Source of the DNA: Bacteroidota bacterium
Lineage (GTDB): Bacteria; Eisenbacteria; RBG-16-71-46; SZUA-252
Length of the DNA stretch: 64,000 bases
Direction of reading: 5' to 3'
Assembly (NCBI GenBank): GCA_050257045.1
Contig: JBLMWD010000118.1
Coordinates: 34,356 to 98,355 of the forward strand
Numbering within the stretch: position 1 is the first letter of the stretch; the number at the start of each line of letters is the position of its first letter. Positions 1 to 64,000 of this stretch are shown here, in pieces. Made by a program: the position numbers and the translations under genes. A model generated the notes under the pieces. It was given only the letters and a program-made list of their open reading frames with translations, had not been told where the DNA came from and ran no database searches.

Positions 1-746
1 CGGCGTGCGCGATGATCCGGATCGTGTGCGCCCGCGTGTCGAGCGCGGTCAGGACCATCAGGTCGTGCGCCAGGATCGGCTGCATCTCCTCGAACAGGCG
101 CGGGAAGACCTCGGCCACGTCCAGGGAGTGGGCCAGCATCCGGAGCGGCTCCTCGATCCGGTCGATGCGGTCGCGTCGGCGCCGCTCGGCGTCCCAGATG
201 CGCCAGTGCTCGACCGCCGTGCCGAGAAGGGCGGCGATCGGGCGCAGGTGCTCCTGGTGCTCTTCGTTGAAGGTGTTGGGCTGGAACGAGCTGAGCCAGA
301 GACCGCCGCTGAACGCGCCGGTGTTCCGGAACGGCTCCCAGAGGATGGACCGGGCGCCGTTCTTCAGGATCTCCGCGTCGCCCGGGAACGTCGGATCGAG
401 CTCCAGCCGCGCGTCGTCGATCCGGCGAATGGAACCGGGCCGGGGACGCATGCGTTCGGACCAGATCGTCAGGGGAGCGGGCTCGCCGCAGGGGAACTTG
501 GGGTCGACGTTCGCCATCGCGGCCGCGCCGGGACAGGGCTCGAACGTGGCGGCGTGCTTCACCGAACGATCGCCGTCCACGATCCGGACCACGCCCATGT
601 GATCGAACGGAATCACCTGGCGGACCGCGGCTGCGACGCGGCCGAAGACCTCCTGGAGCTCGAGCGTCTCCGAGGCGATCGCGGCGATTTCGGACAGGAC
701 CCCGGTGAGCGACTGGGGATCCGCCGGCGGAGCGGCGACACTCATG
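1..746 (-). CDS. GAF-domain containing regulatory/sensor protein, N-terminal part (gene continues beyond window start)
   Basis: Reverse-strand ORF not in track. ATG at ~746 (MSVAAPPADPQSLTGVLSEIAAIASETLELQEVFGRVAAAVRQVIPFDHMGVVRIV...) runs off the window edge. Composition is protein-like and GAF-like, in contrast to the Arg-rich plus-strand ORF 5..982. Confidence 0.5.
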
Positions 747-874
747 ATTTGCGCCCTTGGATTTACGGAGAGGCAACACTCATGGTTGCACCCTTAGATG
801 TGCGTCCCCGTTTCCGGACTCAGACTTTTTGTCAGGTCCGGCGCCACGCGCGCCCTCTCGTTGCGGGGCTCGAG

Positions 875-1855
875 TTATCTCGCCCGCTCCTCCAGTCTCG
901 CGAGCAGCGATCCCGTGTCGTCGTAGAGCTCGAGCTCCCGCCCCATGACGCGATACGTACGGGTACGGTCGAGCGCGCGTAGGAAGGCTCGCTCCGTGTC
1001 CATCGAAGGGCACGACATCATGGTCGACGCGAGGGTGTGGATGCGCAGGCTGGTCCCGGTCACCTCGTAGCCGCCCGTGATCCGGTTGCACCCGCCGGAG
1101 CCGTCGATGTGGCTCGAGCGCGGATCGAACTCGATCCAGGGCTCCTGCCCCGACCCGTTCACGTTCCGCCCGCCGATCTGGACGGGGCGCCAACGCGCGC
1201 CTTCGAGGGCGGCCCGCTGCTCCTCCGCCGCACGGCCGCCGCGATCGCGCTCGCTCACGCGCGTGCGCTCGCGCTCGGCCTGCGTTCGATCGCTCTCGCG
1301 GGAACGTTCGCGTTCGTTCTCCCGCGCGCGGTAGGCCTCGCGGTCGCGGTCGATCTCGCGCTCGCGGTCGCCACGGCGTTCCATCTCGTGGCCCCGCTCT
1401 CCTCCCTGGGCCTCGTACTCCACGGAACTCATCACGAGCGTGGCCCGGCTGCCGTGCCCGCGCGTCAGCACGGGAATCGCGCGATCGCTCGAGAGCCGCA
1501 CCCGGCCCTCTTCGCGGATCACCGCGCGCACCACGTACGCGCGGGCGGGATCGATGCGGCGCGGGTTGTACCGGATCGAGAACGCGATGGGGGTGCGGCC
1601 GAAGTTGGGCTGCTGGTCGTGGCCGATGACCCGCCCGGGCTGATCCGGACGCGCCACTTCTTCCAGGGTCGCCTCGAACGTGGCCGATGGAGCGAACGTC
1701 ATCCGTCCACGATAGGTCGCGGTGCCGGTGACCTCGGCCTTCGAGGGCCGCGGCTTGGCCGAGACCTTGGTCTTGGGATGCTTGGGGGCCGACGACGCGG
1801 GCGGCGCCACGGCGGCGAGGGCGAATACGATCAGCAGGACGACACGCGGGAACAT
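875..1855 (-). CDS. Secreted YbaY-like lipoprotein domain fused via an Arg/Glu/Asp-rich linker to a META (HslJ-like, DUF306) domain
   Basis: Signal peptide MFPRVVLLIVFALAAVA. N-terminal region resembles the YbaY family. About 75 aa of RE/RD low complexity follows. C-terminal CNRITGGYEVTGTSLRIHTLASTMMSCP...FLRAL...YRVMGRELELYD is the META domain signature. Confidence 0.7.
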   Translation of the reverse strand: MFPRVVLLIVFALAAVAPPASSAPKHPKTKVSAKPRPSKAEVTGTATYRGRMTFAPSATFEATLEEVARPDQPGRVIGHDQQPNFGRTPIAFSIRYNPRRIDPARAYVVRAVIREEGRVRLSSDRAIPVLTRGHGSRATLVMSSVEYEAQGGERGHEMERRGDREREIDRDREAYRARENERERSRESDRTQAERERTRVSERDRGGRAAEEQRAALEGARWRPVQIGGRNVNGSGQEPWIEFDPRSSHIDGSGGCNRITGGYEVTGTSLRIHTLASTMMSCPSMDTERAFLRALDRTRTYRVMGRELELYDDTGSLLARLEERAR

Positions 1856-1983
1856 GAAAGCCTCCTTTCCCCCGGGTTGCGGGGGCTACGGGGCGGCAGT
1901 ATAGGCTGCATCGGCCCCTTCACCCAACAGGCCCGACTTCGGCCGAAAGGACTGGGGTGCCGCCCTGCCCGCGAGACGAGCGG

Positions 1984-2799
1984 TCAGCGGTTCTCGCGCG
2001 CCTGCAGGAGTAGGAGCACGGTGGCCGCGGTCGTGACCGCCCAAAGCGCGCCCCAGAGCGGCACCTCGCCCGGAGCCTTCGTGATGGCGAGCGCCACGAA
2101 CAGGGCCGCGTTCACGGCGAGCACGAGGAGATAGAGCGAGGCCTGGACTCCGGCGATGGCTCCGATCACGAGCCCCCAGGGGGATCGGCGCCAGAGCAGC
2201 ACGCCGCTCGTCGCGAGCGCCGGAACCATGAGCGTGAGATCCATCGCCGCGATCAGGCGGAATGCCTCGGGAGGAACCGGGGTGGGCCGGCCGGCGAACA
2301 CATGCGCCGCCCAGGTCCCGATCCAGACGACGACGAGCCCCGCCGCGACGAAGAGGAAGTAGGCGCCGACGGTCCGCGCCGCCGCGCCGGACCCCGCGCC
2401 CAGCTCGTCCGCGCCGGTTCCCCACAGCGCGAGACCCAGGGCGAGGGACGACACGAGGAACGCCAGCACGTAGAGCGGGAAGAACGGATTCAGCGCCGCG
2501 CCGAAGAGGTAGAAGGCGTCGTTGTAGACCGCGTATCCCAGACTCCCCATCCAGAGGAGCCGTCCGACGCTCGAGCCCTGGCCGGTGAGGACGAGTCCCC
2601 GGACCAGCACCGGAAGGAAGGCCGTCAGCGTGACGAGGTCGTTGCCGAACCAGGTCTCGCGCACGTAGCCGAGATCCCGATACTGGCCGGGGAGCGCGAG
2701 GCCGAGCACCGACTGCGCGGCCATCAGCAGGGCCAGCGCGATCGAGAGCCGATAGGAAGCGTTCAACGCGACCTCGTCCACACGTCCGTTCCGCGCCAT
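1984..2799 (-). CDS. Multi-pass integral membrane protein, function unknown
   Basis: 271 aa with about 8 hydrophobic helices ([19 protein letters not shown]..., [16 protein letters not shown]...). The overlapping ORFs in other frames are Arg/Pro-rich artefacts. Confidence 0.55.
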
Positions 2800-2914
2800 C
2801 GATCCGTCTCCATGCCAGCACGAGCCGCGATCGCGGGATTATAGAGGAGGTGACATCGGCCGCCGTTTCGCGTTAGATGCGGCGGTCGCCCTTCACACGT
2901 CCTGGAGAGAGATC

Positions 2915-3688
2915 GTGCCCGCCGATCCGCTGGATTTCTCCGGTCGCGTGGTCCTCGTGACCGGCGCCTCGGCCGGGATCGGGCGCGCCGTCGCCCGGCA
3001 ATTCGCCGACCGAGGCGCCCGCGTCGCGGTTCACTACCACGCGAACCGCGCCGCCGCGGAGCGGACCCTGGCCGGTCTCTCCGGCGGCCCGCACCTGCTC
3101 GCGCAGGCGGATCTCGCCGACCCCGAGGCGGCGGAACCGCTCGTGCGCTCGGTCGTCGAGCAGCTCGGCGGCCTCCACGTGCTCGTGAACAACGCGGGCA
3201 TCTTCCCCGAGCATCCGATGCGGGACGTCGGGTACGAAGCCTGGCGCGACACGTTCCAGCGCACCATCGCCACGAATCTCCTCGGGCCCGCCTACCTCAC
3301 CTACTGGGCGGCCGACCACATGATCGGGCACGGAGGGGGGCGGGTGGTGAACGTCTCCTCGCGCGGCGCCTTCCGGGGCGAGCCGCGGATGCCGGCGTAC
3401 GGGGCGAGCAAGGCCGGGCTGAACGCGCTGAGTCAGTCGCTCGCGAAGGCGCTCGCGCCGCACGGCGTCTTCGTCTACGTCGTCGCCCCGGGCTGGGTCG
3501 CGACGGAAGCGGCGAGCGAGGCGCTGGGCGGCCCCGAAGGAGACGCGATCCGGAGCGACAGCCCGCTGGGGCGCGTGGCCCGCCCCGAGGAGGTCGCCTA
3601 CACCGTTCTCTTCCTGGCGTCGGAAGGCGCGGAGTTCCTCACCGGCGCGATCGTGGACGTGAACGGGGCGTCCTACCTCCGGTCGTGA
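2915..3688 (+). CDS. SDR family oxidoreductase (3-oxoacyl-ACP reductase FabG-like)
   Basis: GTG start. [10 protein letters not shown] Rossmann motif, NNAG motif, catalytic S...YGASKAG (YxxxK) motif. 257 aa. Confidence 0.9.
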
Positions 3689-5385
3689 GCCCGGCGCGCC
3701 CGAAGCGTCGAACGCAGGCCCCGGCGCGCCGGCCGAGCCTGGAACCGGCCGAGGCGCCCGTCGTCGAGATCGCCGACTGGCGCCTCGCGGCCGCCATGGC
3801 CGTCGCCGGCGTCGTCGCGTTCCTCGTCTTCCGCGGGACCTTCGGCCACGGGTTCGTGAACTGGGACGATGGCATCTACGTCTACGAGAACCCGGCGTTG
3901 CGGCATCTCTCGTCGCAGACGCTCGCGTGGTTCTTCACCCGCTTCTACTACTTCGCCTACATTCCGGTCACCCTCTCGAGCTACGCCTTCGACGTGATCG
4001 CGTGGGGCGCGGGCCCGCGCGGGCACCACCTGGCGAACGTCCTCCTGCACGCGGCGAACGCGGCATGGATCGTGTTCCTTGGTGTCGCGCTCTCGGCATG
4101 GGGACGGCCGCGCGCGGGCGCGCGAGCGACGGAGCCCTCGGGCGGACACGCCGCCGCGCTCTGGGGCGCCGGCGCGGCCGCGCTGCTCTGGGCGGTCCAT
4201 CCACTGCGCGCGGAGTCGGTCGCCTGGATCTCCGATCGGAAGGACCTCCTCTGCGCGTTCTTCCTCCTGCCGGCCACGATTGCGTATATCGCGGCGCGCG
4301 AAGGCGCGCCGCGAAGAGGACTCTGGCTCACTGTCTCGTTCCTGTGCTTCTTCCTCGCGGCGCTCTCCAAGGCGAACGCCGTGGTCTTCCCCGTCGTGCT
4401 CCTCCTCCTCGACTGGATGAACGGACGGAGGGGCTGGGAGCTCCTGGTCGAGAAGATCCCGTTCTTCGTCGTGGCCGCGGCGATCGCCGGCGTGACGCTC
4501 GCGATGACGCCCCATACCCGACCGACGACCACGGTCGCACAACTCACGGGAGTCACGCGCGCGCTCCTCCCCTTCCACTCCCTGGCGTACTCGCTCTTCC
4601 AGACGGCGGCGCCGGCGCGCTTGAGCCCGATCTACCCCTCCGCGCGGCTCGGATGGAGCCTCGCGGCTGGCGTCGTGCTGGCCGCGATCACCCTGCTCGC
4701 GATCGCGCGCGCGCGACGCGGCCGGAAGGGACTCCTCGCGGCCTGGCTCGCCTACCTGGTCGTGCTCGCGCCGAACGTGATCGGGGTGGGATCGGGGTTG
4801 CAGCCGGTGGCGGACCGCTATTCCTATCTCGCGACGATCCCCTTGTTCGTGCTCGCCGGGTTCGGGATCGCCGTCGTGTGGGAGCGCGCGGGCGCGTGGC
4901 GGCGCGTCGCGCTCGGCGCGGTGCTGGCGTGCGTCCTCGTCCTGCTCGGCGCCCTCGCGGCGCGGCAAGCCGGCCTCTGGCGCTCGTCCGAATCGCTCTG
5001 GGCTTACGTCATCCGCGAATTCCCGCCCACGGCCGACTATATCGATGCCTACGTCAACCTGAGCGCGGCGTACGACCGCGAGGGAAAGCGCGCCGAGGCA
5101 AAGCGGGTGCTGGAGCGGGCGGCGGCCATCGATCCGCGGAGCGCGAAGGTCCAGTACAACCTGGGCATCGTCTCGTACTTCCTCGGCGACCGGGCCCGCG
5201 CGCTCGCGTGCCTTCGCCGCGCGACGGAGCTCGATTCGACCGACGCGATGGCGTTCTACAACCGCGCGCTGATCTCGGGAGAGGCGGGGTATGTCGAGGA
5301 GAGCGTGACCTCGATGACGCGCGCGGCGCGGATGGGCCTCCTGGACGCCCAGGAGGCCCTCCACAACCGCGGCATGAGCTGGTAG
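3685..5385 (+). CDS. GT-C fold (DUF1736/PMT-like) membrane glycosyltransferase with C-terminal TPR repeats (TMTC-like); paralog of 39762..41759
   Basis: GTG start overlapping the SDR stop (GTGA). N-terminus MSPARPKRR. First loop carries [12 protein letters not shown], the DD/DE motif of GT-C enzymes. About 11 TM helices, then TPR repeats ([40 protein letters not shown]...). Confidence 0.8.
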
Positions 5386-5877
5386 CTAGGCGGCCAGCTT
5401 CACTCCGAGCAGGTTCCGCAGCTCCCGCCGCACCTTGGCGAGCGGCGGGTCCGCCGACTGCGATGCGACCGCGCCCGCCGCCTCGGCGCACGTGGTCCAG
5501 ACCCAGGTCGCCCGGGGCGTGGGAACGATCAGGACGCCGGTGAACCGAATGGCGGATCCTTCGACCCGCCTGGAGATGAACGCGACCGCGCGCCCCTCGA
5601 GATGATCCAGCATCTCCGTTTCGACCAGCTCCGATTCCATGCGCTCGGCCAGCGTCCCGCAGTGCCGGCGCACCGCCGGCTCGTCACCGAGATCGGGAAG
5701 CCCGAGGTCGGAGAGGGTCCGCACCAGGCCGAGATAGTTTCCATCGAGGTTCTGCCAGACTTCCATGCCGCAACCGTGCTGGACATCCCTCCAGCCGGGC
5801 ACGACGACGTCGAGCGTGCCCGCGCACGTCCGGCATTCGATGAAGCGCTGAGGGCGACGGAGTCCGCACGCAGTCAT
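5386..5877 (-). CDS. Hypothetical protein, last gene of the thiolase/DUF35 operon
   Basis: In-frame ATG (MTACGLRRPQRFIECRTCAGT...) lies within the tail of the artefactual 1016-aa ORF, 15 nt downstream of the DUF35 stop. Cys-rich N-terminus with CRTC motif. No family recognised. Confidence 0.35.
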   Translation of the reverse strand: MTACGLRRPQRFIECRTCAGTLDVVVPGWRDVQHGCGMEVWQNLDGNYLGLVRTLSDLGLPDLGDEPAVRRHCGTLAERMESELVETEMLDHLEGRAVAFISRRVEGSAIRFTGVLIVPTPRATWVWTTCAEAAGAVASQSADPPLAKVRRELRNLLGVKLAA

Positions 5878-5891
5878 ACGCCCCTCCCCGA

Positions 5892-6419
5892 TCAGATCAA
5901 CTCCCAGCCGAGGTCGAGACAGGTGTGGGTCGCCTGGGCTCCGGTGCGGAAGACGGCCCGGACCTTGTCGCCGATCTTGATGGGACGCCGGTCGAGGAGG
6001 TAGCTCTTCACGATCGTGCCGACCCCCTCGATCTTCACGTCGATCTGGTAGTACGGACACTCGATCTCGAGCCCCGTACCGCCGCGCTCGACGTAGGTGT
6101 AGGTATAGATGTATCCCTCGGGCCGCTTGATCTCCTGCCACGCCATCGGCTGATGGCAGTCGGGGCAGTCGGCGCGCGGCGGAAGCCAGAGCTCGCCCTT
6201 CCCCTTCGAGATCGGGCACTTGGGATGGACGCAGCGGGTCGCCATGAGGCGCCCCTCGGTGAGCCCCTTGAAGTACGGCGTGAGGAGCCCGTACGTGTGG
6301 AAATGGGTTCCCTCGGCTCCGAATCGCGGAAAGTGCAGGATCCAGGAGCCGTTCTCTTCGGTGATCTTCGACGGGGTGGTCTTCAGCTGCACCCCTTTTC
6401 CCGCAGCTACCGTCTCCAT
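5892..6419 (-). CDS. DUF35 Zn-ribbon/OB-fold protein (thiolase partner subunit)
   Basis: CVHPKCPISKGKGELWLPPRADCPDCHQ zinc ribbon plus OB-fold. It sits immediately downstream of the thiolase-like gene, the usual arrangement. Confidence 0.85.
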   Translation of the reverse strand: METVAAGKGVQLKTTPSKITEENGSWILHFPRFGAEGTHFHTYGLLTPYFKGLTEGRLMATRCVHPKCPISKGKGELWLPPRADCPDCHQPMAWQEIKRPEGYIYTYTYVERGGTGLEIECPYYQIDVKIEGVGTIVKSYLLDRRPIKIGDKVRAVFRTGAQATHTCLDLGWELI

Positions 6420-6428
6420 CGCGCCCTC

Positions 6429-7829
6429 CTACCAGGAACGTTCCAGGACCGTGCACACCACGTGGCTGCCGACGCCCGCGTGCGAGATCGCCATTCCGCG
6501 CCGCGGGTTCTGCACCTGCAGGCTCTTCCAGTCGGCGGGTTTCTCCTTGCCGTAGCGCTCCCAGAGCTTCGGATCGCCGTGGAACTGGTCGTATTTCCCC
6601 TGCAGCTGCCAGAAGACCTCGCCCGCCTGGAAGATGCCGGTCGCGCCGACCGCGTGCATCGTCCCGAGCAGGCCGCCCGAGAGATTCGACGGGCACTTGC
6701 CCGGCTTTCCGGTCTTGGGATTGTCGAGGTAGCAATCGCCGGAGGTGACGTAGTCCTGCTCCCTGCCGTAGAGCGTGAGGCCGACGTCGCCGTAGGTCTG
6801 GAGGTCGGAGATCGTGAACGCGTCGTGCGTCTCGACCAGGTCGAGGTCCTCGATCGGATTCTTCACGCCGGCCATCCCGTACGCCATGTAGGCGGCGAAG
6901 CGCGTCGCGCCGAAGCTCTCGAACCCCGGCCAGCGCCCGTCGGCCTTCTCCATCTCCTTGTAGAGGGAGCGGTACCCTTCCTCGGTCTCGTTCGGGAGAA
7001 GGAGGATCCGCATCGGCCGCCGGTCGCCCGCGCGGAGCGTGTGCGAGCCGCCCGCGGCGTAGACGCGAACCGGGTGGTCGCTGAGCTTGTGGGCGACCTC
7101 CTCGGAGCAGAGGAGGACGGCCGAGGAGCCGACGCTCATCGCGCAGCATTCGAGGAAGCGGAGCGGGTCGGAGACGATCTCGCCGCTCAGCACCTCGTCG
7201 ACCGTGTGCTTGCCGGCCTGCTGGGCATAGGGCGAGAAGCGGGCGTACCCGCGGTTCTTCACCGCGATCTCGGCGCGCACGCGCTCGTCCACGTGGTACA
7301 TCTCCTGGAAGCGCCGCGCCATCGGGGCGTAGTAGCTCGCGTAGTTCCGCGCGAGGCGCGTCTCGAAGTCCTTGCAGGCGGCCGAGGCGATGTAGTAGTT
7401 CCCCGTCCAGGTCTTCACCTCGTCCATCCGCTCCCACCCGAGCACCAGCGTGCAGTCGGCCATGCCGCTCGCCACCGTGGTCGCGCCCATCAGGAGGGTG
7501 GAGCCGCCGGTCGCGCCGCCCGTCTTGATCCCCACGTTCGGGAGCGGATCGAGCCCCAGGTAGTCGTGGACCTTGGCCTCGCAGAGGAGCTGGTCCTGGA
7601 AGTGATCGGCGAACTCGCCGTAGCAGGCGAAGTTGATCAGCCCCTTCACCTCGAGCGGATCGAGCTTGAGGTCGTTCTCCTCGAGCATCATCCGGAACGC
7701 CATCATGGCCAGCTCGTCCAGCTTCTTCTCCGGATACCGCTTCCGGAAATCGCTGGTCCCCGCCGCGACCATGTAGACGGGCCGGGTCCACTTGGGAATG
7801 CGTAGATTGCCCTGCTTGAATTCGATCAT
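6429..7829 (-). CDS. Thiolase-like (SCP-x type) acetyl-CoA C-acyltransferase domain protein
   Basis: 466 aa. Thiolase fold motifs (GGATGGSTLLMGA..., CAMSVGSSAVLL, GGLLGTMHAVGATG). Paired with the DUF35 gene. Confidence 0.85.
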   Translation of the reverse strand: MIEFKQGNLRIPKWTRPVYMVAAGTSDFRKRYPEKKLDELAMMAFRMMLEENDLKLDPLEVKGLINFACYGEFADHFQDQLLCEAKVHDYLGLDPLPNVGIKTGGATGGSTLLMGATTVASGMADCTLVLGWERMDEVKTWTGNYYIASAACKDFETRLARNYASYYAPMARRFQEMYHVDERVRAEIAVKNRGYARFSPYAQQAGKHTVDEVLSGEIVSDPLRFLECCAMSVGSSAVLLCSEEVAHKLSDHPVRVYAAGGSHTLRAGDRRPMRILLLPNETEEGYRSLYKEMEKADGRWPGFESFGATRFAAYMAYGMAGVKNPIEDLDLVETHDAFTISDLQTYGDVGLTLYGREQDYVTSGDCYLDNPKTGKPGKCPSNLSGGLLGTMHAVGATGIFQAGEVFWQLQGKYDQFHGDPKLWERYGKEKPADWKSLQVQNPRRGMAISHAGVGSHVVCTVLERSW

Positions 7830-7995
7830 GAGCTCCTCCGGAGGATGTGGCGCGGCGCTCGAGGCCGTGGTTCACCCCGTCGGAGTCTAGCGAGGGGTTC
7901 CGGCGGTGGCCCCCCCTACGGAAGGACCACCCGGAGGTATCTCGATGGCTCCCCACGCGGCGGCGGAAGGGAATCGCGCGCGCGCCCGCTGCTAT

Positions 7996-8481
7996 GCTCT
8001 GCGCATGCCCGATCCGGCCGGCCTCATGCGCCAGCTCCGCGACCACGCCCTCCGCGCCACCGCCGAGGAGCTGGACCTCGCCCCGACCGAAGCGCGCCCG
8101 CGCGTCTGGGGCGCGCTCATGGAGCTCGGCTATCCCACCGGGATCGCCACGCTGATGACCCTCGCCGAGGGGACGACGAGCCTCTATTTCAGCAACGGCG
8201 GCGGGGTGATCGGGGCGGGAGAGCACGAGTCGGTGCGGGAAGCGGCGGAAGCCTTCCTCGACGCGGTCGAGGCGCAGCTCGCCGAATTCCGGCCGGTCGA
8301 GGAGACCCCGCGGCCGCGCATCGGGCGCGTGCGGCTCTACGTGCGGACGTTCGAGGGGACGCTCGGGATCGAGGCGACCGACGAGGAGCTGAGCCGGGGC
8401 GTCCATCCGCTCTCGGCCGTTTTCCACGCCGGCCACGCCGTGATCACGGCGATCCGGCTTTCCGGGGATCCACCGGGCTGA
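7996..8481 (+). CDS. Hypothetical protein
   Basis: Protein-like composition from internal ATG (MPDPAGLMRQLRDHALRATAEELDL...GIATLMTLAEGTTSLYFSNGGGVIGAGEHESV...). Competing ORFs are Arg-rich artefacts. Confidence 0.4.
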   Translation, partial: ALRMPDPAGLMRQLRDHALRATAEELDLAPTEARPRVWGALMELGYPTGIATLMTLAEGTTSLYFSNGGGVIGAGEHESVREAAEAFLDAVEAQLAEFRPVEETPRPRIGRVRLYVRTFEGTLGIEATDEELSRGVHPLSAVFHAGHAVITAIRLSGDPPG

Positions 8482-9499
8482 CCCCGCCCCGAATCACCCG
8501 CCGCACCCCGAGCAGCACCGTCAACGCGACGATCACGATGACCAGGACCCACACGCGTCCGATCCACGCGTTCAGCGAGGCGGCCACCGCGCGCTGATCG
8601 GCTCCCGCGTGGAGGGGATCGGCGAGGACGATCCAGTCCGCCGCGCGGAGCGAGAGCGAGAACAGCACGAGGAACATCCCGCCGAAGGCGGCGTGGGCGA
8701 TCTCGCGGAATCGCGCCCAGCCGGGCCGGACGAGGTTGACCAGGGACGGGATCAGGCTCGCGGCCACGAGGACCAGGAACGGTGTGTAGAACGCGTTCCA
8801 GGCGGGCCCCATCCGCAGGAACCCGATCGCCTCGGGGCTGAAGATCGAGCGCACGACGTGTCGCACGGCAAGCCACCAGAGGAAGCCGACGATGCCGATG
8901 GTCAGCTCGAACACCGAGAGTAGCCGAGGCACCCGCGGGTAGGCCTTTCCGACGACGTGGATGGCAAGGGCGTCGAGCCCCCGCGCCCGGGGAGCCTCCG
9001 CCCGCGCCGGGAACGGAGCGCCGGTCGCGGGATCCCACTGGTCCGGATGCTTCGTCAGCCGCATCTGTGCGCCGACGAAGATGGCCGTCACGAGCGTGAA
9101 CTGGACCACGACGTTCCAGAGAACGGCGGAGAGGACCGATCCGAGGCCGTGCCGCGAGACCGACAGGGCGACCGCCGCGGCCAGCACGACGGCGGTCACG
9201 ATGCCGTTGATCGTGAGCACCTTGGCGTAGATCGGAAATAGCTCCGGCCCGATCCATTGCCGGCCGAAGGAAAGGGTCCCCCGCTCGCCGCGATACCGGC
9301 TCGCCACGATCATCGGGTGCCCGTGCGCCTTGAGGATCGCCTCCTGGTCGGCGCGCGTGAGCGGGTGCCCGATCTCCGCCTCCTTGTCCTCCATCTGCGA
9401 GCGGAGATTGTCCGAGAGCTCCCGGACGATGTCGTCACGCTGGTCCTTCGGCAGATTGGCTCTGACGACGCGCAGGTATTGCTCGAGCAATTCCATCAC
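8444..9499 (-). CDS. Membrane protein with N-terminal HAAS/DUF1700-like cytoplasmic domain (PadR-associated sensor-type partner)
   Basis: MMELLEQYLRVVRANLPKDQRDDIVRELSDNLRSQ is the helical domain typically encoded after PadR regulators, followed by 6 or more TM helices. ATGA overlap with the upstream PadR gene. Confidence 0.65.
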   Translation of the reverse strand: MMELLEQYLRVVRANLPKDQRDDIVRELSDNLRSQMEDKEAEIGHPLTRADQEAILKAHGHPMIVASRYRGERGTLSFGRQWIGPELFPIYAKVLTINGIVTAVVLAAAVALSVSRHGLGSVLSAVLWNVVVQFTLVTAIFVGAQMRLTKHPDQWDPATGAPFPARAEAPRARGLDALAIHVVGKAYPRVPRLLSVFELTIGIVGFLWWLAVRHVVRSIFSPEAIGFLRMGPAWNAFYTPFLVLVAASLIPSLVNLVRPGWARFREIAHAAFGGMFLVLFSLSLRAADWIVLADPLHAGADQRAVAASLNAWIGRVWVLVIVIVALTVLLGVRRVIRGGVSPVDPRKAGSP

Positions 9500-9858
9500 C
9501 GATTCTCCTTCACGATCCGGACGACGGAGGCGTGGATCCGCTGCATCTCATCGCACAGGAGGCCGAGGATCCGCTTTCCTTCCGCCGAGAGCCGGTAGAA
9601 ACGCTTGTTCCGCTTGTCCTCCTCCCGCCATTCGCTCTCCAGCAGCCCCTGCGACTCGAGACGCCGGAGGAGCGGGTAGAGCGTGTTCTCCTCGATGTCG
9701 AGGCCCTGCTCGGCCAGCGCCCTCCGGAGGGCGTAGCCGTAGCGCTCCTCGCGCAGATGGGCGAGCACGGCGACGATCAACGTGCCGCGGCGCAGCTCCA
9801 GGCGGAGGTTCTCGAACAGCTCAGAGTCGGTCTTCTGGGCGCGGTTCATGTGTACCAC
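9496..9858 (-). CDS. PadR family transcriptional regulator
   Basis: LIVAVLAHLREERYGYALRRALAEQGLDIEENTLYPLLRRLESQGLLESEWREEDKRNKRFYRLSAEG is the canonical PadR winged helix. GTG at 9858 or ATG at 9849. Confidence 0.85.
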   Translation of the reverse strand: MVHMNRAQKTDSELFENLRLELRRGTLIVAVLAHLREERYGYALRRALAEQGLDIEENTLYPLLRRLESQGLLESEWREEDKRNKRFYRLSAEGKRILGLLCDEMQRIHASVVRIVKENR

Positions 9859-9879
9859 ATACTGTATACCACACAGTAT
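9859..9879. promoter_or_regulatory. Perfect inverted repeat ATACTGT-N7-ACAGTAT immediately upstream of the PadR start; candidate PadR autoregulatory operator
   Basis: Read directly: catgtgtaccacATACTGTataccacACAGTATtgtttg. It is an AT-rich island in GC-rich DNA, and the palindrome geometry resembles PadR operators. Confidence 0.45.
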
Positions 9880-10012
9880 TGTTTGTCAAGAGGGGCGCGG
9901 CTCAGTGCTACCAAGGGCGCATTGTGGGTTGGCGCCCGCCAGCCGATGCTCCGCGCACGGGGGGACATCGGCAGACCTCGTTCACGGCATCCGGTCCGAG
10001 GAGGTATCCCCC

Positions 10013-10663
10013 ATGAAGCAGCGACTACTCCCCTCCGCGCTCGTCGTGTTCCTCGTCACGTTCCTCACGTTCCTGGCCTGGGCCTTTGGCCCGGCGCGAG
10101 GCGCGGTCGCCTATTCCGACACTCCGCCCATGAAGAAGACCGGCGGCCCCGGAGAAGGCACCTGCTCCTGCCACACTGGCGGCCTGAACGACGGCGTGGG
10201 GACGATCGCGATCACGAACGTTCCCGCGACCTACGTCCCGGGCCAGGCCTACACCGTCTCGGTGACGCTCGCCCGCGCGGGCCAGTCACGGTGGGGATTC
10301 GAGCTGACGTGTCTCACGGCCGCGGGGAATGCCGCCGGCACGATCGCGAACACGACCCCGTTCACGACGCTCCAGACGGGCTCGACCGGAAGGCAGTACA
10401 TCTCGCATACGACGGTGAATTCGCCGAGCGACGGCACGTTCGCGGGCACGGCGGACGGGCCGGTCACGTGGTCCTTCCAGTGGACCGCTCCGGCCCAGGG
10501 AGCGGGGACGGTGACCTTCTATGTGTGCGGGGTCGCGGCGGACAACAGCCTCGACGCGGACTCGGGGGACTTCGACTACACGACGTCGGTTTCCGCTGCC
10601 GAGGGCTCCTCGACGCCCGTGGCCGCCACCACCTGGGGGAAGATCAAGGCGTTGTACCGCTGA
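10013..10663 (+). CDS. Secreted hypothetical protein (Cys-containing, Thr/Gly-rich beta-rich domain)
   Basis: Internal ATG gives signal peptide MKQRLLPSALVVFLVTFLTFLAWAFGPARGAVA. GEGTCSCHTGG and a second Cys pair (CLTA...YVCG) are present. Ends ...TTWGKIKALYR. Confidence 0.6.
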   Translation: MKQRLLPSALVVFLVTFLTFLAWAFGPARGAVAYSDTPPMKKTGGPGEGTCSCHTGGLNDGVGTIAITNVPATYVPGQAYTVSVTLARAGQSRWGFELTCLTAAGNAAGTIANTTPFTTLQTGSTGRQYISHTTVNSPSDGTFAGTADGPVTWSFQWTAPAQGAGTVTFYVCGVAADNSLDADSGDFDYTTSVSAAEGSSTPVAATTWGKIKALYR

Positions 10664-11351
10664 TCACGACGCAGCAGCGGCCCGGAGCGGGGTCCAGCTC
10701 CGCCCGGGCGCGCGGCAGATCGAGACCCGCGATCAAGCCTCCGATGAGCGCCTGGTTCATGCCGCAGACGAGGCCCGGCGCCTCGGCCGCGAGCGCGTGG
10801 AATGGGCAATTCGCGAGGACGATGGTCCCGGACCGATCGCGCCGCGGCTCGAAGCCCGATTCACGGAGCGCCTCGATCGCGAGCTCGAGCAGGCGCGCGC
10901 GGCCCGTGCGCTTCCCCGCGCGTTCCCGGGCTTCCGCGCCGAGGCGCTCCCCCCACTGCCGGGCCGAGCGCAGGAGCGCCTCGCGGTTCCCGCGGGACCC
11001 GCCGCCCGCGAGAGCCCGCAGGAGCAGCCGGCCCGCCAGAACGTAGCGCCGCTCGGGCAGCGCGACCTCCACCGAGCGGTCCGCCCGCCGGTAGACCTTG
11101 CTCGGCCGCCCGGCTCCGGGGCCGCTCCGCCCCGAAAGGCGGCGGAACGACGCCTCGAGGATGCCCGCCTCGACCAGCTTGTCGAGATGGAACGCGGCAA
11201 GGGCGCGCGAGATCCGCAGCGCCCGGGCCGCCTGGTCGCGGCTCACCTCCCCGTCGGGTCCGACGAGGAAGTAGAGCTCCCGCCGGAGCGGCTCCTCCAG
11301 CGCCGCGATCCGGGCGATCTGCTCGCCGATTTCCGTCCTGCCTCGGTCCAT
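10644..11351 (-). CDS. Helix-turn-helix transcriptional regulator (ArsR/MarR-like wHTH with C-terminal Cys-containing domain)
   Basis: RELYFLVGPDGEVSRDQAARALRISRALAAFHLDKLVEAGILE is a wHTH. C-terminus has NCPFHALA...LVCGMNQ with conserved Cys. Confidence 0.7.
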   Translation of the reverse strand: MDRGRTEIGEQIARIAALEEPLRRELYFLVGPDGEVSRDQAARALRISRALAAFHLDKLVEAGILEASFRRLSGRSGPGAGRPSKVYRRADRSVEVALPERRYVLAGRLLLRALAGGGSRGNREALLRSARQWGERLGAEARERAGKRTGRARLLELAIEALRESGFEPRRDRSGTIVLANCPFHALAAEAPGLVCGMNQALIGGLIAGLDLPRARAELDPAPGRCCVVISGTTP

Positions 11352-11416
11352 TCGTTACTCCTCGCCCGATATACGGCCGCGTGGGACGGCCGGGACCGGA
11401 AACCTCCCGGTCACAT

Positions 11417-11446
11417 TTCTAATACTAATCTGTATAGCTTTTAGAA
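11417..11446. promoter_or_regulatory. AT-rich inverted repeat (TTCTAA-N18-TTAGAA) in divergent intergenic region; candidate operator
   Basis: The only AT-rich patch (tctaatactaatctgtatagcttttagaatcga) in a 70% GC context. It lies between the divergently transcribed regulator (10644..11351-) and membrane protein (11525+). Confidence 0.4.
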
Positions 11447-11524
11447 TCGACCGCGAAGCCGGCGATTCCGATCCCGGCCGGGCCGGAGCCCGGACCGATC
11501 ACGAAACCAGCCAGGAGATACGAC

Positions 11525-11968
11525 ATGTCCCATTCCCTGAGCAACGCCACCGCCCTGCGCCAGCAGGAGCTCGCCGCCACGGCCGACGTCCGGACCGACG
11601 CCCCCTCGTACCAGGCCTACCGAATTCTCCAGGCCGCCTTCGTCGCGGCCCCGATCCTCGCGGGGCTGGACAAGTTCTTCAACGTCCTCGTCGACTGGAG
11701 CAAGTACCTGCCCGGCGTCGTCACGCGCGTTCTCGGCGGGCACACGCACGCCTTCCTGCTCGCGGTCGGCGTGGTCGAGATCGTCGCGGGGATCGGCGTG
11801 CTGGTACGGCCGCGCGTCTTCGCCTACGTCGTCATGGCCTGGCTCTGGGCGATCATCGTGAACCTGCTCCTCATCCCGGGCTACTTCGACATCGCGCTGC
11901 GCGATTTCGGCCTGTCGCTCGGAGCGCTCGCTCTCGCGCGGCTGAGCGCGCAGTTCAGCGGGGATTGA
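11525..11968 (+). CDS. Small DoxX-like membrane protein
   Basis: 147 aa with 4 predicted TM helices (AAFVAAPILAGLDKF..., AFLLAVGVVEIVAGIGVLV..., YVVMAWLWAIIVNLLLIPGY). Confidence 0.6.
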   Translation: MSHSLSNATALRQQELAATADVRTDAPSYQAYRILQAAFVAAPILAGLDKFFNVLVDWSKYLPGVVTRVLGGHTHAFLLAVGVVEIVAGIGVLVRPRVFAYVVMAWLWAIIVNLLLIPGYFDIALRDFGLSLGALALARLSAQFSGD

Positions 11969-12962
11969 GGGGCCCGGGGGCCATCACGCGGAGCAGCGGG
12001 CGGCCGCCGACGTCCTGAAGCGGCAGGTAGACGCGGTGGGTGCGCGGGTCGACAGCGACCGTGTGCGCATGAGGAAACCGTACGTCGCCGTCGTGGACGA
12101 GCCGGCCACCCCGCTCCGAGAAGACCGAGACGACACCCGACTCCGAAGCGACGTAGAGCCGCTCGACGGCCGCGTCGAAGGCGAGCACGTCCGGGTCCTC
12201 CCCGACGCGGTGCGTGTCGATCGTCTTCCAGGTGCGAAGGTCGACGGTGAGCAGGGTCCCGTTTCGTTCGTTGGCGACGAACAGGAGCCGCCGGAAGGGA
12301 TCGAGGCTCATGCCGTGCGGATGCGCGGCTCCCTGGAGCGGGTAGTGGCCGGTGACGCGATCGGCGCGGGGATCGATGGCGACCACCTCGTCGCGCGTCT
12401 GCACGGCCACGAGGACGCGGTCGGAGACCGGATCGTAGATGGAATTCCCCGCCTCGCCTCCGATCGGAATCGTCGCGGTCACCCGGTTCGTAGAGGCGTC
12501 GATCACGGTCTCGCCCCCGCCGGATTCGTCGGAGACGAACACCTTGTGCGCGGTGGGAGCGTAGGCGATTCCGTCGGGGAATCCGATCTTCCCGACCCTT
12601 GCCTTGACCTCGAGGGTGCGCGCGTCGATGACCGCGACCTCGTGATCCCCGGGCACCGACGCGTAGACCTTCCCGAGCGCCGGGGCGGCGCAGACGCCGG
12701 TCACCCGCGGCAATCCCGAGATCGTGCGCTCGACCCGGCCCCGGGCGAGGTCGAAGACGACCAGCTCCCCGGCGTTCATGTGCGAGATGTAGAGCCGGCC
12801 CGACGTGGTGTCGACGCTCTGGTAGTCGAATCGGACGGGAGGCCCCGGCAGCGGGATGTCGCCGACGGGAACCAGCGGGGCGGTCCCGGCCGCCGCCGTC
12901 GAGGCGCCGACGGCGATCGCGATGGCGAGAGGGAGCCAGCCACGACGGCGCATGGCTTCCAT
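11955..12962 (-). CDS. YVTN family beta-propeller repeat protein, secreted
   Basis: Signal peptide MEAMRRRGWLPLAIAIAVGAST. Repeated about 40-aa units (GKVYASVPGDHEVAVID..., HKVFVSDESGGGETVIDAST..., DRVLVAVQTRDEVVAID...) are typical of the YVTN repeat. Confidence 0.75.
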   Translation of the reverse strand: MEAMRRRGWLPLAIAIAVGASTAAAGTAPLVPVGDIPLPGPPVRFDYQSVDTTSGRLYISHMNAGELVVFDLARGRVERTISGLPRVTGVCAAPALGKVYASVPGDHEVAVIDARTLEVKARVGKIGFPDGIAYAPTAHKVFVSDESGGGETVIDASTNRVTATIPIGGEAGNSIYDPVSDRVLVAVQTRDEVVAIDPRADRVTGHYPLQGAAHPHGMSLDPFRRLLFVANERNGTLLTVDLRTWKTIDTHRVGEDPDVLAFDAAVERLYVASESGVVSVFSERGGRLVHDGDVRFPHAHTVAVDPRTHRVYLPLQDVGGRPLLRVMAPGPLNPR

Positions 12963-13107
12963 GATGCCCGCCCCGAGCGTGGGGACACAACCCGGGATTG
13001 GGACCGGGCTCGCGGACGCTTGCAATGGGCCTCCCCTGGAGATACGTTCGCTTCACTCCCCCGTCGATCACCGTGCGTACGTGGCCCATGCCATGGGAGC
13101 GCGTCCC

Positions 13108-15226
13108 CATGCACCGACTCGGGATCCCTGGCCTCGCATCTCTCGCCGCCGCTGCCTTGTTCGGCGCATCGACCGGGACGGCCGCCCCGCTCGCGTTTCA
13201 CTGGCCCGTTCCGGCCCGGGTCCGCGTGACCGTCATCTCGCAGAACGACAGTTCCGGATTGGTGCACCAGGAAGTGGCGCATGTCTTCGCGACGCCAAAC
13301 CCGAGCGAGCTGAAGCTGAGGACCGAGGACGTCCAACTCTGGGATTTCCTCGTCGCGGGACGGCGGCCTCCCGGCGGACTCTCTTTCCTATCCGCGTTCG
13401 CGAATCTCGCGACCAGCCAACCGCCGATCACGATCTCTCCCGATGGCGATTTCAAGGGATGTCAGGTCACCGAGGAATTCCTGGCCCAGGCTGAGGAGGC
13501 CTTGCGCCAGACCCTCGGCGCGGTAGTCGACTCGAGCGTGCTGCGGCGGGCGTTCGCCATGATTCGAACCCCGCAGATGAAAGCGCAGATGGAGCTGTCG
13601 AGCGCCCAGGACTGGAACAACTGGGTCGGCGACTGGGTCGGGATGGACGTGCCATCCGGTGGGGCGATCGAAGGGACGAGGTCCATGTCGTGGGTGGGAA
13701 CGACGCTCCCGTTCGACGTGGTCGTCGAGAACGAGGGCCCGACCCGGCCCGGCGGGCGCCTCATCCGGCTCACACAGATCTCGCGGGTTGGCGGCGCGGT
13801 AGCGGTCAAGGCAATGGAGGGCTACCTCCGATCTCTCGCGGCCAGCGTGCCCGGGGTCAGCCCCGTTCCAGACCACTTCCTGCGAAGTGTCACGCGCACC
13901 GAGACCGAGAGCGTCGTCCTCGATCCCGCGACGATGCGTCCCCATTTTGCAGGCAGGACGATGCTGATCGAGGTCGCAGATTCACTCGGCACGCGCACCA
14001 AGTACAAGGCGGAGGGCGACTTCTTCGATTGGGACCCGCCGCTCCAGACAGGCTCGAGATTCGATTCGATTCCGGCAGCGGGGCTCGCGGCCTTCTTCCA
14101 GGGTCGCCTCTCCGACGCCTACGACACGCTGCGGACCGCCGTCGAGAACGGAACGAACAACCCGGAGACGTACGCGTATCTCGCCCAGACCTGCCGGCGG
14201 CTCAACGAAATGGGGCAGGCCGCCTATTTCGCGCGGCGTGCCCTGGCCCTGTCGCCTCGCAACGGCTTCGCCCACCAGACACTGGCGGAATGCTACGGAC
14301 CCCAGTTCAACGGCGGGTGGACGTACGCGAACGACGATTCGTCCTGGACGCAATTGGGCCGGGCGATCGAGTGCGATTCCACGGACGGCAACGTCTGGCT
14401 GCAGGTCCATACGGACGCTCGACGGCGCGATCTCCGGGACCTTGAGCGGCACGCGCTCGCCCGGCTCATCGACACGGGTTTCCTTCCCCGCCCATCGCTC
14501 GCCTACGCCCGGTGGATGGTCCAGGACCTGCCCGAAAGCACGGTGCTCATCACGAACGGTGACATGGATTCCTACCCCCTCTGGGCGCTCCAGGCGACCG
14601 CCGGGCTCCGACCGGACGTCGCCGTCGTGAACTACTCGATGCTCGACGCGTCCTGGTACGCGCGGAAGACGCGGGACGACCTTCACGTTCCGCTGCCGTT
14701 CTCGGACGCGGATCTGGATTCACTCGATGCCGCGCCCGATTCGATTCCGATGCGGGCGAGAGTGCTCGCAGGATGGCTCGAAGGGAAGGACCCCGGGGCG
14801 TATCGGCGGCCGGTGGCCATTTCGATCACGGTTGACCCAAGCACCTATCCGGCCGGGATCGAGAGCCGCGTCACGCTCGTGGGGCCGGCGTTCGCGTGCT
14901 CGCCGTCCGCGCACCCGTTCGAGATAGACACCACTGCGGCACGCGTGAGTCTCGCGCACGCGAGGGCGAGCGACTTCGTTGGCCCTGTCTTCACCGAGCG
15001 CGACCGGAGCCCGGTCCGTCGCAGTGCTTCGCGGCTGAGCGACGCGATCGTCGGCCTCTGGCTCCAGTACGCCGCGCGGCTGTCCGACGCGGGACGCCGG
15101 CGCGAGAGCCTCGAGGCGATCGGCCGCGCATCGAGCTTTGCGAAGACGACGGACGCGGGCCAGGATGTGAGAGGGCAGATCGAGGCGCTCCGCGCCCAAG
15201 TCCAGACCGGGAAAGGCGCCCCCTGA
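13108..15226 (+). CDS. Secreted hypothetical protein with TPR-like repeats
   Basis: Internal ATG gives signal peptide MHRLGIPGLASLAAAALFGASTGTAAP. TPR-like segment NPETYAYLAQTCRRLNEMGQAAYFARRALALSPRNGFAHQTLAECYG. Confidence 0.6.
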
Positions 15227-15289
15227 AAACGAAAACGGGCGGGCCCACGAGGCGCCCGCCCGTCCTCGGAAACGATCGATCGCCGGAGG

Positions 15290-16156
15290 CTAGGCCTTCA
15301 GGATCACGAGGTGCTTGATCTTCCGGAACTCGTTCCGGTCGAGGATGTGGAGCTCGACCATGTCCTTCCCGACGATCTGCAGCGAATAGCTCGACGGGGG
15401 TTGGGCGCTCAGCACCTGCACCTTCCCCTTCTTCGCCGGGATCTGGATGACCTGCTGCTCGTCGGTGTTGAGCGGCGAGAAGGACGCCTCCTCGAACATG
15501 CCCGAGACCTTGAGCGACTTGCCGACGCCGAGGACGCCGCCGCTCGGCTGGACCACGCCCGCCCTCGTGAGCTCCTGCTTCGTCCCCATCGTGTAGAAGA
15601 TGGTCGCGAGCTCGCGCTGCTTCTGGGCGAGGTCTTCCTGGTTCTTCGCGAGCTGCTCCTGCTGTCCCTGGATCTCGTAGTGGAGGCCGGTCACGCGGGT
15701 CTGGAGCGTGTCGATCTGGGTCGTGAGCTGCGCGATCTTCTGCTCCTTGTAGATGGCCGACTCGCGCAGGCTCTCGATCATCCGCTTCATGCTCGCGATC
15801 CGGATCCCGTTATGCTTCAACTTTGCGTCGAGATCGTTGATCCGTTCCTTGGTGCGGGCGATCGACTCCTTGATGGCGGTGATGCGGGAGAGGACCTTGG
15901 CGTGGATGGTCTGACCGTGGAGCTCGATATCCCCCTGCGACTGGTTCTCACCGACGGCGATGGCGTTCAAGCTGTCCTGGATCGACACGATCTCGTTGAC
16001 CGCCTGGTCGTACCGCTGCCGCATGCTTTCCTGCTGGGCGGTTGCCTGCCCGAGGTCGGCCTGCGACTTCTTGTAGCGGGAATAGGTCACCCCCGCCGCA
16101 CCGGCGAGCGCCAAGCTGATCACAACCAGAACAACGCCTAGACTCTTGCGCATCAT
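15290..16156 (-). CDS. Coiled-coil protein with N-terminal membrane anchor
   Basis: Start MMRKSLGVVLVVISLALAGAAGV (signal/anchor), then about 200 aa of heptad-rich coiled coil (QRYDQAVNEIVSIQDSLNAI...IAQLTTQIDTLQTRVTGLHYEIQGQQEQLAKNQEDLAQKQRELA) and a C-terminal globular domain. Confidence 0.55.
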   Translation of the reverse strand: MMRKSLGVVLVVISLALAGAAGVTYSRYKKSQADLGQATAQQESMRQRYDQAVNEIVSIQDSLNAIAVGENQSQGDIELHGQTIHAKVLSRITAIKESIARTKERINDLDAKLKHNGIRIASMKRMIESLRESAIYKEQKIAQLTTQIDTLQTRVTGLHYEIQGQQEQLAKNQEDLAQKQRELATIFYTMGTKQELTRAGVVQPSGGVLGVGKSLKVSGMFEEASFSPLNTDEQQVIQIPAKKGKVQVLSAQPPSSYSLQIVGKDMVELHILDRNEFRKIKHLVILKA

Positions 16157-16512
16157 CGATCTCCTTCTCCACGTTGTGTCGCTGGCATAGGGTTCGCCCG
16201 TGAGCATCCCGGGATTGGTACCGATTGCTGGGGCGTTCAGGTAAGAGCCGACACGGAGGCGGCAAGAAGAGTGCCACGTAGCTCCGACAGAGGTCGCGCG
16301 GCGACGCAAGCTCGCAACGGAAATGGTTTCGACGGCGCCGATTGGACCGCTCCCGAGGCAGCCCGAGTCGCGTCGGACCGGGTCGAGCGGCGTGGCACGG
16401 CGCTGTACGCCGGGGGACGACCCCGCGCGCAGGCTGGTCCGCGGGGTGCGGTCGTGGCCTTTGCCCCTCACCCGGCCGTGAGCGGGCGCGAACGTCCGAC
16501 CGAGCGGACCGT

Positions 16513-17565
16513 ATGACCCGACGCGCGGGCCGCCTCCTCCCCGTCATCCAGTGCCTGATCGCGGCCGCCCTCTTCGGCGCCGCGACCCCGCTCTCGAAGC
16601 CGCTCCTCGGCCGGCTCGATCCGCTGCCGCTCGCGGGCCTGCTCTATCTCGGGGCCGCGGCGACGGCGCTGCCCATGGCGATCCGCGACTTCCGGAAAGC
16701 GCGATGGGGCGACCGACGCCAGTGGCTGCTGCTCCTCGGCGCCGTCGTGTTCGGAGGCGGCATCGCCCCGGTCCTTCTTCTTCTCGGCCTGAAAGCGGCG
16801 CCCGCGGCCTCGGTGTCGCTCTGGCTCAATCTCGAGGTCGTCGCGACCACCCTCCTTGCCGTGTTGCTCTTCCGCGAGCACCTGGATCGCCGCACCGCGG
16901 CGGCGGTCGCGCTGGTCTTCGTAGGCGGACTCGCGCTGACCGCCGGCGAGGGCGCGGCGGGACTCCGGGCCGGCGCCCTCGTTGCCCTGGCCTGCATCGG
17001 CTGGGGGCTCGACAACAACTTCACGGCCATCGTCGGCGGCTTCACGCCCGCCCAGACCACGCTCGCGAAGGGGCTGGTCGCGGGGAGCGTGAACCTCGCG
17101 ATCGGAAGCATCCTGGGCCAGGGGCTCCCGGCGGCCGCGCCCGCCGCGCTCGCGCTCGGAGTCGGCGCCGCGGGGTACGGCGCCTCGATCATCCTCTACA
17201 TCTCCGCGGCCCAGCAGCTGGGCGCGAGCCGCTCCCAGCTCCTCTTCGCCACGTCGGGATTCTTCGGCGTGCTCCTCGCGTGGGCGGTTCTCGGCGAATC
17301 GATCCGCGCCGCGCAGCTCGCCGCGGGCGGCCTGATGGTGACGGGGCTCTTCCTGATGCTCACGGCCCGGCACGAGCACCCGCACGTCCATGAGGCGCTC
17401 GAGCATACGCACAGCCACCGGCACGACGACGGGCACCACGACCACCTGCACCCGGGCTTGCCCGCGTGGGTCCGGCACACGCACCCGCACGTCCACGCGC
17501 CGGTGACGCACGCGCATCCGCACGTGCCCGACCTGCACCACCGCCACGAGCACCCGGAACAATGA
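16513..17565 (+). CDS. EamA/DMT family transporter with about 60-aa histidine-rich C-terminal tail
   Basis: ATG at 16513 (MTRRAGRLLPVIQCLIAAALFGAATPLSKP). Ten TM helices in two EamA halves. Tail HEHPHVHEALEHTHSHRHDDGHHDHLHPGLPAWVRHTHPHVHAPVTHAHPHVPDLHHRHEHPEQ. Confidence 0.8.
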   Translation: MTRRAGRLLPVIQCLIAAALFGAATPLSKPLLGRLDPLPLAGLLYLGAAATALPMAIRDFRKARWGDRRQWLLLLGAVVFGGGIAPVLLLLGLKAAPAASVSLWLNLEVVATTLLAVLLFREHLDRRTAAAVALVFVGGLALTAGEGAAGLRAGALVALACIGWGLDNNFTAIVGGFTPAQTTLAKGLVAGSVNLAIGSILGQGLPAAAPAALALGVGAAGYGASIILYISAAQQLGASRSQLLFATSGFFGVLLAWAVLGESIRAAQLAAGGLMVTGLFLMLTARHEHPHVHEALEHTHSHRHDDGHHDHLHPGLPAWVRHTHPHVHAPVTHAHPHVPDLHHRHEHPEQ

Positions 17566-17622
17566 GCGAGCCCCGCGGGGGGTGGCCCGCGGGGCTCGGT
17601 TTTGCCGGGGTGGCTCCGTTCG

Positions 17623-18630
17623 CTAATCGGAATCAGGGCCCCAGTAGTGCCGGTAATCGGTCGGGATCGTCAGGACCGCGCTCGGCACCGTGCTCGTCTG
17701 GATCGAGATGAACGGCCCCTGCCACGTGTCGGCGCGATACCAGTCACCGTTGTCGACGAGGTACCACGTGTTCCCGAAGCGGTACATGTCGTAGCCGGAA
17801 TTCCCCTCGACGAAGTAGACGCTCGTGTTGGGGATCATGTACGAGCTCGGCAGCGTCGTGAACGTCCGGCCCGACGACCAGTAACGCACGCCGTAGGACC
17901 GGTTGTAGTCGTCACGGTCGCCCGTGGGCCGGTCGCGATCGCCCATGGACCGGTCGCGGTCGGAGTCGCGCTGGTACATGGCCGGCGCGTTCGACCAGTT
18001 ATGCCGGTAGGACGTGGGGAGATTCAGGATGTCGCGCGGCACGCTGCGCGTCCGGATCGTCAGGAACGGGCCGCGCCACGTGGTGGAGCGATACCACTGG
18101 CCGTCGTCCACGAGGTACCACGTCCCATGGAGCCGGTAGAGGTCGAATCCGCTCACGCGCGTGGCGAACCGGACCGACGAACCGGGGACATAGGCCATTT
18201 CCGGCTTCCGGTTGAACGTGCGCCCCGACGCCCAGTAGCCCTGGGGCAGGTCGCGGTAGCGGCTGTCGCGGTAGTCGGGCCGGACGGCGACCCAGTTCCG
18301 GCGGTACTGAGCCGGGACGGTCGTCACTTCGTACGGCAGCACGTCGGCATCGATGGCGACGAACGGCCCGCGCCACGAGTCGGCGCGATACCAGGTGTTG
18401 TTCTCGTTCAGATACCAGGTCCCCTGGAACTGATAGACGTCGTAGTCGGTCGCGTCGCGCCCGTAGTAGACGTCGGTGTCGGCGACCCGGACCATCGCCG
18501 GCTGGCTGTAGAAGCGGTGCCCGGAATAGCTGAAGTCGGTCTCCGCCCGCTGGGCGGAGCAGCCGGTCATCGAGGCCAGGAGGAGTGAGCCGAGCATCGT
18601 TCCCCAGGCCCAGAAAGCGGTTCGTTTCAT
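17623..18630 (-). CDS. Lipoprotein composed of three tandem ~100-aa Trp/Tyr-rich repeats (unknown domain)
   Basis: Lipobox LLLASMTGC. Units 1-3 share Y(Q/R/M)FxGTWYLxxxxxWYRAD(S/T)W(R/Q)GPFxxIxxxxVP...P(A/T)xYRxxW. Confidence 0.65.
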   Translation of the reverse strand: MKRTAFWAWGTMLGSLLLASMTGCSAQRAETDFSYSGHRFYSQPAMVRVADTDVYYGRDATDYDVYQFQGTWYLNENNTWYRADSWRGPFVAIDADVLPYEVTTVPAQYRRNWVAVRPDYRDSRYRDLPQGYWASGRTFNRKPEMAYVPGSSVRFATRVSGFDLYRLHGTWYLVDDGQWYRSTTWRGPFLTIRTRSVPRDILNLPTSYRHNWSNAPAMYQRDSDRDRSMGDRDRPTGDRDDYNRSYGVRYWSSGRTFTTLPSSYMIPNTSVYFVEGNSGYDMYRFGNTWYLVDNGDWYRADTWQGPFISIQTSTVPSAVLTIPTDYRHYWGPDSD

Positions 18631-18880
18631 GGGAGCTATCCTCATCCCTCGAGGCCCGCGCTACGTGGATCCCCGAGGTGGTTGTACTTGCGCTCGCACC
18701 TGCAGGCCCCGGACTACAAACCAGGGCCGCCGCCTCGTTGCGCGCCAACGGCTTTCGTCGCCGCGCCCGGGGCGGAACGGCACGCGCGGATACAATGCAG
18801 GGCCCGTGCCGCTCCCGTTGATTTCGAGGAGCGCCCGCCCCTAGACTGCGGCCCGTCCACCGATCCCCCAAGGAGGGCCC

Positions 18881-19441
18881 ATGGTATCGATCCCCTCGCT
18901 GTGGCTTCCGGTGCTGGTCTCCGCCGTCATCGTCTTCTTCGCGAGCTGGCTGGTGCACATGGTGCTGCCGCACCACAAGAGCGACTTCAAGCGCGTCCCC
19001 GACGAGGAGCAGTTCCTCGATGCGGTGCGGAAGCTGGCGATTCCGCCGGGCAATTACGTGGCCCCCTGCCCGAGCTCGCCGCGCGCGATGAAGGATCCGG
19101 CGTTCGTCGAGCGGCGCACGCGCGGACCGCACGTCTTCATGATCGTGACCAAGGGATCTCCCCCGAGCATGGGAAAGGAGCTCGGCCAGTGGTTCGTCTT
19201 CCTGATCGTCGTCGGCATCTTCGCGGCGTACATCACGGGCCGCGCCCTGGGACCGGGCGCCTCGTACCGCCAGGTGATGCGCTTCGCCGGAGCGACGGCG
19301 TTCTTCTGCTACGCGATCGGTGACATCCCGGGTTCGATCTGGATGAAGCGGAGCTGGGGAGTGACCTTGAAGAACGTCGCGGACGGGCTCTTCTACGGGC
19401 TCCTGACGGGAGGGACGTTCGGCTGGCTCTGGCCGCGCTGA
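18881..19441 (+). CDS. Hypothetical membrane protein
   Basis: 186 aa with 3-4 hydrophobic helices and protein-like composition (MVSIPSLWLPVLVSAVIVFFASWLVHMVLPHHK...). Confidence 0.55.
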   Translation: MVSIPSLWLPVLVSAVIVFFASWLVHMVLPHHKSDFKRVPDEEQFLDAVRKLAIPPGNYVAPCPSSPRAMKDPAFVERRTRGPHVFMIVTKGSPPSMGKELGQWFVFLIVVGIFAAYITGRALGPGASYRQVMRFAGATAFFCYAIGDIPGSIWMKRSWGVTLKNVADGLFYGLLTGGTFGWLWPR

Positions 19442-19549
19442 GGCGCGGCACGGACACCGCCGAACCACCAGCAACGACGAGCCCCGGTCGCGGGCCGGAC
19501 CCGAGGTCCGACCCGCGCCGGGGTCGCTGTTCACGCCGAAGCGCTCTCG

Positions 19550-19816
19550 CTACACAGGGAGCGTACGACTCCGATTGTGCGTGACGGCGCGGTAGATCGC
19601 GAGCAACACCACGGCGCCGATGATCGAGGCAATGATGCCGGGTCCCTGCCCTCGGTCAAACAGCCCCATCGCATGCCCCGCCCAGCCCGCGAGCAGCGCG
19701 CCAGCGATACCGAGCACGATCGTCATCAAGATGCCGCCACCGTCGCGGCCGGGCATGATCAGCTTGGCGAGTGCGCCGACGATCAACCCGATGATGATGG
19801 TCCACAGGATGTTCAT
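19550..19816 (-). CDS. GlsB/YeaQ/YmgE family stress-response membrane protein
   Basis: MNILWTIIIGLIVGALAKLIMPGRDGGGILMTIVLGIAGALLAGW is the family signature (transglycosylase-associated protein). Confidence 0.8.
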   Translation of the reverse strand: MNILWTIIIGLIVGALAKLIMPGRDGGGILMTIVLGIAGALLAGWAGHAMGLFDRGQGPGIIASIIGAVVLLAIYRAVTHNRSRTLPV

Positions 19817-20117
19817 AAAAGGCTCCTTGATGGTCCGTCCCTCACGGCTGGGGACGACACGTCTCACTTGCCCTCATTGCCGCCCTGGTGTGCTCCGGGA
19901 TTTCCCGGCGCCGCCGCACATCGCGGCTTCTGACTATCACGAGAAGCAATCGCCGGACCACTGGAGCCCGGCCGGTGCAGACGGCGCCATGGTCGTGAGT
20001 TGCGCCGGAGAGGGGGTGATGGCATGGGTCGCCGCCTCACTCCCGCACGTCCGACCTTTGTACTCTTGGACCTGCAGGAAGGCCGGGAAAAGGGCGAGTA
20101 CCCGCGCGTCGGGTCTT

Positions 20118-20726
20118 CTACGGAGCGGCGAAAGCAACTCCCTTCACCTGCACTTCCTGCGAATCGGCAACCTTCAGGAAGAGGAACTGGGGCCGGCTGA
20201 TCTGGTAGTCGGAGAGTCCCACGGGGAATGTCGTCTGGAAGGTGATCTCGCCCGCCTTTTCCTTGGGGAGGTACGTGGCCTGGACGGTGAGCCGGATCCT
20301 CCGGCTCACCCCGTGGAGCGTGAACGTCCCCTCCACGTCGAGCGGCGTCGGCTTTCCCGGCTCGAGGGCGCCCGGAGCGTGGAGCGCGACCCCGTCGAAG
20401 ACGGCCTTGGGGTACTTGGCCGTTTCGAGGTGGTCCTCGCGCATGTGCTGGTTCCGTTTCGCGATTCCGGTGTCCAGGCTCGCGAGATCGACCTCGAAAT
20501 GGACCGCGGCGGAGTCGCCGAGACGGGCGGGATCGACCTCGATCCGCCCCTCGATCCGGTTCGTCTTGCCTTCGAACTTCTCCATCGGCGCGCGCGAGAC
20601 GAAGACGACCTTGTTGTCACCGCCCGGATGAACCACGAACGTCGCGGCCGCGCCGGCGCGCGGAGCGACGCTGATCGCGAGCGCCGCGATCAGCGCCGTC
20701 GCCTGGAGTATGGAGAGCCGTTTCAT
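20118..20726 (-). CDS. YceI family periplasmic polyisoprenoid-binding protein
   Basis: Signal peptide. KVVFVSRAPMEKFEGKTNRIEGRIEVD...TFTLHGVSRRIRLTVQA... is the YceI-like lipocalin fold. Confidence 0.85.
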   Translation of the reverse strand: MKRLSILQATALIAALAISVAPRAGAAATFVVHPGGDNKVVFVSRAPMEKFEGKTNRIEGRIEVDPARLGDSAAVHFEVDLASLDTGIAKRNQHMREDHLETAKYPKAVFDGVALHAPGALEPGKPTPLDVEGTFTLHGVSRRIRLTVQATYLPKEKAGEITFQTTFPVGLSDYQISRPQFLFLKVADSQEVQVKGVAFAAP

Positions 20727-20741
20727 ACGAGCCTCGCTTCT

Positions 20742-21839
20742 TCAGTAGAGGAGATGGAGCTGGACGACCGTCTCCGTGAAATCCCTTCCGCTCAGGGCCG
20801 GGCCGTCGTCGAACGCCGTGTGACGCACGAGCGCCTCGAACGTGGCGTACGCGCGGGGCATCACGTACACGCCCCCGCCCCAGCGCCATTTCGAGCCGGA
20901 GGCCACCTCCCGGTCGGGATCGAGAAAGTCGTACGTACCAAGGAGCTCGAGCCCCTGGCGGAGCAGGATGGAGACCTCGTGGGACGTCACGAACCCGATC
21001 GACGCCCCGGCGCCTGCGGGCCTGGTCTGGAAGTAATCCCCCTCGGCGAGCCACGTGAGCCGGCTCCAGGTCAGGTAGCCGTATCCGCCCCATGTATCGA
21101 AATCGCGCGTGAATCCGGGCTGGTGGTAGCCGGAGGCGCCGAGCGCCGCCGCCGCGGGGCCGAGCCGCTTCCGATAGAGCGCGTTCACCACCCCCGCCAC
21201 CTTCGTGTCGTTGTCGAAGAGGGCGCCTCGGCTGCCGTTCACGACGCCGGCCGTCACGTCCAGCGGCCCCTTCGAGAATCCGGCCTCGAGCCCCACATCG
21301 CTGAAGCCGGGCGGCATGAATCCGAGCTCCGCGCGGACGTACATCGTGTGGTCGTCGAACCGCCACCCGTAGGAGGGCACGAATCGGCCGGCCTTCACGT
21401 AGAGGACCGGGAGGAGGTAGTCGAGTCCGAACATCTCGTAGTTCCCCGTCTCGCCGCGGTCGTAGTAGAGGGCCACGGTCGAGTCGAGCTGGAACGCGAG
21501 ATCGAGGTCGGCCTGCATCTGGAAGAAGTTCAGATGATCCGCCGCCAGGTTCGAGCCGATGTAGGTCTCGCGAAAGTCGGCCCCCACCTGGATCCTCCGC
21601 GCGAGCCCCGTGTCGAGATCGCTCAGGGGCGGGAGCTTCCCGCGCCGCCACGCGATCTCGTCGGGAATGAGCTTCTGGGTCGCGTACGACGTCCGCATCC
21701 CGTCGCCCGAGGGGTTCACGTGACAGAGCGCGCACGTCTGCTGGTAGCGGGCGGCATAGCGCGGCAGCGCCTGCGCGCCGCGCGGTGCCAGGCCGCAGAG
21801 CGAGAGGAGCGCGATGGTGACGGCGGTCGCCCGGTTCAT
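20742..21839 (-). CDS. Outer-membrane beta-barrel protein with N-terminal CxxCH monoheme motif (Cyc2-like fused cytochrome-porin)
   Basis: Signal peptide MNRATAVTIALLSLCGLAPRGAQA, then YQQTCALCHVNPSGDGM right after cleavage. About 300 aa of alternating amphipathic beta-strands end in an aromatic residue (…VVQLHLLY). Confidence 0.6.
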   Translation of the reverse strand: MNRATAVTIALLSLCGLAPRGAQALPRYAARYQQTCALCHVNPSGDGMRTSYATQKLIPDEIAWRRGKLPPLSDLDTGLARRIQVGADFRETYIGSNLAADHLNFFQMQADLDLAFQLDSTVALYYDRGETGNYEMFGLDYLLPVLYVKAGRFVPSYGWRFDDHTMYVRAELGFMPPGFSDVGLEAGFSKGPLDVTAGVVNGSRGALFDNDTKVAGVVNALYRKRLGPAAAALGASGYHQPGFTRDFDTWGGYGYLTWSRLTWLAEGDYFQTRPAGAGASIGFVTSHEVSILLRQGLELLGTYDFLDPDREVASGSKWRWGGGVYVMPRAYATFEALVRHTAFDDGPALSGRDFTETVVQLHLLY

Positions 21840-21840
21840 C

Positions 21841-22815
21841 TCAGTTGTTCCTCGCGCCTTCGAGGATCCACTCGCGGATCGTCGCGATATCGGCCGACGG
21901 GAGCATCGGACCCCCCTCGGGCATGAGCTGTCCGTACTGCCCGGAGTTGGTGATCTTCCCGTAGAGGACGGAATTCGTGAGGTTGAACGGGATGACGGCC
22001 GGGCCGGGCGGATAGCCGCTCGGCTGCGTCAGGAGCACCGAGTAGCCCTCGGGATTGCCGAACACGTGGCATGCGGCGCAATGCAACTGGAAGATCGGCT
22101 GCACGTCGTTCACGAACGAGACCGACGTCGCGAAGCCCGCGACGGAGAAGTCGGAGAGCCCGGGGCCGAGCGAGACGCCGCACGCGTGGGCGAGGCCGGT
22201 CGTCGGCGCGAACTGCACCGTGACCGTGATCGAGCCCCCGGGCGGAATCATGGCCGGGCCGCCGCCCGAGAGGATCGTGAATTCTCCGCACGCCGCGACG
22301 ACGTTCGCGGCGAGCGGCTCGGTCCCCACGCTGAAGATCTGGAACGTGCGGGTCGCGGTATCGCCGGCCGCGAGCACGCCGAAATCGAGTGAGTCGGGCA
22401 CCGTGATGCCGCGGGCTCCCGTCGCCTGGAACGCCCCCGCCCCGAGCATCGGAACCCGCGGACAGTGCGGCCCGAGGTCGAGCTCGCAGGGGAAGGAACC
22501 GACGGCGCCGGGCCGGAAGCGCACTTGCACGACGACCGAACCCCCCGGCGGGATCGAGAAGGGGCCGCCGCCGGACGTCACCATGTACTCGGGACAGGCC
22601 ACCGTGGCGGCGCCCGTGAGGGGCGCCGTTCCATTGTTCGCGATCGTGAGGGAGCGCGTGGAGGAATCGCTCTGGGCCACCGTCCCGAAGTCGATCGTGG
22701 CCGCGGAGAGGGCCGCCTCGGGCTCGAGCCGGAGCGGTCTTCCCATGTCCGAGCATCCCGCCAAGGGAAGTGCCAGCAAGACGATGCGCAGGGCCGGCAG
22801 CGGTCGTGGTCTCAT
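21841..22815 (-). CDS. Lipoprotein with two Ig-like beta-sandwich domains and a C-terminal class I c-type cytochrome domain
   Basis: Lipobox LLALPLAGCS. Two repeated domains (IDFGTVAQSDSSTRSLTIANNGTAPL... / LDFGVLAAGDTATRTFQIFSVGTEPL...). C-terminus QPIFQLHCAACHVFGNPEGY...GQLMPEGGPMLPSADIATIREWI has CxxCH plus a Met ligand. Confidence 0.75.
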   Translation of the reverse strand: MRPRPLPALRIVLLALPLAGCSDMGRPLRLEPEAALSAATIDFGTVAQSDSSTRSLTIANNGTAPLTGAATVACPEYMVTSGGGPFSIPPGGSVVVQVRFRPGAVGSFPCELDLGPHCPRVPMLGAGAFQATGARGITVPDSLDFGVLAAGDTATRTFQIFSVGTEPLAANVVAACGEFTILSGGGPAMIPPGGSITVTVQFAPTTGLAHACGVSLGPGLSDFSVAGFATSVSFVNDVQPIFQLHCAACHVFGNPEGYSVLLTQPSGYPPGPAVIPFNLTNSVLYGKITNSGQYGQLMPEGGPMLPSADIATIREWILEGARNN

Positions 22816-22992
22816 TGTGCCCCCAGTACGGCCGAGGCGGATCCTCCGTGACTGGGGGAGGTTACGGAAAACGGCCTGGGGCCGCCGGGCGCGGCAGAAA
22901 GGGGGTTCCCGTGACCGGGGGCGGGCATCTAAGCTGTACACGCTTTAACTAGTGTTCTCCGTCGTCCACCACCCGAGTAGCGCAGGTCACCC

Positions 22993-23502
22993 ATGCAGCG
23001 AATCCCACTCGCTACACGACTGTTCCTGCTCTGTGCTCTGCTGAGCGCGGGGTGTGCCGTCTCCCATCCGATGACCCGTGTCGACGTCATCTCTCCGGTG
23101 ACCATGGCATCGGTCCCCGAGCCCGCTCCGGCTTCCGATATCCCGAGCATCGCCCCGCCCCTGAGCATTCCTCCGACCGTGGAACGTGAACCGCGCACGG
23201 TGCTCCGGCGTCACCGGGGCCAGGTCGGGGATGCCTCGTTCTACGACGCCTCCTTCAACGGCAGGACGACCGCGAGCGGCGACACGTACGATGAGCGGAA
23301 GCTGACCGCCGCCCATCCGACCCTCGCCCTCGGGACGCGCGTGCGCGTCACGAACCTCGAGAACGAGAAGAGCGTGGTCGTCGTCGTGAACGATCGGGGT
23401 CCCTACGTGACGGGGCGCATCATCGACCTCTCCCGGCGGGCCGCCCGCCTGCTCGGGTTCGTCGACGACGGCACCACGCGGGTTCGCGTCCAGCCGCTAT
23501 AA
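22993..23502 (+). CDS. rlpA: Septal ring lytic transglycosylase RlpA family lipoprotein (DPBB domain)
   Basis: Lipobox LLSAGCA. GDASFYDASFNGRTTASGDTYDERKLTAAHPTLALGTRVRVTNLENEKSVVVVVNDRGPYVTGRIIDLSRRAARLLGF matches the RlpA double-psi beta-barrel. Confidence 0.85.
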   Translation: MQRIPLATRLFLLCALLSAGCAVSHPMTRVDVISPVTMASVPEPAPASDIPSIAPPLSIPPTVEREPRTVLRRHRGQVGDASFYDASFNGRTTASGDTYDERKLTAAHPTLALGTRVRVTNLENEKSVVVVVNDRGPYVTGRIIDLSRRAARLLGFVDDGTTRVRVQPL

Positions 23503-23509
23503 TCGAGGC

Positions 23510-24739
23510 ATGGCTCCGCGGCGGCTCGTTCCGGGCAGGGATGCGTCCATTCGGATTCCAGCCGGGGCGTTCTCCGCCCTGGCGCTGGCCGCGCTCGCCA
23601 TCGCACCGGCCGCCCTCCCCGCCCCGTCGCATGCCCTCACGCTGCACGTCGGGCGCGGCAAGTCCTACGCGACCGTCCGCGCCGCGGCCGAAGCCGCGCT
23701 CCCCGGCGACATCGTCCTGATCGACGCCGGCACCTACAGCGGCGACGTGGCCACCTGGAAAGCCGACAACGTGACCGTTCGCGCGGTCGGCGGACGCGCC
23801 CACCTGAGCGCCGACGGCGCCCAGGAAGGGGGCAAGGCGATCTGGGTCGTGCAGGGGCGGAACTTCACGGCCGAGGGGATCGAGTTCTCGGGAGCCAAGG
23901 TCCCCGACCAGAACGGCGCCGGCATCCGCTCCGAGACGAGCGGCACGCTGATCCTCCGCGACTGCTACTTCCACGACAACGAGGAGGGGATCCTCGGCGG
24001 CGCCGACTCGATGGTGATCGAGAACAGCGTCTTCGACCGGAACGGCTCCGGCGACGGCCGCACCCACAACATCTACGCCTCGGGCCGCTCCTTCACCCTC
24101 CGCGGCTGCACGACGCGCCGCGCGGTCGTGGGGCACAACGTGAAGACCCGCGCCAAGAACAACTACATCCTCTTCAATCGGATCCTCGACGAGGCGAGCG
24201 GCACGACGAGCTACGAGGTGAACGTCCCCGACGGCGGCCGCACCTACCTCATCGGGAACGTGATCGAGCAGGGGCCCAAGTCCGAGAACGCCACGATCAT
24301 CTCCTACGGCGAGGAGAGCGGCACCAACGTGCAGGACCTCTACGTCGTGAACAACACGATCGTGAACGACCGGCCCGGCGACGCGATCTTCATCCGCCTG
24401 CGCGAGGGGACGAAGGCGCTCATCGAGAACAACATCTTCTACGGAACGGGCACGACCTGGCAGGGCGGGACGGTGGTCGCCGATCACAACTACGTCGACC
24501 CCTCGGGACAGAACGGACCCCGCTTCGCCGACCCGAGGACCTTCGACTACCACCTCACGGCGGCCTCGCCCCCCGAGGTGGTCGACGCGGGCGCCGATCC
24601 GGGGCGCTCGATCACGGGCTTCGACCTGACGCCGCGGAGCGAGTGCGGCGAGGACGCGCGGGCCCGAGCGCGCCCGGTCTCAGGCGCGCTCGACATCGGC
24701 GCGTTCGAGCGCGACCAGGCGAAGGCCTCCGGACCCTAG
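23510..24739 (+). CDS. Secreted right-handed parallel beta-helix repeat protein (pectate-lyase-like fold)
   Basis: Signal peptide. Repeated NxxxxNN / beta-helix rungs (IENSVFDRNGSGDGRTHNIY, GNVIEQG, VVNNTIVND, IENNIFYG). Confidence 0.75.
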   Translation: MAPRRLVPGRDASIRIPAGAFSALALAALAIAPAALPAPSHALTLHVGRGKSYATVRAAAEAALPGDIVLIDAGTYSGDVATWKADNVTVRAVGGRAHLSADGAQEGGKAIWVVQGRNFTAEGIEFSGAKVPDQNGAGIRSETSGTLILRDCYFHDNEEGILGGADSMVIENSVFDRNGSGDGRTHNIYASGRSFTLRGCTTRRAVVGHNVKTRAKNNYILFNRILDEASGTTSYEVNVPDGGRTYLIGNVIEQGPKSENATIISYGEESGTNVQDLYVVNNTIVNDRPGDAIFIRLREGTKALIENNIFYGTGTTWQGGTVVADHNYVDPSGQNGPRFADPRTFDYHLTAASPPEVVDAGADPGRSITGFDLTPRSECGEDARARARPVSGALDIGAFERDQAKASGP

Positions 24740-24805
24740 GCGATTTCAGATCGGGGCGGCCGGGGTCCCGGCGCTATCCCGGATGCCCCGGATGCCCGGC
24801 GGCCG

Positions 24806-25281
24806 CTATCCCCAGATGCCCAGCGCGCGCCGCAGCAGGATCAGCTGGCCGATGTGGTAGGCGTTGTGGTCTGCGACGAGCAGGAGCTCGCGCAGGTAGG
24901 TCTGGCCGTTCCCGTTGGGGACGCGGGCGAGGAGATCGATCGAGTCGTCGCACGCGAGCTTCACGAGCGCGGCGCGATCCTTCCGGAACGCGGCGATGCT
25001 CTCCTTCCAGGCGTCGCCGGAGCCCGGTCCCGGTGTCGCGGGCCAATAGCCCTCGGGCCACTTCTTTTCCTCGTAGTGCGGTGCGACGCAGAAGTCGAGG
25101 ATGTCGCGCTGCGCGAGCCGGAGGTGCTCGAGGATCTGCCACGGCGTGTGCGGCATGCCGCGCGGGGCGGAGCCCCGGTGGCGCGGGTCGATCCCCTCCA
25201 CGGCGGCGTCGAAGCCGGCGTGGGCGTCCTCCCAGTCGAGGAGCTTCGCGACCTGGTCGCGAAGCGCGGCATCGGAGCTCA
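24806..25281 (-). CDS. DinB/YfiT-like (DinB_2) four-helix-bundle metalloenzyme family protein
   Basis: MSSDAALRDQVAKLLDWEDAHAGFDAAVEGI...TPWQILEHLRLAQRDILDF...LLVADHNAYHIGQLILLRRALGIW has the conserved His triad pattern of DinB_2. Confidence 0.7.
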
Positions 25282-25291
25282 TGGCCGGATC

Positions 25292-26206
25292 ATGGTACCA
25301 TGCGCCCCGCGAAAACGGCGCGAGGCGGCAGGGCGCACCGTTCGCGCGGCTCCATGGTGCCCGGAGGAACGCGTGGCCGCTCCATCGAAGGGAGAGGACG
25401 AGATCCAGGATCCGCTGCTCGCCTATCGCGACCAGCAGTTCCTGGACAGCGCGGCGGCGCGGCCGGTGCGGATCCTCGCCGAGTACCTGGCCCCTCTGGA
25501 CGCCTTCCGGCGCGAGCAGGTCCACGACACGATCGTGTTCTTCGGATCGGCGCGGATCCGTCCCGACGGCGCGATGGGCCGCTACTACGACGAAGCGCGC
25601 ACGCTCGCGCGCCTCATCACCGAGTGGTCGCGGAGCCTCGGGTCGCCCGGCCACCGCTACATCGTCTGCTCCGGCGGCGGCCCCGGGATCATGGAGGCCG
25701 CGAACCGCGGCGCGCTGGAGGCCGGCGGGCGCACCATCGGCCTCAACATCGGGCTCCCGCACGAGCAGCGGCCCAATCCCTACATCACCCCCGAGCTCTC
25801 GTTCGAATTCCACTACTTCTTCATGCGGAAGCTCTGGTTCGCCCACATGGCCAAGGCCATGGTGGTCTTCCCGGGCGGCTTTGGAACGCTCGACGAGACG
25901 TTCGAGATGCTCACGCTTTCCCAGACCCGCAAGCTCGACCGCTCCCTGCCTGTGCTGATGTATGGCTCGAGCTACTGGAACGAGCTGATCCGCTTCGAGG
26001 CGCTGGAACGCCACGGGATGATCGACCCGCGTGACCTCCGGCTCTTCTGCTTCGTCGACTCGCCCGCGGAGGCCCTCGAGACGCTCCAGCGCCGCCTCGG
26101 CGGCCAGAAGAAGCCGCCCGCTCCCGCCTTCGCCAACTCGACCACGCCCGAGCGTCCGGAGATGGCGCGCGGCCCGCGCGTGGAGGCGCGGGACGAGAAT
26201 CCGTGA
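25292..26206 (+). CDS. LOG family protein (TIGR00730; cytokinin riboside 5'-monophosphate phosphoribohydrolase-like Rossmann protein)
   Basis: IVFFGSARIRPD...YIVCSGGGPGIMEAANRGALEAGG...MVVFPGGFGTLDETFEMLTL are the LOG signature motifs (GGGxGxMxA, PGGxGTxxE). Confidence 0.8.
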   Translation: MVPCAPRKRREAAGRTVRAAPWCPEERVAAPSKGEDEIQDPLLAYRDQQFLDSAAARPVRILAEYLAPLDAFRREQVHDTIVFFGSARIRPDGAMGRYYDEARTLARLITEWSRSLGSPGHRYIVCSGGGPGIMEAANRGALEAGGRTIGLNIGLPHEQRPNPYITPELSFEFHYFFMRKLWFAHMAKAMVVFPGGFGTLDETFEMLTLSQTRKLDRSLPVLMYGSSYWNELIRFEALERHGMIDPRDLRLFCFVDSPAEALETLQRRLGGQKKPPAPAFANSTTPERPEMARGPRVEARDENP

Positions 26207-26255
26207 TGCGCGCGGGCGCGACTCCCCCCACGACCCCAACCCGGAGGAGACCGTG

Positions 26256-26726
26256 ATGTCACGATCCCGACGTTTCGTTCCCGTCGTCCTGCTCGCCGCC
26301 TGTGCCCTGCTCCCCACGGCTTCGCCACGGGTCGCTCATGCCGAGACCACCGGCGGGATCCGCATGGGATTCAGCTCGACCCCGGATCAGTTCGTGTTCG
26401 GCGGCCAGCTCAATTTGAATCCGGTCGGCAAGCAGGTCTACATCGTCCCGAGCGGCGAGCTCGGCGTCGGCGATCACGTCACGACCCTCTGCTTCAACGG
26501 GGACGTGCAGTACCGGTTCGAGACGCGCAGCGAGGTGCGTCCCTATGCCGGCGGCGGCGTCTCGCTGTTCGACGTGACCGACAGCGGCGACACGAACTTC
26601 GGAGTCAGCGCGCTCGGCGGGATCTTCTTCGGGCGCATGAACGGCAAGCCGATGTTCGCGGAGGCGAAGCTCGGGCTCTCGGACGAGGTTCCGGACTGGA
26701 AGTTCATCTTCGGGATCAACTTCTAG
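26256..26726 (+). CDS. Small outer-membrane beta-barrel protein (OmpW/OmpA-barrel-like)
   Basis: GGAGGA RBS 8 nt upstream of ATG. Signal peptide MSRSRRFVPVVLLAACALLPTASPRVAHA. Alternating beta-strands. Terminal ...FIFGINF with C-terminal Phe. Confidence 0.65.
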   Translation: MSRSRRFVPVVLLAACALLPTASPRVAHAETTGGIRMGFSSTPDQFVFGGQLNLNPVGKQVYIVPSGELGVGDHVTTLCFNGDVQYRFETRSEVRPYAGGGVSLFDVTDSGDTNFGVSALGGIFFGRMNGKPMFAEAKLGLSDEVPDWKFIFGINF

Positions 26727-26756
26727 GACCGCGGCGGGCGCCGCGGTCCGCGCGGT

Positions 26757-29399
26757 TCAGTGCCCGCGCGGAAGCCAGTTCACGTAGACGGTCGTGACCG
26801 GCGCGTCGACCAGGTCGACATCGCGGCGAACCAGGAACCGCTGCCCGTCTGCCGACACCGCGTAATAGTGACCCGCAGGGTCGATGTTGTCGATCGACTG
26901 GCGGAAGAGCGCGTGCGGCGTCCCGAGCGTCATCGTGGGAGTCGCGCTCACGTCCACCGCCATGAGATCGCCGCTCGGTGCGAGGTAATAGAGCTCCCGC
27001 TCATCCCGGCGCCAGTGCGCGTCGCGGCCGCCCTGGCTCGAGACCTGGAGCTTCCCTCCGGAGCCGTCGATCGACTGGAGATAGATCTCGGAGCGCCCCG
27101 ATTCGGTGGAGGAGTAGGCGATCCACCGGTCGTCCGGGGAGATCGAGGGCTCCACGTCCCCCGCCGGGCCCGCGATGAGCGGATAGGGTTTCCGGGAGCC
27201 GTCGAGCGGGAAGACCCAGATGTCCCAGAGGGTCTTGGGCTCGCGGACGACTCCGACGAGGAATCGCCCGTCGTGGGACCAGTCGGTCGCGATGGCGCGC
27301 TCCGGGAGGTTGAAGAGAAGCGAGTCCGTTCCGGCACCCGACGAGCGCTTCAGGTAGATCCCCGAGGGTGGAATCCGGTCCGACGTGTAGACGATCCGCG
27401 ACCCGTCGGTGGACCAGAGCGGAGCGTAGTCGGACGCGGGATCGAAGGTCAGGCGCGTGCTCACGTTTCGGACGGCATCGACGATCCAGATGTCCACGTT
27501 GTCGCCGCCGAAGGTCGCCCCCACCCGCCGGCCGTCGGGCGCGAGGCTCAGGTTGAAGTACTCGCCGGGGTTGCCCGTGGCGCTGACCTCCTTTCCGGTG
27601 CGATCGACCCAGACCAGGTGCATCCGCCGTCCGGCGGCGCCGCCTCGGAAGACGAGCGTCGAGGGGGACGACGAGAAGTCGGCGTTGGAGCCGACGCCGC
27701 CGCCCACGGCGACGTCGTCCACGACGGGAAACGGGTCGCCCGTCAGGCGCAGGGAGCGCGCATCGAACGGCTGCGCGAGGAGCGACCGGTCGCGCGCGAA
27801 GAGGATGTAGCCGGGCTCCACGTATTCGATCCGTGAGTACGTCCCTCGGGCGAGCACCACGACCTTGGACGACCGGATGTCGCCCACCTTCAGAATGGTC
27901 TGATCGGCCCGGTTCGTGAGACCGAGGAACAGGAAGTGCCGCCCGTCGGGAAGAAAGTGAGGCCAGGCACTTCCGGTCTCACCATGGGCGTGGTCGAGCG
28001 TGGTCACGGGGCGCGGGTCGCCGCCTCCGGCGCTCACCATGCGAATGGAATCGGTCGGGCTCCCGTCGAAGAGGATGGCGTCGTCGCGGCTCCAGGTGCC
28101 GTCTCCCGCACTCTGCGATTCGCAGATCGTCTGGGGCGGGCCGCCCTGGACCGCGATCTTCTTGAGCTTCCCTTCCTGCATGAATCCGAGATAGCGGCTG
28201 TCCGGGGACCAGAACGGCCGCCGGGCACCCTCCGTCCCGGGGAGCGGCTGCGCATCCAGCGACCCGAGCGGGCGGAGCCAGATGTTCGAGCGACCCGTCG
28301 AATCGGAGGCGTTGTAGGCGACGTACCGGCCGTCGGGCGAGACCTTGGGGGTGTCGCCAAGGAGGATGCCCCGCGGCGTGGGCGCGAAGAACCGCAGCGG
28401 GACCGGCTCCGGCGGCCGGTTCGCCATCGTGAACCCTGCCACGCCGAGCATCACCGCCACGGCGGCGCCCGCGATCGTCCAGGCGAGCCGCTCCCGGCTC
28501 TTCCGGCGCGCCGAGACGGTCGCCGGGATGCCGGCGCGCGATCCCGCCTCAGCGACCCACTTGAGATCGAGGTGCACATCGCGCGCGGTCTGATAGCGGT
28601 CCTCGGGACTCTTTTCGAGGCACCGCATCACGACGCGCTCGAGCGCGGGCGGGATGACGGAGCGGATCGAGGAGATCGGCTGCGGCGTCTCGCGCAGGAT
28701 CGCGGCGATGAGACTCGCCTGGCTCTTTCCTTCGAACGGGCGGCGGCCGGACGCCATCTCGTAGAGCATCGCCCCGAACGAGAAGATGTCGCTCCGCGAG
28801 TCGGCTTCGGCGCCCTCGAGCTGCTCGGGCGACATGTACTGGAACGTGCCGACGATCGTCCCCTCGGCGGTGAGGGGGTGGCTCATGGTCGGCGAGGAGA
28901 GGTCGCGTGGCGCGGCGCCGAGCCCGGTCACGCGCGCGAGGCCGAAGTCGAGGAGCTTCGCGCCGCCTTTCGTGAGGACGACGTTCCCCGGCTTCAGGTC
29001 GCGGTGGACGAGCCCCTGGCGGTGCGCGCGATCGAGGGCGTCGGCGATCTGGACGCCGATCTGGAGCAGCTCGGGGAGCGGCAGGGCGCCGCGCGCGAGC
29101 CGTTCGGCCAGCGACTCCCCCTCGAGGTACTCCATGACGAGGTAGTCCATCCCGTCCTGATGGCCGACGTCGTAGAGCGTGCAGATGTTCGGATGGTTGA
29201 GGCTCGAGACGATGCGCGCCTCGCGGTCGAAGCGCTGCCGCGTCTCGGGGCTCACGGCGAGATGCCCCTGCAGCACCTTGATCGCCACGGTGCGGTCGAG
29301 CCTCGTGTCGCGCGCGCGGTAGACCTCGCCCATGCCGCCGCTGCCGGCGAGCGCCTGGATCTCGTAGGCGCCGAGTCGGGTCCCTGGCTGGAGGGTCAT
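26757..29399 (-). CDS. Hanks-type Ser/Thr protein kinase with single TM segment and C-terminal TolB-like (PD40/WD40-like) beta-propeller
   Basis: Kinase motifs GSGGMGEVYRA, VAIK, HRDLKPGNVVL, DFGLAR, SPEQ. TM helix LAWTIAGAAVAVMLGVAGF. Repeated PD40-like units (SPDGRYVAY..., SPDSRYLGF..., STDGSRIVYTSD..., SPDDRWIAYSS...). Confidence 0.85.
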   Translation of the reverse strand: MTLQPGTRLGAYEIQALAGSGGMGEVYRARDTRLDRTVAIKVLQGHLAVSPETRQRFDREARIVSSLNHPNICTLYDVGHQDGMDYLVMEYLEGESLAERLARGALPLPELLQIGVQIADALDRAHRQGLVHRDLKPGNVVLTKGGAKLLDFGLARVTGLGAAPRDLSSPTMSHPLTAEGTIVGTFQYMSPEQLEGAEADSRSDIFSFGAMLYEMASGRRPFEGKSQASLIAAILRETPQPISSIRSVIPPALERVVMRCLEKSPEDRYQTARDVHLDLKWVAEAGSRAGIPATVSARRKSRERLAWTIAGAAVAVMLGVAGFTMANRPPEPVPLRFFAPTPRGILLGDTPKVSPDGRYVAYNASDSTGRSNIWLRPLGSLDAQPLPGTEGARRPFWSPDSRYLGFMQEGKLKKIAVQGGPPQTICESQSAGDGTWSRDDAILFDGSPTDSIRMVSAGGGDPRPVTTLDHAHGETGSAWPHFLPDGRHFLFLGLTNRADQTILKVGDIRSSKVVVLARGTYSRIEYVEPGYILFARDRSLLAQPFDARSLRLTGDPFPVVDDVAVGGGVGSNADFSSSPSTLVFRGGAAGRRMHLVWVDRTGKEVSATGNPGEYFNLSLAPDGRRVGATFGGDNVDIWIVDAVRNVSTRLTFDPASDYAPLWSTDGSRIVYTSDRIPPSGIYLKRSSGAGTDSLLFNLPERAIATDWSHDGRFLVGVVREPKTLWDIWVFPLDGSRKPYPLIAGPAGDVEPSISPDDRWIAYSSTESGRSEIYLQSIDGSGGKLQVSSQGGRDAHWRRDERELYYLAPSGDLMAVDVSATPTMTLGTPHALFRQSIDNIDPAGHYYAVSADGQRFLVRRDVDLVDAPVTTVYVNWLPRGH

Positions 29400-29446
29400 A
29401 AGAGTTAAGACGGTATCACAAAAACGTCGCAAGGGCGCTATATCGC

Positions 29447-29475
29447 TTGATTTAGGGGCGTGTTCGCGGTATAAT
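29447..29475 (+). promoter_or_regulatory. Sigma70-type promoter TTGATT-N17-TATAAT upstream of the giant S8 protease gene
   Basis: cTTGATTtaggggcgtgttcgcggTATAATcc has an exact -10 consensus, a 4/6 -35, and 17-nt spacer. It lies in the 249-bp divergent intergenic region, about 170 nt upstream of ATG 29648. Confidence 0.45.
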
Positions 29476-29647
29476 CCTCCCTTCACGCAAATCCCATCCC
29501 CCGTGGGTTCCGTTCGGCACGCTGACCGAGGAGGTGACCCCGCCCCAGGACCCCACCGTTCACCCCACGAGTGCATCCCGACGCATCGCGAACCATGCCC
29601 TAGCCGCGCTCGAGGCCGCGGCTCGAATCGTTCCATGGAGGTCAGGC

Positions 29648-37126
<7,479 letters not shown>

Positions 37127-37210
37127 CCTCGCGTCGCGACTCGAACAACGAGCCGCCGGGTCCCGCGAGGGGCCCGGCGGTTTCGTTTGCGGTCCGGACC
37201 GTCCGGCGAG

Positions 37211-39664
37211 CTACTTCACGACGGCGAATCGACCCCGGGCCGTCCCTTCGGCGGTCCGGAGCGTGTAGAAATAGATGCCCGACGCGAGGAAATTGCCGTT
37301 CTTGTCCCGGCCGTCGATCGCGAGCTTGTGGAATCCGGTGGGAAGGAGTGGAACCGGGATCGCCCGGATGAGCCTGCCGCGCGCATCGAAAACGCGAACC
37401 TCCACGGGGCCGGGCCGCGCCGTGCGGAACACCAGCGTGCCCGATGGATTGAGCGGGTTCGGGTAGACGCGCGGCGCCAGCCGGCCCACCCCTTCCCATT
37501 TCGCTTCGACCGCCGTCGGCACGCCCGCACCCTGGTTGTAGAGGATGGAGACCGTATTCGCGATCACGTTCGCCGTCACGAGGTCCGGCAGACCGTCCCC
37601 GTTCAGGTCGACGATGGCGACGCCGCTGGGGTTCTGCGACGCCTCGAAATCCATCCGCGGGCCGAAACGGCCGTCTCCCAAGCCGGGCAGGACGGAGACG
37701 CGGCTCGAGCCCGTGTTGGCCACGGCGAGATCCGGGATGCCGTCGTTCGTGAGATCGCCGGCGGTCACGTACGAGGGGTTGTAGCCGACGTCATAGGAGA
37801 CGGCCGTTGGAAATGCGCCCGTGCCGTTTCCCAACAGCACGGAGACGGTATTCCCGCTGTTGTTGGCGGTAACCAGGTCCAGATTGCCGTCACCGTTGAG
37901 GTCGATCATGCAGAGGCCGCGGGGCCGGCCGGGCACCGGGTACTGGCCCCTCACGCGGAGAATCCCGCTGCCGTCGCCCAGCAGGACCGAAACGCTGTTG
38001 CCGAAATTGGCCGTGACGACGTCCGGCTTCGCGTCGTGATTCACATCCCCGATGGCCACGCCGAACGATGGGCTCGTGGTGCTGTCCCGAGGCATGGACT
38101 GGAAGGTGCCGCCGCCGCGGCCCAGGTAGACGGAGACCGACCCGAGGTCTCCCGGCGCGCGGTTCCCGGATACAATGTCCGGCGTTCCATCCAGGTTCAG
38201 GTCGCCGATCGCCACCGCGAAGGGCGAATTGGCCACTCCCAGGTCGGTACGGGCTCGAAGCGTGCCGTCGCCGTTTCCGATCAGGACGGACAGGGTGTTG
38301 CCGCGCCAGTTCGCCGTGACCACGTCCATCGCCCCGTCCCCCGTCAAATCTCCGACGGCGACCGCTGTCGGGCCCAACCCCACGGGGTAATCGGTCCTCT
38401 TAAGAGACGGCTCTTCCTTGTTCTTCGACAGGACCGTGATGCTGTTTCCGGTATCGTTGGCGGTGATGAGATCCGGCGTGGCGCCGTTCAGGGTGCCGAC
38501 GGCGACCGCCCGGGTCCCATAACCCACTCCAACGTCTTCTCTCGTCACGAATCCGCCCGCACCGTCACCGTTGAAGACGAGAATGGCGTCGTTGTACAGG
38601 CTCGTCGTCGCCAGGTCGGCCTTGCCATCCCCGTCGAAATCCGCGACGCCGAGCCCATGGGCGACGGTCCCGATCTCGGTGTCGACTCTGGGCTGGAACG
38701 CGCCGCTTCCCGTGCCCAGGAGAACGGACAAGGTCATCGTGGTGTACTCGTTCGTCGTGACCAGGTCCACCTTCCCGTCATTGTTCATGTCTGCGATGGC
38801 GACCGAGCCGGGGTACCGGCCGGTCGCATAGTGCACCGCCGGCTGGAGAAATCCGGTGCCGTCGTTCAGGAGGATCGATACGTAATGCGAATCGAAACAG
38901 GGGACGGCGACGTCGGGCCTCCCGTCACCGTTCACGTCGCCGATCGCGACGTCGTTCGGGCTCACGCCGACAGCGTAGTCGACCCGCGTCTTGTGCGCCG
39001 GGCCGCCGCTGCTCGAGAGGAACACGGAGATGGTCCCGTCGATGTAGTTGGCGGTCACGACGTCGGAAATCCCGTCGCCGTCCAGGTCGCCCACGGCCAC
39101 CTGGATCGGTCCCCCCTCCGTGGCCCGGCTGAAGGCCGGCTCGAAGGCCCCACCGCCCGTTCCGATCAGCACCGAGGTCGTATCGGTGTTGAAGTTCGCG
39201 ACGACCAGGTCCGCGATCCCGTCTCCCGTCACATCCCCGATGGCAACCGCCTGTGCGCCGACCGTGTAATCGGTCCTCGCCTTGAAGCCTCCCGTTCCGT
39301 CGCCCAGCAACACGGAGACGCTCGTGTCGTTCGCCGTCACGATGTCCGGGGTCCCGTTATCGTCCAGGAAGCCCAGAACGATGCCGGAAGGGAATCCGTC
39401 GACCGGGAGGTTTGCCTTCAACTGGAACGCATCGTCTCCTGCGATGAGAACGGAAACATCCCCGGACGCGCTGTTCGCGCTCACGAGGTCCGGCAGCTTG
39501 TCACCATTGAGGTCGCCCATGGCCATCGCATAGGGCTGCAAGCCAATGGAGTAGGCGCGAGCCGCTCGGAACGAGAGCCCCGCGTCTGCCGCTGCCGGTG
39601 TGCTCATCAGGAGCAGGAACGCCATGTGCCAGGGGAGGGATTTCGCTTGGAAGATGGGGGGCAT
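37211..39664 (-). CDS. FG-GAP/VCBS repeat beta-propeller surface protein with T9SS type-A C-terminal sorting domain
   Basis: About 14 repeats of the (A/V)xGDxNGDGxxDLV... FG-GAP motif. C-terminus VYPNPLNPSGTLVFRTARPGPVEVRVFDARGRLIRAI...ASGIYFYTLRTAEGTARGRFAVVK matches the Por-secretion tail consensus. Confidence 0.85.
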   Translation of the reverse strand: MPPIFQAKSLPWHMAFLLLMSTPAAADAGLSFRAARAYSIGLQPYAMAMGDLNGDKLPDLVSANSASGDVSVLIAGDDAFQLKANLPVDGFPSGIVLGFLDDNGTPDIVTANDTSVSVLLGDGTGGFKARTDYTVGAQAVAIGDVTGDGIADLVVANFNTDTTSVLIGTGGGAFEPAFSRATEGGPIQVAVGDLDGDGISDVVTANYIDGTISVFLSSSGGPAHKTRVDYAVGVSPNDVAIGDVNGDGRPDVAVPCFDSHYVSILLNDGTGFLQPAVHYATGRYPGSVAIADMNNDGKVDLVTTNEYTTMTLSVLLGTGSGAFQPRVDTEIGTVAHGLGVADFDGDGKADLATTSLYNDAILVFNGDGAGGFVTREDVGVGYGTRAVAVGTLNGATPDLITANDTGNSITVLSKNKEEPSLKRTDYPVGLGPTAVAVGDLTGDGAMDVVTANWRGNTLSVLIGNGDGTLRARTDLGVANSPFAVAIGDLNLDGTPDIVSGNRAPGDLGSVSVYLGRGGGTFQSMPRDSTTSPSFGVAIGDVNHDAKPDVVTANFGNSVSVLLGDGSGILRVRGQYPVPGRPRGLCMIDLNGDGNLDLVTANNSGNTVSVLLGNGTGAFPTAVSYDVGYNPSYVTAGDLTNDGIPDLAVANTGSSRVSVLPGLGDGRFGPRMDFEASQNPSGVAIVDLNGDGLPDLVTANVIANTVSILYNQGAGVPTAVEAKWEGVGRLAPRVYPNPLNPSGTLVFRTARPGPVEVRVFDARGRLIRAIPVPLLPTGFHKLAIDGRDKNGNFLASGIYFYTLRTAEGTARGRFAVVK

Positions 39665-39761
39665 GGAGGACTCCCTATTCCGCGGGCCGCGGATCGCTTG
39701 GGAGAATACGCGCCCGGGTCCCATCGTCCTAGTGTCCCGGGGTATACCGACCGCTGCGGCG

Positions 39762-41759
39762 TCAGCCCCCGAGCTTCTGAAGGGTGGCCGCGTCCACGCG
39801 CATGCCGCGCCGCTCCGCCTCCCGGATGTCGGCGAGCCCCCCTGCCTTGTCCCCCGCGCCCGTGCGGGCAGCGCCTCGGTAGAGGTAGTAGGCGGCGACG
39901 CGCGGCTCGCCCGGGGGCGCGGCCCGGATCGCCTCGTCGAACGCCGGGATCGCCTCCGGGTACCGGCGAAGCTTCGTGAGCGCGTAGCCGATCGTGCCGA
40001 GCTGGAGGTAGTTGTCGGGGCGATCGGGGGCGAGCTCCAGGGCGCGCCGGCTGTCGGGGATCCCCTTCTCGTATTCCCCCAGGTTCACGTAGGCGAGCGC
40101 CCGGTTCGCGTAGGCGTCGCGATGCGCGGGATTCAGCTCGATCGCGCGCGAGCAGTCGGCCACGGCTCCGGCGTTGTCGCCCATGTTCAGCTTCAGCGCG
40201 CCGCGGTTGTTCCACGAATCCGGCATTCCCGGCTGCAGGGCGAGCGCGCGGTCGAACGCCACGAGCGACGAATCGTTCCGCCCCATCGCCGCGAGCACGT
40301 TCGCCTTGTTGAGCCAGATCTTGGCGACGTCGGGATTCAACGCGATCGCCTGGTCGAAGTCGGCGAGCGCCTCGTCATAGCGCTTCTCGTCGTTGTAGTA
40401 GAAGTAGCCGCGGTCGTTGTAGGCGTCGGCGATCCGGCCCGGATACTTCGCGATCGTGTCGTTCCAGAGCGTCCCCGAGTTCTGCCAGACGTCGCAGCGC
40501 TTCCAGGTCGCGAACGCCGAGACCGGGACGAGGAGCCCGAGCACGACGGCCAGCGCCACGCGCACCGGCGCGCCGCGCGGAAGGCGCTCGCGCGGCTCGT
40601 CGAGCCACCAGGCCAGGGCGACGAAGAGGCCGATGTAGGCGACGTAGGTGTAGCGGTCGGCCATGACGGCGCCGCCGATCGAGAAGAACTGGAGGACGAG
40701 GACGATGTTGATGAAGAAGAACGCGAGCCCGAAGAGGACGACGCGGTTGTTCCGGAAGAGCCAGATGAGCGCGGGGATCACGACGACCGCCACGGCCAGC
40801 GTGACGTAGTACTCGGGGCCGATCGCGCCGCGCGCGAGGCTCGGGTAGGGATAGATCGCCGAGAGACGCATCGGCAGGAAGAGCTTCACGACGTACATGA
40901 CCACGCCGTACGCCGCGAAGAGAGCCTTCTGGAAGGGCCCCCAGTGCTCGGTGATCGCGCCGCTCGCCCGCTGGATCTGCAGCGTCACGACCCCGTCGAT
41001 CAGGGCGACGAGCAGGAAGGGCGCCTTCTCGAGCCAGACCGCGCGCGTGAAGCGGCGCTTCCGGAACCAGTCGATCGCGATCAGCGTGAGCGGGAAGACG
41101 ACCGCGGCGGGCTTCGCCGCGACCGAGAGCACGAAGAGGGCGAGCGCGCCCCAGAGCCAGGCGGGCTGCTTCCGGTCGACGTGGCGCAGGTAGGCGATCA
41201 GCCCCGCGAGGTAGAAGAAGGCGTAGAGGACGTCCTTCCGCTCGGCCACCCAGGCCACCGACTCCACGTGCATCGGATGGATGCCGAAGAGCGTCGCCGC
41301 GACGACCGGCGTCCAGCGCCGCCCGCGCGCGAGCCCGCGCACGAAGAAGAAGACGAGCGCCGTGTTCGCGACGTGGAGGAGGAGGCTCGTCCAGTGGTAG
41401 GCGCGGGGATCGAGCCCCGCGAGCCGGTAGTTCAGGACGAACGACCAGATCGTGAGCGGATGCCAGTTCCCCGCCACCGGCGTCGTGAGCACCGCGTGGG
41501 CGTCGGGATGCGCGACGAGCGGGTTCTCGGTGACGTAGAAGTTGTCGTCCCAGTTCGTGAACGCGTTGTCGAGCGCCGGGATGTAGACGAGGAACGTGAG
41601 CGCGAGGATCGCAGCGAGCCAGACCGGCCAGGGGAGGCCGAGGAGCGGCGTTGCGTGCGCGCCCGCAGCCCTCCCGCTCGCCGCATGCGGCGGTCCGGGT
41701 CGCGGAGATCCTCCCTCTCGGAGCGCGCCTCCGCCCCGGTGCCTCCTGCTCGGGCTCAC
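39762..41759 (-). CDS. GT-C fold (DUF1736/PMT-like) membrane glycosyltransferase with C-terminal TPR repeats (TMTC-like protein O-mannosyltransferase candidate)
   Basis: GTG start at 41759 overlapping the GT2 stop (GTGA), giving MSPSRRHRGG..., parallel to the paralog N-terminus [21 protein letters not shown] loop motif, about 11 TM helices, C-terminal TPRs (DAYNDRGYFYYNDEKRYDEALADFDQAIALNPDVAKIWLNKANVL...). Confidence 0.8.
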   Translation of the reverse strand: MSPSRRHRGGGALREGGSPRPGPPHAASGRAAGAHATPLLGLPWPVWLAAILALTFLVYIPALDNAFTNWDDNFYVTENPLVAHPDAHAVLTTPVAGNWHPLTIWSFVLNYRLAGLDPRAYHWTSLLLHVANTALVFFFVRGLARGRRWTPVVAATLFGIHPMHVESVAWVAERKDVLYAFFYLAGLIAYLRHVDRKQPAWLWGALALFVLSVAAKPAAVVFPLTLIAIDWFRKRRFTRAVWLEKAPFLLVALIDGVVTLQIQRASGAITEHWGPFQKALFAAYGVVMYVVKLFLPMRLSAIYPYPSLARGAIGPEYYVTLAVAVVVIPALIWLFRNNRVVLFGLAFFFINIVLVLQFFSIGGAVMADRYTYVAYIGLFVALAWWLDEPRERLPRGAPVRVALAVVLGLLVPVSAFATWKRCDVWQNSGTLWNDTIAKYPGRIADAYNDRGYFYYNDEKRYDEALADFDQAIALNPDVAKIWLNKANVLAAMGRNDSSLVAFDRALALQPGMPDSWNNRGALKLNMGDNAGAVADCSRAIELNPAHRDAYANRALAYVNLGEYEKGIPDSRRALELAPDRPDNYLQLGTIGYALTKLRRYPEAIPAFDEAIRAAPPGEPRVAAYYLYRGAARTGAGDKAGGLADIREAERRGMRVDAATLQKLGG

Positions 41760-42544
41760 GCGCGAGCCGCCTCGGTCGCTGCGGCGGCACGCCGCCGCAG
41801 GTTCATCGGGAAGTGCGCCGACCGCGCGATCCCCCACCGCGCGAGCGCGAACTCGAGCGCGGTCCCCACGCAGCCGAATCCGTAGCGGATGCTCCGCGCG
41901 AAGTTGATCGAGGAGGCGTCGGCGGCGTAGCGCGTGGGGCAGGAGACCTCGGCCACCAGGTACCCGGCCCAGATCACCTGCGCGAGCATCTGGTTGTCGA
42001 AGACGAAGTCGTCCGAGTTCTGGTCGAGCGGCAGCGACTCGAGCACCCGGCGCGAGAAGGCGCGGTATCCGCTGTGGTACTCGGAGAGCTTCGCGCCGAG
42101 GAAGAAGTTCCCGATCAGGGTGAGGACGCGGTTCGCGGCGTAGCGCCAGAGCGGCATCCCGCCCTTCAGCGCATATCCGCCCAGGATGCGTGAGGCAACG
42201 ACGCAGTCGTAGAGCCCCGAACGGATCAGCGAGACCATGGCCGGGATGAGCTTCGGCGTGTACTGGTAGTCGGGGTGGACCATGATGATGATGTCGCCCC
42301 CTGCCTCCAGCGCCGCACGATAGCAGGTCTTCTGATTCCCTCCGTACCCCAGGTTCCGCTCGTGGACCACGACCTTCGCGCCGGGGAGCTCGCGCGCCAC
42401 CTCCACCGTGTGGTCGCGGCTCTGGTCGTCCACGACGATCACGAGGTCGACCACGCCCTGGGCCATCACCTCGTCGTAGGTCTTCCGGAGGGTGGCCTCG
42501 GCGTTGTAAGCGGGCATCACGACGACGACTTTGGAGGGGGGCAC
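41756..42544 (-). CDS. GT2 family glycosyltransferase, polyprenyl-phosphate sugar synthase (Dpm1/Ppm1-like)
   Basis: KVVVVMPAYNAEATL...VIVVDDQSRDHT...ERNLGYGGNQKTCYRAALEAGGDIIIMVHPDYQY gives the DxD and catalytic motifs of dolichol-phosphate mannose synthase-like GT2. Confidence 0.85.
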   Translation of the reverse strand: MPPSKVVVVMPAYNAEATLRKTYDEVMAQGVVDLVIVVDDQSRDHTVEVARELPGAKVVVHERNLGYGGNQKTCYRAALEAGGDIIIMVHPDYQYTPKLIPAMVSLIRSGLYDCVVASRILGGYALKGGMPLWRYAANRVLTLIGNFFLGAKLSEYHSGYRAFSRRVLESLPLDQNSDDFVFDNQMLAQVIWAGYLVAEVSCPTRYAADASSINFARSIRYGFGCVGTALEFALARWGIARSAHFPMNLRRRAAAATEAARA

Positions 42545-42724
42545 GGGCCAAGAGTAACGGGTTTGAGGCCTGGCTGCCAGCCGGGCGCGCCGGAGGCCCG
42601 CGCCCGGAAACGTGGAATTCGATGTTGCGGGTCTTTCCAAGTCAGGCGCACAATTTTCGGGCTGTTAAGGGTTTTGCCGTCCGCCCTTCCTTGCGGGGAA
42701 GGTTTCGATAGATCGAAGGTTCCA

Positions 42725-45415
42725 ATGGCCCCGAATCGCATCCGCGTTCTCGTTCCACTCGTCGCTCTCCTCCTCGTTTCCTGCAGCGAGAAGCAGGCGA
42801 CCGCGCCCAAGGTTCCCGATACCGGCGGCACGCCGCCGCCGGCCACGGACACCACGCCGCCCACGGTGACCCAGACCACGCCCGCTGATCACGCGACGGG
42901 CGTCGATCGCGGGATCGTGATCCGCGCCACGTTCTCGGAATCGATCGCGGCGAACAGCGCGACCGGTCAGACCTTCCTGGTCACCGGTGACACGCCGGTT
43001 GCCGGTACCGTCTCGGCCTCGGGCTCCACCATCCTCTTCACCCCTGCGGCTCCGCTCCAGGGGAGTCACGCGTACACGGCGACGATCACGACGGGAGTCC
43101 GGGACCCTGCGGGGAACGCCCTGGCCCAGAACTACACCTGGTCGTTCACCACGATCGGCCAGGCGCCTGTCGCGAACGCCGGACCCGACCAGACGGTCAA
43201 GTCCGGGGACAACGTGGCCCTCGACGGCAGCGGCAGCGTCGACCCCGACGGGTATCCGCTCACGTACACATGGACGCAGACCGCCGGTCCCGACGTGACC
43301 GGAGGCGCCCACACGCTGACCGGCGAGCGCCCGGGCTTCGTGGCTCCCTCCCAGACCACCACGATCACGTTCAGCCTGGTGGTCGACGACGGGCACATGC
43401 CGAGCACCCCCGACTCCGTTTCGATCTTCGTCAACTTCACGCCGCCGCCCGACACCACCCCGCCGGAGGTGCTGTCGACCGACCCGGCCGCCGACGCCAC
43501 CAATGTGGATAGCGGCACGGCGATTCGTGCCACCTTCTCGGAGTCCGTGGCGCCGGGCAGCGTCACCACGGGGACCTTCCAGCTCTCGGGCCCGGGCCCC
43601 GTCTTGGGGACGGTGACCGCGTCGGGCTCGACCGCCATCTTCACGCCTTCGTCCCCGCTCCAGGGGCAGCAGACCTACACGGCCACGCTCACGACCGGCA
43701 TCACGGACCTTGCCGGAAACGCGCTCACCCAGAACCATGTCTGGACGTTCACGACCGTGAACCAGGTGCCGATCGCGAACGCGGGCCCCGACCAGACCGT
43801 CGAGACCGGCGCGAGCGTGACCCTCGACGGGAGCCTGAGCAACGACCCCGACGGCCACGCTCTCACGTACGCGTGGACGCAGACGTCGGGGATCGACGTG
43901 ACCGGCGGATTGGGGACCTTCACGGGGGCTTCGCCGAGCTTCACCGCGCCCTCGTCCTCGACCACGATCGTCTTCAGCCTCGTCGTGAACGACGGCGTTT
44001 CCTCGAGCACGCCCGACCTCGTCCAGATCACGGTCCATCAGACGCTGACCGGCATCTTCGCGAGCCCGAACGGGAGCGACTCCAATCCCGGCACGAGCGC
44101 CGCGCCGCTGCGGACGGTGGCGGCCGCGATCGCCGCGGCAACGTCGAACGCCGTCGCCAGCGTCTACCTCGCCGGCGGCACGTACACGCAGGATCAGTTC
44201 GTCCTCGCCTCGGGCGTGAACCTCATCGGCGGTTACGATCCGACGTTCCAGACGCGCGACCCCGCCACATACGTGACCACGCTCTCGGGCGGAACCACCG
44301 CGCTCGTTGGGAATGGCGTGAGCAACGTCCGCGTGGATGGCGTCACGATCCGGAGCGCCGACGCCACGGGTGCGGGCCAGTCCTCCTACGCCGCGTTCCT
44401 CCAGGGCGCGAGCGGAGTGACGTTCCACGGCTGCACGCTGGTGGCCGGAAACGGCGGCGCCGGGACCGCGGGCTCGCTGGGCTCGGTCGGGGCTGCGGGC
44501 GCCATCGGCGCCGATGGCGGAGCGAGCGGCTGCCCCGACGTGAACGCGGCGGGAGCGGGCGGAGACGGAGGGAGCGGGCAGCCGAATGGAGGCGGCGCGG
44601 GCGGGAGCGGCGGAAACCTCACCTCGTCCTTCGTCGCGCAGGTCGGGCAACAGGGCTCGGGCCCGTCCGGCGGAGCGGGCGGCATTGCCGGAACGCCAAG
44701 CACGAAGGGAAAGCGCAACGGCGGACCGGGGTCGGCCGGCGGCGCCGGATCTCCGGGGACCGATGGAGCCGCGGGGGCCCCGGTCGGCTCCCTGAGCGCC
44801 TCGGGCTACGCGCCTGCAAACGGCGGGGACGGCGGCAGTGACGGAACCGCGGGCAGCGGCGGTGGGGGCGGAGGCGGATCGAGCGGCACTTCCTCCGGCG
44901 GCGCTGGAAATGGCGGTGGCGGCGGGGGAGGCGGCGGCGCGCCCGGTGCCGCGGGCACGGCGGGCACGGGCGGCGGCGGATCGTTCGCGATCGCGCTCGT
45001 CGGCTCGTCCAATGTCGTCGTCGACTCCTGCACGCTGGACACCGGCTCCGGCGGTGCGGGAGGCTCCGGTGGCGCCGGAGGAAACGGCGGATCGGGCGGT
45101 GGCGGCGGAACCGGCGGTCAGGCGTGCAAGCAGGACGTCGGCGTCGGCGGAACCGGCGGGGGCGGAGGCATGGGCGGCCGCGGCGGCGACGGCGGCGGCG
45201 GCGGCGGAGGCCCCACGATCGGGATCCTCTACGACGACACGAGCACCTTGAGCGAGAGCGGGAACAGCTACGCGCTCGGCACTCCGGGCTCCGGCGGAAC
45301 GAGCGCGGGCCACCCCGGATCGGCGGGCGCGGCGCAGAACGTGCTCCGGCTCACGGCGCCTGCGGCGGCCCGGACCGGCACGACGGCCGCGCGGGTCAGC
45401 GCGCTCCGTAAGTAG
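42725..45415 (+). CDS. Surface lipoprotein: 2x(SbsA-type Ig-like + PKD-like) domains, beta-helix domain and about 250-aa Gly-rich low-complexity C-terminal region
   Basis: Lipobox LLLVSCS. Duplicated TPPTVTQTTPADHATGVDRGIVIRATFSESI... / TPPEVLSTDPAADATNVDSGTAIRATFSESV..., each followed by ANAGPDQTV...LDGSGSxDPDG. Tail GGAGGSGGAGGNGGSGGGGGTGG. Confidence 0.75.
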   Translation: MAPNRIRVLVPLVALLLVSCSEKQATAPKVPDTGGTPPPATDTTPPTVTQTTPADHATGVDRGIVIRATFSESIAANSATGQTFLVTGDTPVAGTVSASGSTILFTPAAPLQGSHAYTATITTGVRDPAGNALAQNYTWSFTTIGQAPVANAGPDQTVKSGDNVALDGSGSVDPDGYPLTYTWTQTAGPDVTGGAHTLTGERPGFVAPSQTTTITFSLVVDDGHMPSTPDSVSIFVNFTPPPDTTPPEVLSTDPAADATNVDSGTAIRATFSESVAPGSVTTGTFQLSGPGPVLGTVTASGSTAIFTPSSPLQGQQTYTATLTTGITDLAGNALTQNHVWTFTTVNQVPIANAGPDQTVETGASVTLDGSLSNDPDGHALTYAWTQTSGIDVTGGLGTFTGASPSFTAPSSSTTIVFSLVVNDGVSSSTPDLVQITVHQTLTGIFASPNGSDSNPGTSAAPLRTVAAAIAAATSNAVASVYLAGGTYTQDQFVLASGVNLIGGYDPTFQTRDPATYVTTLSGGTTALVGNGVSNVRVDGVTIRSADATGAGQSSYAAFLQGASGVTFHGCTLVAGNGGAGTAGSLGSVGAAGAIGADGGASGCPDVNAAGAGGDGGSGQPNGGGAGGSGGNLTSSFVAQVGQQGSGPSGGAGGIAGTPSTKGKRNGGPGSAGGAGSPGTDGAAGAPVGSLSASGYAPANGGDGGSDGTAGSGGGGGGGSSGTSSGGAGNGGGGGGGGGAPGAAGTAGTGGGGSFAIALVGSSNVVVDSCTLDTGSGGAGGSGGAGGNGGSGGGGGTGGQACKQDVGVGGTGGGGGMGGRGGDGGGGGGGPTIGILYDDTSTLSESGNSYALGTPGSGGTSAGHPGSAGAAQNVLRLTAPAAARTGTTAARVSALRK

Positions 45416-46241
45416 CGGACGACGAGGAAAGGGTCGCGCCGAGGGTCAGGTCTCCGGGCATGCCCCCCGGGAACCGGCGCTCGATCGCGGCCTGGATGAT
45501 CCCGCTCCGATTCCCCGGGTCGGGATGCGTGCTCAGGAACTCCGGCTGGCGGCTCGTACCGGTCGCCTCGCTCAGGATCCGCATCACCTGGATGAGCGCG
45601 CGCGGATCGTAGCCCGCCTCGGACATGAAGCGCACGCCGAGCGTGTCGGCCTGGATCTCGTCGTGACGGCCGTACCGCAGCGAGACCATCTGCGCGACGA
45701 ACGCCGCCATGGCCGCCGATCGCTCACCGCTGTTCTGATCGTTCGCGCCCGCCACGCCGGCCGCCCCGATCAGCCCCTGCGCCAGCCGGCTCCGCGCGAT
45801 CTGCTCCGCCGTGTGGCGGCCGACCACGTGGCCCACCTCGTGCCCCAGCACGCCCGCGAGCTCCGCCTCGTTCTCGAGCCGGTCGAGGAGGCCGCGCGTG
45901 ATGAAGACCGGCCCCCCCGGAAGCGCGAACGCGTTCACGGTCTGGGGATCGGAGAGCGCATAGAAGTGGAACTGATACGGCGTGCCATGGGCCTCGCTCC
46001 CCTGAACCACGTGCTCCCCGACCTTTTGCACGAGGCGCTGCACCTCGTCGCTCGGGTCGAGCCCGCCCATCTGCTCGGCCATCTGCGGCGCCGACTGGAG
46101 CCCGAGCGCCACCTCCTGGTCGGTGTCCATGGTGATGTGCTGCGTCGCTCCGGTGATCGGGTTCTGCTGGCGAACCGAGTAGTAGCTGATCAGCGAGATC
46201 GCTGCGATCAGCAGGCCGAGCAGGAGATGTCCTCGTCGCAT
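45396..46241 (-). CDS. M48 family zinc metallopeptidase
   Basis: N-terminal TM MRRGHLLLGLLIAAISLISYY. HEVGHVVGRH (HExxH). Conserved downstream E and GxRF motif typical of M48. Confidence 0.85.
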   Translation of the reverse strand: MRRGHLLLGLLIAAISLISYYSVRQQNPITGATQHITMDTDQEVALGLQSAPQMAEQMGGLDPSDEVQRLVQKVGEHVVQGSEAHGTPYQFHFYALSDPQTVNAFALPGGPVFITRGLLDRLENEAELAGVLGHEVGHVVGRHTAEQIARSRLAQGLIGAAGVAGANDQNSGERSAAMAAFVAQMVSLRYGRHDEIQADTLGVRFMSEAGYDPRALIQVMRILSEATGTSRQPEFLSTHPDPGNRSGIIQAAIERRFPGGMPGDLTLGATLSSSSATYGAR

Positions 46242-46389
46242 GGCGCGTTCCTCCCTCGTTCGGACCGCGGCATGCGGCCGAAAGAGCCTTGGGCATTGCA
46301 AGGAGAGCGCCAGAGCGTCGTGGATGGTTAATACCGGGTCGCGGCGGGCAGGGAGATAGCGGCTACGGGTATCGCAGGGACGGAAAGGG

Positions 46390-47394
46390 CTATGGACTTG
46401 CGGCCGCGCGTCGGGACCGGGTCGTGGAGCGGACGGGAACGAGCGCGACGGCGCTGCTCCGCCTCCAGGCCTCGGCAAGGTCCGTCGCGATGAGCGAGGC
46501 CACGCCGGCGTCGCCCCAGTACCCGGTGTGGGAGAGCGGGTTCCATCGCGTCAGCCAGGACCCCACGTCGACGGCGCGGTCTTCCGCGACCGCCTCCGCG
46601 TAGCGCGCGTTGACCGGCTTCAAGGGGTAGCCGATCACGTCGTCGGGGTCGTAGAGGTTCACCCAGCGCGCCCGGAGGTCGGGATGGTGGCGCGCGAGGC
46701 GTCTCGCCGGGAGAGAGACCGGCACGCCGAAGCCCGGATAGCGCAGGCTCCAGAGCGCGATCGGACTTCCCATCGTGTAGACGAGAGAGACGGTCTCCCC
46801 GCGCTCGAGCGGCGTCGATCCGATCCGCGCCCGGACCTCGGGGGCCATGTAGCTCTTCCGCGGCTTCAGGAGATCGTAGAGATAGTTGCTCGCGATCACC
46901 GTGCCGAGGCTGTGCCCGATGACGCAGAGAGGGGCGCGCGCCCCGGCCCGCTCGGCGAGGCGGGCGAACGTGGACGCGACCTCCGCATGGATCGCGTCGT
47001 ACGCCGAGCGGTCGGACTCGGTTGGCTGGTAGGCGATCGCGTCGGCGGCGAAGTCGAGCATGAAGTGACGAAGCGCTTCCCAGCGCAGAGCGTTCCCGCC
47101 GGCGGCCGCCGGGCTGCCGTTTGGGGCCGGGCCGCGCGCGACTCCCTCGAAGATCCCGCTCCGATGACTCATGACCTCCGCTGCCTCGAATCGTGACCAG
47201 AGCCGGTCCTCCGAGGGCTGGAGCGCGCCGCTCCAGTTCACCTCTTCGAAGACGACCTGGGTGGCGGGAACGGAGCACTCGTCTCGGATCGTACGGACGA
47301 AGCGCGCGGCGATCGCGTCCGCGAGCGGACGCGAGTAACCCGGCTCGGTGCGGCCGATGCCGTGGAGGAAGGCAACTGCGATCGGGTGGCTCAT
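46390..47394 (-). CDS. Alpha/beta-hydrolase fold lipase/esterase-like protein
   Basis: AVAFLHGIGRTEPGY (oxyanion region). GHSLGTVIASNYL nucleophile elbow (GxSxG). 335 aa. Confidence 0.65.
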   Translation of the reverse strand: MSHPIAVAFLHGIGRTEPGYSRPLADAIAARFVRTIRDECSVPATQVVFEEVNWSGALQPSEDRLWSRFEAAEVMSHRSGIFEGVARGPAPNGSPAAAGGNALRWEALRHFMLDFAADAIAYQPTESDRSAYDAIHAEVASTFARLAERAGARAPLCVIGHSLGTVIASNYLYDLLKPRKSYMAPEVRARIGSTPLERGETVSLVYTMGSPIALWSLRYPGFGVPVSLPARRLARHHPDLRARWVNLYDPDDVIGYPLKPVNARYAEAVAEDRAVDVGSWLTRWNPLSHTGYWGDAGVASLIATDLAEAWRRSSAVALVPVRSTTRSRRAAASP

Positions 47395-47540
47395 GGTATC
47401 GGGACAAGTATCGGCGGGCGCTCCGAAGACTTGAGCGCTCGAGTCCGGGTGTCCGGGCCCCGAACCCGTCTCGCGGAGAACCGCCAGCTCGATTTCTGGG
47501 TCCCGGGACGAGTTCAGCAACCAGTTGTCATGACGAAGAG

Positions 47541-48419
47541 TCAGAACTCGCCGTCAGAACTCGTTCCAGAGCGAGTCGGCGTGGCGCCGCTCGATCTCTG
47601 TCCGTAGACCTGCGTGAATTCGGCGCCGTAGAAGAAGATCAGCGCCGAGTAGTAGACCCACACGAGAAGCACCACGAGCGAGCCCGCGACGCCGAACGCT
47701 GATCCCACGTTGGCCTTCCCGAGATAGAAGCCGATGGCCGCCTCCCCCGCCACGAAGAGAACAGCGGTGACGAGCCCGCCGACCCAGGCCTCCCGCCAGC
47801 GCACGATCGCCGAGGGGATGAAGCGGAACATGAGCCCGAAGAGCGCGGCGAGCACGGCGGTGGAGACGAAGAAGTTGACCACGCCCCAGAGCGCCGTGCC
47901 GCCGGGGAGGCTTCGCGCGAGATAATCGCCGAGCGCAGCGAGGAGCGCGTTCACGGCGAGTGAAACCACGAGCAGGAACGCAGCGCACATGAGGACCACG
48001 ATCGAGAAGACGTTGTCCTTGAGCCAGCCCCTCACGCCCCCGCCTTTCTTCGCGCGCACGTTCCAGATCGTGTCGAGCGTGTCCTTGAGGTGGCCGAACA
48101 CTCCCGAGGCCCCGAGCAGGAGACTCCCCACGCCGACGAGGGTCGCGGTCGTGCTGCGCCCCTCCTGGTTCATGTGGACCAGGAGGTCGCGGATCGCGGC
48201 GGTTCCCTCGGCGCCGAAGAGCTGCTGGAGGGTGGAGAGAAGTCGTCCCTGCACCGACTCGCGCCCGAAGATCAGCCCGGCGATCCCGATCACGAGCAGG
48301 AGCAGCGGAGGCACCGAGAAGACGGTGTAGTAGGCGAGCGCCGCTCCGAGGCGATCGGCGCGGTCGCGTTTCCAGTCCTGGAAGGCGGCCCAGAAGAGCC
48401 GAGCGATGCGTCCCAACAA
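47541..48419 (-). CDS. YihY/virulence factor BrkB family membrane protein
   Basis: LAYYTVFSVPPLLLLVIGIAGL..., 6 TM helices, C-terminal FYGAEFTQV motif characteristic of YihY/BrkB. Confidence 0.85.
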   Translation of the reverse strand: MLGRIARLFWAAFQDWKRDRADRLGAALAYYTVFSVPPLLLLVIGIAGLIFGRESVQGRLLSTLQQLFGAEGTAAIRDLLVHMNQEGRSTTATLVGVGSLLLGASGVFGHLKDTLDTIWNVRAKKGGGVRGWLKDNVFSIVVLMCAAFLLVVSLAVNALLAALGDYLARSLPGGTALWGVVNFFVSTAVLAALFGLMFRFIPSAIVRWREAWVGGLVTAVLFVAGEAAIGFYLGKANVGSAFGVAGSLVVLLVWVYYSALIFFYGAEFTQVYGQRSSGATPTRSGTSSDGEF

Positions 48420-48420
48420 C

Positions 48421-48466
48421 GAAGCGCTCCTTCCCCCACCGATCGGATGAGGGTAAGGAGCGCTTG
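48421..48466 (-). terminator. Inverted repeat (11-bp stem AAGCGCTCCTT / AAGGAGCGCTT, 24-nt loop) between Ig-protein gene and yihY-like gene; candidate terminator/attenuator that sequesters the yihY RBS
   Basis: Perfect 11-bp complementarity seen directly in the sequence. The distal arm contains AGGAG located 6-10 nt upstream of the yihY-like start codon. Confidence 0.3.
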
Positions 48467-48516
48467 GACGACGCGAAAGCGGAATCGAGCCCTGGGCAAC
48501 CTCTCTTCTACTTCTA

Positions 48517-51207
48517 CTACTTCAATATTGTGAACCTCCCCTGGGACGACGCCTCGGACGCGTCGATGCGGTAGAAGTAGACTCCGGAGGCCAGCGGCGA
48601 CCCCGTCTCCGAGCGTCCGTCGATCCGGACCTCGTGGCGGCCCGCGGCCGTCTCGGCGTCATACGCCGTCCGGACCAGGCGCCCCGCCAGGTCAAAGACC
48701 TGGACACGCACCCGTCCTGCCTTCGACGTCTGGAACGACAGCACCGCCTCGGGATTCAGCGGATTCGGCGCGATCGAGGCGGCGAGCTGCCCCGACCCGT
48801 TCACGACCTCGATCGAGAGGTCGCCGGTGAAGGACCCGCCGGTCATCAGATTTCCGCGAACCGTGACCGTCACCGTGTTCGTCCCCGCCGGGAAGCCGAG
48901 GCTGGCGAAATCGGATACGGCGAAGCAGACCTCGAGATCCGGCACACCGTTGCCGTCGGTGTCCGAAATCACCGCTCCCTTCGAGGCGAGGGCGTTCACG
49001 AAGGCGCCGTTGTACCCGAGCTGAACCGTGGAGAGGTCGACGTTTTCGAGCAGGAAGTCTCCGGCGATCGGCTCGACCTGGGCGCACCAGGTCCGTCCGG
49101 ACTGCGCGCTCGCGATCCGAATTCTCCGGAACCGGTTCTTCGCGACGAAGACCCGTGCCTGGACCTGATTCTGGATCGTGACCGGCGCCGTGTCGGAGCC
49201 GGTGAGGAATCCGTCGGAGACGGTGAGCGTGGCCGTGTACGACCCCGCCACCGCATACGTGTGCTGCGGCGTCGGACCGACACCGGTGGCGCCGTCTCCG
49301 AACGCCCAGGAGTAGGCGAGCTGGTCGCCGTTCGGGTCGGACGACCCCGTCCCGTCGAACGCGATCTGCGCGTGCACCAGCCCCGAATAAGGACCGCCCG
49401 CCTCGGCGACCGGCGGCAGGTTGGTGCCGCTCTGGCTGACGGTGATCTGGGTGGTGGCCGAGCCGCTCAACGCATTCGTGGCCGTGAACACGACGTTGAA
49501 GACGCCGGTCTGGCCCGGTGTCGGAGTCCAGTCGAACGTGCCCGAGGTGTGCGACGCGTTCGTGCTGAACGTCGATCCGACCGGGGCGCCATACGTGCCG
49601 AACGAGACGATCGCGTCGCCGTCCGGATCGATGGCGGTCACGGTGAATTCGATCAGGGTTCCCACCGCGCCCGACACCGAGAGGGGCGCCGTGACGACGG
49701 GAGCGCGATCGAAGCAGGCGACGTAGACATTGGTGGTTCTGGCGCCGGTCATGCTATTCGCCGCTGTGAACGTGAAGTTCCAGCTCCCCTCGGAGCTGAA
49801 GGAAGGTGTCCAGCTGAAGGTGCCCGACGTGTTCGTGGCGTTCACGGTGAAGGAGAAGTTCGTCGACGGCACCGGGTACACGGTCAGACTGGAAATGGCG
49901 TCCCCGTCGGGATCGGAGGCGGAGACCGTGAAGGTCAGGTTGCTGAGCGGACAGACCGTCAGGAAACCCGGCGCGGTGACGACCGGGGCGCGGTCGACGT
50001 TGGAGATCGAGAACGTCGTGGTCGCCGATCCAGTGAGCGTCGCCGTCGCGGTGAACGTCACGGCGTACGTGCCGGCCTGGTCGTATCCGGGCGTCCAGGC
50101 GAACGTCCCCGACGTGTTCGTCGCGTCGGTCGTGAACGCCGCGCCGGCCGGAAGGGGCGAGGCGGCGAGCTGGACGATCGGCTCGCCGTCCGGAGTCGAA
50201 GCGGTCACCACGAACGTGATAGGTGTCCCTTCCGGTCCCGAGACCGTGGCCGGGGCGGCGACGACCGGGGTCGCGGAGCAGGCGCCGACGTCGATCGCGG
50301 TGCTGGCTGAGCCGGAGAGCGCGTTCGCGGCCGTGAACGTCACGTTGTAGGAGCCTTCCTGCCCCGAAGCGGGGGTCCAGGCGAAAGTCCCCGAGGTCAG
50401 GGCAGCGTTCGTCACGAACGTGGCGCCCGAGGGGATCGGAGCCGCCGTGAGCGACGTGATCGGGTCGCCGTCCGGATCGGACGCGATGACGTCGAACGAG
50501 AGCGCGCTGCCTGCGCAGGTCGAGACGCTCGCGGGCGCCGACACGACCGGCGCGTGCGGCACGTCACGGACCGTGATGTACGTCGTCCCCGAGCCGATCT
50601 GCAGGTTCATGGCCACGAACGTCACCCGGTAGAGCCCCGCCTGACTGAACGTCGGGAGCCAGGAGAACGTTCCGAACTGCTTCGCCGCGTCCACCGTGAA
50701 GATGGCGTTCGCCGGGAGCGCGGACGTGTTCCAGGCGGTGATCGCCTCGCCGTCCGGATCGGAGGCGCTCACGGTGAACGTAAGGAGCGCCTGCTCGTCG
50801 GTCGAGGCGGTCGGCGGCGCGTTCACGACGGGCACGGAATTCCCCGCCGCGTAGATCTGAAGGAAAACCGTGGCGGAGCCGGAGAGCGAATTCGAGGCGG
50901 TGAAGGTGACGTTCGTCTGTCCCGCCGCCGACGGAGTCCACTGGAACGTGCCCGACGTGTGCGTGGCGTCCGACGTGAACGTCGCTCCCGAGGGAAGCGG
51001 CGATCCGGTGAGCGAGGCGATGGCGTCGCCGTCGGGATCCGAGGCCAGCAGCACGAAGCTCACGGGCACCCCGGCGTTACCGTAGACGCCGGTGGGCGCG
51101 AGCACGACGGGGGCCCGGTCCTGGGCGTGCGCGACGAGCGGGAGCAGGAACAGGGCGGCGATCGCCGCGGCGGAAGCGAGCAGGCAGGCTCGCGGGGAGC
51201 GGATCAT
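48517..51207 (-). CDS. Surface protein with six tandem cadherin-like/putative-Ig (He_PIG-type) repeats, a PKD domain and T9SS type-A C-terminal sorting domain
   Basis: Signal peptide MIRSPRACLLASAAAIAALFLLPLVAHA. 6x units of about 95 aa (APVVxAP...F.V.ASDPDGDxIxSL...P.GATF...TSGTFxWTP...G.Y.VTFTA.N.LSGSA). PKD: AEAGGPYSG...SSDPNGDQLAYSWAFGDG. C-terminal domain: IAPNPLNPEAVLSFQTSKAGRVRVQVFDLAGRLVRTAY...ASGVYFYRIDASEASSQGRFTILK. Confidence 0.8.
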   Translation of the reverse strand: MIRSPRACLLASAAAIAALFLLPLVAHAQDRAPVVLAPTGVYGNAGVPVSFVLLASDPDGDAIASLTGSPLPSGATFTSDATHTSGTFQWTPSAAGQTNVTFTASNSLSGSATVFLQIYAAGNSVPVVNAPPTASTDEQALLTFTVSASDPDGEAITAWNTSALPANAIFTVDAAKQFGTFSWLPTFSQAGLYRVTFVAMNLQIGSGTTYITVRDVPHAPVVSAPASVSTCAGSALSFDVIASDPDGDPITSLTAAPIPSGATFVTNAALTSGTFAWTPASGQEGSYNVTFTAANALSGSASTAIDVGACSATPVVAAPATVSGPEGTPITFVVTASTPDGEPIVQLAASPLPAGAAFTTDATNTSGTFAWTPGYDQAGTYAVTFTATATLTGSATTTFSISNVDRAPVVTAPGFLTVCPLSNLTFTVSASDPDGDAISSLTVYPVPSTNFSFTVNATNTSGTFSWTPSFSSEGSWNFTFTAANSMTGARTTNVYVACFDRAPVVTAPLSVSGAVGTLIEFTVTAIDPDGDAIVSFGTYGAPVGSTFSTNASHTSGTFDWTPTPGQTGVFNVVFTATNALSGSATTQITVSQSGTNLPPVAEAGGPYSGLVHAQIAFDGTGSSDPNGDQLAYSWAFGDGATGVGPTPQHTYAVAGSYTATLTVSDGFLTGSDTAPVTIQNQVQARVFVAKNRFRRIRIASAQSGRTWCAQVEPIAGDFLLENVDLSTVQLGYNGAFVNALASKGAVISDTDGNGVPDLEVCFAVSDFASLGFPAGTNTVTVTVRGNLMTGGSFTGDLSIEVVNGSGQLAASIAPNPLNPEAVLSFQTSKAGRVRVQVFDLAGRLVRTAYDAETAAGRHEVRIDGRSETGSPLASGVYFYRIDASEASSQGRFTILK

Positions 51208-51360
51208 GGGGGGGGCCATTCCTTTCCGGACTCCGTGTCCTCGGTCGAGGTGGAGCTGTGGAGGGCCCATGCGCGACGGGGGGAGAACGGCTCGAGGTCG
51301 AGTCGGCGCGGTCACGGATGTTCCCTCTTGCCTGGGCGGCGAAATGCGCCCGATCGCAGG

Positions 51361-52914
51361 CTACACCTCCCGGGGTCCGGAAGGCAACCGGCCTTCGTGG
51401 ATCGCCCGGATCGTTTCCAGGCTGTCGGCCTGGTCCGCCGTCTTGTCCGGACGGTAGCGCTTCACCCGCGCGAAGCGGAGCGCGAGGCCGGCAGGATAGT
51501 GTGGGCTCTCCTGCACGTCGTTGAACGCGACCTCGACCACCTGCTCGGGACGAAGCTGCACCGTGTAGCCGTCGGTGGCGACGGCGAGCTCCTGGAAGCG
51601 CTTCGTCTGCCAGGCGAGCATCTCGTCGGTCATCCCCTTGAACGTCTTCCCGAGCATGACGAATCCGCCGGAAACGGGATCGCGCGCGCCGAGGTGGATG
51701 TTGCTGAGCGTTCCCGCGCGCCGGCCGTGCCCCCACTCCGCTGCGAGCACGACGAGGTCGAGCGTGTGCGCCTCCTTCACCTTGAGCCACGAGAAGCCGC
51801 GACGGCCGGCTTCGTAGGGGGCGCCGGGCGCCTTCGCCATGAGCCCTTCGTGGCCCCGGGCGAGCGCCTCGCGCAGGAACGCGTCGGCGGTGGCGGGGTC
51901 CGCGGTGAGGCGGCGCGGCACGGCGAGCCCGGGCGCGAGGAGCTCGAGCGCGCCGAAGCGCTCGCGGCCGGGCGCGTCGAAGAGGTCTTCGCCATCCATG
52001 CGGAGGACGTCGAAGAAGAAGGGCGTGAGCGGAAGCTCCGCGCGGAGCTTCTCGACGTCGAGGCGACGGCCGAAGCGGCGCATCGTGACCTGGAAGGGAT
52101 GCGGGCGCCCATCCTCGCGGAGCGCGATCGCCTCGCCGTCCAGGATGAGCTCGCGCGCGGGGAGCGCGCGCGCCGTCTCGACCAGCTCGGGGACCGCGAC
52201 CGTCACGTCGTTCATCCGGCGCGAGAAGACGCGAACCTCATCGACCTCCTTGTGGACCTGCACGCGCGCGCCGTCGAGCTTGTACTCGAGCGCCGCCTCG
52301 CCGAGCCGCTCGAGCGCGGCGTCGAGATCCTCGGCCGGCTGCGCGAGCATCGGCTGGATCGGGCGGAACATCTCGACCCGGAACCGCGCGAGCGCTCCGC
52401 GTCCCTCATGGAGCACCGCGCGCGCGACCGCCTCGGGATCGCCCGAGAGCATCGTCGCGCGGCGGATCTCGGCCGCGGGAATGTCCGTCGCCCTGGCGAG
52501 CGCCTCCTCCATCACGCCGGCGAGCGCTCCCTGGCGGAGCTCGCCGAGGAGCATGCGCGCGAGGAAGTCCTGCTCCCCCGCCGTCGCGCGCGCGAAGAGA
52601 TCGGCGAGCCGGCGGCGGCGCTCCCCGGCCGAGCCCGCGCCGGCGAGGGCGGCGACACGCGCGAGCGCGTCGTCCGTCGCGGCGAGCGTGAGCGAGGGCT
52701 CGGCGGCCGCCGCTTCCCCGCGCACGCCGTAGACCGCGGCGCCTCCGATGCCGAGCCGCGCCTGCCTCGGATGACCCGAGAGATAGGCCACACCGATCTC
52801 GATCTCGTCGCCCTGGAGGCGCCGGAGGAGCGCCGCGAGGAGCGAGGCCTTGGTGGAGCGCGCGCCGGTCGCGGCGACGTCGCGCGAGGCGCTGGCGAGC
52901 TCGGCGAGGAGCAT
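51361..52914 (-). CDS. ATP-dependent DNA ligase
   Basis: MLLAELASAS... N-terminal DNA-binding domain. Motif I EYKLDGAR (KxDG), motif ...FFFDVLRMDG..., EGLMAK (motif IV/V). OB-fold C-terminus. Confidence 0.85.
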   Translation of the reverse strand: MLLAELASASRDVAATGARSTKASLLAALLRRLQGDEIEIGVAYLSGHPRQARLGIGGAAVYGVRGEAAAAEPSLTLAATDDALARVAALAGAGSAGERRRRLADLFARATAGEQDFLARMLLGELRQGALAGVMEEALARATDIPAAEIRRATMLSGDPEAVARAVLHEGRGALARFRVEMFRPIQPMLAQPAEDLDAALERLGEAALEYKLDGARVQVHKEVDEVRVFSRRMNDVTVAVPELVETARALPARELILDGEAIALREDGRPHPFQVTMRRFGRRLDVEKLRAELPLTPFFFDVLRMDGEDLFDAPGRERFGALELLAPGLAVPRRLTADPATADAFLREALARGHEGLMAKAPGAPYEAGRRGFSWLKVKEAHTLDLVVLAAEWGHGRRAGTLSNIHLGARDPVSGGFVMLGKTFKGMTDEMLAWQTKRFQELAVATDGYTVQLRPEQVVEVAFNDVQESPHYPAGLALRFARVKRYRPDKTADQADSLETIRAIHEGRLPSGPREV

Positions 52915-52995
52915 CGAGAGATTATACGTCGCTCCGTTTGACCTCCTCCCCTGTCCGGAGTAGCGTCTACGTGGGGTGGGACACAAGGAGGTTCC

Positions 52996-53565
52996 ATGAT
53001 CCGGTGGCTTCGGATCGCTCTCGCCGCGTGCCTGCTCCTCGCCCCGACCTCCGCGCGCGCCTTTCCGATCCGCATCGACTTCACCTTGAATCGCTCGTAC
53101 GCATTTCTGCCGCCGGAGGACCGCACCCCGGCGTACGGGTCCGGCTGGTTCATCCTCGACACCGACCTGCTCACGCAGAACGGCGCCGCCACGTACACGC
53201 TGCCCGCCCTTGTCCTCGAGGATTTCCACATGAGCTACGGGAGCGACCAGTGGCGTCTCCCCGATCTCGGCTCGCTCCATGTCGACTGGAATCCGGCGAT
53301 CCCGATGGATCGGCTCTACCAGGCTGATTGGGGACCGTTCTGCGGGTGGAGCCTGGCCGGGAGCGACTGGTGGATCCATGGCGGCGACCGGCCGACGTTG
53401 GCGGGCGGTTATCTCGACGCCGAATACGTCGACGTGATGTGGAATATCTCGCCGGTCGTGCTCGCGATGCCCGAGCCTCCGAGCGGAGTATTCCTGCTCC
53501 TTGGGCTCCTGGCGATCGGGCTCATGAGCCGGCGTCGGAGGCCCGCGACGGGACCGGCCGTCTGA
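52996..53565 (+). CDS. PEP-CTERM sorting domain-containing secreted protein
   Basis: Signal peptide MIRWLRIALAACLLLAPTSARA. C-terminus PEPPSGVFLLLGLLAIGLMSRRRR is a PEP motif plus TM helix plus Arg cluster, the exosortase recognition signal. Confidence 0.75.
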   Translation: MIRWLRIALAACLLLAPTSARAFPIRIDFTLNRSYAFLPPEDRTPAYGSGWFILDTDLLTQNGAATYTLPALVLEDFHMSYGSDQWRLPDLGSLHVDWNPAIPMDRLYQADWGPFCGWSLAGSDWWIHGGDRPTLAGGYLDAEYVDVMWNISPVVLAMPEPPSGVFLLLGLLAIGLMSRRRRPATGPAV

Positions 53566-53581
53566 GGTACGATCGCGGGGC

Positions 53582-54340
53582 ATGTCCGAGCCCGCGGCTC
53601 CCATCGAGCTGGACGGCGTCCTCAAGCGCTTCGGCGAAACCACGGCGCTCGATCTCCCGCGCCTGACGGTCGCGCCGCGGACCACCCTCGCCGTGGTCGG
53701 TCCGAGCGGGTGCGGGAAGAGCACCCTCCTCCGCCTCGTCGTGGGCCTCCTCGCCCCCGACCGCGGCACCGTCCGTGTCGCCGGCGTTCCCATGACGCCC
53801 GCGACACGCCCCGCGCTCCTCCTCCGGATCGGCTACGTCATCCAGGAAGGGGGCCTCTTCCCCCATCTCACAGCGGCCGCCAACGTCACGATCGCGGCCG
53901 AGGACCGGGGCTGGCCGCGCGAGCGCCGCGAGGCGCGCCTCGGCGAGCTGCTCGAGCTCACGCAGATGCCGCGCGCGCTCCTCGCGCGCCACCCAGCCGA
54001 GCTGAGCGGCGGTCAGCGGCAGCGCGTCGCGCTCATGCGCGCCCTGATGCTCGACCCCGAGGTGGTGCTTCTCGACGAGCCGCTCGCCGCGCTCGATCCC
54101 ATGATCCGCGCCGACCTCCAGCGCGATCTCCGCCGCGTCTTCGAGCGCCTCCACAAGACGGTCCTCTTCGTGACCCACGACGTCGGCGAGGCCACGACGG
54201 TGGGCGACGAGATCGTCGTGATGCGTGACGGGAAGATCGTCCAGCGAGGCGGATTCCGCGACCTCATCGAGCGCCCGGCCGATCCCTTCGTGACCGCGTT
54301 CCTCACGGCGCAGCGGCCGGCCGCGTGGAGCGGAGCGTGA
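53582..54340 (+). CDS. ABC transporter ATP-binding protein, QAT (quaternary-amine/osmoprotectant) family
   Basis: Walker A GPSGCGKST, signature LSGGQRQRVALMRAL, Walker B VVLLDEP, H-loop VTHD. 252 aa, no CBS domains. Confidence 0.9.
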   Translation: MSEPAAPIELDGVLKRFGETTALDLPRLTVAPRTTLAVVGPSGCGKSTLLRLVVGLLAPDRGTVRVAGVPMTPATRPALLLRIGYVIQEGGLFPHLTAAANVTIAAEDRGWPRERREARLGELLELTQMPRALLARHPAELSGGQRQRVALMRALMLDPEVVLLDEPLAALDPMIRADLQRDLRRVFERLHKTVLFVTHDVGEATTVGDEIVVMRDGKIVQRGGFRDLIERPADPFVTAFLTAQRPAAWSGA

Positions 54341-56031
54341 GCCGCCGCGCCGCCCCCACATCCGTCGCGGCCCGCGCGCTCGTGGCCGCCCTGTGCCTCG
54401 CGCCCATCGCGACCCGAGCGCCCGCGGCGGCTGCCGCCGGCCGAGGCGTCACGATCGGCTCGAAGGCCTTCGCCGAGTCGTGGATCCTGGGCGATGCGCT
54501 CGCCTCGGAGATGCGCGCCGCCGGCGTGCCGCGCGTGGAGCACCGGCGGAACCTGGGCGGAACGGAGATCGTCCTCCAGGCGCTCCGCTCGGGCGACGTC
54601 GACGTCTATCCCGAGTACACGGGGACGATCCAGGAAGTGATCGTGAAGAGCCCGGGCACGACCGATCCGGAGGCGATGCGGCGCGCCCTGGCCGCGCTCG
54701 GTCTCGGGATGAGCGATCCGATCGGATTCGACGACAGCTACGCGGTCGCGGTCACGCCGGCGGCGGCCGAGCGCTACGGCCTGCACACCATCTCCGACCT
54801 CGCGAAACACCCCGAGATTCGGCTCGGGCTCACGCACGAGTTCCTGGGTCGTGCGGACGGCTTCCCCGGCCTCGCCGCGCGCTACGGCCTCTCGAACCGG
54901 AACGTGACCGGGATCCAGCACGAGCTCGCCTATGCGGCGCTCATGAGCGGCAGGATCGACGGAACCGACATCTACACGACCGACGCCCAGATCGAGCGGC
55001 TCGGGCTCCGCATCCTCGAGGACGACCGGCGATTCTTCCCGCGCTACGATGCGGTCTGGCTCTACCGGATCGACCTCGCGCGGCGCGAGCCGCGCGCGAT
55101 GCAGGCGATCCGACGGCTCACGGGGACCATCGACCGGGCGCGAATGATCCGCGCCAACGCGCGGGTGGTGCTCGGGGGTGTGAGCGCGGAGATGTCGGCG
55201 GACTCGCTTCTGGACGAGATTGGGGCGCCGGCAGCGGGCGGCGCCGGGGCGCCTGGAAACGCGGGTGCGTCGGGAGTCGTACCCGTTTCGCGCGCCGGCA
55301 CCAGCCGCGCGATCTCGATTGCGCGGAATACGGCGCAGCATCTGAAACTAGTGGCGCTCTCTCTTCTAGCCGCTGTTCTCATCGGCATTCCCCTCGGCAT
55401 CGCCGCCGCGCGCTCGCGCTGGATCGGCGGCACGGTGCTGGCCGTGACCGGCCTCGCGCAGACCATCCCCTCGCTTGCGCTCCTCGCCGTGCTCATCCCA
55501 CTCCTCGGGATCGGCGTGCTCCCGGCACTGGTCGCGCTCTTCATCTACAGCCTTCTGCCGATCGTCCGGAACACGTACGTGGGCCTCACCACCATCCCCC
55601 CGCCGCTCCTCGAATCGGCCTCCTGCCTCCCTCTTTCCGGCCGCACCCAGCTCCTCCGGATCCGCCTCCCGCTCGCCGCGCCCGCCATCCTGGCCGGCAT
55701 CCGGACGAGCGCCGTGATCAACGTGGGGTCGGCCACGCTGGCCGCCCTGATCGGCGCCGGAGGCCTGGGGGAGCCGATCCTGACCGGCATCCAGCTCCGC
55801 CGGACCGACCTGATCCTGGAAGGGGCGGTCCCGGCAGCCCTCCTCGCCCTCCTCGTGGAGCGGGGGTTCGATTGGATCGAACGGTTGGCCGTCCCGAGAG
55901 GGCTCCGGCCGGCGGCTTCGGCCCGCCGGGGGTTGGGGAGACAGGCCCCGCCCGATTCGTCTAGAATCGGGGGCGATTCCACCCTGGAGGCTGACCATGA
56001 CAAGCACGCTCCGATCGAGCGAAACCCCTGA
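54325..56031 (+). CDS. Fused quaternary-amine ABC transporter substrate-binding domain (N-terminal) and permease (C-terminal)
   Basis: N-terminal OpuAC-like SBP (GSKAFAESWILGDALASE...VDVYPEYTGT...). C-terminal 6-TM BPD permease with EAA-like loop (ESASCLPLSGRTQLLRIRLPLAAPAILAG). Overlaps both the upstream ATPase and downstream egtB. Confidence 0.85.
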   Translation: MERSVSRRAAPTSVAARALVAALCLAPIATRAPAAAAAGRGVTIGSKAFAESWILGDALASEMRAAGVPRVEHRRNLGGTEIVLQALRSGDVDVYPEYTGTIQEVIVKSPGTTDPEAMRRALAALGLGMSDPIGFDDSYAVAVTPAAAERYGLHTISDLAKHPEIRLGLTHEFLGRADGFPGLAARYGLSNRNVTGIQHELAYAALMSGRIDGTDIYTTDAQIERLGLRILEDDRRFFPRYDAVWLYRIDLARREPRAMQAIRRLTGTIDRARMIRANARVVLGGVSAEMSADSLLDEIGAPAAGGAGAPGNAGASGVVPVSRAGTSRAISIARNTAQHLKLVALSLLAAVLIGIPLGIAAARSRWIGGTVLAVTGLAQTIPSLALLAVLIPLLGIGVLPALVALFIYSLLPIVRNTYVGLTTIPPPLLESASCLPLSGRTQLLRIRLPLAAPAILAGIRTSAVINVGSATLAALIGAGGLGEPILTGIQLRRTDLILEGAVPAALLALLVERGFDWIERLAVPRGLRPAASARRGLGRQAPPDSSRIGGDSTLEADHDKHAPIERNP

Positions 56032-57316
56032 AGTCCTCGCGGCCCGGATGGCGGACGCCCGGGCGCGCACCGACGAGATCTTCAAGATCGTGAGCCCCGA
56101 CGCGCTCTACGAGCGGGCCATTCCCGAGCGCCACCGGCTCGCCTTCTATCTCGGACACGTCGAGGCGTTCGACGGCAACCTGCTCCGGCAGGCCTGGGAC
56201 CTCGCCTCGTTCAATCCTGTCTACGACAAGCTCTTCGCCTTCGGCATCGACCCCGTCGACGGCGCGCTCCCGAGCGAGGCCGCCGAGGTCTGGCCGCGGC
56301 CCGAGCCGATCCGGTCGTACAACGGCCGCATCCGCGAGGCCGTCGATGAATGCCTCGCCGGCAAGCGCCCGCTCGCCGCCGGGCACGACGCGGCGACGAT
56401 CCTCAACATGGCGATCGAGCACCGCCTCATGCATGCCGAGACGCTCGCCTATCTGATCCATCAGCTCCCCTACAAGGTGAAGCACGGGAAAGGGGATCCC
56501 CCCGCGCCGAAAGCCGCGGCCGGGGATCTCACGCGGAAGCTCCGCATCCCCGCCGGGAAGGCGACGCTCGGTCGGACGCGCTCGTCCGGCGTCTTCGGCT
56601 GGGACAACGAATTCCAGGAGAAGGCTGTCGACGTGCCGGCGTTCGACATCGATGCCCACAAGGTCACGAACGGCCAGTTCGAGAAGTTCGTCGAGGCGGG
56701 CGGCTACGAGAACAAGTCGTACTGGACCCCCGAGGACTGGGCCTGGAAGGAAGAGCAGAAGCTGAAGCATCCGTTCTTCTGGTCGAAGAAGGGCAAGGGC
56801 TGGAAGTACCACGGCATGTTCGCCGATTCCGATCTCTCCCCGAATGCGCCGGTTTACGTGAGCCACGCGGAGGCCGCCGCGTACGCGCGCTGGACCGGCC
56901 GCGCGCTCCCGACCGAGGGGCAGTTCCACCGCGCCGCCTACGGCACTCCGACGGGCGAGGAGCGCGAGTATCCGTGGGGGAACGAGCGCCCGGCCGAGAA
57001 GCACGGCAACTTCGACTTCCACCGCTGGGATCCGACGCCGGTCGGGTCGTATCCCGCGGGGGCGAGCGCATTCGGCGTGCAGGAGCTGGTCGGAAACGGC
57101 TGGGAGTGGACTTCGTCGGTGTTCGAGCCGTTCCCGGGCTTCGAGGCGCACCCCTTCTACAAGGGCTACTCGGCCGACTTCTTCGACGGGAAGCACTACG
57201 TGATGAAGGGGGGCTCGCCCCGGACCGCCGCGTGCATGCTGCGGCGGAGCTTCCGGAACTGGTTCCAGCCGCGCTACCCCTACGTCTACGCGTCCTTCCG
57301 CACGGTCGGAGTGTGA
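55997..57316 (+). CDS. egtB: Ergothioneine biosynthesis sulfoxide synthase EgtB (DinB_2 + FGE-sulfatase domains)
   Basis: N-terminal DinB_2 (HRLAFYLGHVEAFD...EHRLMHAETL) plus C-terminal FGE-like (GWDNE...YVSHAEAAAYARWTGRALPTEGQF...WEWTSS). 439 aa. Confidence 0.9.
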   Translation: MTSTLRSSETPEVLAARMADARARTDEIFKIVSPDALYERAIPERHRLAFYLGHVEAFDGNLLRQAWDLASFNPVYDKLFAFGIDPVDGALPSEAAEVWPRPEPIRSYNGRIREAVDECLAGKRPLAAGHDAATILNMAIEHRLMHAETLAYLIHQLPYKVKHGKGDPPAPKAAAGDLTRKLRIPAGKATLGRTRSSGVFGWDNEFQEKAVDVPAFDIDAHKVTNGQFEKFVEAGGYENKSYWTPEDWAWKEEQKLKHPFFWSKKGKGWKYHGMFADSDLSPNAPVYVSHAEAAAYARWTGRALPTEGQFHRAAYGTPTGEEREYPWGNERPAEKHGNFDFHRWDPTPVGSYPAGASAFGVQELVGNGWEWTSSVFEPFPGFEAHPFYKGYSADFFDGKHYVMKGGSPRTAACMLRRSFRNWFQPRYPYVYASFRTVGV

Positions 57317-58311
57317 CGCGCGGGAGCGGCGGCGGAGCGGGGCGCGCCGCTCCCGGCACCACCGGGGGGCTCGACGCCGGGCTGATCGCGGCGATCCGTG
57401 CCGGACTTTCGGGGCCCGGTCCGAAGACCCTCCCGCCGGCCCTCCTCTACGACGAGCTCGGGACCGCGCTCTTCGACGCGATCAGCGCGCTTCCCGAGTA
57501 CGGGCTGACGCGCGCCGACGAGCGGATCCTGCGCCGGCACGCTCCCGCGATTTCCCGCGCGATGGCGACGCCGCTCCTCGTGGCGGAGCTGGGGAGCGGG
57601 AGCGGACGGAAGACGCGCTGGATCCTGGATGCCCTCGCCTCGCGGCAGACCACGCACTACTTCCCCATCGACATCTCCGACACCGCCCTCGCGCGCTGCG
57701 CCGCCACGCTCGGGAAGCTTCCCGCGGTCCGATTCGACGGGATCCACGCCGATTATCTGGCCGGCCTTGCCGAGGTCGGCGCGCGGCGGCTCCCCGCGCA
57801 TCAGCTCCTCGTGCTCTTCCTCGGAAGCACGATCGGCAACTTCGAGCCCGATGCGGCGCGGAGCTTCCTCCGGTCCGTGCGCGCGACGCTGAAATCGGGC
57901 GACGCGCTGCTGCTCGGGACCGATCTCGTGAAGGCGGGACCGGTCCTCGTGCGCGCCTACGACGATCCGCTCGGCGTGACCGCCGCGTTCGACAAGAACG
58001 TGCTCGCGCGGATGAACCGCGAGCTGGGCGCCGCGTTCGACCTCGGCGCGTTCCGTCACGAGGCGCGCTGGCACGAGCGGGAGCGCCGGGTCGAGATGCA
58101 CCTCGTCGCGCGCCGCGCGGGCGAGGTCGTCGTGGCGGGGCTCGATCTGAGGGTGTCCTTCCGCGAGGGCGAGAGCATCTGGACCGAGAGCTCCTACAAG
58201 TTCGACCCCGAGGACGTGGTGAAGCTGGCGACGGCCGCCGGATTCGAGGTCGAGTCGCAGTGGACGGACGAGGAGTGGCCGTTCATCGAGTCGCTCCTGC
58301 GGGTGGAGTAG
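57313..58311 (+). CDS. egtD: L-histidine N-alpha-methyltransferase EgtD
   Basis: GTG start overlapping the egtB stop (GTGTGA). LLYDELGTALFDAISALPEYGLTRADERIL...ELGSGSGRKT...FLGSTIGNF are EgtD/methyltransf_33 motifs. Confidence 0.85.
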   Translation: MTRGSGGGAGRAAPGTTGGLDAGLIAAIRAGLSGPGPKTLPPALLYDELGTALFDAISALPEYGLTRADERILRRHAPAISRAMATPLLVAELGSGSGRKTRWILDALASRQTTHYFPIDISDTALARCAATLGKLPAVRFDGIHADYLAGLAEVGARRLPAHQLLVLFLGSTIGNFEPDAARSFLRSVRATLKSGDALLLGTDLVKAGPVLVRAYDDPLGVTAAFDKNVLARMNRELGAAFDLGAFRHEARWHERERRVEMHLVARRAGEVVVAGLDLRVSFREGESIWTESSYKFDPEDVVKLATAAGFEVESQWTDEEWPFIESLLRVE

Positions 58312-58315
58312 CGGG

Positions 58316-58684
58316 ATGCCGCGCCAGACGAACGATTACCTGCTGCGCCAGACCCGCGCGCTCGCGGCCATGCTGGCGCGGATCGCGGGATTCCGGGTCG
58401 CGGGCGAGGTCGAGGAGGCGCGGGACGAGCTCGAGCAGGCCTACGGGTTGCTGCTGGGGCCGCAGACCGATCTCGTGCGGCGGCTCGATCCTTCGACTGC
58501 AGCCGCCATCATGGGCTCGCCCGACCGGATGCTGCTGATGGCGCGATTGCTGGAAGAGGAGCGTCTGCAGGGTGGGGACGAAGCGCTCCACGCGCGCGCG
58601 GTCGCGCTCGTTCAGGAAGCGCTCCGGCGCGAGGCGGACAACGAGGATGCCAAGGCACTGCTCGTCGAGCTGACCACTCGCTGA
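58316..58684 (+). CDS. Small hypothetical helical protein downstream of egtD
   Basis: 122 aa starting 5 nt after the egtD stop. Protein-like composition (MPRQTNDYLLRQTRALAAMLARIAGF...). No family recognised. Confidence 0.35.
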   Translation: MPRQTNDYLLRQTRALAAMLARIAGFRVAGEVEEARDELEQAYGLLLGPQTDLVRRLDPSTAAAIMGSPDRMLLMARLLEEERLQGGDEALHARAVALVQEALRREADNEDAKALLVELTTR

Positions 58685-58696
58685 CGGAGCCGGAGC

Positions 58697-59899
58697 TCAC
58701 CTCTCCGGCGCGATTTCTCCCAACTCCCGAACGGCCCGCTCGAGCTGCTCGTCCTCGAGATACGGCGCCGGACCCATCCGAAGAAGCTCCCCACGGTAGT
58801 CCGTCCATACCGCCCGCTGTCGCAGCCTCCTGCAGACGTCGGCCGCGTGCGGGCTTTGGAGCGCGAGGAAACCGCCGATCCGATGGAGCGGAGTCGAGGC
58901 ATCACGTGCGATCCGGCGTCGATCCAGATCGAGCTCGTCGAACCGTTTCGCAAGCAGCCCGACCTGATGACGGCTGATCTCGCGAAGGCGCTCGGGCGTG
59001 AGTTTCTGCGCCTCGAAGAAATCGAACACGCGCGCGGCGCGGTAATGGCTGGTCGGATCGTACGTCGCGCCGGCCCAGCGGTCGGGGCCTTCGGCATAGG
59101 GCACGCGTCCGGCCGCGCGCCCGGTCAGGTGCGCGAACTCCCCAAACCAGCCGGTGATCAGCGGACGGTAGTCGCGGGCGTGGGACGGGACGCGGAGGAA
59201 GCAGTTTCCTTCCCCGAGCTGGCAGTACTTGTAGCCGCCGCCCACGACGAAGGCTTCTCCGAGCCCCTCGCCCTCGAGCGAGAACGGCACCACGTTCAGG
59301 TGGTGGTAGGCATCCACCAGGAGCTCGGCGCCGTGACGACGGCACGCTGCCGCAACCGAGCCGAGGCCGGGGACGATGGCGGCATTGCTGAACAAGACCG
59401 ACGAGGCCAGCACCGCGGACGTGCGTCCATCGACGACAGCGACGAGACGCTCCGCGATGGCGTCCGGCGGATCGACGGAGACCTTCACGACCTCGAGCAG
59501 CCGGTCCTCGGCGAGGCGGTCGAGCTGGCGGCGGATCGAGTGGAACTCGCCGTCGGTGGTCACGAGGCGCGGCCGCTCGCGGAGCGGGAGCGCCGAGAGG
59601 AAGCGGACGACGAGCTCGTGGGTGTTCGCGCCGAGAGCGACCTCCTCGGGGTTGCCACCGAGGAGCCGCGCGAAGCCGCGGCGCACGCGATCGGCCTTCT
59701 CCGCGGCGCGGCCCCACTTTTCGTCCGCCAGCTCCGCGGCGTCGTTCCAGGCCTCCACCTGCCCCTCGAAGGCGACGTCCGGCCAGGCCTGGTGGGAGTG
59801 ACCGGTGAGGAGAATCCGCTCGGAGACGCGGAAGCGCGTGTAGTGGCGGGCCAGAGCCCCCGGCGAGCCCTGCGAGCCGGAGATCACATCAGCTCCCAT
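58697..59899 (-). CDS. kynU: Kynureninase (PLP-dependent, aminotransferase class V fold)
   Basis: ILLTGHSHQAWPD..., class-V fold motifs. Located directly downstream of kynA in the same operon. Confidence 0.7.
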   Translation of the reverse strand: MGADVISGSQGSPGALARHYTRFRVSERILLTGHSHQAWPDVAFEGQVEAWNDAAELADEKWGRAAEKADRVRRGFARLLGGNPEEVALGANTHELVVRFLSALPLRERPRLVTTDGEFHSIRRQLDRLAEDRLLEVVKVSVDPPDAIAERLVAVVDGRTSAVLASSVLFSNAAIVPGLGSVAAACRRHGAELLVDAYHHLNVVPFSLEGEGLGEAFVVGGGYKYCQLGEGNCFLRVPSHARDYRPLITGWFGEFAHLTGRAAGRVPYAEGPDRWAGATYDPTSHYRAARVFDFFEAQKLTPERLREISRHQVGLLAKRFDELDLDRRRIARDASTPLHRIGGFLALQSPHAADVCRRLRQRAVWTDYRGELLRMGPAPYLEDEQLERAVRELGEIAPER

Positions 59900-59932
59900 T
59901 CGTGGACGTGATCCGCCTCCTCCGGATGCAGC

Positions 59933-60715
59933 TCATAGTTCCGTCCGAATGGTCCAGAGGTCGGGGAAGAACGGCTTGTCGAGGGTCGTCTTGAGGTAGG
60001 CCGCGCCCTCCGATCCGCCCGTCCCCTGCTTCGCGCCGATCGTCCGCTCCACCATCTTCACGTGGCGGTAGCGCCACTCCTGCATTCCCTCGTCCAGGTC
60101 GACCATCCGCTCGCAGAGCGACGAAGTCATCGGGTCCTTGCGGTAGACCTCGATGAGGACGCGGTGGAGCTCCGGCGCGGCAACGACCGGCTTCGTCACG
60201 TCGCGACCCAGGAGCTCGAGAGGCACGTCGTAGCCCTGTGCCGTGAGATAGCGCAGGAACGCGTCCCACACCGTCGGCTCGGAGGCGCGCCGCTCGAGGC
60301 GCTTCCGCGCGTCGCTCCCCTCGGGATAGCGCGCGAGCGCCGCGTCGCTCCGCATCCCGAGCAGGAACTCGAGCTCGCGAAACTGGAACGACTGGAACCC
60401 GCTCCCCGACTCGAGCCGCGCGCGGAAGGTGAGGAACTCGAGCGGCGTCATCGTTTCGAGCACGTCGATCTGGGCGACCACGACCTTGAGGATCGTGAGG
60501 ACGCGCTTCATCGTGTGCAGCGCGCGCGGCAGGTCGTTGGCCGCGAGGCGCCCTTTCAGGTAGTCGAGCTCGTGCAGCATCTCCTTGAACCAGAGCTCGT
60601 AGACCTGGTGCACCACGATGAAGAGCGTCTCGTCGTGCTCGGGTCCTTCGGAGAGGGGCTGCTGGAGCGCGAGGAGCTCGTCCAGTTTCAGGTAGCTGCC
60701 GTAGGTCACCGCCAT
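59933..60715 (-). CDS. kynA: Tryptophan 2,3-dioxygenase
   Basis: SYLKLDELLALQQPLS...DETLFIVVHQVYELWFKEMLHEL...FRELEFLLG...YRHVKMVERTIG are the conserved TDO motifs, including the heme-ligating His region. Confidence 0.85.
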   Translation of the reverse strand: MAVTYGSYLKLDELLALQQPLSEGPEHDETLFIVVHQVYELWFKEMLHELDYLKGRLAANDLPRALHTMKRVLTILKVVVAQIDVLETMTPLEFLTFRARLESGSGFQSFQFRELEFLLGMRSDAALARYPEGSDARKRLERRASEPTVWDAFLRYLTAQGYDVPLELLGRDVTKPVVAAPELHRVLIEVYRKDPMTSSLCERMVDLDEGMQEWRYRHVKMVERTIGAKQGTGGSEGAAYLKTTLDKPFFPDLWTIRTEL

Positions 60716-60746
60716 CGCGCCTCCTTGGGCGACCGCCCGCGCTCCG

Positions 60747-62999
60747 TCAGGAGAAGCGGGGGCGGTACTGGTTCAGCGATTCGTAGGGATCCGGCCACGG
60801 CAACGCGTATCCGAGCTCGAAGGCCGCGTGCCGGGTCCAGTACGGATCCCAGAGGTGGGCCCGCGCGAGCAGGCAGAGGTCCGCCCGTCCCGCCGCGAGG
60901 ATCGTGTTCACGTCGGCGTACGACGAGATGTTCCCGACGGCCATCGTGGCGATCCCCGCCTCGTGGCGGATCCGGTCGGCGAACGGCGTCTGGAACAGGC
61001 GGCCGTAGACCGGGCGCTGGTCGGGCACGGTCTGCCCCGCCGAAACGTCCACGATATCGCAACCCTTCGCATTCAGCATCCGCGCGACCTCGACCGAGTC
61101 CTCCGGCGCCATGCCGCCGGGCTTCCAGTCGACGGCGGAGATGCGGACCGACATCGGCCGCTCATCGGGCCAGACCGCGCGCACGGCCGCGAAGACCTCG
61201 AGCGGGAAGCGCATCCGGTTCTCGAGGGAGCCGCCGTATTCGTCGGTGCGGAGGTTCGTGAGCGGCGAGATGAAACTCGCGAGAAGGTAGCCGTGCGCCA
61301 TGTGGATCTCGAGGAGATCGAATCCGGCCTGCACCGCCCGACGCGCCGCGTCCGTGAACTGATCCCGCACTTCGTCCATGTCGGCACGGGTCATCTCGCG
61401 CGGGGTTTGGCTGTGCGGAAAGTACGGGATCGGCGAGGGGGCGATGATCGGCCACCCTCCGTGCTCGAGCGGCTCCGCGTCGCCCTCCCACGAGAGGCGG
61501 GTCGAGGCTTTCCGCCCCGCGTGGCCGAGCTGCACCGCGATTTTTGTGTTTTGCATTTTGTGTACAAAATCCACGATGCGCTTCCACGCTGCGGCATGCG
61601 CGTCCGACCAGAGCCCGGCGCACCCCGGCGAGATCCGTGCCTCGGGGCTCACGTCGGTCATCTCCACGAAGACGAGACCGGCCCCTCCGACGGCGCGCGA
61701 GCCGATGTGGACGAGGTGCCAGTCGTCGGGCATCCCGTCCACGGCGGAGTACTGGCACATCGGCGAGACGACGACCCGGTTCGAGAGCACGAGGTCTCGG
61801 ATCCGGAACGGCGTGAACATCGGCGGGGGCGCGGGGTGGCGCGGAACGGGCTTCCCCGACTGCTCCTCGGCCTCCTCCGCGAACCACGTGTCCACGCGCT
61901 CCGTGAAGCCGGGGTCGCGCATCCGGAGATTCTCGTGCGTGACGCGCAGGCTGCGCGTGATCAGCGTGAAGGCGAACTGGAGCGGCTCGAGGCTCATGTA
62001 GCGCTCGGTGTCCTCGAACCACTGCAGCGAGGCCTGGGCCGCGCGCTGCAGGCTCTCGACGGGCGGACGCCGCGCCGCCTCGTAGGCGGCGAGCGCGTCG
62101 GGGATCGACGGCTCCCGCCGGAGCGCCTCGACCAGGGCCACCGAGTCCTCCATCGCAAGCTTCGTCCCCGAGCCCACCGAAAAATGCGCCGTGTGCGCGG
62201 CGTCCCCGACCAGCACGATGTTCCGCCACGACCAGCGCTCGTTCCGGATCGTCGGGAAGCTCCGCCAGATCGAGCGGTTCGCGAGCAGCCGGTGGCCCGC
62301 GAGCTCCTCCGCGAAGAGCCGCTCGCAGAAGGCGAGCGTGTCGGCCTCGCTCGCGTCCGCGAGCCCCGCCTTCCGCCACGTCTCCTCGCGCGCTTCCACG
62401 ATGAACGTCGAGCGGTCCGGCTCGTACTGGTAGGCGTGCACCCGCCAGAGGCCGTTCGCGTCATTCTTGAAGTAGAACGTGAATGCCGGGAACGGCTTCG
62501 TCGTTCCGAGCCAGACGAACTTGTTCGGCCGGACATCCACGACCGGACGGAAGTGCTCGCGATAGCGCTCGCGCACGGGCGAATTCACGCCGTCGGCTGC
62601 GAGGATCAGGTCGGCGCCGTCGAGCGAGGCCGGGTCGGCCACCTCGCGCTCGAAGCAGACGTGCACGCCGGCCTCACGGCAGCGGCCGGCGAGGACTCCG
62701 AGGAGCGCCGCGCGCGAGAGCCCGGAGAAGCGGTGCCCGGTCGAGGTGATGGTCTCGCCGCGGTAGTGGATCTCGATGTCGTCCCAGCGGTGGCACCGCG
62801 CCGACGTCGCGGCGGCGACCTCGGGGTCGGCGACGGCGAGCGCCTCCTCGGTGGCGTCGGAGAAGACGACGCCGAAACCGAACGTGTCGTCCGGGCGGTT
62901 CCGCTCGTAGACGGCGATCTCGTGGCGCGGATCGGCGCGCTTCAGGAGGAGCGCGAAGAAGAGCCCGGCCGGCCCGCCGCCGATGACCGCGGCCCTCAT
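60747..62999 (-). CDS. Fused FAD-dependent aromatic monooxygenase + Old-Yellow-Enzyme-like NADH:flavin reductase (2-aminobenzoyl-CoA monooxygenase/reductase-like)
   Basis: N-terminus [19 protein letters not shown] (FAD GxGxxG), DG/GD motifs of class A flavin monooxygenases. C-terminal half [26 protein letters not shown]...[17 protein letters not shown] is the OYE TIM-barrel. ATGA overlap with the upstream acyl-CoA dehydrogenase. Confidence 0.75.
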
Positions 63000-64000
63000 G
63001 GCCGGGCCTGCAGCACCTGTCCCGCGATCACGAGTCGCTGGATCTCGGTCGTCCCCTCGTAGATCCGGAGCGCGCGCACGGCTCGATACAGGCGGTCCAC
63101 CGGGTGGTCCGCCATCACGCCGCGCGCGCCGAGGATCTGAACCGCCTCGTCCACGATCCGCTGCGCCGCCTCGGTGGCGAACGACTTCGCCATCGCGGCC
63201 TCCATCGTAACGCGCTCGGCGCCGTGGTCGGCCTCCCAGGCGGCGCGATAGACGAGGAGGCGCGCCGCGTCCAGATCGGTCGCCATGCGCGCGATCTTCT
63301 CCTGGACGAGCTGGAACTCGGCGAGCGGCTTCCCGAACTGCGCGCGCGAGCGGGCGTGGCGCGCGGCCTCGTCCAGCGCGCGCGCGGCCATGCCGCAGGC
63401 GGCGGCCCCGACCGTGGCCCGCATACGGTCGAGCGTCTTCAGGCCGAGCGCGAACCCGCGCCCCTCTTCGCCCAGGAGGTTCGCCGCGGGCACGCGGCAC
63501 TCCTCGAACGCGATCGCGCCGAGGGGATGCGGCGCCGACAGGACCTGCGCTCCCGAAAACCGCAGCCCCGGCGCGTCGGCCGGAACGAGGAACGCCGAGA
63601 TCCCCTTGCCTCGCGCCGCGGGATCGGTGGAGGCGAAGACGACGTAGAAGTCGGCGATTCCCGCGTTCGAGATGTACGTCTTAGATCCGGCGAGGACATA
63701 GTCCTCGCCGTCGCGCCGCGCGCTCGTGCGAAGCGCGGCCACGTCCGAGCCGGCCTCGGCCTCGGTCATGGCGAACGCGGCGATTGCGCGCCCCGCGATC
63801 GCGTCCTCGGCGAAGCGCGCCCCCGCCGGCGTACCGGTCTGGAGCAGCGGCAGCGTCCCGAGCCCCTGAAGCGCAAAGACCGCGTCGGCGAGCGGGCTCG
63901 CCGCGGCAAGCGCCTCGCGCGCGATGCAGCAGGCGCGCCAGTCGCCCTGACGGATGGGCTCGAGGAGCCTCGCGCCGCCGAGCAGGCCGAGGATCGCGCG
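62996..64000 (-). CDS. Acyl-CoA dehydrogenase (C-terminal part; gene continues beyond window end)
   Basis: [48 protein letters not shown]...[15 protein letters not shown] are ACAD middle and C-terminal domain signatures. Upstream in-frame sequence continues to the window edge. Confidence 0.8.

Follow-up and report, generated by a model that had tools for sequence, protein, structure and literature searches.

Three co-directional genes, referred to here as A, B and C, lie on the minus strand of the window, by which we mean the whole 64 kb stretch of DNA that was analysed (Table 1). An earlier note, made from the sequence alone, had described them as a tight block, and the open reading frames are found where that note placed them: a single base separates the TGA stop codon of A from the ATG of B, and 15 nt lie between the stop codon of B and the ATG of C, the YceI gene. 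GA-rich stretches resembling ribosome-binding sites are present upstream of the starts of B and C. A divergent RlpA-like gene (22993..23502, plus strand) is located on the other side of the intergenic region from A, and this region probably contains the promoter of the three-gene operon. Because a scan of the region upstream of A did not find a consensus sigma-70 site, the promoter was assigned from the gene layout only. A terminator-like hairpin at 19952..19972 was not relied on, since shuffled sequence yields as many. A and B are the only ORFs with a CxxCH motif in the 64 kb window that were judged to be genuine; no multihaem ORF was found there, nor any oxidase, bc1, ccm or further cytochrome gene.

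Table 1. Positions in the window of genes A, B and C, their domains and the neighbouring intergenic region
Feature	Position	Strand	Description	Basis
Gene A	21841..22815	-	lipoprotein of 324 aa; two Ig-like domains, then a putative monohaem cytochrome c domain at the C-terminus	ORF, PF22544, NF012200
Signal peptide and lipobox of A	22753..22815	-	…LPLAGC, Cys21; mature N-terminus CSDMG	read from sequence
First Ig-like domain of A	22468..22725	-	residues ~31-116, choice-of-anchor D / HYDIN-VesB type	Pfam and NCBIfam profiles
Second Ig-like domain of A	22186..22407	-	residues ~137-210	Pfam and NCBIfam profiles
Cytochrome c domain of A	21844..22128	-	putative; residues 230-324	alignment A6
Gene B	20742..21839	-	365 aa, very probably a fused monohaem cytochrome-porin; Cyc2-like, from a putative sister family of Cyc2	ORF, alignments, model, profile comparison
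Signal peptide of B	21768..21839	-	residues 1-24, hydrophobic, ends AQA	read from sequence; alignment with homologues and canonical Cyc2
Putative haem-binding N-terminal segment of B	21681..21770	-	A24-LPRYAARYQQTCALCHVNPSGDGMRTSYA	alignments
Beta-barrel of B	20745..21593	-	16 predicted strands, residues 83-365, C-terminal aromatic residue	
Strand 5-6 long loop of B	21300..21380	-	residues 154-180, VPSYGWRFDDHTMYVRAELGFMPPGFS, contains helix	alignments and model
Gene C	20118..20726	-	202-aa YceI-family lipocalin, predicted periplasmic, signal peptide residues 1-27	PF04264
A/RlpA-like intergenic region	22816..22992	.	177 bp, putative operon promoter region	gene layout

The length of A is counted from its ATG; a GTG at 22941 would give a protein of 366 aa, and the alignment with homologues of A starts at residue 1 of the shorter, ATG-initiated protein. 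The protein is, as had been proposed, a lipoprotein with two Ig-like domains, a CAACH motif and a distal Met. Around the lipobox cysteine, L-A-G-C-S-D-L-G is common to related lipoproteins (30 of 47 ORFs), and the Ig-like domains are matched by PF22544 (E 1.9e-16) and by the choice-of-anchor D profile NF012200 (E 1.7e-22). CAACH occupies residues 246-250 (22066..22080), and the Met is Met298-Pro299 (21919..21924). When 48 such domains were aligned (alignment A6), the Cys, Cys, His, Met-Pro and W-I-x-x-G-A positions were invariant. All 47 domains homologous to that of A carry the haem motif, in the form CxxCH, CxxxCH or CxxxxCH, together with the Met-Pro. PF13442 matches A with an E value of 2.7e-3 for the whole protein and 2.7e-4 for the domain alone, a score below the gathering cut-off (21.7 bits vs 27). 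Pfam hits among the 48 members (E <=0.01) were to Cytochrome_CBB3 (17), PSCyt1 (12), Cytochrom_C (7) and PccH (4).

The signal peptide of B was assigned by reading the sequence and by aligning the signal peptides of homologues; the cleavage point, directly before x-P, is common to B homologues and canonical Cyc2 proteins. CALCH, the sole CxxCH in protein B, corresponds to residues 36-40 (21720..21734). It lies in the mature protein, as the earlier note had it, at a distance of 12 residues from the new N-terminus and not the "about 10" given there. C36, C39 and H40 are invariant in 36/36 close homologues and in 108/108 distant homologues, and the motif is therefore not a chance occurrence. An alignment of the family (A1) shows P26, R27, Y28, R31, Y32, C36, C39, H40, N42, P43, G45, G47 and R49 to be invariant, and approximately 10 residues flanking the Cys, Cys and His are likewise unchanged among 108 diverse members. 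The earlier reading had been made to depend on a CxxCH outside the signal peptide and conserved in orthologues, and on both points it held. Judging from these sequences, haem would be covalently attached to B at CALCH.

The remainder of B is predicted to be a porin. The AlphaFold2 model has 16 strands spanning residues 83-364 (pLDDT 76, pTM 0.75), and the protein ends in ...HLLY, in keeping with the predicted barrel terminating in Tyr. Residues 17-64, which include the haem segment, are modelled at pLDDT <50, and their placement relative to the barrel is not fixed by the model. The barrel has the OprO/OprP-like 16-strand porin fold by which Cyc2 is also recognised, and models of B and Cyc2 share this OprP-type fold. 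The OprP/OprO phosphate porins and 16-strand general porins differ from B in being without the N-terminal haem segment, and their identity to it is 7-13%. To our knowledge there is no solved structure of Cyc2, and neither the B-family profile nor the canonical Cyc2 profile found anything useful in searches of PDB sequences. The most conserved segment of the B barrel is the long loop between strands 5 and 6, in which W159, D162, D163, H164, R169, P176 and P177 show little or no variation (alignment A1); in the larger alignment A5, H164 is retained in 98/108 sequences and R169 in 106/108. It is a candidate both for the constriction of the pore and for a pocket that would take haem or iron. The conserved B-family barrel residues D88, R90, M108, H164, R169, E185 and H362 are absent from the canonical Cyc2 set.

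The earlier note had assigned B the architecture of Cyc2, and this assignment stands at the level of profile homology and of the 16-strand fold, but not at the level of the published motifs. Cyc2 has been defined by features that include AXPXFAR[Q/K][T/Y] before the CXXCH, PXL a few residues after it, a length of at least 365 aa (the FeGenie cut-off), most members having at least 400 aa, similarity to reference Cyc2 (blastp at 1e-5, or a FeGenie cluster HMM above its cut-off), and a covalently bound haem c with Fe(II)-oxidising activity (PMC8406198). Like Cyc2 of Acidithiobacillus ferrooxidans and Cyc2PV-1 of Mariprofundus ferrooxydans (Keffer et al. 2021, PMC8406198), B has a signal peptide cut before x-Pro, a single N-terminal CxxCH that follows the cleavage site by about 12 residues, an OprP-like barrel of 16 predicted strands in which a long loop joins strands 5 and 6 and the last residue is aromatic, and a neighbouring gene for a periplasmic cytochrome c. 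The haem segment of B aligns in register with Cyc2 AVPSFARQTGxxCxxCH, with Ala at C-12, Pro at C-10, an aromatic residue at C-8, Ala/Ser at C-7 and Thr/Tyr at C-4 in common. In place of the published motif B has ALPRYAARY, in which Ala, Pro, the aromatic residue, Ala and Tyr keep the Cyc2 register, with YAAR instead of FAR[QK]; the Arg is displaced by one position, so that A-R-[QK]-[TY] in Cyc2 corresponds to A-A-R-[YT] in the B family. The regular expression P.FAR[QK][TY] matches neither B nor any other member of its family. After the haem motif, canonical Cyc2 proteins read H..FP.L..FGR.FK (x-x-F-P-x-L-x-x-F-G-R-x-F-K after the His), whereas B has no PXL and reads CALCH-VNPSGDG, the family consensus being HVNP[ST]GGG[ML]R (V-N-P-x-G-G-G-x-R). 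At 365 aa, B is exactly at the FeGenie cut-off, compared with 420-514 aa in the canonical set, and its barrel is approximately 100 residues shorter than that of Cyc2.

For the profile comparisons, the canonical Cyc2 set comprised 23 full-length proteins with P.FAR[QK][TY]...C..CH, which were recovered with a chimeric 472-aa query assembled from real fragments; a tandem 60-aa Cyc2 motif query gave only fragments of 105 aa or less. Comparison of 108 B-family members with these 23 proteins in hhalign gave a probability of 97.3% (E 2.6e-11, 120 columns), or 95.6% (E 1.3e-8) without the signal peptides, and the reversed control gave 0.4%. The match between the barrels alone was weak (10.9% probability, P 0.003). 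An HMM of the B family matches 120/120 canonical Cyc2 proteins at 14-46 bits, while an HMM of the 23 motif-defined Cyc2 proteins gives B a score of only 14.8 bits, over residues 2-41 only. No family was assigned to B by Pfam or NCBIfam profiles. Alginate-export, OmpW and other non-haem outer-membrane families were ruled out, there being no profile hit to any of them, and the earlier note's concern that B might belong to such a family was not borne out, nor did any other of the outcomes named there as refuting its reading come about. B is very probably a fused cytochrome-porin related to Cyc2. The superfamily to which it belongs contains at least 1,676 clusters at 50% identity, with an invariant CxxCH. 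On the sequence evidence, the B family is a large, unnamed and divergent sister family of Cyc2 whose members are better described as Cyc2-like than as Cyc2; the suggestion of a compact uncharacterised cluster was well founded, the family being separate from Cyc2 and unannotated in Pfam and NCBIfam. A canonical FARKY-type Cyc2-like protein and a B-family member (L029) occur together in the Eisenbacteria MAG Dive96_bin2.117, suggesting that the two kinds of protein have different jobs.

The product of the downstream gene, C, had been identified as YceI, and it has both a signal peptide and a YceI-like domain (PF04264, E 1.6e-25, 90.7 bits vs a cut-off of 23.7). Related solved structures are 5ixg, 5ixh, 1y0g, 2x32/2x34, 3hpe and 7bwl. 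YceI relatives carry ubiquinone-8 or other polyisoprenoids (PMC9113575, PMC8981238), and they are found linked or fused to cytochromes in LcoA-BcnA (PMC9113575) and in Cbp2D/E (PMC8981238). No paper connecting YceI and Cyc2 was found in the searchable literature, and no YceI gene is present at the canonical Cyc2 loci examined.

The association between B and YceI extends well beyond the window. Loci from 64 species were examined, and in 52 of them a YceI gene lies within 400 nt downstream of B; the linkage persists down to 33% identity of B and across several phyla. A homologue of A is directly upstream of B in 31/64 loci, in a further 12 the A-type cytochrome domain is encoded downstream of YceI, and an A-type cytochrome c domain adjoins B in at least 44/64. 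Four of the five distant superfamily members examined adjoin cytochromes c, and three of those four also adjoin a cupredoxin. Some B relatives are accompanied by a cupredoxin or by a haem protein with a T9SS tail, and in several distant loci the module lies beside a gene for a haem protein that combines a choice-of-anchor V domain with a T9SS sorting tail. Such a T9SS-tailed surface haem protein was found neither in the 64 kb window nor among the closer relatives. De novo clustering of ORFs gave one heterogeneous cluster joined by T9SS/FlgD-Ig tails, which consists only partly of the choice-of-anchor V haem protein. The genome from which the window comes encodes many T9SS cargo proteins. Neither the window nor the gene clusters conserved in 7 or more of the 64 loci include a cytochrome b561. 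The hosts of the B family belong to the Eiseniibacteriota, Krumholzibacteriota, Latescibacterota and Gemmatimonadota, and are not classical iron oxidisers.

It is likely that A, B and C together form an outer-membrane electron-transfer module, and that they are an operon for moving electrons across the outer membrane is the best explanation overall, one that we hold to be somewhat probable. In such a module, a small soluble redox species would enter the pore of B and exchange an electron with the B haem, which may sit in or under the barrel beside the strand 5-6 loop (DDH164T) and the conserved M108 and H362. Cyc2 of Mariprofundus PV-1 has been reported to oxidise Fe(II), with its haem at +208 mV (PMC8406198), and by analogy Fe(II) is the leading candidate for this species, although as the physiological substrate of B it is a tentative guess. 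The electron would then pass from B to the monohaem domain of A, whose two Ig-like domains could hold the haem domain beneath the B pore while A is anchored in the outer membrane. YceI may act as a periplasmic quinone relay or sink toward the inner membrane, the presumed direction of electron flow being inward.

Other roles for these genes can be considered. B could be an ordinary diffusion porin whose CxxCH is a non-haem metal site or disulphide and whose neighbours are unrelated passengers; its fold is a general porin fold, the attachment of haem is a prediction, and the Pfam and NCBIfam profiles leave the protein unassigned. We regard this as very improbable given the invariance of the motif and its flanking residues in the 108 members, the homology of this segment to the haem c-binding segment of Cyc2 (PMC8406198), the retention of the cytochrome c and YceI linkage at 33% identity in several phyla, and the short distances between the genes. 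The module could instead be an envelope antioxidant system, in which YceI quinol quenches lipid peroxyl radicals and oxidants in the periplasm and outer membrane while the pair of c-type haems serves to regenerate the quinone or to get rid of the electrons, as an outer-membrane counterpart of LcoA-BcnA (Naguib et al. 2022, PMC9113575). That system also couples a YceI-family periplasmic lipocalin genetically to a haem protein, with a bound isoprenoid quinone as the likely redox cofactor, and its components BcnA and LcoA, together with PsrA, guard Burkholderia from lipid peroxidation; linkage or fusion to a haem protein is typical of YceI lipocalins (PMC9113575). C matches the BcnA-type structures 5ixg and 5ixh as well as PA0423 (7bwl), among the partners of B YceI is the most constant, and the hosts appear to be heterotrophic (PMC9769843), with no obvious respiratory partners nearby. 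However, the LcoA-BcnA haem protein is an inner-membrane dihaem b561 encoded adjacent or fused to the YceI gene, and here there is a c-type cytochrome-porin with a lipoprotein cytochrome c, and b561 is missing from the window and from the conserved neighbours. A purely periplasmic quencher would also need no haem-bearing outer-membrane porin. In the wider superfamily, the neighbours that are kept are cytochromes c and cupredoxins and not YceI, which points to electron transfer through the pore protein as the conserved core activity. An antioxidant role is considered unlikely.

Electrons might also travel in the opposite direction, from the inner-membrane quinone pool by way of YceI quinol and cytochrome A to the B haem, and from there to acceptors outside the cell, for instance Fe(III), humic substances or oxidative enzymes that the cell secretes. 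A comparable route, by way of Cbp2D and Cbp2E, has been proposed to feed lytic polysaccharide monooxygenases in Cellvibrio japonicus and Saccharophagus degradans (PMC8981238). Its YceI-like X158 domains are ubiquinone-8 binders and are combined with c-type cytochrome domains in these secreted proteins, which are important for growth on cellulose (PMC8981238). The three genes share with it a YceI-like quinone-binding module and extracytoplasmic monohaem c domains, and C matches structures 2x32 and 2x34 (E ~6e-6), but Cbp2D and Cbp2E are secreted multidomain proteins with carbohydrate-binding modules, whereas here the components are separate proteins and include a haem-porin. The choice-of-anchor V haem protein with its T9SS tail in the several distant loci is consistent with an end point at the cell surface, and the many T9SS cargo proteins of this genome also speak for outward transfer, yet neither the window nor the closer relatives have that haem protein. 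The only characterised relatives of B, the Cyc2 proteins, take electrons in, and a narrow pore of 16 strands with only one haem is better matched to a soluble ion than to contact with solids or enzymes, as Keffer et al. argue for Cyc2 (PMC8406198). Outward transfer is on this evidence quite unlikely. MtrCAB, MtoAB and PioAB resemble the proposed module in combining an outer-membrane barrel and c-type haem, for electron transport across the membrane, with a lipoprotein cytochrome partner. An MtrAB-type complex was ruled out, as it requires a barrel of ~26 strands enclosing a separate multihaem cytochrome, and the barrel of B is predicted with 16 strands and is fused to a single haem motif.

Inward electron transfer across the outer membrane is the reading that we prefer, and the DDH164T loop, M108 and H362 of B offer direct targets for mutagenesis. 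The near-constant pairing of B with YceI, a partner that the canonical Cyc2 loci examined do not have, gives a concrete and testable role to the YceI family, whose function is debated, and suggests a way in which an outer-membrane haem could be connected with the quinone pool. It is possible, though doubtful, that a haem-in-porin with an obligate soluble, quinone-carrying YceI represents a widespread and unrecognised outer-membrane redox conduit, in which a lipid quinone and not a chain of cytochromes crosses the periplasm. Cyc2 is the main marker gene for iron-oxidising bacteria in genomes and metagenomes, and surveys based on Cyc2 motif filters, Pfam or NCBIfam would miss the B family. If the family does handle extracellular electrons, then the contribution of common uncultured soil phyla to iron and redox cycling is being underestimated, and if the conduit reading is true, abundant heterotrophs of soil and sediment in the four host phyla would have a route for trading electrons with iron or with other redox species outside the cell.

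The block of three co-directional minus-strand genes described in the earlier note was confirmed. Its open reading frames lie head to tail: A encodes a lipoprotein with two Ig-like domains and a cytochrome c domain, B a haem-porin and C a YceI protein. A single base separates the stop codon of A from the ATG of B, and 15 nt separate the stop of B from the ATG of C, with purine-rich, ribosome-binding-like stretches 5' of the starts of B and C. A gap of 177 bp lies between A and a divergent RlpA-like gene. Apart from A and B, the 64 kb window (G+C approximately 69%) has no genuine CxxCH open reading frame. None of the other genes around the block in the window is related to respiration; they include genes for an EamA transporter, a transglycosylase-associated protein, a beta-helix protein, DinB, a LOG-family protein, a Ser/Thr kinase and T9SS cargo proteins. 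The three very large secreted products listed in the table have FlgD-Ig or Por_Secre_tail C-termini, which is evidence that the organism possesses a type IX secretion system.

Coordinates of the gene block and of other features in the window and in loci of B homologues
Feature	Location	Strand	Description
A	21841..22815	-	ORF
B	20742..21839	-	ORF
C	20118..20726	-	ORF
Lipobox region of A	22753-22815	-	shared form among the lipoprotein cytochromes: L-A-G-C-S-D-L-G
Hairpin	19952-19972	-	GC-rich, then weak T-tract, ~150 nt downstream of YceI; could be the operon end, though shuffled sequence yields such sites equally often
Repeat lipoprotein	17623-18645	-	340 aa, three internal ~100-aa repeats (…YDxYxxxGxWYLxxxxxWYRxxxWxGPF…), no Pfam match
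Kinase-like gene	26757-29669	-	970 aa; translation resembles a Ser/Thr protein kinase fused to a TolB-like beta-propeller region
Subtilase	29456-37126	+	2,556 aa, secreted, Ig-like and NIDO domains
FG-GAP protein	37211-40084	-	very large, secreted, FG-GAP repeats
Big_9 protein	48517-51360	-	very large, secreted, Big_9/He_PIG/PKD
Fourth gene	L046:3596-4471		beside B, YceI and cytochrome c
Fourth gene	L051:3764-4714		as above
Fourth gene	L052:about 8140-9003		as above
Fourth gene	L054:3536-4468		as above
Fourth gene	L058:8074-8925		as above
Fourth gene	L061:7012-7902		as above
Fourth gene	L063:8061-9152		as above
Cupredoxin locus	L073:7825-9965		complete Eisenbacteria chromosome OY970178.1

B could be assigned to no family in Pfam or NCBIfam. 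The signal peptide runs to residue 24, closing with AQA, and CALCH occupies residues 36-40. The AlphaFold2 model (pLDDT 76, pTM 0.75) contains the 16-strand barrel that had been anticipated, from residues 83 to 364, with a helix borne by the loop between strands 5 and 6; the N-terminal haem segment, expected in the earlier note to form a plug, is modelled with low confidence (residues 17-64). A word-indexed search scored 8,000 candidates and found homologues in 285 clusters at 90% identity (E <=1e-3); the 120 matches listed are unnamed or 'hypothetical protein' throughout, none has a Pfam domain, and the named hosts among them are Candidatus Eisenbacteria and Krumholzibacteria. An exhaustive profile search placed 1,676 clusters at 50% identity in the superfamily at E <=1e-3 and 241 at E <=1e-30. 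The N-terminal consensus of the B family is A-x-P-R-[FY]-[AS]-A-R-[TY]-G-x-x-C-x-x-C-H-V-N-P-[ST]-G-G-G-M-R. Across 108 diverse members P26, C36, C39, H40, G45, R49, G86, G151 and G158 are invariant, while D88, R90, M108, H164, R169, E185 and H362 are kept in approximately 90% or more. With the haem motif among the invariant residues, it is very unlikely that B is a haem-less porin.

Cyc2 proteins are defined by a signal peptide, a single CXXCH, an OprO/OprP-like porin of 16 strands, the motifs AXPXFAR[Q/K][T/Y] upstream and PXL downstream of CXXCH, and a length cut-off of 365 aa (Keffer et al. 2021, PMC8406198). Our canonical sample consisted of motif-bearing fragments and later of 120 full-length proteins, mostly 420-514 aa. 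Their motif and its spacing recur in the published N-termini of verified Cyc2 proteins of Mariprofundus PV-1, Sideroxydans ES-1, Gallionella and Acidithiobacillus (PMC9769843, Fig. S9). When the profile of the B superfamily was compared with that of 23 canonical Cyc2 proteins, the probability was 97.3% (E 2.6e-11, 120 columns), and 95.6% (E 1.3e-8) with signal peptides removed, against 0.4% for a reversed control. The barrels alone gave a collinear alignment at 10.9% (P 0.003; control 0.3), a weak score that fits the poor conservation known for the Cyc2 porin (PMC8406198). In both families cleavage falls before x-Pro, and the two align in exact register, with Ala at C-12, Pro at C-10, an aromatic residue at C-8, Ala/Ser at C-7 and Thr/Tyr at C-4. 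A canonical Cyc2 protein modelled likewise has 16 strands and the same long strand 5-6 loop, and its ten best porin matches are identical to those of B. However, B fails both published Cyc2 motifs, is shorter by about 100 residues and conserves a different set of residues in the barrel; an HMM of canonical Cyc2 gives it 14.8 bits. The Eisenbacteria MAG Dive96_bin2.117 encodes both a reported FARKY-type Cyc2-like protein and a B-family member (L029), and the two are therefore paralogous families. Judged from sequence and modelling, B is a sister family inside the fused cytochrome-porin superfamily and outside Cyc2 as now defined. The Cyc2-like reading of the earlier note thus stands for architecture and remote homology, but not for membership in Cyc2.

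The gene neighbourhood was compared across 64 loci, each from a different species representative (Eiseniibacteriota, Krumholzibacteriota, Latescibacterota, Gemmatimonadota and unclassified MAGs), in which B identity to the window protein falls from 73% to 32%. YceI lies within 400 nt downstream of B on the same strand in 52 of these loci and upstream in 3 more; 4 of the 64 are cut by contig ends. An A-type cytochrome domain is adjacent in at least 44; in closer relatives it is part of an Ig-Ig-cytochrome lipoprotein encoded upstream of B, in distant ones a lipoprotein of approximately 140 aa encoded downstream of YceI. The interpretation in the earlier note is supported except in one respect: B falls in a separate family that carries no annotation and has YceI as a conserved partner.

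Some distant loci add a fourth gene, absent from the window. Besides a signal peptide and a FlgD-Ig/T9SS sorting tail, its product carries 'APGEGxCxxCH..FPLNSG' and a choice-of-anchor V domain (NF041895, E 7.5e-32), and it is probably a surface-exported haem protein. In L073 the B homologue and YceI are immediately preceded by genes for a plastocyanin/halocyanin-like cupredoxin, a 319-aa protein with a T9SS tail and a cytochrome c of 137 aa. YceI was absent near the five more remote superfamily members examined; four of these adjoin cytochromes c, three of the four also a cupredoxin. The contexts of P0210, P0189 and P0160 (L074, L077 and L078) share a different cluster without YceI, comprising a ~500-aa protein without a Pfam family, a cupredoxin, the cytochrome-porin and a dihaem cytochrome c, which in L078 is upstream of the porin. 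Two of the three encode an 80-140 aa protein, and L077 also encodes a cytochrome P460. None of the canonical Cyc2 loci examined contains YceI; they carry a cytochrome c gene along with ccm or cbb3-assembly genes. Our literature search found no paper naming YceI together with Cyc2.

C has a signal peptide and belongs to the YceI family (PF04264, E 1.6e-25); among its solved relatives are YceI of E. coli, BcnA-type lipocalins of Burkholderia and the X158 domain, which binds ubiquinone-8. A is a lipoprotein whose lipobox, LAGC with Cys21, is followed by a pair of Ig-like domains (PF22544, NF012200) and a C-terminal domain bearing CAACH and Met-Pro. In 48 A-type domains both Cys, the His, Met-Pro and a terminal W-I-x-x-G-A are invariant, and the haem motif is CxxCH, CxxxCH or CxxxxCH. 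Pfam matches are weak (Cytochrome_CBB3, PSCyt1, Cytochrom_C, PccH) and the window copy is under the cut-offs; the invariant residues and this weak placement of members point to a monohaem c-type domain. Three or four residues separate the cysteines in 12 of 47 A homologues (CxxxCH in L002, L006, L007, L025, L028 and L060; CxxxxCH in L032, L037, L046, L051, L054 and L064), with the distal Met-Pro still invariant. Among the lipoprotein cytochromes of the window and of L001-L064 the lipobox and mature N-terminus are unusually constant, and they may act in sorting, directing the protein either to the surface of the cell or to the periplasmic face.

The best-supported reading of A, B and C is a trans-outer-membrane electron-transfer module. 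B would be its haem-in-porin; A, an outer-membrane-anchored cytochrome c, would be kept beneath B by the two Ig-like spacers; and C would be a periplasmic lipocalin, probably carrying isoprenoid quinone. Coupling of YceI to a haem protein through ubiquinone-8 has precedents in LcoA-BcnA (PMC9113575) and Cbp2D/E (PMC8981238). By homology to Cyc2, a soluble ion such as Fe(II) would be the likeliest entrant of the narrow 16-strand pore, with the DDH164T loop, M108 and H362 as candidates for a distal haem ligand or ion site. That one genome also has a canonical paralogue speaks for B differing in substrate or role. That the genes instead form an envelope antioxidant system is unlikely, and slightly less likely still is a flow of electrons outward, to acceptors or enzymes outside the cell. 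The finding is of value for the size of the B family, which current iron-gene markers would probably miss, and for a link to YceI that can be tested.

Follow-up and report, generated by a model that had tools for sequence, protein, structure and literature searches.

A conserved gene neighborhood with individually varying surface genes and T9SS-type C-terminal domains in a probable Eisenbacteria-type bacterium

We analyzed a 64-kb stretch of DNA (the window), in which a 22-kb region (positions 29399-51315) is rich in genes for surface and secreted proteins. [quoted passage not shown] Judging from its matches, the window is probably a piece of the chromosome of an uncultured soil bacterium of the Candidatus Eisenbacteria (Eiseniibacteriota) type: the M48 peptidase has its best genome matches, with orthologs at 64-77% identity, in Eisenbacteria MAGs, and the source labels of S8 protease and GT-C protein homologs read Candidatus Eisenbacteria or Eiseniibacteriota.

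Gene content and conservation of the neighborhood

All genes listed in the first-pass annotation are present at or near the positions it gave (Table 1), and the gene calls are backed by third-position GC of 0.80-0.94 as well as by Pfam and NCBIfam matches. Two starts were moved: the likeliest start codons are at 29648 for the S8 gene and at 51219 for the cadherin-like gene instead of 29534 and 51315. The statement that every gene in the region is extracytoplasmic or surface-modifying goes too far, as a signal peptide is missing from the hydrolase and GT2 belongs to the enzymes of the cytoplasmic face.

Table 1. Features of the region and its immediate neighbors; positions are those of the window, and CTD is the shared C-terminal domain.
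Feature	Position	Strand	Matches and motifs
Ser/Thr protein kinase with TM segment and TolB/PD40-type beta-propeller	26757-29408	-	Pkinase 167 bits; PD40
Giant, predicted secreted S8 (subtilisin-type) protease, 2,492 aa	29648-37126	+	Peptidase_S8 203.7 bits
CTD of S8 protease	36839-37123	+	TIGR04183 26.0 bits; PF13860 37 bits
FG-GAP repeat beta-propeller protein, 817 aa	37211-39664	-	FG-GAP_3 304 bits, 12 stretches
CTD of FG-GAP protein	37214-37498	-	TIGR04183 32.1 bits; PF13860 32.6 bits
GT-C-fold (modeled) membrane glycosyltransferase with C-terminal TPR, 665 aa	39762-41759	-	TPR in Pfam; fold model
GT2 glycosyltransferase, polyprenyl-phosphate-sugar synthase type (Dpm1/AglJ/PpgS/ArnC-like)	41756-42544	-	Glycos_transf_2 95.8 bits
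Lipoprotein with Gly-rich tail, 896 aa	42725-45415	+	Big_5 x2; PKD x2; lipobox LLVSC
Membrane-anchored M48 zinc metallopeptidase, BepA/LoiP-like	45396-46241	-	Peptidase_M48 136 bits; HEVGH
Alpha/beta-hydrolase-like protein	46390-47394	-	Hydrolase_4 below threshold; GHSLG motif
YihY/BrkB family inner-membrane protein	47541-48419	-	Virul_fac_BrkB 167.6 bits; TIGR00765 84 bits
Cadherin-like/Ig-repeat surface protein (Big_9/He_PIG/PKD), 900 aa	48517-51219	-	Domain and repeat matches
CTD of cadherin-like protein	48520-48804	-	TIGR04183 30.8 bits; PF13860 36.1 bits
ATP-dependent DNA ligase (housekeeping gene next to the region; marker of the conserved backbone)	51361-52884	-	DNA_ligase_A_M 157 bits

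The largest gene encodes the S8 protease, which begins with a signal peptide (MSPHLRSFTAFVSLLCSLLFATGAMG/A, read directly from the sequence) followed by a fervidolysin-like prodomain, the catalytic domain, an fn3 domain, modules composed of NIDO and Ig domains, and the CTD. The Asp-His-Ser catalytic triad is recognizable in the translation as IDTGVD, NGHGTHTSG, and SGTSMATPHVAG (DTG, HGTH, and GTSMA). About 3.8 copies of the ~433-aa NIDO + Ig module, whose Ig domain is of the HYDIN/ASH type, occupy nt ~31265-36208. Full-length homologs with 43-95% identity form more than 120 clusters, and over 100 full-length clusters of this family, whose length is conserved, are spread across Eisenbacteria and Krumholzibacteria; four module matches are found in 107 of 120 homologs, and 103 of the 120 carry the CTD. 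Of the 17 that lack it, a few are shorter or partial, and the others include all those named Acidobacteriota/Polarisedimenticolia by their sources; the Acidobacteriota homologs have different domains at the C-terminus in its place. The protein resembles the multidomain 'choice-of-anchor D' subtilases with a fervidolysin-type prodomain: it has a Fervidolysin_NPro-like domain and the triad motifs, matches NF012200 (choice_anch_D, an HYDIN/ASH-like Ig) with 151 bits, and has a C-terminal anchor that varies by lineage, as the name of the NCBIfam family implies. It differs from them in keeping a fixed four-fold ~433-aa NIDO + Ig module, at a length of ~2,490 aa, in more than 100 clusters.

The other surface proteins are also modular. 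A signal peptide was read directly from the sequence of the FG-GAP protein (MPPIFQAKSLPWHMAFLLLMSTPAAADA) and of the cadherin-like protein (...ACLLASAAAIAALFLLPLVAHA/Q), which continues with Big_9/He_PIG repeats, a PKD domain, and the CTD; repeat analysis recovers six repeats of ~95 aa, the number first proposed. Our searches returned no full-length ortholog of the cadherin-like protein, the best matches being partial: they cover the C-terminal 660-780 residues at 43-50% identity. In the lipoprotein, a ~200-aa Big_5 + PKD module occurs twice and is followed by a C-terminal half rich in Gly; this protein lacks the CTD. For the hydrolase, the sub-threshold Hydrolase_4 match is the sole Pfam match, and a PDB search gave no relative.

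We compared related loci, all of them metagenome contigs with taxonomy taken from source labels. Syntenic contigs have in common a backbone of S8, GT-C/TPR, GT2, M48, hydrolase, and DNA ligase genes, while the FG-GAP, lipoprotein, YihY, kinase, and cadherin-like genes are each independently present or absent. The contig with the closest S8 protease (L161, 95% identity) has the order kinase-S8-FG-GAP-GT-C and ends before GT2; L162 (79%) has kinase-S8-GT-C-GT2 without the FG-GAP gene; and L163 (74%) has S8-GT-C-GT-C-GT2-M48-hydrolase-ligase, lacking all five variable genes. Another contig, L002, reads ligase-YihY-hydrolase-M48-lipoprotein, with a gap of 54 bp between ligase and YihY where the window has the cadherin-like gene. 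In L081 and L082, GT2-GT-C is joined directly to a homolog of window gene 26022-26726.

Taken gene by gene, orthologs of the kinase, whose gene is divergent from the S8 gene and lies just outside the 22-kb region yet is part of the variable block, adjoin S8 in L161 (85% identity) and L162 (78%) but are missing from L163 and L081. An FG-GAP ortholog is found only in L161 (88%); L162, L163, and L081 have none at the corresponding place. GT2 orthologs are 89-92% identical in L081, L162, and L163. The C-terminal end of the lipoprotein is conserved beside M48 in L001 and L002, and the lipoprotein is absent in L162, L163, and L081. The hydrolase-M48 pair is kept in L001-L007 and L163, while L081 has the hydrolase without M48. 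L001 and L002 have YihY, which L163 and L081 lack; the cadherin-like gene is absent in L002, L163, and L081, and ligase orthologs are 85% (L002) and 76% (L163) identical.

The first-pass annotation took the 22 kb for a discrete accessory cell-surface island, which would have been acquired or lost as one unit, possibly by horizontal transfer. The density of surface and secreted functions, including three CTD proteins within 22 kb, fits this reading, as does the absence of several genes at the syntenic position in relatives, and presence or absence of some genes between close relatives is a feature of genomic islands in general. However, a block gained or lost as a whole is rejected by the comparison, because genes vary singly across L002, L081, L161, L162, and L163; each of the FG-GAP, lipoprotein, YihY, and cadherin-like genes is missing independently of the others, while M48, hydrolase, and ligase are kept together in both L002 and L163, as are the S8, GT-C, and GT2 genes in L161 (as far as its contig extends), L162, and L163. 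The composition of the region is native: GC is 0.665-0.74 throughout the window, tetranucleotide correlation dips only within the repetitive S8 gene, and RSCU distances (0.05-0.12) overlap those of housekeeping genes, so neither GC nor codon usage shifts from the flanks. Nor are the usual marks of mobility present, with no tRNA in the window, no integrase, transposase, or mobility gene among its Pfam matches, no flanking or boundary repeat (all repeats found are intragenic), and no plasmid or phage match. Since the largest gene is, in addition, a widely conserved ortholog family, we regard the island as very improbable and favor a conserved backbone with single genes coming and going.

A shared C-terminal domain of the T9SS type A family

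The S8, FG-GAP, and cadherin-like proteins carry one homologous domain of ~90 aa at the C-terminus. The three copies align over ~95 aa with 33-44% identity, and the Por-type motifs quoted for them in the first-pass annotation are present in the alignment. All three pass the curated cut-off of 23 bits for TIGR04183, the T9SS type A sorting domain (Table 1), and the matches stop 2-4 residues before the protein end. A profile built from Bacteroidota PorU proteins only and searched against a six-frame translation of the window matches exactly these three ORFs (E 3.8e-8, 6.3e-6, and 3e-4). Homology to solved T9SS CTDs is also seen when a profile of 21 CTD sequences is compared with the PDB, where it matches PorU (6za2, 6e-8), PorZ (5m11, 4e-4), and the RgpB CTD (5hfs, 1e-3). 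The motifs of the domain are PNPxNP, D-x-x-G-R, G-x-Y-F, and a terminal K/R; among the 21 CTDs the G of D-x-x-G-R is invariant, and G-x-Y-F and the terminal hydrophobic-x-hydrophobic-K/R are conserved. PMC11285876 describes, as marks of T9SS CTDs, a motif in the beta3-beta4 loop with a conserved glycine and another conserved motif at the C-terminus, and both of these type A marks are found in the 21 CTDs. The domain always forms the extreme C-terminus (the last ~90 residues), and in related high-GC loci it is attached to unrelated cargo (an M12B protease with PA14, a PA-domain protein, LVIVD, GEVED, GH9, and malectin proteins). At the level of sequence family, the CTD is therefore a T9SS type-A-class sorting domain, and it is in this sense that the label "T9SS-tagged" holds for the three proteins.

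These domains could instead be Ig domains of the FlgD kind that serve in structure or adhesion and have no connection with a secretion system. PF13860 (FlgD_ig, cut-off 27 bits) is the best Pfam match for all three, PF18962 is above its cut-off only in the cadherin-like protein (28.8 versus 27; 17.6 in the FG-GAP protein), and the top PDB matches of the same 21-CTD profile are FlgD structures (7eh9 at 2e-9, 7bhq, and 3osv); these scores come from the core beta-sandwich pattern V-x-V-x-D-x-x-G-R-x-V ... G-x-Y, which is shared with the Ig-like domain of this flagellar hook-capping protein. The lack of T9SS genes in the lineage DNA sampled points the same way. However, FlgD aligns to the core alone (profile positions 29-85), whereas the PorU and PorZ matches begin at positions 10-11 and take in the PNPxNP strand. 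Bacteroidota PorU proteins themselves carry a precomputed PF13860 match, apparently on the CTD (our CTD profile matches residues 1037-1113 of the PorU of L158), and a match to PF13860 therefore does not speak against T9SS. Moreover, the CTD proteins lack the FlgD N-terminal domain, neither this domain nor flagellar genes are found in the window, and the CTD is a terminal module of unrelated secreted proteins, with N- and C-terminal motifs beyond the FlgD-aligned core and with replacement in the Acidobacteriota orthologs. Given also that a curated T9SS cut-off is passed three times, a role of the domain unconnected with secretion appears quite improbable, and we retain the assignment to the type A family.

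The three proteins resemble T9SS type A cargo of Bacteroidota (TIGR04183/PF18962; for example, RgpB of P. gingivalis) in combining a Sec signal peptide with a C-terminal Ig-like domain of ~80-90 aa, which is likewise carried by proteases, by glycoside hydrolases, and by proteins with adhesin-like repeats. They differ in that their CTDs score closer to PF13860 than to PF18962, that secretion is predicted from sequence, and that the host is an uncultured non-Bacteroidota bacterium from a lineage for which the literature searched reports no T9SS machinery; no link between Eisenbacteria or Krumholzibacteria and T9SS was found there. The earlier expectation that the machinery must be encoded elsewhere is borne out as absence from the window: its 64 kb contain no genes for PorU, PorV, SprA/Sov, or PorK/L/M/N, and if the genome has such genes they are located elsewhere. 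A search for PorU homologs returned matches from Bacteroidota only. Related high-GC loci amounting to ~1 Mb, a sample too small to be informative, gave no match to PorU or PorZ, and no T9SS family was listed in the small sample of Pfam-annotated contexts of related loci.

A coupled GT2 and GT-C/TPR gene pair

The glycosylation pair of the first-pass annotation is real and translationally coupled, the stop codon of GT2 overlapping the GTG start of the GT-C gene (GTGA). The nearest NCBIfam models for GT2 are AglJ, dolichyl-phosphate hexose transferase, and PpgS, all under the equivalog cut-offs. In the GT-C protein Pfam recognizes TPR only (TPR_1, 110 bits, five stretches, residues ~440-620), and no match to PMT_2 (PF13231) or to a TMTC-specific model was obtained at E<=0.01. 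PF13231 is found in 15 of 120 close homologs (55-65% identity), and three PF13231-bearing homologs are named 'protein O-mannosyl-transferase' by JGI. The first extracytoplasmic loop of GT-C enzymes bears an acidic signature, DD or DE, and D71-D72 (...FTNWDDNFYV...), located in this loop after TM1, are invariant in 40 homologs. An AlphaFold model of residues 40-440 (pLDDT 85.5, pTM 0.89) was matched by Foldseek to STT3, PglB, Pmt4, ArnT, AftD, and Emb (TMq 0.46-0.57, probability 1.00) and to DPY19 and ALG6 (probability 1.00), and the full-length model has the helical repeats of TPR. According to the model, then, the product is a GT-C-fold enzyme.

Of the original label "TMTC-like", the GT-C fold stands by virtue of the model and the fold search, while the membrane domain goes unrecognized by Pfam; because the protein itself has no PMT_2 or TMTC match, we class it as GT-C with a TMTC-like architecture and not as a member of the TMTC family. 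It has the invariant DD after TM1 and, as in eukaryotic TMTC1-4, TPR located C-terminal to the membrane part. It differs from the PMT_2/TMTC families in that their Pfam models miss it and that its best structural matches, STT3, PglB, and Pmt4, belong to no one family. The coupling of a Dpm1/AglJ/PpgS-type GT2 to a GT-C-fold enzyme is reminiscent of known pairs such as ArnC/ArnT, GtrB/Gtr-type, and Dpm1/PMT.

Proposed export and glycosylation of the tagged proteins

Clustering with CTD proteins raises the question of whether the pair O-glycosylates the neighboring cargo (S8, FG-GAP, and cadherin-like proteins) and is found beside it for that reason. The genes for S8, GT-C, and GT2 adjoin one another in the window as well as in L162 and L163, the S8-FG-GAP-GT-C order recurs in L161, and the GT-C and FG-GAP genes are co-directional with 97 bp between them. 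Among 65 high-GC GT-C loci, 10 have a CTD-protein gene within 1.5 kb, which is ~2.6 times the density farther off; six of the ten represent one orthologous arrangement and hence are not independent. A review (PMC11611037) connects, in its title and abstract, T9SS and glycosylation in Cytophaga hutchinsonii, and PMC11285876 mentions, for one species, glycosylation of cargo in the periplasm before secretion. However, the adjacency is gone in S8 orthologs at or below 64% identity, and L081 and L082 keep GT2-GT-C without S8 or FG-GAP. In addition, the GT-C family is highly multi-copy and massively expanded in the phylum, with paralogs elsewhere adjoining histidine-kinase and housekeeping genes. 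We therefore consider it unlikely that a dedicated glycosylation module accounts for the clustering, and prefer the ordinary neighborhood described above.

Within that neighborhood, the S8, FG-GAP, and cadherin-like proteins would reach the periplasm by means of their Sec signal peptides. The ~90-aa C-terminal Ig-like domain would then be recognized as a type A T9SS sorting signal, and the tagged protein would be passed over the outer membrane and either released or attached to the surface, where its role may be that of a protease or of an adhesin-like repeat protein. GT2 would load a sugar onto polyprenyl phosphate at the cytoplasmic face, and the coupled GT-C/TPR enzyme would move it to a periplasmic acceptor, which the TPR suggests could be a protein.

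It is a doubtful but conceivable extension of this scheme that the expanded GT-C/TPR enzymes of Eisenbacteria, supplied by the coupled GT2, may O-glycosylate the T9SS-tagged Ig-, cadherin-, and FG-GAP-repeat surface proteins of adjacent genes or, alternatively, if complete genomes of the phylum lack T9SS core genes, that the FlgD/T9SS-like CTD marks a different, undescribed outer-membrane sorting route. If true, glycosylation of tagged neighbors by GT-C/TPR would parallel, in bacteria, the O-mannosylation of cadherins by TMTC in eukaryotes.

Gene content of the region and its flanks

Because the window has a G+C content of about 69%, long spurious ORFs are plentiful; ORFs were kept when they showed the coding signature (GC3 >0.8 and GC2<GC1), and starts were picked by ribosome-binding context. 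Eleven genes were obtained between 26.7 and 52.9 kb. The gene families proposed in the first-pass annotation were each upheld by Pfam and NCBIfam, which confirms its observation of the gene set.

Genes between 26.7 and 52.9 kb, in window positions
Gene product	Position	Strand
Ser/Thr kinase with TolB-like propeller	26757-29408	-
S8 protease, 2,492 aa	29648-37126	+
FG-GAP protein	37211-39664	-
Multi-TM + TPR protein (GT-C)	39762-41759	-
GT2	41756-42544	-
Lipoprotein	42725-45415	+
M48 peptidase	45396-46241	-
Alpha/beta-hydrolase-like protein	46390-47394	-
YihY/BrkB	47541-48419	-
'Cadherin-like' protein, Big_9/He_PIG/PKD	48517-51219	-
ATP-dependent DNA ligase	51361-52884	-

The catalytic motifs of the S8 protease and the HEXXH motif of the M48 peptidase are intact in the translations, and an exact-sequence look-up of the M48 peptidase returned no recorded match. 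A ~433-aa module occurs about 3.8 times in the S8 protease (44-46% identity), ~95-aa repeats occur six times in the cadherin-like protein, and the lipoprotein has two Big_5 + PKD modules of ~200 aa each. The DNA-level repeats of the region correspond to these modules and to the blades of the FG-GAP protein, and all are intragenic. Two antisense ORFs with high GC3 were rejected as genes, being shadow frames within the Gly-rich lipoprotein coding region (43132-44805, -) and within the repeat-rich cadherin-like coding region (49391-50350, +).

The M48 gene adjoins the gene of the GHSLG alpha/beta-hydrolase-like protein (window 45396-47394) in Eisenbacteria loci L001-L007 and in L163 (L numbers denote contigs of relatives). 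In L008 the upstream position is covered by the contig, yet no hydrolase match lies beside M48; L081 keeps the hydrolase and lacks M48. The GHSLG protein matches no Pfam family above threshold and has no PDB relative.

Outside the region, the ORF at 15290-16543 (-) encodes a further surface protein, which passes NCBIfam NF052320 (Cbp1 family, collagen-binding glycoprotein adhesin lipoproteins) with 112.9 bits against a cut-off of 90. A block at 20742-24739, kept in L081, L162 and L163, encodes further envelope proteins to the left of the region: an unknown 428-aa protein, a HYDIN/DUF1573 Ig-domain protein (21841-22944), a DPBB lytic-transglycosylase-like protein and a beta-helix protein, none of them with the C-terminal domain (CTD) common to the S8, FG-GAP and cadherin-like proteins. 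At 53528-58311, an OpuA-type glycine-betaine ABC transporter, consisting of an ATPase and, after it, a fused binding-protein/permease, precedes the ergothioneine synthesis genes EgtB (DinB_2 + FGE-sulfatase) and EgtD (Methyltransf_33); L002 and L081 are collinear with the window in this arrangement. At 58697-64000, two genes of the kynurenine pathway, one kynureninase-like and one for tryptophan 2,3-dioxygenase, adjoin an acyl-CoA dehydrogenase and a 977-aa ORF spanning FAD_binding_3 and Oxidored_FMN; this fusion may be an ORF-calling artefact, because L164 has two separate genes. The S8 orthologue of L164 has this gene set downstream, and the regions are therefore rearranged relative to each other.

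Composition and conservation of the neighborhood

The stretch from about 29.4 to 51.3 kb had been read as an accessory cell-surface island. Codon usage and composition show no corresponding shift: GC stays at 0.665-0.74 over the entire window, the tetranucleotide correlation dips only within the repetitive S8 gene, and the synonymous-codon distances of the S8 (0.061), cadherin-like (0.071) and FG-GAP (0.121) genes overlap those of the ligase (0.115) and M48 (0.119). No tRNA, Rfam family, boundary repeat, or plasmid or phage similarity was found, nor was any recombinase family detected among the Pfam-scanned ORFs of the window.

Synteny is decisive for the island question. The locus with the closest S8 protease (L161, 95% identical) has the order kinase-S8-FG-GAP-GT-C, as in the window. 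At 79% identity (L162) the order is kinase-S8-GT-C-GT2, followed by an alpha-2-macroglobulin gene, and the FG-GAP gene is absent; at 74% (L163) it is S8-GT-C-GT-C-GT2-M48-hydrolase-ligase-ABC, without the kinase, FG-GAP, lipoprotein, YihY and cadherin-like genes. The Eisenbacteria MAG locus L002 is collinear with the window from 58.1 to 45.2 kb save for the cadherin-like gene, with 54 bp separating ligase stop from YihY start where the window has that 2.7-kb gene. In L081 and L082, GT2-GT-C abut a homologue of the window gene at 26022-26726, and the kinase, S8 and FG-GAP genes are skipped. The picture is therefore one of a backbone, conserved locally, with gain and loss of individual genes, and the accessory island finds no support as a unit, since its genes vary singly among relatives, its composition is native and signs of mobility are absent.

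Accessory behavior is seen in the kinase, FG-GAP, lipoprotein and YihY genes, and most clearly in the cadherin-like gene. A search of 1.84 billion cluster representatives gave no full-length orthologue of the cadherin-like protein; the best matches belong to a family of over 150,000 repeat proteins and are 43-50% identical across the C-terminal 660-780 residues. The S8 protease shows the contrary pattern, with over 120 homologue clusters at 43-95% identity. Most of these span 99-100% of the query, and most have a length of ~2,450-2,540 aa; of 120 homologues (P0121-P0240), 107 match the ~433-aa NIDO + Ig module four times. The family is strikingly length-conserved and ranges over Eisenbacteria and Krumholzibacteria. 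Orthologues at 64%, 62% and 47% identity lie in unrelated contexts; a deep functional linkage of S8 and GT-C was rejected, the adjacency being gone at 64% identity or less.

The putative glycosylation pair

The GT2 protein resembles polyprenyl-phosphate-sugar synthases (AglJ, dolichyl-phosphate hexose transferase and PpgS in NCBIfam) and is assigned to this class only, because every such match is below the equivalog cut-off. The GT2 gene ends in a TGA that overlaps the GTG with which the GT-C gene begins (GTGA). In the GT-C protein Pfam recognises the TPR half alone; PF13231 PMT_2 is found in 15 of the 120 homologues listed, these at 55-65% identity, and D71-D72, located after the first helix, is invariant among homologues. 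The AlphaFold model of residues 40-440 (pLDDT 85.5, pTM 0.89) matches the folds of STT3, PglB, Pmt4, ArnT, AftD and Emb with probability 1.00 and TMq 0.46-0.57. The PMT_2 homologues, the invariant DD and the fold match therefore support a GT-C enzyme with TMTC-like architecture; the earlier label 'TMTC-like' holds in that sense, and not as membership of the TMTC family proper.

The GT-C family is strongly expanded in the Eisenbacteria lineage (5,893 matches at E<1e-5), where paralogues are tandem or clustered: L081 has three copies within 10 kb (10040-19325) and L163 two adjacent ones (11565-15356). A weak paralogue is present at 3700-5385 of the window. In a recurrent layout (L119, L124, L125, L134, L135, L145) a GT-C paralogue is convergent with an FG-GAP + CTD protein. 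A CTD-protein gene lies within 1.5 kb of GT-C in 10 of 65 loci, ~2.6 times more often than farther off, which is a weak signal because six of the ten cases are one orthologous arrangement.

The shared C-terminal domain and type IX secretion

Over their final ~95 residues, the S8, FG-GAP and cadherin-like proteins can be aligned readily. All three pass TIGR04183, 'T9SS type A sorting domain' (26.0, 32.1 and 30.8 bits, respectively; cut-off 23), and PF13860 FlgD_ig (37, 32.6 and 36.1 bits; cut-off 27), and a Bacteroidota PorU profile run against the six-frame translation of the window matches exactly these three ORFs, via its CTD portion; all these models are independent of the window. When a profile of 21 CTDs (three from the window and 18 from related loci) was run against PDB sequences, it matched FlgD at 2e-9, limited to profile positions 29-85, and the solved CTDs of PorU (6za2, 6e-8), PorZ (5m11, 4e-4) and RgpB (5hfs, 1e-3). 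The PorU and PorZ matches begin at positions 10-11 and take in the PNPxNP strand. By sequence, these matches place the FlgD Ig domain and the T9SS CTD in a single superfamily. A Por-type domain, as proposed for the three proteins, finds support at the domain level.

The CTD could also be read as a structural Ig domain. The FlgD_ig match is no argument against a sorting role, and this Pfam family appears to overlap with bona fide T9SS CTDs. Four points favor a putative sorting tag over a structural domain. The CTD is always the last module, and it has both the Gly conserved in the beta3-beta4 loop motif and the conserved C-terminal motif with which T9SS CTDs have been described (PMC11285876). 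It ends ~35 otherwise unrelated proteins in related high-GC loci totalling ~1 Mb, including an M12B protease with PA14 and PA-domain, LVIVD, GEVED, GH9 and malectin proteins, and it is present in 103 of 120 full-length S8 homologues. The remaining 17 comprise a few shorter or partial entries and proteins with other end domains, including all those named as Acidobacteriota (Polarisedimenticolia), in which the T9SS-type CTD is absent. At the domain level the reading of the CTD as a T9SS tag has support; from it we infer that the three proteins may be secreted by such a system.

Many genuine Bacteroidota PorU sortases (P0001-P0120) carry a precomputed PF13860 match, apparently on their own CTD.

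The T9SS machinery had been expected elsewhere in the genome, and none was found when all plausible ORFs of the 64-kb window were scanned with Pfam and NCBIfam. The FGE-sulfatase at 55814-57316 was rejected as GldK/PorK and is EgtB, because it is fused to DinB_2 and adjoins EgtD. A PorU homologue search returned Bacteroidota alone; the PorU of L158 and the PorZ of L153 lie in low-GC loci from outside Eisenbacteria, of Bacteroidota type in the case of PorU. In ~1 Mb of high-GC related loci, CTDs were the sole matches to the PorU and PorZ profiles, and three more GT-C paralogue contexts contained no T9SS genes, in both cases within a sample of Eisenbacteria DNA too small for absence to count. 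Our literature search found no paper linking T9SS with Eisenbacteria or Krumholzibacteria; PMC7323717 has nothing on other phyla, and the introduction of PMC11285876 notes that T9SSs may exist in several non-Bacteroidota FCB phyla.

Among one-genome-per-species contigs, the M48 peptidase is matched best by Candidatus Eisenbacteria MAGs (64-75%), and homologues of S8 and GT-C are labelled Candidatus Eisenbacteria or Eiseniibacteriota, with farther S8 homologues labelled Krumholzibacteria. L001 (DATJEJ010000269.1, labelled 'Candidatus Omnitrophota') and protein P0126 ('Hyphomicrobiales') are 69-77% identical to Eisenbacteria sequences, L001 also being syntenic, and are probably mis-binned or mislabelled MAG contigs. 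NCBI taxonomy places Eiseniibacteriota among candidate phyla; the group is usually placed in or near the FCB superphylum, for several phyla of which T9SS has previously been suggested. To our knowledge, Candidatus Eisenbacteria is an uncultured soil phylum.

The host phylum is poorly studied, the kinds of protein are already known, and nothing here would surprise a specialist; at NCBI and JGI these proteins already go by generic names, for example 'S8 family serine peptidase' or 'tetratricopeptide repeat protein'. An island-like surface-gene cluster can be a native, slowly reshuffled neighborhood. The C-terminal anchor of S8, swapped in the Acidobacteriota relatives, offers a natural experiment on sorting signals. 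If the T9SS reading holds, tagging of cargo of this type would extend to Candidatus Eisenbacteria, and the length-conserved giant S8 protease, secreted or at the cell surface, would be a signature protein of Eisenbacteria and Krumholzibacteria.

Follow-up and report, generated by a model that had tools for sequence, protein, structure and literature searches.

What does a GT2 glycosyltransferase gene that runs into the gene of a tetratricopeptide-repeat (TPR) membrane protein do for a bacterium, and is that membrane protein related to the eukaryotic TMTC enzymes? The question is raised by the window, a stretch of 64,000 nucleotides (GC 69%) of a Candidatus Eisenbacteria genome, in which two minus-strand open reading frames, 41756..42544 (262 aa) and 39762..41759 (665 aa), are backed by GC3 frame analysis. 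Cadherins are O-mannosylated by the eukaryotic TMTCs, which have been connected with human disease; how these enzymes are built and how they choose substrates is still poorly defined, and to our knowledge TMTC enzymes are known from eukaryotes only. The original prediction had read the two genes as a Ppm1/Pmt-like protein O-glycosylation module with a TMTC-like transferase, embedded among cadherin-like surface proteins. The features of the two genes are as follows.

41756..42544, minus strand: GT2 glycosyltransferase gene (262 aa, no TM helix), Dpm1/DPMS-like, a putative polyprenyl-phosphate hexose synthase
42263..42277, minus strand: 'DXD' position of the GT2, H90-P91-D92-Y93-Q94, read as HPD then Q and aligned to D-A-D-L-Q of DPMS
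41756..41759, minus strand: GTGA stop/start overlap joining the GT2 and GT-C genes, read from the sequence
40440..41759, minus strand: TMTC-like GT-C membrane domain (residues 1-440), 11 TM helices, N-terminus cytoplasmic
41544..41552, minus strand: W70-D71-D72, the GT-C catalytic DD in extracytoplasmic loop 1, TMTC motif M1, aligned with FVFDD of TMTC
41232..41279, minus strand: loop 2 motif H161-PMHVESVAWVAERK-D176, equivalent to TMTC 'HPIHTEAV..GRAD' and including M3 (RxD)
41112..41114, minus strand: K216, invariant and aligned to the phosphate-binding Lys of TMTC M4 (KE[T/Q]xxT)
40644..40661, minus strand: loop 5 motif A367-D-R369-Y-T-Y372, corresponding to TMTC M7 (ERxxY) and aligned with AERVLY of TMTC
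39762..40439, minus strand: C-terminal TPR domain of about 6 repeats, predicted periplasmic (Pfam TPR_1, 2e-32, and other TPR families)

The membrane domain and its relationship to TMTC

The multi-pass domain of the 665-aa protein has a GT-C fold, with 11 TM helices according to an AF2 model and the positive-inside rule, and is followed by the TPR array. Pfam TPR matches span residues ~440-625, the AF2 model shows 13 paired helices in this domain, and, because the TM helices before it are odd in number, it comes to lie outside the cytoplasm.

Sequence comparison strongly supports the predicted identity of the membrane domain, a GT-C glycosyltransferase with a specific relationship to the eukaryotic TMTC enzymes. 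A family profile aligned with the N-terminal domains of animal TMTC1-4 over the full domain (hhalign probability 99.9%, E = 8e-34, 371 aligned columns). Against single sequences it reached 4.5e-19 with human TMTC3, the controls yeast Pmt1 and ArnT giving 0.21 and 0.26, and BLASTP to TMTC3 gave E = 9e-18. The solved structure that best matches the membrane domain is that of a protein O-mannosyltransferase. More than 5,800 of 8,000 scored candidates for the bacterial TMTC-like family matched at E <= 1e-5. TMTC homologues have been said to exist 'even among prokaryotes' (PMC7801869); no functional study of a bacterial one was found in the literature searched, where GT105 is also named in bacterial-genome and gut-microbiome papers.

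Library models gave a more mixed result. Isolated membrane domains matched no Pfam or NCBIfam family at E <= 10, and the 26-member family profile matched none of the PDB sequences. Among the profiles for which a search had been proposed, TPR matched, whereas TMTC_DUF1736 was absent from both window proteins at E <= 10 and from 26 of 26 family members at E <= 1; the loop that separates TM7 from TM8 can be aligned to TMTC but is without DNP and DW. PMT and PMT_2 had no match in the window proteins and weak ones in the family (PMT_2 in 6 of 26 members, best 4.9e-6; PMT in 2 of 26). A MIR domain is absent from the TMTC-like protein.

Among motifs M1-M7 of TMTC, the DD of M1 is catalytic and the M4 Lys binds phosphate (PMC7801869), and the M7 Arg binds the donor phosphate. 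The bacterial family keeps M1 (DD), M3 (RxD), the M4 Lys and M7 (RxxY) as invariant motifs and M2 in part, and has lost the M4 Glu and the M5 Asp. The NWDD motif on which the original prediction was built lies within F-T-N-W70-D71-D72 of the predicted extracytoplasmic loop 1, and conservation of its acidic pair holds throughout the homologues compared, D71 and D72 being invariant in 44 close homologues (alignment A1) and in 26 distant ones from several phyla (alignment A2). Likewise, H161, P162, E166, S167, V168, W170 and D176 are invariant across phyla in the 26-sequence alignment, and R369, Y370 and Y372 in both alignments. The residue after K216 is Pro, where TMTC has Glu, a proposed metal ligand.

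The GT2 enzyme

Pfam Glycos_transf_2 (2.5e-27) confirms the GT2 assignment, and the Dpm1-type character proposed for the enzyme is borne out by the alignment to DPMS and by profile and structural matches. Its catalytic domain is GT-A and nearest to DPMS-type enzymes; the metal-binding D..Q of DXDxQ is present, and H90, P91, D92, Y93, Q94 and Y95 are invariant in 32 homologues. None of the curated NCBIfam equivalogs (AglJ, DPhHxTase, PpgS, PgfS, ArnC) was reached: ArnC, PgfS and PpgS are among the weak profile matches, all far under their respective cut-offs, and the top score was 70.6 bits against a cut-off of 325. The enzyme is a separate, unnamed GT2 subfamily. It is without TM helices and has a long C-terminal helix at 215-236, which could serve as an interface helix. 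The soluble enzymes GpgS and MpgS match its structure almost equally well; its linkage to GT-C genes in genomes points to a lipid acceptor, and the GT2 is likely to be a lipid-linked-sugar synthase.

Recurrence of the gene pair

The junction reads GTGA at 41759..41756, so that the stop of the GT2 gene and the GTG with which the GT-C gene starts share bases, as had been noted. Overlaps of 4 nt are common in operons and alone are no proof. A 4-nt or 1-nt overlap also occurs in the closest-relative contigs L161, L162/163 and L165, and it persists while every other neighbour changes. The pairing is considered to be beyond chance because it recurs in other genomes: a search from the GT2 side found a TMTC-like gene immediately adjacent on the same strand at 19 of 57 loci; these represent three phyla and a large number of unrelated metagenomes, and the pair occurs in Bacteroidota also. 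Loci L029, L031 and L068 show the adjacent arrangement. A search from the GT-C side, with a GT2 nearby in only 3 of 80 loci, had at first suggested that the two genes were not linked, a reading that the GT2-side search overturned. This asymmetry is what one synthase serving many transferases would give. At other loci the GT2 adjoins a second, PMT_2-like kind of GT-C. The GT2 and TMTC-like genes are supported as a conserved pair, which fits the two-step logic of Ppm1/Pmt that had been proposed for them.

The same observations bear on the alternative that the two genes are uncoupled, the GT2 being a cytosolic enzyme that works elsewhere (glucosyl-/mannosyl-3-phosphoglycerate synthase-like, or in a cell-wall glycan step), its adjacency accidental and inherited, and the TMTC-like protein drawing its donor from another source. 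We consider this improbable: same-strand adjacency in unrelated metagenomes, the PMT_2-like partners and an overlap retained amid changing neighbours all argue against it, and the few-to-many ratio is expected if one synthase supplies many paralogous transferases.

A proposed pathway and its acceptor

The pair is proposed to form a two-gene extracytoplasmic glycosylation unit, in which the GT2 makes the donor and the TMTC-like GT-C transfers it to an exported protein; we hold this reading with slightly better than even confidence. [quoted passage not shown] A flip would then bring the lipid-linked sugar to the periplasmic side; the operon contains no identified flippase gene. In the third step, the 11-TM GT-C would take the flipped lipid-linked sugar as donor, with its DD, RxD, Lys and Arg motifs facing the periplasm. 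The periplasmic TPR domain most likely picks protein acceptors, so that the products would be O-glycosylated secreted or envelope proteins. A single highly conserved GT2 probably feeds several TMTC-like paralogues per genome, two of them within the window. Mannose as the sugar, protein (cadherin/Ig domains) as the acceptor and a link to T9SS are conjectural.

The same two-step chemistry could instead end on a glycan or lipid (LPS/lipid A, exopolysaccharide or a peptidoglycan-linked polymer), as in ArnT, GtrC-type, YfhO and pentofuranose systems, with the TPR domain docking on machinery for assembly or export. Glycans or lipids are indeed what most of the characterised GT2 plus GT-C systems of bacteria modify (PMC11194591, PMC8035078), ArnC is among the GT2 matches, the TMTC metal-ligand residues are not conserved, and TPR domains are known in polysaccharide export proteins such as PgaA and BcsC, both of which gave weak NCBIfam matches. 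The profile nevertheless resembles TMTC and not ArnT (8e-34 against 0.26), the top solved-structure match is a protein O-mannosyltransferase, and polysaccharide or LPS biosynthesis genes are absent from the conserved neighbourhood. Only one bacterial GT-C that has a periplasmic TPR domain and has been studied by experiment was found, TfpW, and it glycosylates a protein. A non-protein acceptor is regarded as rather unlikely, and transfer to an exported protein is kept as the preferred reading.

Neighbouring genes

Three surface-protein genes and a second TMTC-like gene are considered here.

37211..39724, minus strand: FG-GAP repeat protein with 12 FG-GAP_3 stretches and a FlgD_ig C-terminal domain (Pfam), a downstream same-strand neighbour only
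42722..45415, plus strand: Big_5 (x2)/PKD protein (Pfam) with a lipobox-like LLVSC
48517..51315, minus strand: protein with Big_9 (x6), He_PIG (x4), Cadherin_4 (x1), PKD and Por_Secre_tail (Pfam)
3685..5385, plus strand: TMTC-like paralogue, 566 aa, with TPR matches and a TPR tail of lesser length (31% identity with the first copy by tblastn, E = 1.8e-26)

Pfam matches place the FG-GAP and Big_5/PKD proteins on either side of the pair, as predicted. The nearby protein described as six cadherin-like repeats is present but has one Cadherin_4 match only; the description is a loose label for 48517..51315, because its repeats are mostly Big_9/He_PIG Ig-like domains.

This setting had suggested that the pair is a Ppm1/Pmt-like module for O-mannosylation that specifically serves the cadherin-like, Ig and FG-GAP proteins encoded around it and exported by a T9SS. 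Animal TMTCs glycosylate cadherin domains (PMC7001481, PMC11292533), the neighbours carry FlgD_ig or Por_Secre_tail C-terminal domains, and the FG-GAP gene comes next on the GT-C strand, the interval between the two genes having no terminator-like site. Scans of the operon's surroundings for promoters and terminators were uninformative. The neighbourhood, however, varies even inside Eisenbacteria: the FG-GAP gene is absent from this position in L162-L165 and looks like a lineage-specific insertion, and the Big_5/PKD and S8 neighbours are kept solely in the nearest contigs and are not present in L165. Four surface proteins were compared with 160 other TMTC-like or GT2-centred loci and had no full-length relative there, the sole match to the FG-GAP protein being a short one in L004. 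Proteins with such C-terminal domains are frequent in the window, so their proximity to the pair is expected by chance, and mannose is not established as the transferred sugar. The surface proteins were rejected as conserved partners, the argument from their embedding the pair fails, and a dedicated module is very unlikely. The FG-GAP, Ig and cadherin-like proteins next to the pair may be among its substrates, but the analysis lends this no support.

The TMTC-like paralogue at 3685..5385 keeps every invariant residue of alignments A1 and A2. Its start shares a GTGA with the stop of an SDR gene, so the coupling that had been predicted is real; the coupling lacks conservation, being present at 2 of 80 loci, the SDR is of a generic kind, and a second conserved module was rejected.

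Significance and comparison with known systems

Members of a very large bacterial family, for which the usual annotation is just 'tetratricopeptide repeat protein', are genuine homologues of TMTC. The family's catalytic motifs (DD, Arg and Lys) do not vary, and it is repeatedly encoded beside a Dpm1-like GT2. Together these make a new bacterial extracytoplasmic, probably protein, glycosylation pathway a tractable hypothesis. Since the pair is also found in Bacteroidota, genetics and glycoproteomics may become feasible, given a cultivable carrier, and bacterial members could model TMTC structure and mechanism. More tentatively, and as a possibility rather than an expectation, TMTC-type protein O-glycosylation may be widespread in the FCB group and other phyla, a soluble and highly conserved Dpm1-like GT2 making polyprenyl-phosphate hexose for expanded TMTC-like GT-C/TPR families that each glycosylate their own exported folded proteins, possibly Ig, cadherin and beta-propeller surface proteins. 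Such a system would be to prokaryotes what cadherin O-mannosylation is to animals, and perhaps the ancestor of the latter.

With TMTC1-4 (CAZy GT105; Pfam TMTC_DUF1736 plus TPR), the bacterial protein shares a membrane domain homologous end to end, 11 TM helices, the N-terminus being cytoplasmic, and an extracytoplasmic C-terminal TPR domain, conservation of the DD (M1), HP.H.E..RxD (M3), M4 Lys and (E/D)RxxY (M7), and the presence of several paralogues in one genome. It differs in having no DUF1736 Pfam match and SHKSYRP shrunk to aromatic-x-P, in Pro and a hydrophobic residue at the proposed metal ligands (Glu of KE[T/Q] and Asp of DW), in a shorter TPR array (about 6 repeats), in the coupling of its gene to that of a presumed donor synthase and in its carrier, which must be a bacterial polyprenol and not dolichol.

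Compared with actinobacterial Ppm1/Pmt (GT2 plus a GT39 GT-C), the present membrane domain is not GT39 by sequence (Pmt1 hhalign E = 0.21), the protein carries a TPR domain and no MIR domain, and no Ppm2-like membrane partner or domain is found at the GT2 locus. The Pseudomonas aeruginosa pilin O-arabinofuranosyltransferase TfpW, compared by description only, is likewise a GT-C with a periplasmic TPR domain and uses a polyprenyl-phosphate sugar as donor to glycosylate its protein (bioRxiv 10.1101/2020.04.19.049825); it is likely a bacterial analogue. The tfpW gene adjoins pilA, which encodes the substrate, and a cluster for the D-Araf donor, and has no adjacent Dpm1-like GT2. The cyanobacterial 'Ogt' pilin glycosyltransferase was discarded as a relative, being an unrelated GT41 enzyme.

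In GtrA/B/C, ArnC/ArnT, CsbB/YfhO, PgfS/PgfM, PpgS/Rv3779 and the pentofuranose systems, the gene of a polyprenyl-P-sugar synthase (GT2-type or equivalent) also adjoins a GT-C gene. The present locus differs from the three-component systems in that a flippase gene was not identified, and from GtrB and ArnC in that its GT2 lacks their C-terminal TM helices; its GT-C belongs to a TMTC-like family with TPRs, whereas most such systems modify glycans or lipids. The pair is best described as a variant within the known synthase plus GT-C systems of extracytoplasmic glycosylation.

The gene pair and its surroundings

The window has a GC content of ~69%, and the database entries most closely related to its proteins bear the name Candidatus Eisenbacteria. 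Coding frames defined by third-position GC analysis comprise two minus-strand ORFs, 41756..42544 (262 aa) and 39762..41759 (665 aa), with a GTGA at their junction in which the stop of the GT2 gene overlaps the GTG start of the TMTC-like gene. ORF analysis, sequence reading and Pfam searches bore out the original prediction as to these genes, their overlap, their neighbours and an SDR-coupled paralogue:

2915..3688 (+), FabG-like SDR
3685..5385 (+), TMTC-like paralogue, a membrane/TPR protein; its start overlaps the SDR stop by GTGA
26757..29669 (-), 970-aa fusion of a Ser/Thr protein kinase with PD40 (WD40-like beta-propeller) repeats
29534..37126 (+), giant S8 subtilase, ~2,500 aa, with a fervidolysin-like prodomain and a FlgD_ig C-terminal domain
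37211..39724 (-), FG-GAP repeat protein on the strand of the pair, with a FlgD_ig C-terminal domain
39762..41759 (-), TMTC-like membrane/TPR protein, TPR repeats at residues ~440-625 (TPR_1, 2e-32)
41756..42544 (-), GT2 (Pfam Glycos_transf_2, 2.5e-27)
42722..45415 (divergent from the pair), Big_5/PKD lipoprotein (Pfam)
48517..51315, Big_9/He_PIG/Cadherin_4/PKD protein with Por_Secre_tail, ~6 kb from the pair

The membrane protein is a TMTC homologue

A Pfam search with the N-terminal 440 residues of the 665-aa protein returned no family, even at E = 10. The TMTC reading was put to a direct test with a profile of 26 diverse bacterial members (Eisenbacteria, Bacteroidota, Chlorobiota, Omnitrophota, Fibrobacterota, Elusimicrobiota and others). 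With hhalign, it matched a TMTC1-4 profile, rebuilt with eight sequences from the published N-terminal domain alignment (PMC7801869 supplement), at 99.9% probability (E = 8e-34) over 371 columns spanning the whole domain. Against single sequences, the E-values were 4.5e-19 for human TMTC3, 0.21 for yeast Pmt1 and 0.26 for ArnT. The window protein itself matched human TMTC3 by BLASTP (E = 9e-18, 33% identity across 134 residues). Comparison of the predicted membrane domain with solved GT-C structures scored yeast Pmt4 highest (20.2, 321 residues aligned), followed by ALG12 (18.0), STT3B (17.8), AglB (17.7) and Pmt2 (17.2). Model helices and the positive-inside rule predict 11 TM segments, an N-terminus in the cytoplasm, the WDD loop outside and a periplasmic TPR domain, the same topology as that derived for TMTCs in PMC7801869.

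Comparison with the seven TMTC motifs given in PMC7801869 identified four elements invariant across phyla: the DD pair (D71 D72), which is the conserved acidic loop motif that the original prediction had called for; RxD (R174..D176, within HPMHVESVAWVAERKD); K216, equivalent to the phosphate-binding Lys; and R369, the arginine of (E/D)RxxY. The SHKSYRP motif is partly kept, reduced to aromatic-x-Pro, whereas the two proposed metal-binding residues of TMTCs, the Glu that follows the Lys and the DW Asp in the DUF1736 loop, are lost. This loss fits the absence of any DUF1736 Pfam match among the window proteins and the 26 family members. The combination of alignments, topology and conserved motifs identifies the 665-aa protein as a real TMTC homologue sharing TMTC architecture. 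It belongs to a separate bacterial branch, in which the donor and the metal site may differ from those of TMTC.

The GT2 protein resembles Dpm1

Among proteins of solved structure, the GT2 is closest in sequence to Pyrococcus furiosus dolichyl-phosphate mannose synthase (E = 3.5e-14), with GpgS and ArnC next. NCBIfam ranks models of polyprenyl-phosphate sugar synthases highest (AglJ, Dol-P-hexose transferase, PpgS, PgfS and ArnC), all with scores far under cut-off. The protein has no TM helix and is unusually conserved, with 70-75% identity to homologues named Syntrophales, Desulfobacterales and Thermodesulfobacteriota and 58-60% to those of Bacteroidota MAGs. The DXD position is occupied by H90-P91-D92, followed by Q94, all invariant in 32 homologues. 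At 42263..42277 (-), H-P-D thus replaces the D-x-D of DPMS-type enzymes, and HPDYQY is invariant in these homologues from several phyla. These data support the predicted Dpm1/DPMS-like assignment as the best reading, although it is not exclusive on the protein alone, because soluble GpgS/MpgS-type enzymes are close second structural matches.

Linkage of the two genes across genomes

Searching from the GT-C side, this GT2 was found within 6 kb in only 3 of 80 genome loci, directly adjacent in all three, and many loci carry tandem arrays of TMTC-like paralogues. The GT2-side search covered 80 metagenome loci, 57 of them with at least 500 nt of downstream sequence. A TMTC-like gene lies immediately downstream on the same strand in 19 of these 57 and elsewhere in the locus in 6 more, with essentially the same outcome by tblastn and by family HMM. 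All four examined Eisenbacteria contigs with the closest relatives (99-66% identity) keep the GT2 to TMTC-like order, with a stop/start overlap in three and a 15-nt gap in one; one of the four has a second tandem TMTC-like gene.

Among loci without a TMTC-like neighbour, a PMT_2-like GT-C lies directly downstream in two, a UbiA prenyltransferase occurs in another, several have a methyltransferase, and one Syntrophales genome carries the GT2 on its own. The linkage pattern is that expected from one donor synthase serving many transferases. It is the chief evidence that the two genes are coupled in function, a reading that is supported; a main rival holds that the GT2 is functionally uncoupled from the TMTC-like gene.

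TMTC-like genes often occur as two to three tandem paralogues (L164:5183-8974; also loci L002, L009, L010, L025, L030, L043, L071, L090, L125 and L136 from other genomes or metagenomes), at times directly after the GT2, and Bacteroidota MAGs show a strong expansion of the family. The methyltransferase is class I SAM-dependent, replaces the GT-C downstream of the GT2 in several metagenome loci (L084:2921-3697, L096, L113, L144), carries an N-terminal motif 'RFEDFF.D..Y.SLKN.LYNY' and is a second recurrent GT2 partner.

Neighbouring genes are not conserved with the pair

The surface proteins were rejected as a conserved part of the pair. Among contigs carrying its closest relatives, the FG-GAP gene is missing from L162-L165; the S8 giant and the Big_5/PKD gene are retained only in the nearest contigs and gone in L165, the S8 giant adjoining the pair in L162 and L164. 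In 160 further loci, centred on TMTC-like genes or on the GT2, the four surface proteins have no relatives except short matches (~100 aa in L004; in L058, 172 aa from the S8 protein). The argument that the pair is embedded among cadherin-like proteins therefore carries no weight. The details on cadherin, T9SS and mannose lack support. That these proteins are substrates is possible, not indicated.

Because L162 and L164 lack the whole FG-GAP gene at this place, it is probably an insertion. Its more likely start is ATG 39664 rather than 39724 (-), preceded by GGGAG and yielding a predicted signal peptide MPPIFQAKSLPWHMAFLLLMSTPAAADA, which leaves ~97 nt to the TMTC-like gene. The S8 subtilase has four internal repeats, each beginning 'GGPD.FGY...DSD.P.GP.F.W.DI' and made up of NIDO-like and ASH/HYDIN Ig-like domains. 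A C-terminal domain (~70 aa) of one FlgD_ig/Por_Secre_tail type ends 37211..39724, 48517..51315 and 29534..37126, all within 22 kb; shared by three large secreted proteins, it suggests a T9SS-like sorting signal in this Candidatus Eisenbacteria genome.

The SDR was likewise rejected as a conserved partner of the paralogue: an SDR follows a TMTC-like gene in just 2 of 80 other loci (L044, L055), so that this arrangement is probably incidental or specific to the lineage. A kinase resembling that of 26757..29669 lies near the pair in L165. In the long ORF 51361..53793 (-), the Arg/Pro-rich N-terminal extension is spurious; the actual gene probably encodes an ATP-dependent DNA ligase whose start lies near 'MLLAELASASRD', and L162 and L164 have annotated DNA_ligase_A domains at the corresponding place.

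Proposed mechanism and known systems

The analysis establishes the homology, the fold and topology, the conserved motifs and the linkage of the genes. Beyond these, the GT2 would load a hexose onto polyprenyl phosphate on the cytoplasmic side, a flippase would carry the lipid-linked sugar over the membrane, and the TMTC-like GT-C would transfer the sugar in the periplasm. D71/D72 would act on the acceptor, K216/R369 would hold the donor phosphate, and the TPR domain would pick protein substrates; in the other main rival, the acceptor is instead a glycan or lipid. A very large 'TPR protein' family thereby becomes the subject of a glycosylation hypothesis that can be tested.

Animal TMTCs are established, and homologues in prokaryotes receive a passing mention (PMC7801869). 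A literature search found no functional work on bacterial TMTC homologues; the term GT105 also occurs in bacterial-genome and gut-microbiome papers. In described architecture the 665-aa protein is like P. aeruginosa TfpW, an experimentally studied bacterial protein glycosyltransferase of 646 aa that has 11 TM helices, a DDX motif and a TPR domain in the periplasm. The principle of a synthase plus a GT-C is well established in GtrABC, ArnC/ArnT, CsbB/YfhO, PpgS/Rv3779, Ppm1/Pmt and the pentofuranose three-component systems (PMC11194591), and the pair is an uncharacterised variant of this known kind of system.

Follow-up and report, generated by a model that had tools for sequence, protein, structure and literature searches.

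The four co-directional genes at positions 53582-58311 of the window (the whole 64,000-nucleotide stretch analysed, from an uncultured soil bacterium) encode an ABC transporter and two enzymes of ergothioneine synthesis. The transporter probably (at a rough probability of 0.6) serves the ergothioneine pathway as a dedicated salvage importer that takes up ergothioneine and/or hercynine, both histidine betaines; this ligand is assigned from genomic context. This reading builds on the gene content, domain order and topology of the locus, on the relatedness of its binding domain (SBD) to EgtU and AfProX, and on a conserved linkage to egtB/egtD.

Organization of the locus

The stops and starts of the four genes (ATPase, SBD-permease fusion, EgtB-IV-like sulfoxide synthase and EgtD) overlap or abut, and all four lie on the + strand where the initial annotation had placed them. 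The features are as follows, with fusion residues counted from GTG 54325.

53582..54340, + strand: ABC transporter ATP-binding subunit (252 aa; PF00005, 1.6e-32)
54337..56031 (first in-frame GTG at 54325), + strand: SBD-permease fusion (PF04069, 5.7e-49; PF00528, 6.5e-22)
Fusion residues 10-37: signal-like segment
Fusion residues 41-300 (54445-55224): SBD
Fusion residues 301-335: Gly/Ala/Pro linker
Fusion residues 336-525 (55330-55899): five-helix permease
Fusion, up to residue 568: non-conserved tail
55938..55967, + strand: sigma-70-like hexamer pair (consensus match at 9 of 12 positions)
55997..57316, + strand: EgtB-type non-haem-iron sulfoxide synthase, OvoA-like branch, type IV-like (439 aa; DinB_2 and FGE-sulfatase)
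57313..58311, + strand: EgtD, L-histidine N-alpha-methyltransferase, hercynine-forming (332 aa; PF10017, 6.7e-97; TIGR03438)
58316..58684, + strand: small TPR-like ORF (122 aa)

The gene overlaps reported earlier stood for the egtB and egtD junctions, while for the fusion start, first placed at 54325, GTG 54337 is more likely; the latter is the NCBI start of an identical protein (P0001), has GGAG 7-10 nt on its 5' side and overlaps the ATPase stop in a GTGA. The egtB gene starts at ATG 55997, preceded by GGAGG, with a 35-nt overlap with the fusion stop (56031), while egtB and egtD overlap in the GTGA at 57313-57316. The 4-nt overlaps of ATPase/fusion and egtB/egtD are seen again in related loci, and the fusion/egtB junction ranges between the 35-nt overlap of L001 and gaps of 55-95 nt in L084 and L086. 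The hexamer pair lies in the tail-coding 3' part of the fusion gene, just 5' of egtB; it is the sole promoter-like match in 52700-58900 (shuffles average 0.2) and hints weakly at a possible internal promoter for the egtB side. A search of the locus for riboswitches and other known RNA elements gave none.

The small TPR-like ORF, whose ATG lies 5 nt past the egtD stop behind GGAG, is probably the fifth gene of the operon. Copies with 57% identity occupy the same position in two related loci only (L004 and L005); the L004 copy has weak TPR_19/TPR_14 matches, and the window copy has no Pfam or NCBIfam match. Kynurenine-pathway genes lie further downstream, and they are syntenic in the closest relatives too.

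The transporter and the ergothioneine enzymes

In the transporter, SBD and permease form one chain (PF04069 and PF00528), with a separate ATPase (PF00005) in the upstream gene, as in EgtU. ABC_tran is the sole domain of the ATPase, a short form without C-terminal CBS osmosensing domains that scores under every NCBIfam equivalog cutoff. A cognate ATPase (50-86% identity) lies directly 5' of the fusion gene in most related loci. In the fusion, OpuAC (residues 42-296) precedes BPD_transp_1 (residues 354-522), so the SBD is N-terminal to the permease, the reverse of EgtU, as had been proposed. By hydropathy the permease has five TM segments, with its N-terminus out and its C-terminus in.

The earlier identification of egtB and egtD was borne out. 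The best PDB match of the EgtB-like protein is the EgtB-IV structure 8vih (4.4e-70, full length), with 240 bits vs 189 for EgtB-I and 181 for OvoA, and its C-terminal RNWF aligns with the RNWF of EgtB-IV, in which NWF belongs to the composite active-site motif RxYH--DxHxHYxNWFx (PMC11030361). The 439-aa protein has no OvoA C-terminal methyltransferase domain and scores under the NCBIfam cutoffs for EgtB, OvoA and SenA. Together these comparisons support a cysteine-type, type IV-like EgtB, and hercynine as its substrate is argued by the adjacent EgtD, which passes the TIGR03438 equivalog (303.9 bits; cutoff 290.9). Among the window genes surveyed none has an EgtA-, EgtC- or EgtE-type domain, in agreement with the initial annotation.

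Conservation of the linkage to egtB and egtD

To see how far the arrangement extends, we surveyed 80 loci encoding the SBD subfamily, each from a different GTDB species. It turned out that egtB(-egtD) lies directly 3' on the same strand in 24 of the 80, and that in a further 16 one or both of egtD and egtB lie no more than 8 kb away, in layouts that are divergent, convergent or upstream and co-directional. Linkage is thus conserved in 40 of 80 species-level loci, in at least five gene orders and with two unrelated EgtB lineages. At SBD identity of 64% or more, 26 of 32 loci are linked, and in five of the six unlinked ones the sequence ends at or just past the permease or the adjoining TonB receptor gene. 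The EgtB of 10 of the 16 rearranged loci is only 26-33% identical to the window EgtB; the seven of these that were scanned are canonical EgtB (TIGR03440, 440-603 bits; cutoff 360), while the window type falls under that cutoff. Linkage with two EgtB lineages places the association with the pathway and not with one gene lineage. In the reverse search from EgtB homologues, the transporter adjoins in 3 of 4 long contigs, and 2 of 3 further transporter contigs carry egtBD. The linkage is absent from a well-flanked close relative (L020), several Polyangiaceae loci and one EgtB contig (L087).

The linkage of the transporter to egtB/egtD is not chance. A 16-kb neighbourhood is about 0.3-0.4% of a 4-6 Mb genome, so the chance co-occurrences expected would be well under one. 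Close members all come from uncultured organisms and every linked locus is a metagenome-assembled genome (MAG), the MAGs with the module including ones labelled Eisenbacteria, Armatimonadota, Myxococcota and Planctomycetota. An accidental adjacency, or one due to misassembly or to common ancestry of close relatives, could draw on this, on the conflicting phylum labels among some MAGs with 70-78% identical proteins (a hint of mis-binning), and on the synteny of the kynurenine-pathway genes in the closest relatives, by which conservation would partly be plain synteny. Such an origin is nevertheless extremely improbable in view of the 40 linked species with their several gene orders and two EgtB lineages, and of stop and start codons that overlap inside single contigs. 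The arrangement had been called not the usual one. This holds for the literature searched, in which we found no published description of it, but not within the lineage, where linkage is the norm.

The recurrent neighbours are redox proteins, such as a glutathione-reductase/MerA-like disulfide reductase, a cNMP-binding thioredoxin-reductase-like protein and OsmC, and not osmotic-stress proteins. Besides, in four loci (L022, L035, L038 and L085) the permease gene is followed directly by one for a TonB-dependent receptor, and five to six loci have, on the upstream side and in divergent orientation, an MFS efflux pump of the DHA2 family. Both the architecture of an importer and the presence of the TonB receptor point to import as the direction of transport. 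Export, one of the options first considered, would have the system secrete the ergothioneine made by EgtB and EgtD; the gene does sit within the biosynthetic operon, and producers are reported to secrete ergothioneine with no known exporter (PMC12689799). We consider this very improbable: an extracytoplasmic SBD, a five-helix BPD_transp_1 permease and a small ATPase make the build of an SBD-dependent type I importer, the relatives EgtU and AfProX are uptake systems, the TonB-dependent receptor serves uptake, and the divergent MFS pump is a better exporter candidate.

Relatedness of the binding domain

The SBD belongs to the AfProX/EgtU subgroup, in which a Lys/Thr/Arg clamp and a four-tyrosine cage hold an alpha-carboxylate betaine. 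As a single sequence its best PDB match is S. pneumoniae EgtUC (1.4e-42), and the family profile gives 187.7 bits for EgtUC and 173 for AfProX. EgtUC leads over the whole SBD (149.6 vs 117 bits) and over the second lobe/C-terminal part (114 vs 78 bits); the N-terminal lobe alone is nearer AfProX, its best PDB match there. In Foldseek searches with the AF2 model (pLDDT 93.3), the top matches are Listeria BilEB and apo H. pylori EgtU (TM 0.94 each), all ten best matches are EgtU proteins, and the apo fold match to AfProX is poorer (TM 0.89). EgtUC scores and EgtU folds therefore match better than AfProX, which is not the overall closest relative. In sequence as in fold, the SBD is thus nearest, among solved proteins, to the three SBDs validated as ergothioneine binders (those of S. 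pneumoniae, Listeria and H. pylori), and the class first assigned, a QAT/OpuAC-type ABC importer, is supported.

The binding pocket and its possible ligands

The pocket is formed by K47, A48, F49, G79, T80, Y98, T101, F135, D137, Y139, E172, R176, H199, Y217 and Y241. The EgtU clamp (K242, T296 and R379) and E375 are present as K47, T101, R176 and E172; they are also present in AfProX and so do not discriminate between the two. In place of EgtU G244, which gives room for the water network around the thioimidazole, the SBD has F49, part of a GSKAF motif that 116 of the 120 best homologues carry. The 'Y-to-F switch' of EgtU (F293 and Y337) is absent, with Y98 and F135 in the AfProX state, and the CH-S donors to the thione sulfur, I243 and T274, are replaced by A48 and G79. 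EgtU N339 is Asp and P401 is His. All of G244, F293/Y337 and I243 are thus missing, each position being AfProX-like or unlike both proteins. The initial annotation had held that a pocket with none of the ergothioneine-specific substitutions would speak against its proposal, and by that standard the outcome counts against an EgtU-like, ergothioneine-specific binder.

AfProX, for its part, is identical at 13 of 15 pocket positions (K13, F15, G44, T45, Y63, T66, F107, D109, Y111, E145, R149, Y190 and Y214), the exceptions being A48 and H199, both Pro in AfProX. Its four-Tyr box, D109 and clamp are all found (Y98, Y139, Y217 and Y241; D137; K47, T101 and R176). Every ergothioneine-contacting residue common to the SBD and EgtU is also in AfProX, so no pocket residue positively favours an imidazole ligand, and the pocket seems closer to a glycine-betaine binder's than to that of EgtU.

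Published work on EgtU bears on how these substitutions may be read. In S. pneumoniae EgtU, G244F and I243A weaken ergothioneine binding about 100-fold and 30-fold (PMC9732360, PMC12922746), and T274G is silent (PMC12922746). H. pylori EgtU has Pro and Gly at the I243 and T274 positions (PMC12922746) and is unlike the S. pneumoniae protein at two sulfur-proximal residues, P296 and G327; the determinants were judged to lack conservation in the subcluster to which it belongs, yet it imports ergothioneine (PMC12922746, PMC9732360). Since H. pylori EgtU does without these determinants, the pocket is compatible with ergothioneine or hercynine.

The resemblance to AfProX, which binds glycine betaine and proline betaine with high affinity, nevertheless underlies the main alternative, possible if rather doubtful, that the transporter merely imports small betaines such as these two in a stress operon shared with ergothioneine synthesis, where desiccation, for example, as combined osmotic and oxidative stress, would be the shared cue and the substrate would have no direct metabolic tie to the pathway. 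The AfProX profile score is near that of EgtUC (173 and 188 bits), non-EgtU subclusters of the same sequence network were assigned different betaine specificity by Zhang et al. (PMC9732360 supplement), and ergothioneine output rises with osmotic pressure in engineered C. glutamicum (PMC12689799). However, the linkage outlasts rearrangements and a swap of EgtB lineage across differently labelled phyla, which exceeds usual co-regulation; the ATPase has no CBS osmosensing domains; the adjoining genes encode redox enzymes and not osmolyte functions; and a TonB receptor in the operon suits scavenging of a trace compound, not millimolar osmolyte uptake. Besides, only 8 of 275 SBD columns separate egt-linked members from unlinked Burkholderiales paralogues, and these residues sit where the distal part of a larger ligand would be. 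Two of the eight are nearest the thione sulfur in EgtU (A48 vs Arg at the I243 position, G79 vs Asn at the T274 position), and another, Q198, neighbours H199.

The intact four-tyrosine cage is a quaternary-ammonium signature, which makes import of the precursor L-histidine, feeding EgtD, improbable; moreover, the cell makes its own histidine. HutXWV of Sinorhizobium is a ProX-related histidine transporter, and the window transporter shares its operon with the histidine methyltransferase EgtD. The ergothioneine pose in EgtU resembles that of histidine in HisJ, according to Zhang et al. (PMC9732360), but S. pneumoniae EgtU binds histidine very weakly (PMC12922746).

Proposed function

In the salvage reading, the five-gene operon would co-express a binding-protein-dependent ABC importer with the two committed enzymes of ergothioneine synthesis. 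The importer consists of the short ATPase and one polypeptide, in which an extracytoplasmic OpuAC-type SBD is tethered by a flexible linker to the N-terminus of the five-helix permease. It would bring in an external histidine betaine, namely ergothioneine and/or hercynine (its desulfurised form and precursor), and thereby top up the cellular ergothioneine pool. If hercynine is the ligand, it could feed EgtB directly and spare the three S-adenosylmethionine-dependent methylations of EgtD. In some relatives, the TonB-dependent receptor of the same operon would carry the substrate over the outer membrane.

More tentatively, and at well below even odds, the transporter could import hercynine in a sulfur-blind manner; in some species it would work together with a TonB-dependent receptor of its own, and EgtB would re-sulfurise soil hercynine to ergothioneine. 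If so, it would form an ergothioneine recycling loop that bypasses the three SAM-dependent methylations, would be the first hercynine-specific transporter, and would show an AfProX-like pocket opened via A48 and H199 for an imidazole side chain. Hercynine is both a precursor and an oxidation product of ergothioneine.

To our knowledge, bacterial ergothioneine uptake is known from EgtU only, in gut non-producers and pathogens, and we know of nothing on ergothioneine transport in producers. An EgtU-related importer physically joined to egtB/egtD suggests synthesis as well as scavenging of histidine betaines by environmental bacteria, and the module occurs widely among uncultured lineages from soil. 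As a domain, the SBD is well delimited and can be cloned; its ligand would tell whether ergothioneine or hercynine is traded in soil, and also which residues turn a pocket of the AfProX type from glycine betaine to histidine betaines or back. For fermentation strains, the locus offers candidate parts: the importer could be deleted or put to use, and genes close by encode a candidate ergothioneine disulfide reductase and a candidate exporter.

Comparison with known systems

EgtU/EgtUV (S. pneumoniae SPD_1642-1643, L. monocytogenes BilE and H. pylori EgtUV) is likewise a two-gene QAT-family importer with a small ATPase and an SBD/permease fusion, and its SBDs are the best sequence and fold matches of the window SBD (30-37% identity). 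The two have in common the Lys/Thr/Arg clamp, the Glu (E375/E172) and three of four cage aromatics, and at the T274 position the window SBD has Gly, as in H. pylori EgtU. In contrast, EgtU runs from permease to SBD and the window fusion from SBD to permease, and EgtU is known from organisms that do not make ergothioneine, whereas the window system is tied to egtB/egtD. AfProX of Archaeoglobus fulgidus (PDB 1SW1, 1SW2 and 3MAM) has the near-identical pocket described above, but it is a separate binding protein, while the window SBD is fused to the permease; we are not aware of any link between AfProX and genes for ergothioneine.

OpuA (L. lactis) and OpuF (Bacillus) also join SBD and permease in one chain of the OpuAC and BPD_transp_1 families, and the permease part of the window fusion matches L. 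lactis OpuA (7ahc, 4e-20). Their SBD is C-terminal, whereas that of the window is N-terminal behind the signal-like segment. OpuA ATPases carry CBS domains and are gated by ionic strength (PMC7673798). The window ATPase, unlike them, has no such domains.

The principle of a salvage importer within a biosynthetic operon has not been described for ergothioneine in the literature searched. For thiamine, biotin and cobalamin, salvage importers are encoded inside biosynthetic operons, to which Gram-negative bacteria sometimes add a TonB receptor. Like the window, these vitamin and cofactor operons place genes for a costly trace metabolite beside high-affinity uptake of the product or a late precursor.

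Operon organization and genomic surroundings

The window has a G+C content of about 70%. The four plus-strand ORFs that the initial annotation described as a transporter coupled to egtB-egtD are present in the sequence at the coordinates listed here, and a small ORF follows them.

Genes of the putative operon
53582-54340 (+): ATPase, 252 aa; ABC_tran is the sole domain in the domain scan, with no CBS domains
54325-56031 (+): fusion protein; OpuAC-type substrate-binding domain (SBD) at residues 42-296, then BPD_transp_1 permease at 354-522 (domain scan)
55997-57316 (+): EgtB-like sulfoxide synthase; DinB_2/FGE-sulfatase
57313-58311 (+): EgtD; curated EgtD equivalog, 303.9 bits against a cutoff of 290.9
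58316-58684 (+): small TPR-like ORF, 122 aa; starts 5 nt past the egtD stop, with GGAG ahead

Because OpuAC (42-296) lies ahead of BPD_transp_1 (354-522) in the fusion protein, the SBD is N-terminal to the permease, as had been claimed. In the hydropathy profile a signal-like segment (10-37) is followed by the SBD, a Gly/Ala/Pro linker and five transmembrane segments, and the predicted topology is N-out, C-in, which would place the SBD outside the cytoplasm. The proposed start of the fusion gene at 54325 is the first in-frame GTG, but the NCBI start of the identical protein P0001 is GTG 54337, which has GGAG upstream and overlaps the ATPase stop as GTGA. The egtB ATG at 55997 is preceded by GGAGG and gives a 35-nt overlap with the fusion gene, while egtB and egtD also overlap as GTGA. 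Copies of the 122-aa ORF (57% identity, same position) were found only in L004 and L005, two of the related loci (designated by L numbers), and no family hit of its own was found for it. An Rfam scan of 52500-59000 (E up to 1) gave no match, so no riboswitch is evident; the promoter scan found a single weak promoter-like site ahead of egtB, and the terminator scan of the operon region found none convincing.

Several other genes surround the operon. A 189-aa ORF (52996-53565, +) has a PEP-CTERM-like tail (Pfam 16.4 bits, under cutoff), and since its stop is 16 nt ahead of the ATPase start, it may share the operon transcript. The long ORF 51361-53793 (-) encodes an ATP-dependent DNA ligase (LigD-like) with domains at residues 363-784 only, so its true start is probably near 52900 and the 5' extension over the ATPase gene spurious. 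Large Ig/PKD/FG-GAP surface proteins are encoded at 48517-51315 (-), 37211-39724 (-) and 42275-45415 (+); a FlgD_ig tail is present in one of them and a C-terminal sorting domain for type IX secretion in another, features which fit an FCB-group host. The contig is labelled "Bacteroidota bacterium" by NCBI, and its nearest relatives are labelled Eisenbacteria.

Biosynthetic enzymes encoded by the operon

The EgtB-like enzyme scored under the NCBIfam cutoffs for EgtB, OvoA and SenA, and it has no OvoA methyltransferase domain. Its closest solved relative is EgtB-IV (8vih; 240 bits, full length), compared with 189 bits for EgtB-I and 181 bits for OvoA, and its C-terminal RNWF aligns with the RNWF of EgtB-IV, in agreement with the published NWF element (PMC11030361). 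EgtB types I, II and IV couple cysteine to hercynine (PMC11030361). We conclude that EgtD and the EgtB-like enzyme would cover the hercynine and sulfoxide steps, which would leave the C-S lyase as the only gap. EgtA and EgtC would be dispensable here, and a general PLP lyase could act as the C-S lyase. The reported absence of egtA, egtC and egtE was borne out, as no EgtA-, EgtC- or EgtE-type domain occurs among the window genes surveyed.

A block convergent on egtD (58697-63500, -) contains a kynureninase-like gene, a tryptophan 2,3-dioxygenase and a large FAD_binding_3/Oxidored_FMN (FAD-monooxygenase/OYE) fusion. The kynureninase-like gene was considered as an EgtE-like C-S lyase and rejected, for it stands beside the tryptophan 2,3-dioxygenase on the opposite strand, in what resembles a kynurenine-pathway operon. 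The same block is found past egtD in L001, L009, L010, L013-L015, L017, L019, L023, L027, L064 and L084, and because it recurs in the closest relatives, it is read as plain synteny.

Conservation of the linkage with egtB and egtD

The conserved linkage of the transporter with egtB/egtD is the strongest result, and the context evidence is unusually clean. A survey with an SBD profile, taking one genome per GTDB species, gave 80 loci with 48-78% identity. Since gene calls in these high-GC loci retain antisense shadows (clusters 4, 6, 11, 15, 17), linkage was counted by tblastn with five protein segments from the window. It turned out that the co-localization seen in the window is kept in related genomes, with egtB/egtD linkage in 40 of 80 species-level loci, all of the linked ones metagenome-assembled; some phylum labels are odd for 70-78% protein identity, so that independent lineages may be overcounted. 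In 22 loci egtB-egtD lies directly downstream on the same strand, and in 2 further loci egtB lies downstream before the contig ends. Another 16 show different layouts with egtD and/or egtB no more than 8 kb away, among them divergent upstream (e.g. L034, L039, L046), convergent downstream (L031, L035, L038, L044) and upstream co-directional (L043, L054). Neither gene was found at the remaining 40 loci.

Linkage declines with falling SBD identity to the window: 26 of 32 loci are linked at 64% or more, 13 of 19 at 57-64%, and 1 of 29 below 57% (L078, labelled Planctomycetales). For the six unlinked loci at 64% or more, four contigs stop within 300 nt of the permease and one stops after a TonB receptor; L020 is the only well-flanked one. 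In ten rearranged loci, the EgtB is merely 26-33% identical to the window enzyme, and the seven of these that were scanned are all canonical EgtB (440-603 bits with TIGR03440, whose cutoff is 360; enzymes of the window type reach about 240-250 bits), which argues that the transporter travels with the pathway and not with one gene lineage. Reverse sampling through EgtB homologues found the transporter on 3 of 4 long contigs, and egtBD is carried along with the transporter homologue P0012 and with 2 of 3 further transporter homologues on long contigs. Since a 16-kb neighbourhood covers some tenths of one percent of a genome, chance adjacency would be expected to produce less than one linked locus in 80. 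No cultured organism with the linked module was found among the 240 best homologues.

Neighbours travelling with the module

The recurrent neighbours have redox and uptake functions rather than a part in osmolyte metabolism. In L022 (4506-6245), L035, L038 and L085 (8372-10423), the gene directly past the permease encodes a TonB-dependent receptor; the one in L085 shares its strand with the ATPase and permease genes and is convergent with egtB-egtD. A class I pyridine-nucleotide disulfide oxidoreductase (glutathione-reductase/MerA/RclA-like) adjoins the module in eight loci with differing phylum labels (L025, 5512-6924, -; L026, L028, L029, L033, L044, L049, L078); it falls under all equivalog cutoffs and is a candidate ergothioneine disulfide reductase. 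In L034 and L037, a zf-UBP protein accompanies a thioredoxin-reductase-like protein that binds cNMP. In L088 (2867-9256) and L054, a LysR regulator, canonical egtB, egtD, ATPase, SBD-permease, a 59-aa zinc-ribbon protein and OsmC follow each other on one strand, a Myxococcota-type layout; L043 has egtB, egtD, ATPase, SBD-permease and zinc-ribbon protein, with no LysR or OsmC match. A PAS histidine-kinase/receiver hybrid comes after egtD in six or seven loci. Besides, five or six loci (L011, 3908-5536, -; L013, L019, L023, L027, L086) have a divergent gene upstream of the ATPase that encodes an MFS efflux pump of the DHA2 family (above the TIGR00711 cutoff). It is a candidate for exporting ergothioneine, for which no exporter is known according to a recent paper (PMC12689799). 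A SnoaL-like gene comes after the permease in one case (L089, Armatimonadota, 8514-8894, +), and the parallel with the SnoaL2-family gene of the pneumococcal egtU operon was dropped as too thin.

Relatives of the substrate-binding domain and its pocket

Searched against PDB as a single sequence, the SBD matched best the ergothioneine-binding SBDs S. pneumoniae EgtUC (1.4e-42), Listeria BilEB/Lmo1422 (1e-37) and H. pylori EgtU (2.5e-33), followed by AfProX, the glycine betaine/proline betaine binder of Archaeoglobus fulgidus (1e-32), and then OpuBC/OpuCC. A profile of 20 family members gave 187.7 bits for EgtUC and 173.2 bits for AfProX. The SBD is a mosaic, in which the N-terminal lobe has its best match in AfProX and the remainder scores 114 bits with EgtUC against 78 bits with AfProX. 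The AlphaFold model (pLDDT 93.3) superposes best on the apo forms of Listeria BilEB and H. pylori EgtU, with TM 0.94 each, and on apo AfProX with 0.89, and its ten top structural matches are all EgtU proteins.

To describe the pocket, the contacts with ergothioneine that have been published for S. pneumoniae EgtU (PMC9732360, PMC12922746) were placed onto the window protein.

Pocket positions, EgtU to window (window numbering from GTG 54325)
K242 to K47; I243 to A48; G244 to F49
T274 to G79; T275 to T80; F293 to Y98; T296 to T101
Y337 to F135; N339 to D137; Y341 to Y139; E375 to E172
R379 to R176; P401 to H199; Y419 to Y217; Y443 to Y241

Zhang et al. named G244 and the F293/Y337 "Y-to-F switch" as ergothioneine-specific features (PMC9732360). 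The check proposed in the initial annotation, for ergothioneine-specific contacts in the SBD, came out negative for these features: G244, the switch and I243 (the main CH-S donor) are all missing from the window protein. In S. pneumoniae EgtU, ergothioneine affinity falls about 100-fold in G244F and about 30-fold in I243A (PMC9732360, PMC12922746). The window protein equals AfProX at 13 of 15 pocket positions and differs only at A48 (Pro14) and H199 (Pro172); scores of the full-length AfProX alignment, whose query was chimeric (AfProX N-terminus with the C-terminal part of the window protein), were disregarded. Every pocket residue shared with EgtU is also common to AfProX, including the Glu that touches the imidazole in EgtU. 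Judged by residues alone, the pocket is that of an alpha-carboxylate betaine binder, with no positive sign of imidazole or thione. These residues favour the main rival explanation, a glycine-betaine or proline-betaine importer kept beside egtBD for joint stress regulation; the genomic context counts against it, and we regard a small-betaine ligand as an unlikely but serious alternative. The pocket evidence is also tempered by H. pylori EgtU, which has Pro and Gly at positions 243 and 274 and falls in a subcluster judged not to keep the determinants, and which is nevertheless a genuine ergothioneine importer (Ka about 5e5 per M; PMC9732360, PMC12922746), and by the fact that a sulfur-free ligand such as hercynine would make sulfur-recognition features unnecessary.

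The egt-linked members were compared with an unlinked SBD-permease subfamily from Variovorax and other Burkholderiales (L065-L083), the sole cultured organisms within the set. Only 8 of 275 SBD columns are fixed differently, so the betaine-head machinery is common to both groups. Among the 8 are A48 (Arg in the unlinked group), G79 (Asn) and Q198, which adjoins H199; A48 and G79 correspond to I243 and T274, the closest approaches to the thione sulfur in EgtU. Across the unlinked subfamily, these two sulfur-proximal positions hold Arg and Asn or Ser. It is suggestive, though not decisive, that the two groups differ at the pocket mouth, where the far end of a larger ligand would sit. The unlinked members have no adjacent cognate ATPase, and no ergothioneine catabolic genes were found beside them; their neighbours are unrelated (glucarate-pathway enzyme-, Bug-family receptor- and PntAB transhydrogenase-like, judged by eye from translations).

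Putative function and comparison with known systems

The module would encode a binding-protein-dependent importer coupled by operon to ergothioneine synthesis. We infer import because the module is built as a type I importer, its relatives serve in uptake and TonB receptors occur with it; export and chance adjacency together are given a few percent. The ligand almost certainly has an alpha-carboxylate trimethylammonium head group; histidine as the ligand is highly improbable. The genomic context speaks for a histidine betaine, with a probability of about 60%, and both ergothioneine and hercynine fit. Hercynine is attractive given the lost sulfur-recognition features, and its import, if true, would supply the substrate of EgtB and save three methylations; it is also a marker of ergothioneine oxidation (PMC12922746).

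Full-text literature searches turned up no account of an ABC importer with egtB/egtD linkage, nor of a hercynine transporter. The sequence network of Zhang et al. includes an uncharacterised "upper" subcluster from Acidobacteria and Cyanobacteria (PMC9732360), which may be related to the window system. Compared with EgtU, the system would work alike, but three defining pocket features of the published EgtU family are missing and the domain order of the fusion is reversed, so we do not count it among the EgtU proteins. Compared with AfProX, the pocket is of AfProX type, yet the protein is closer to EgtU overall and is membrane-fused.
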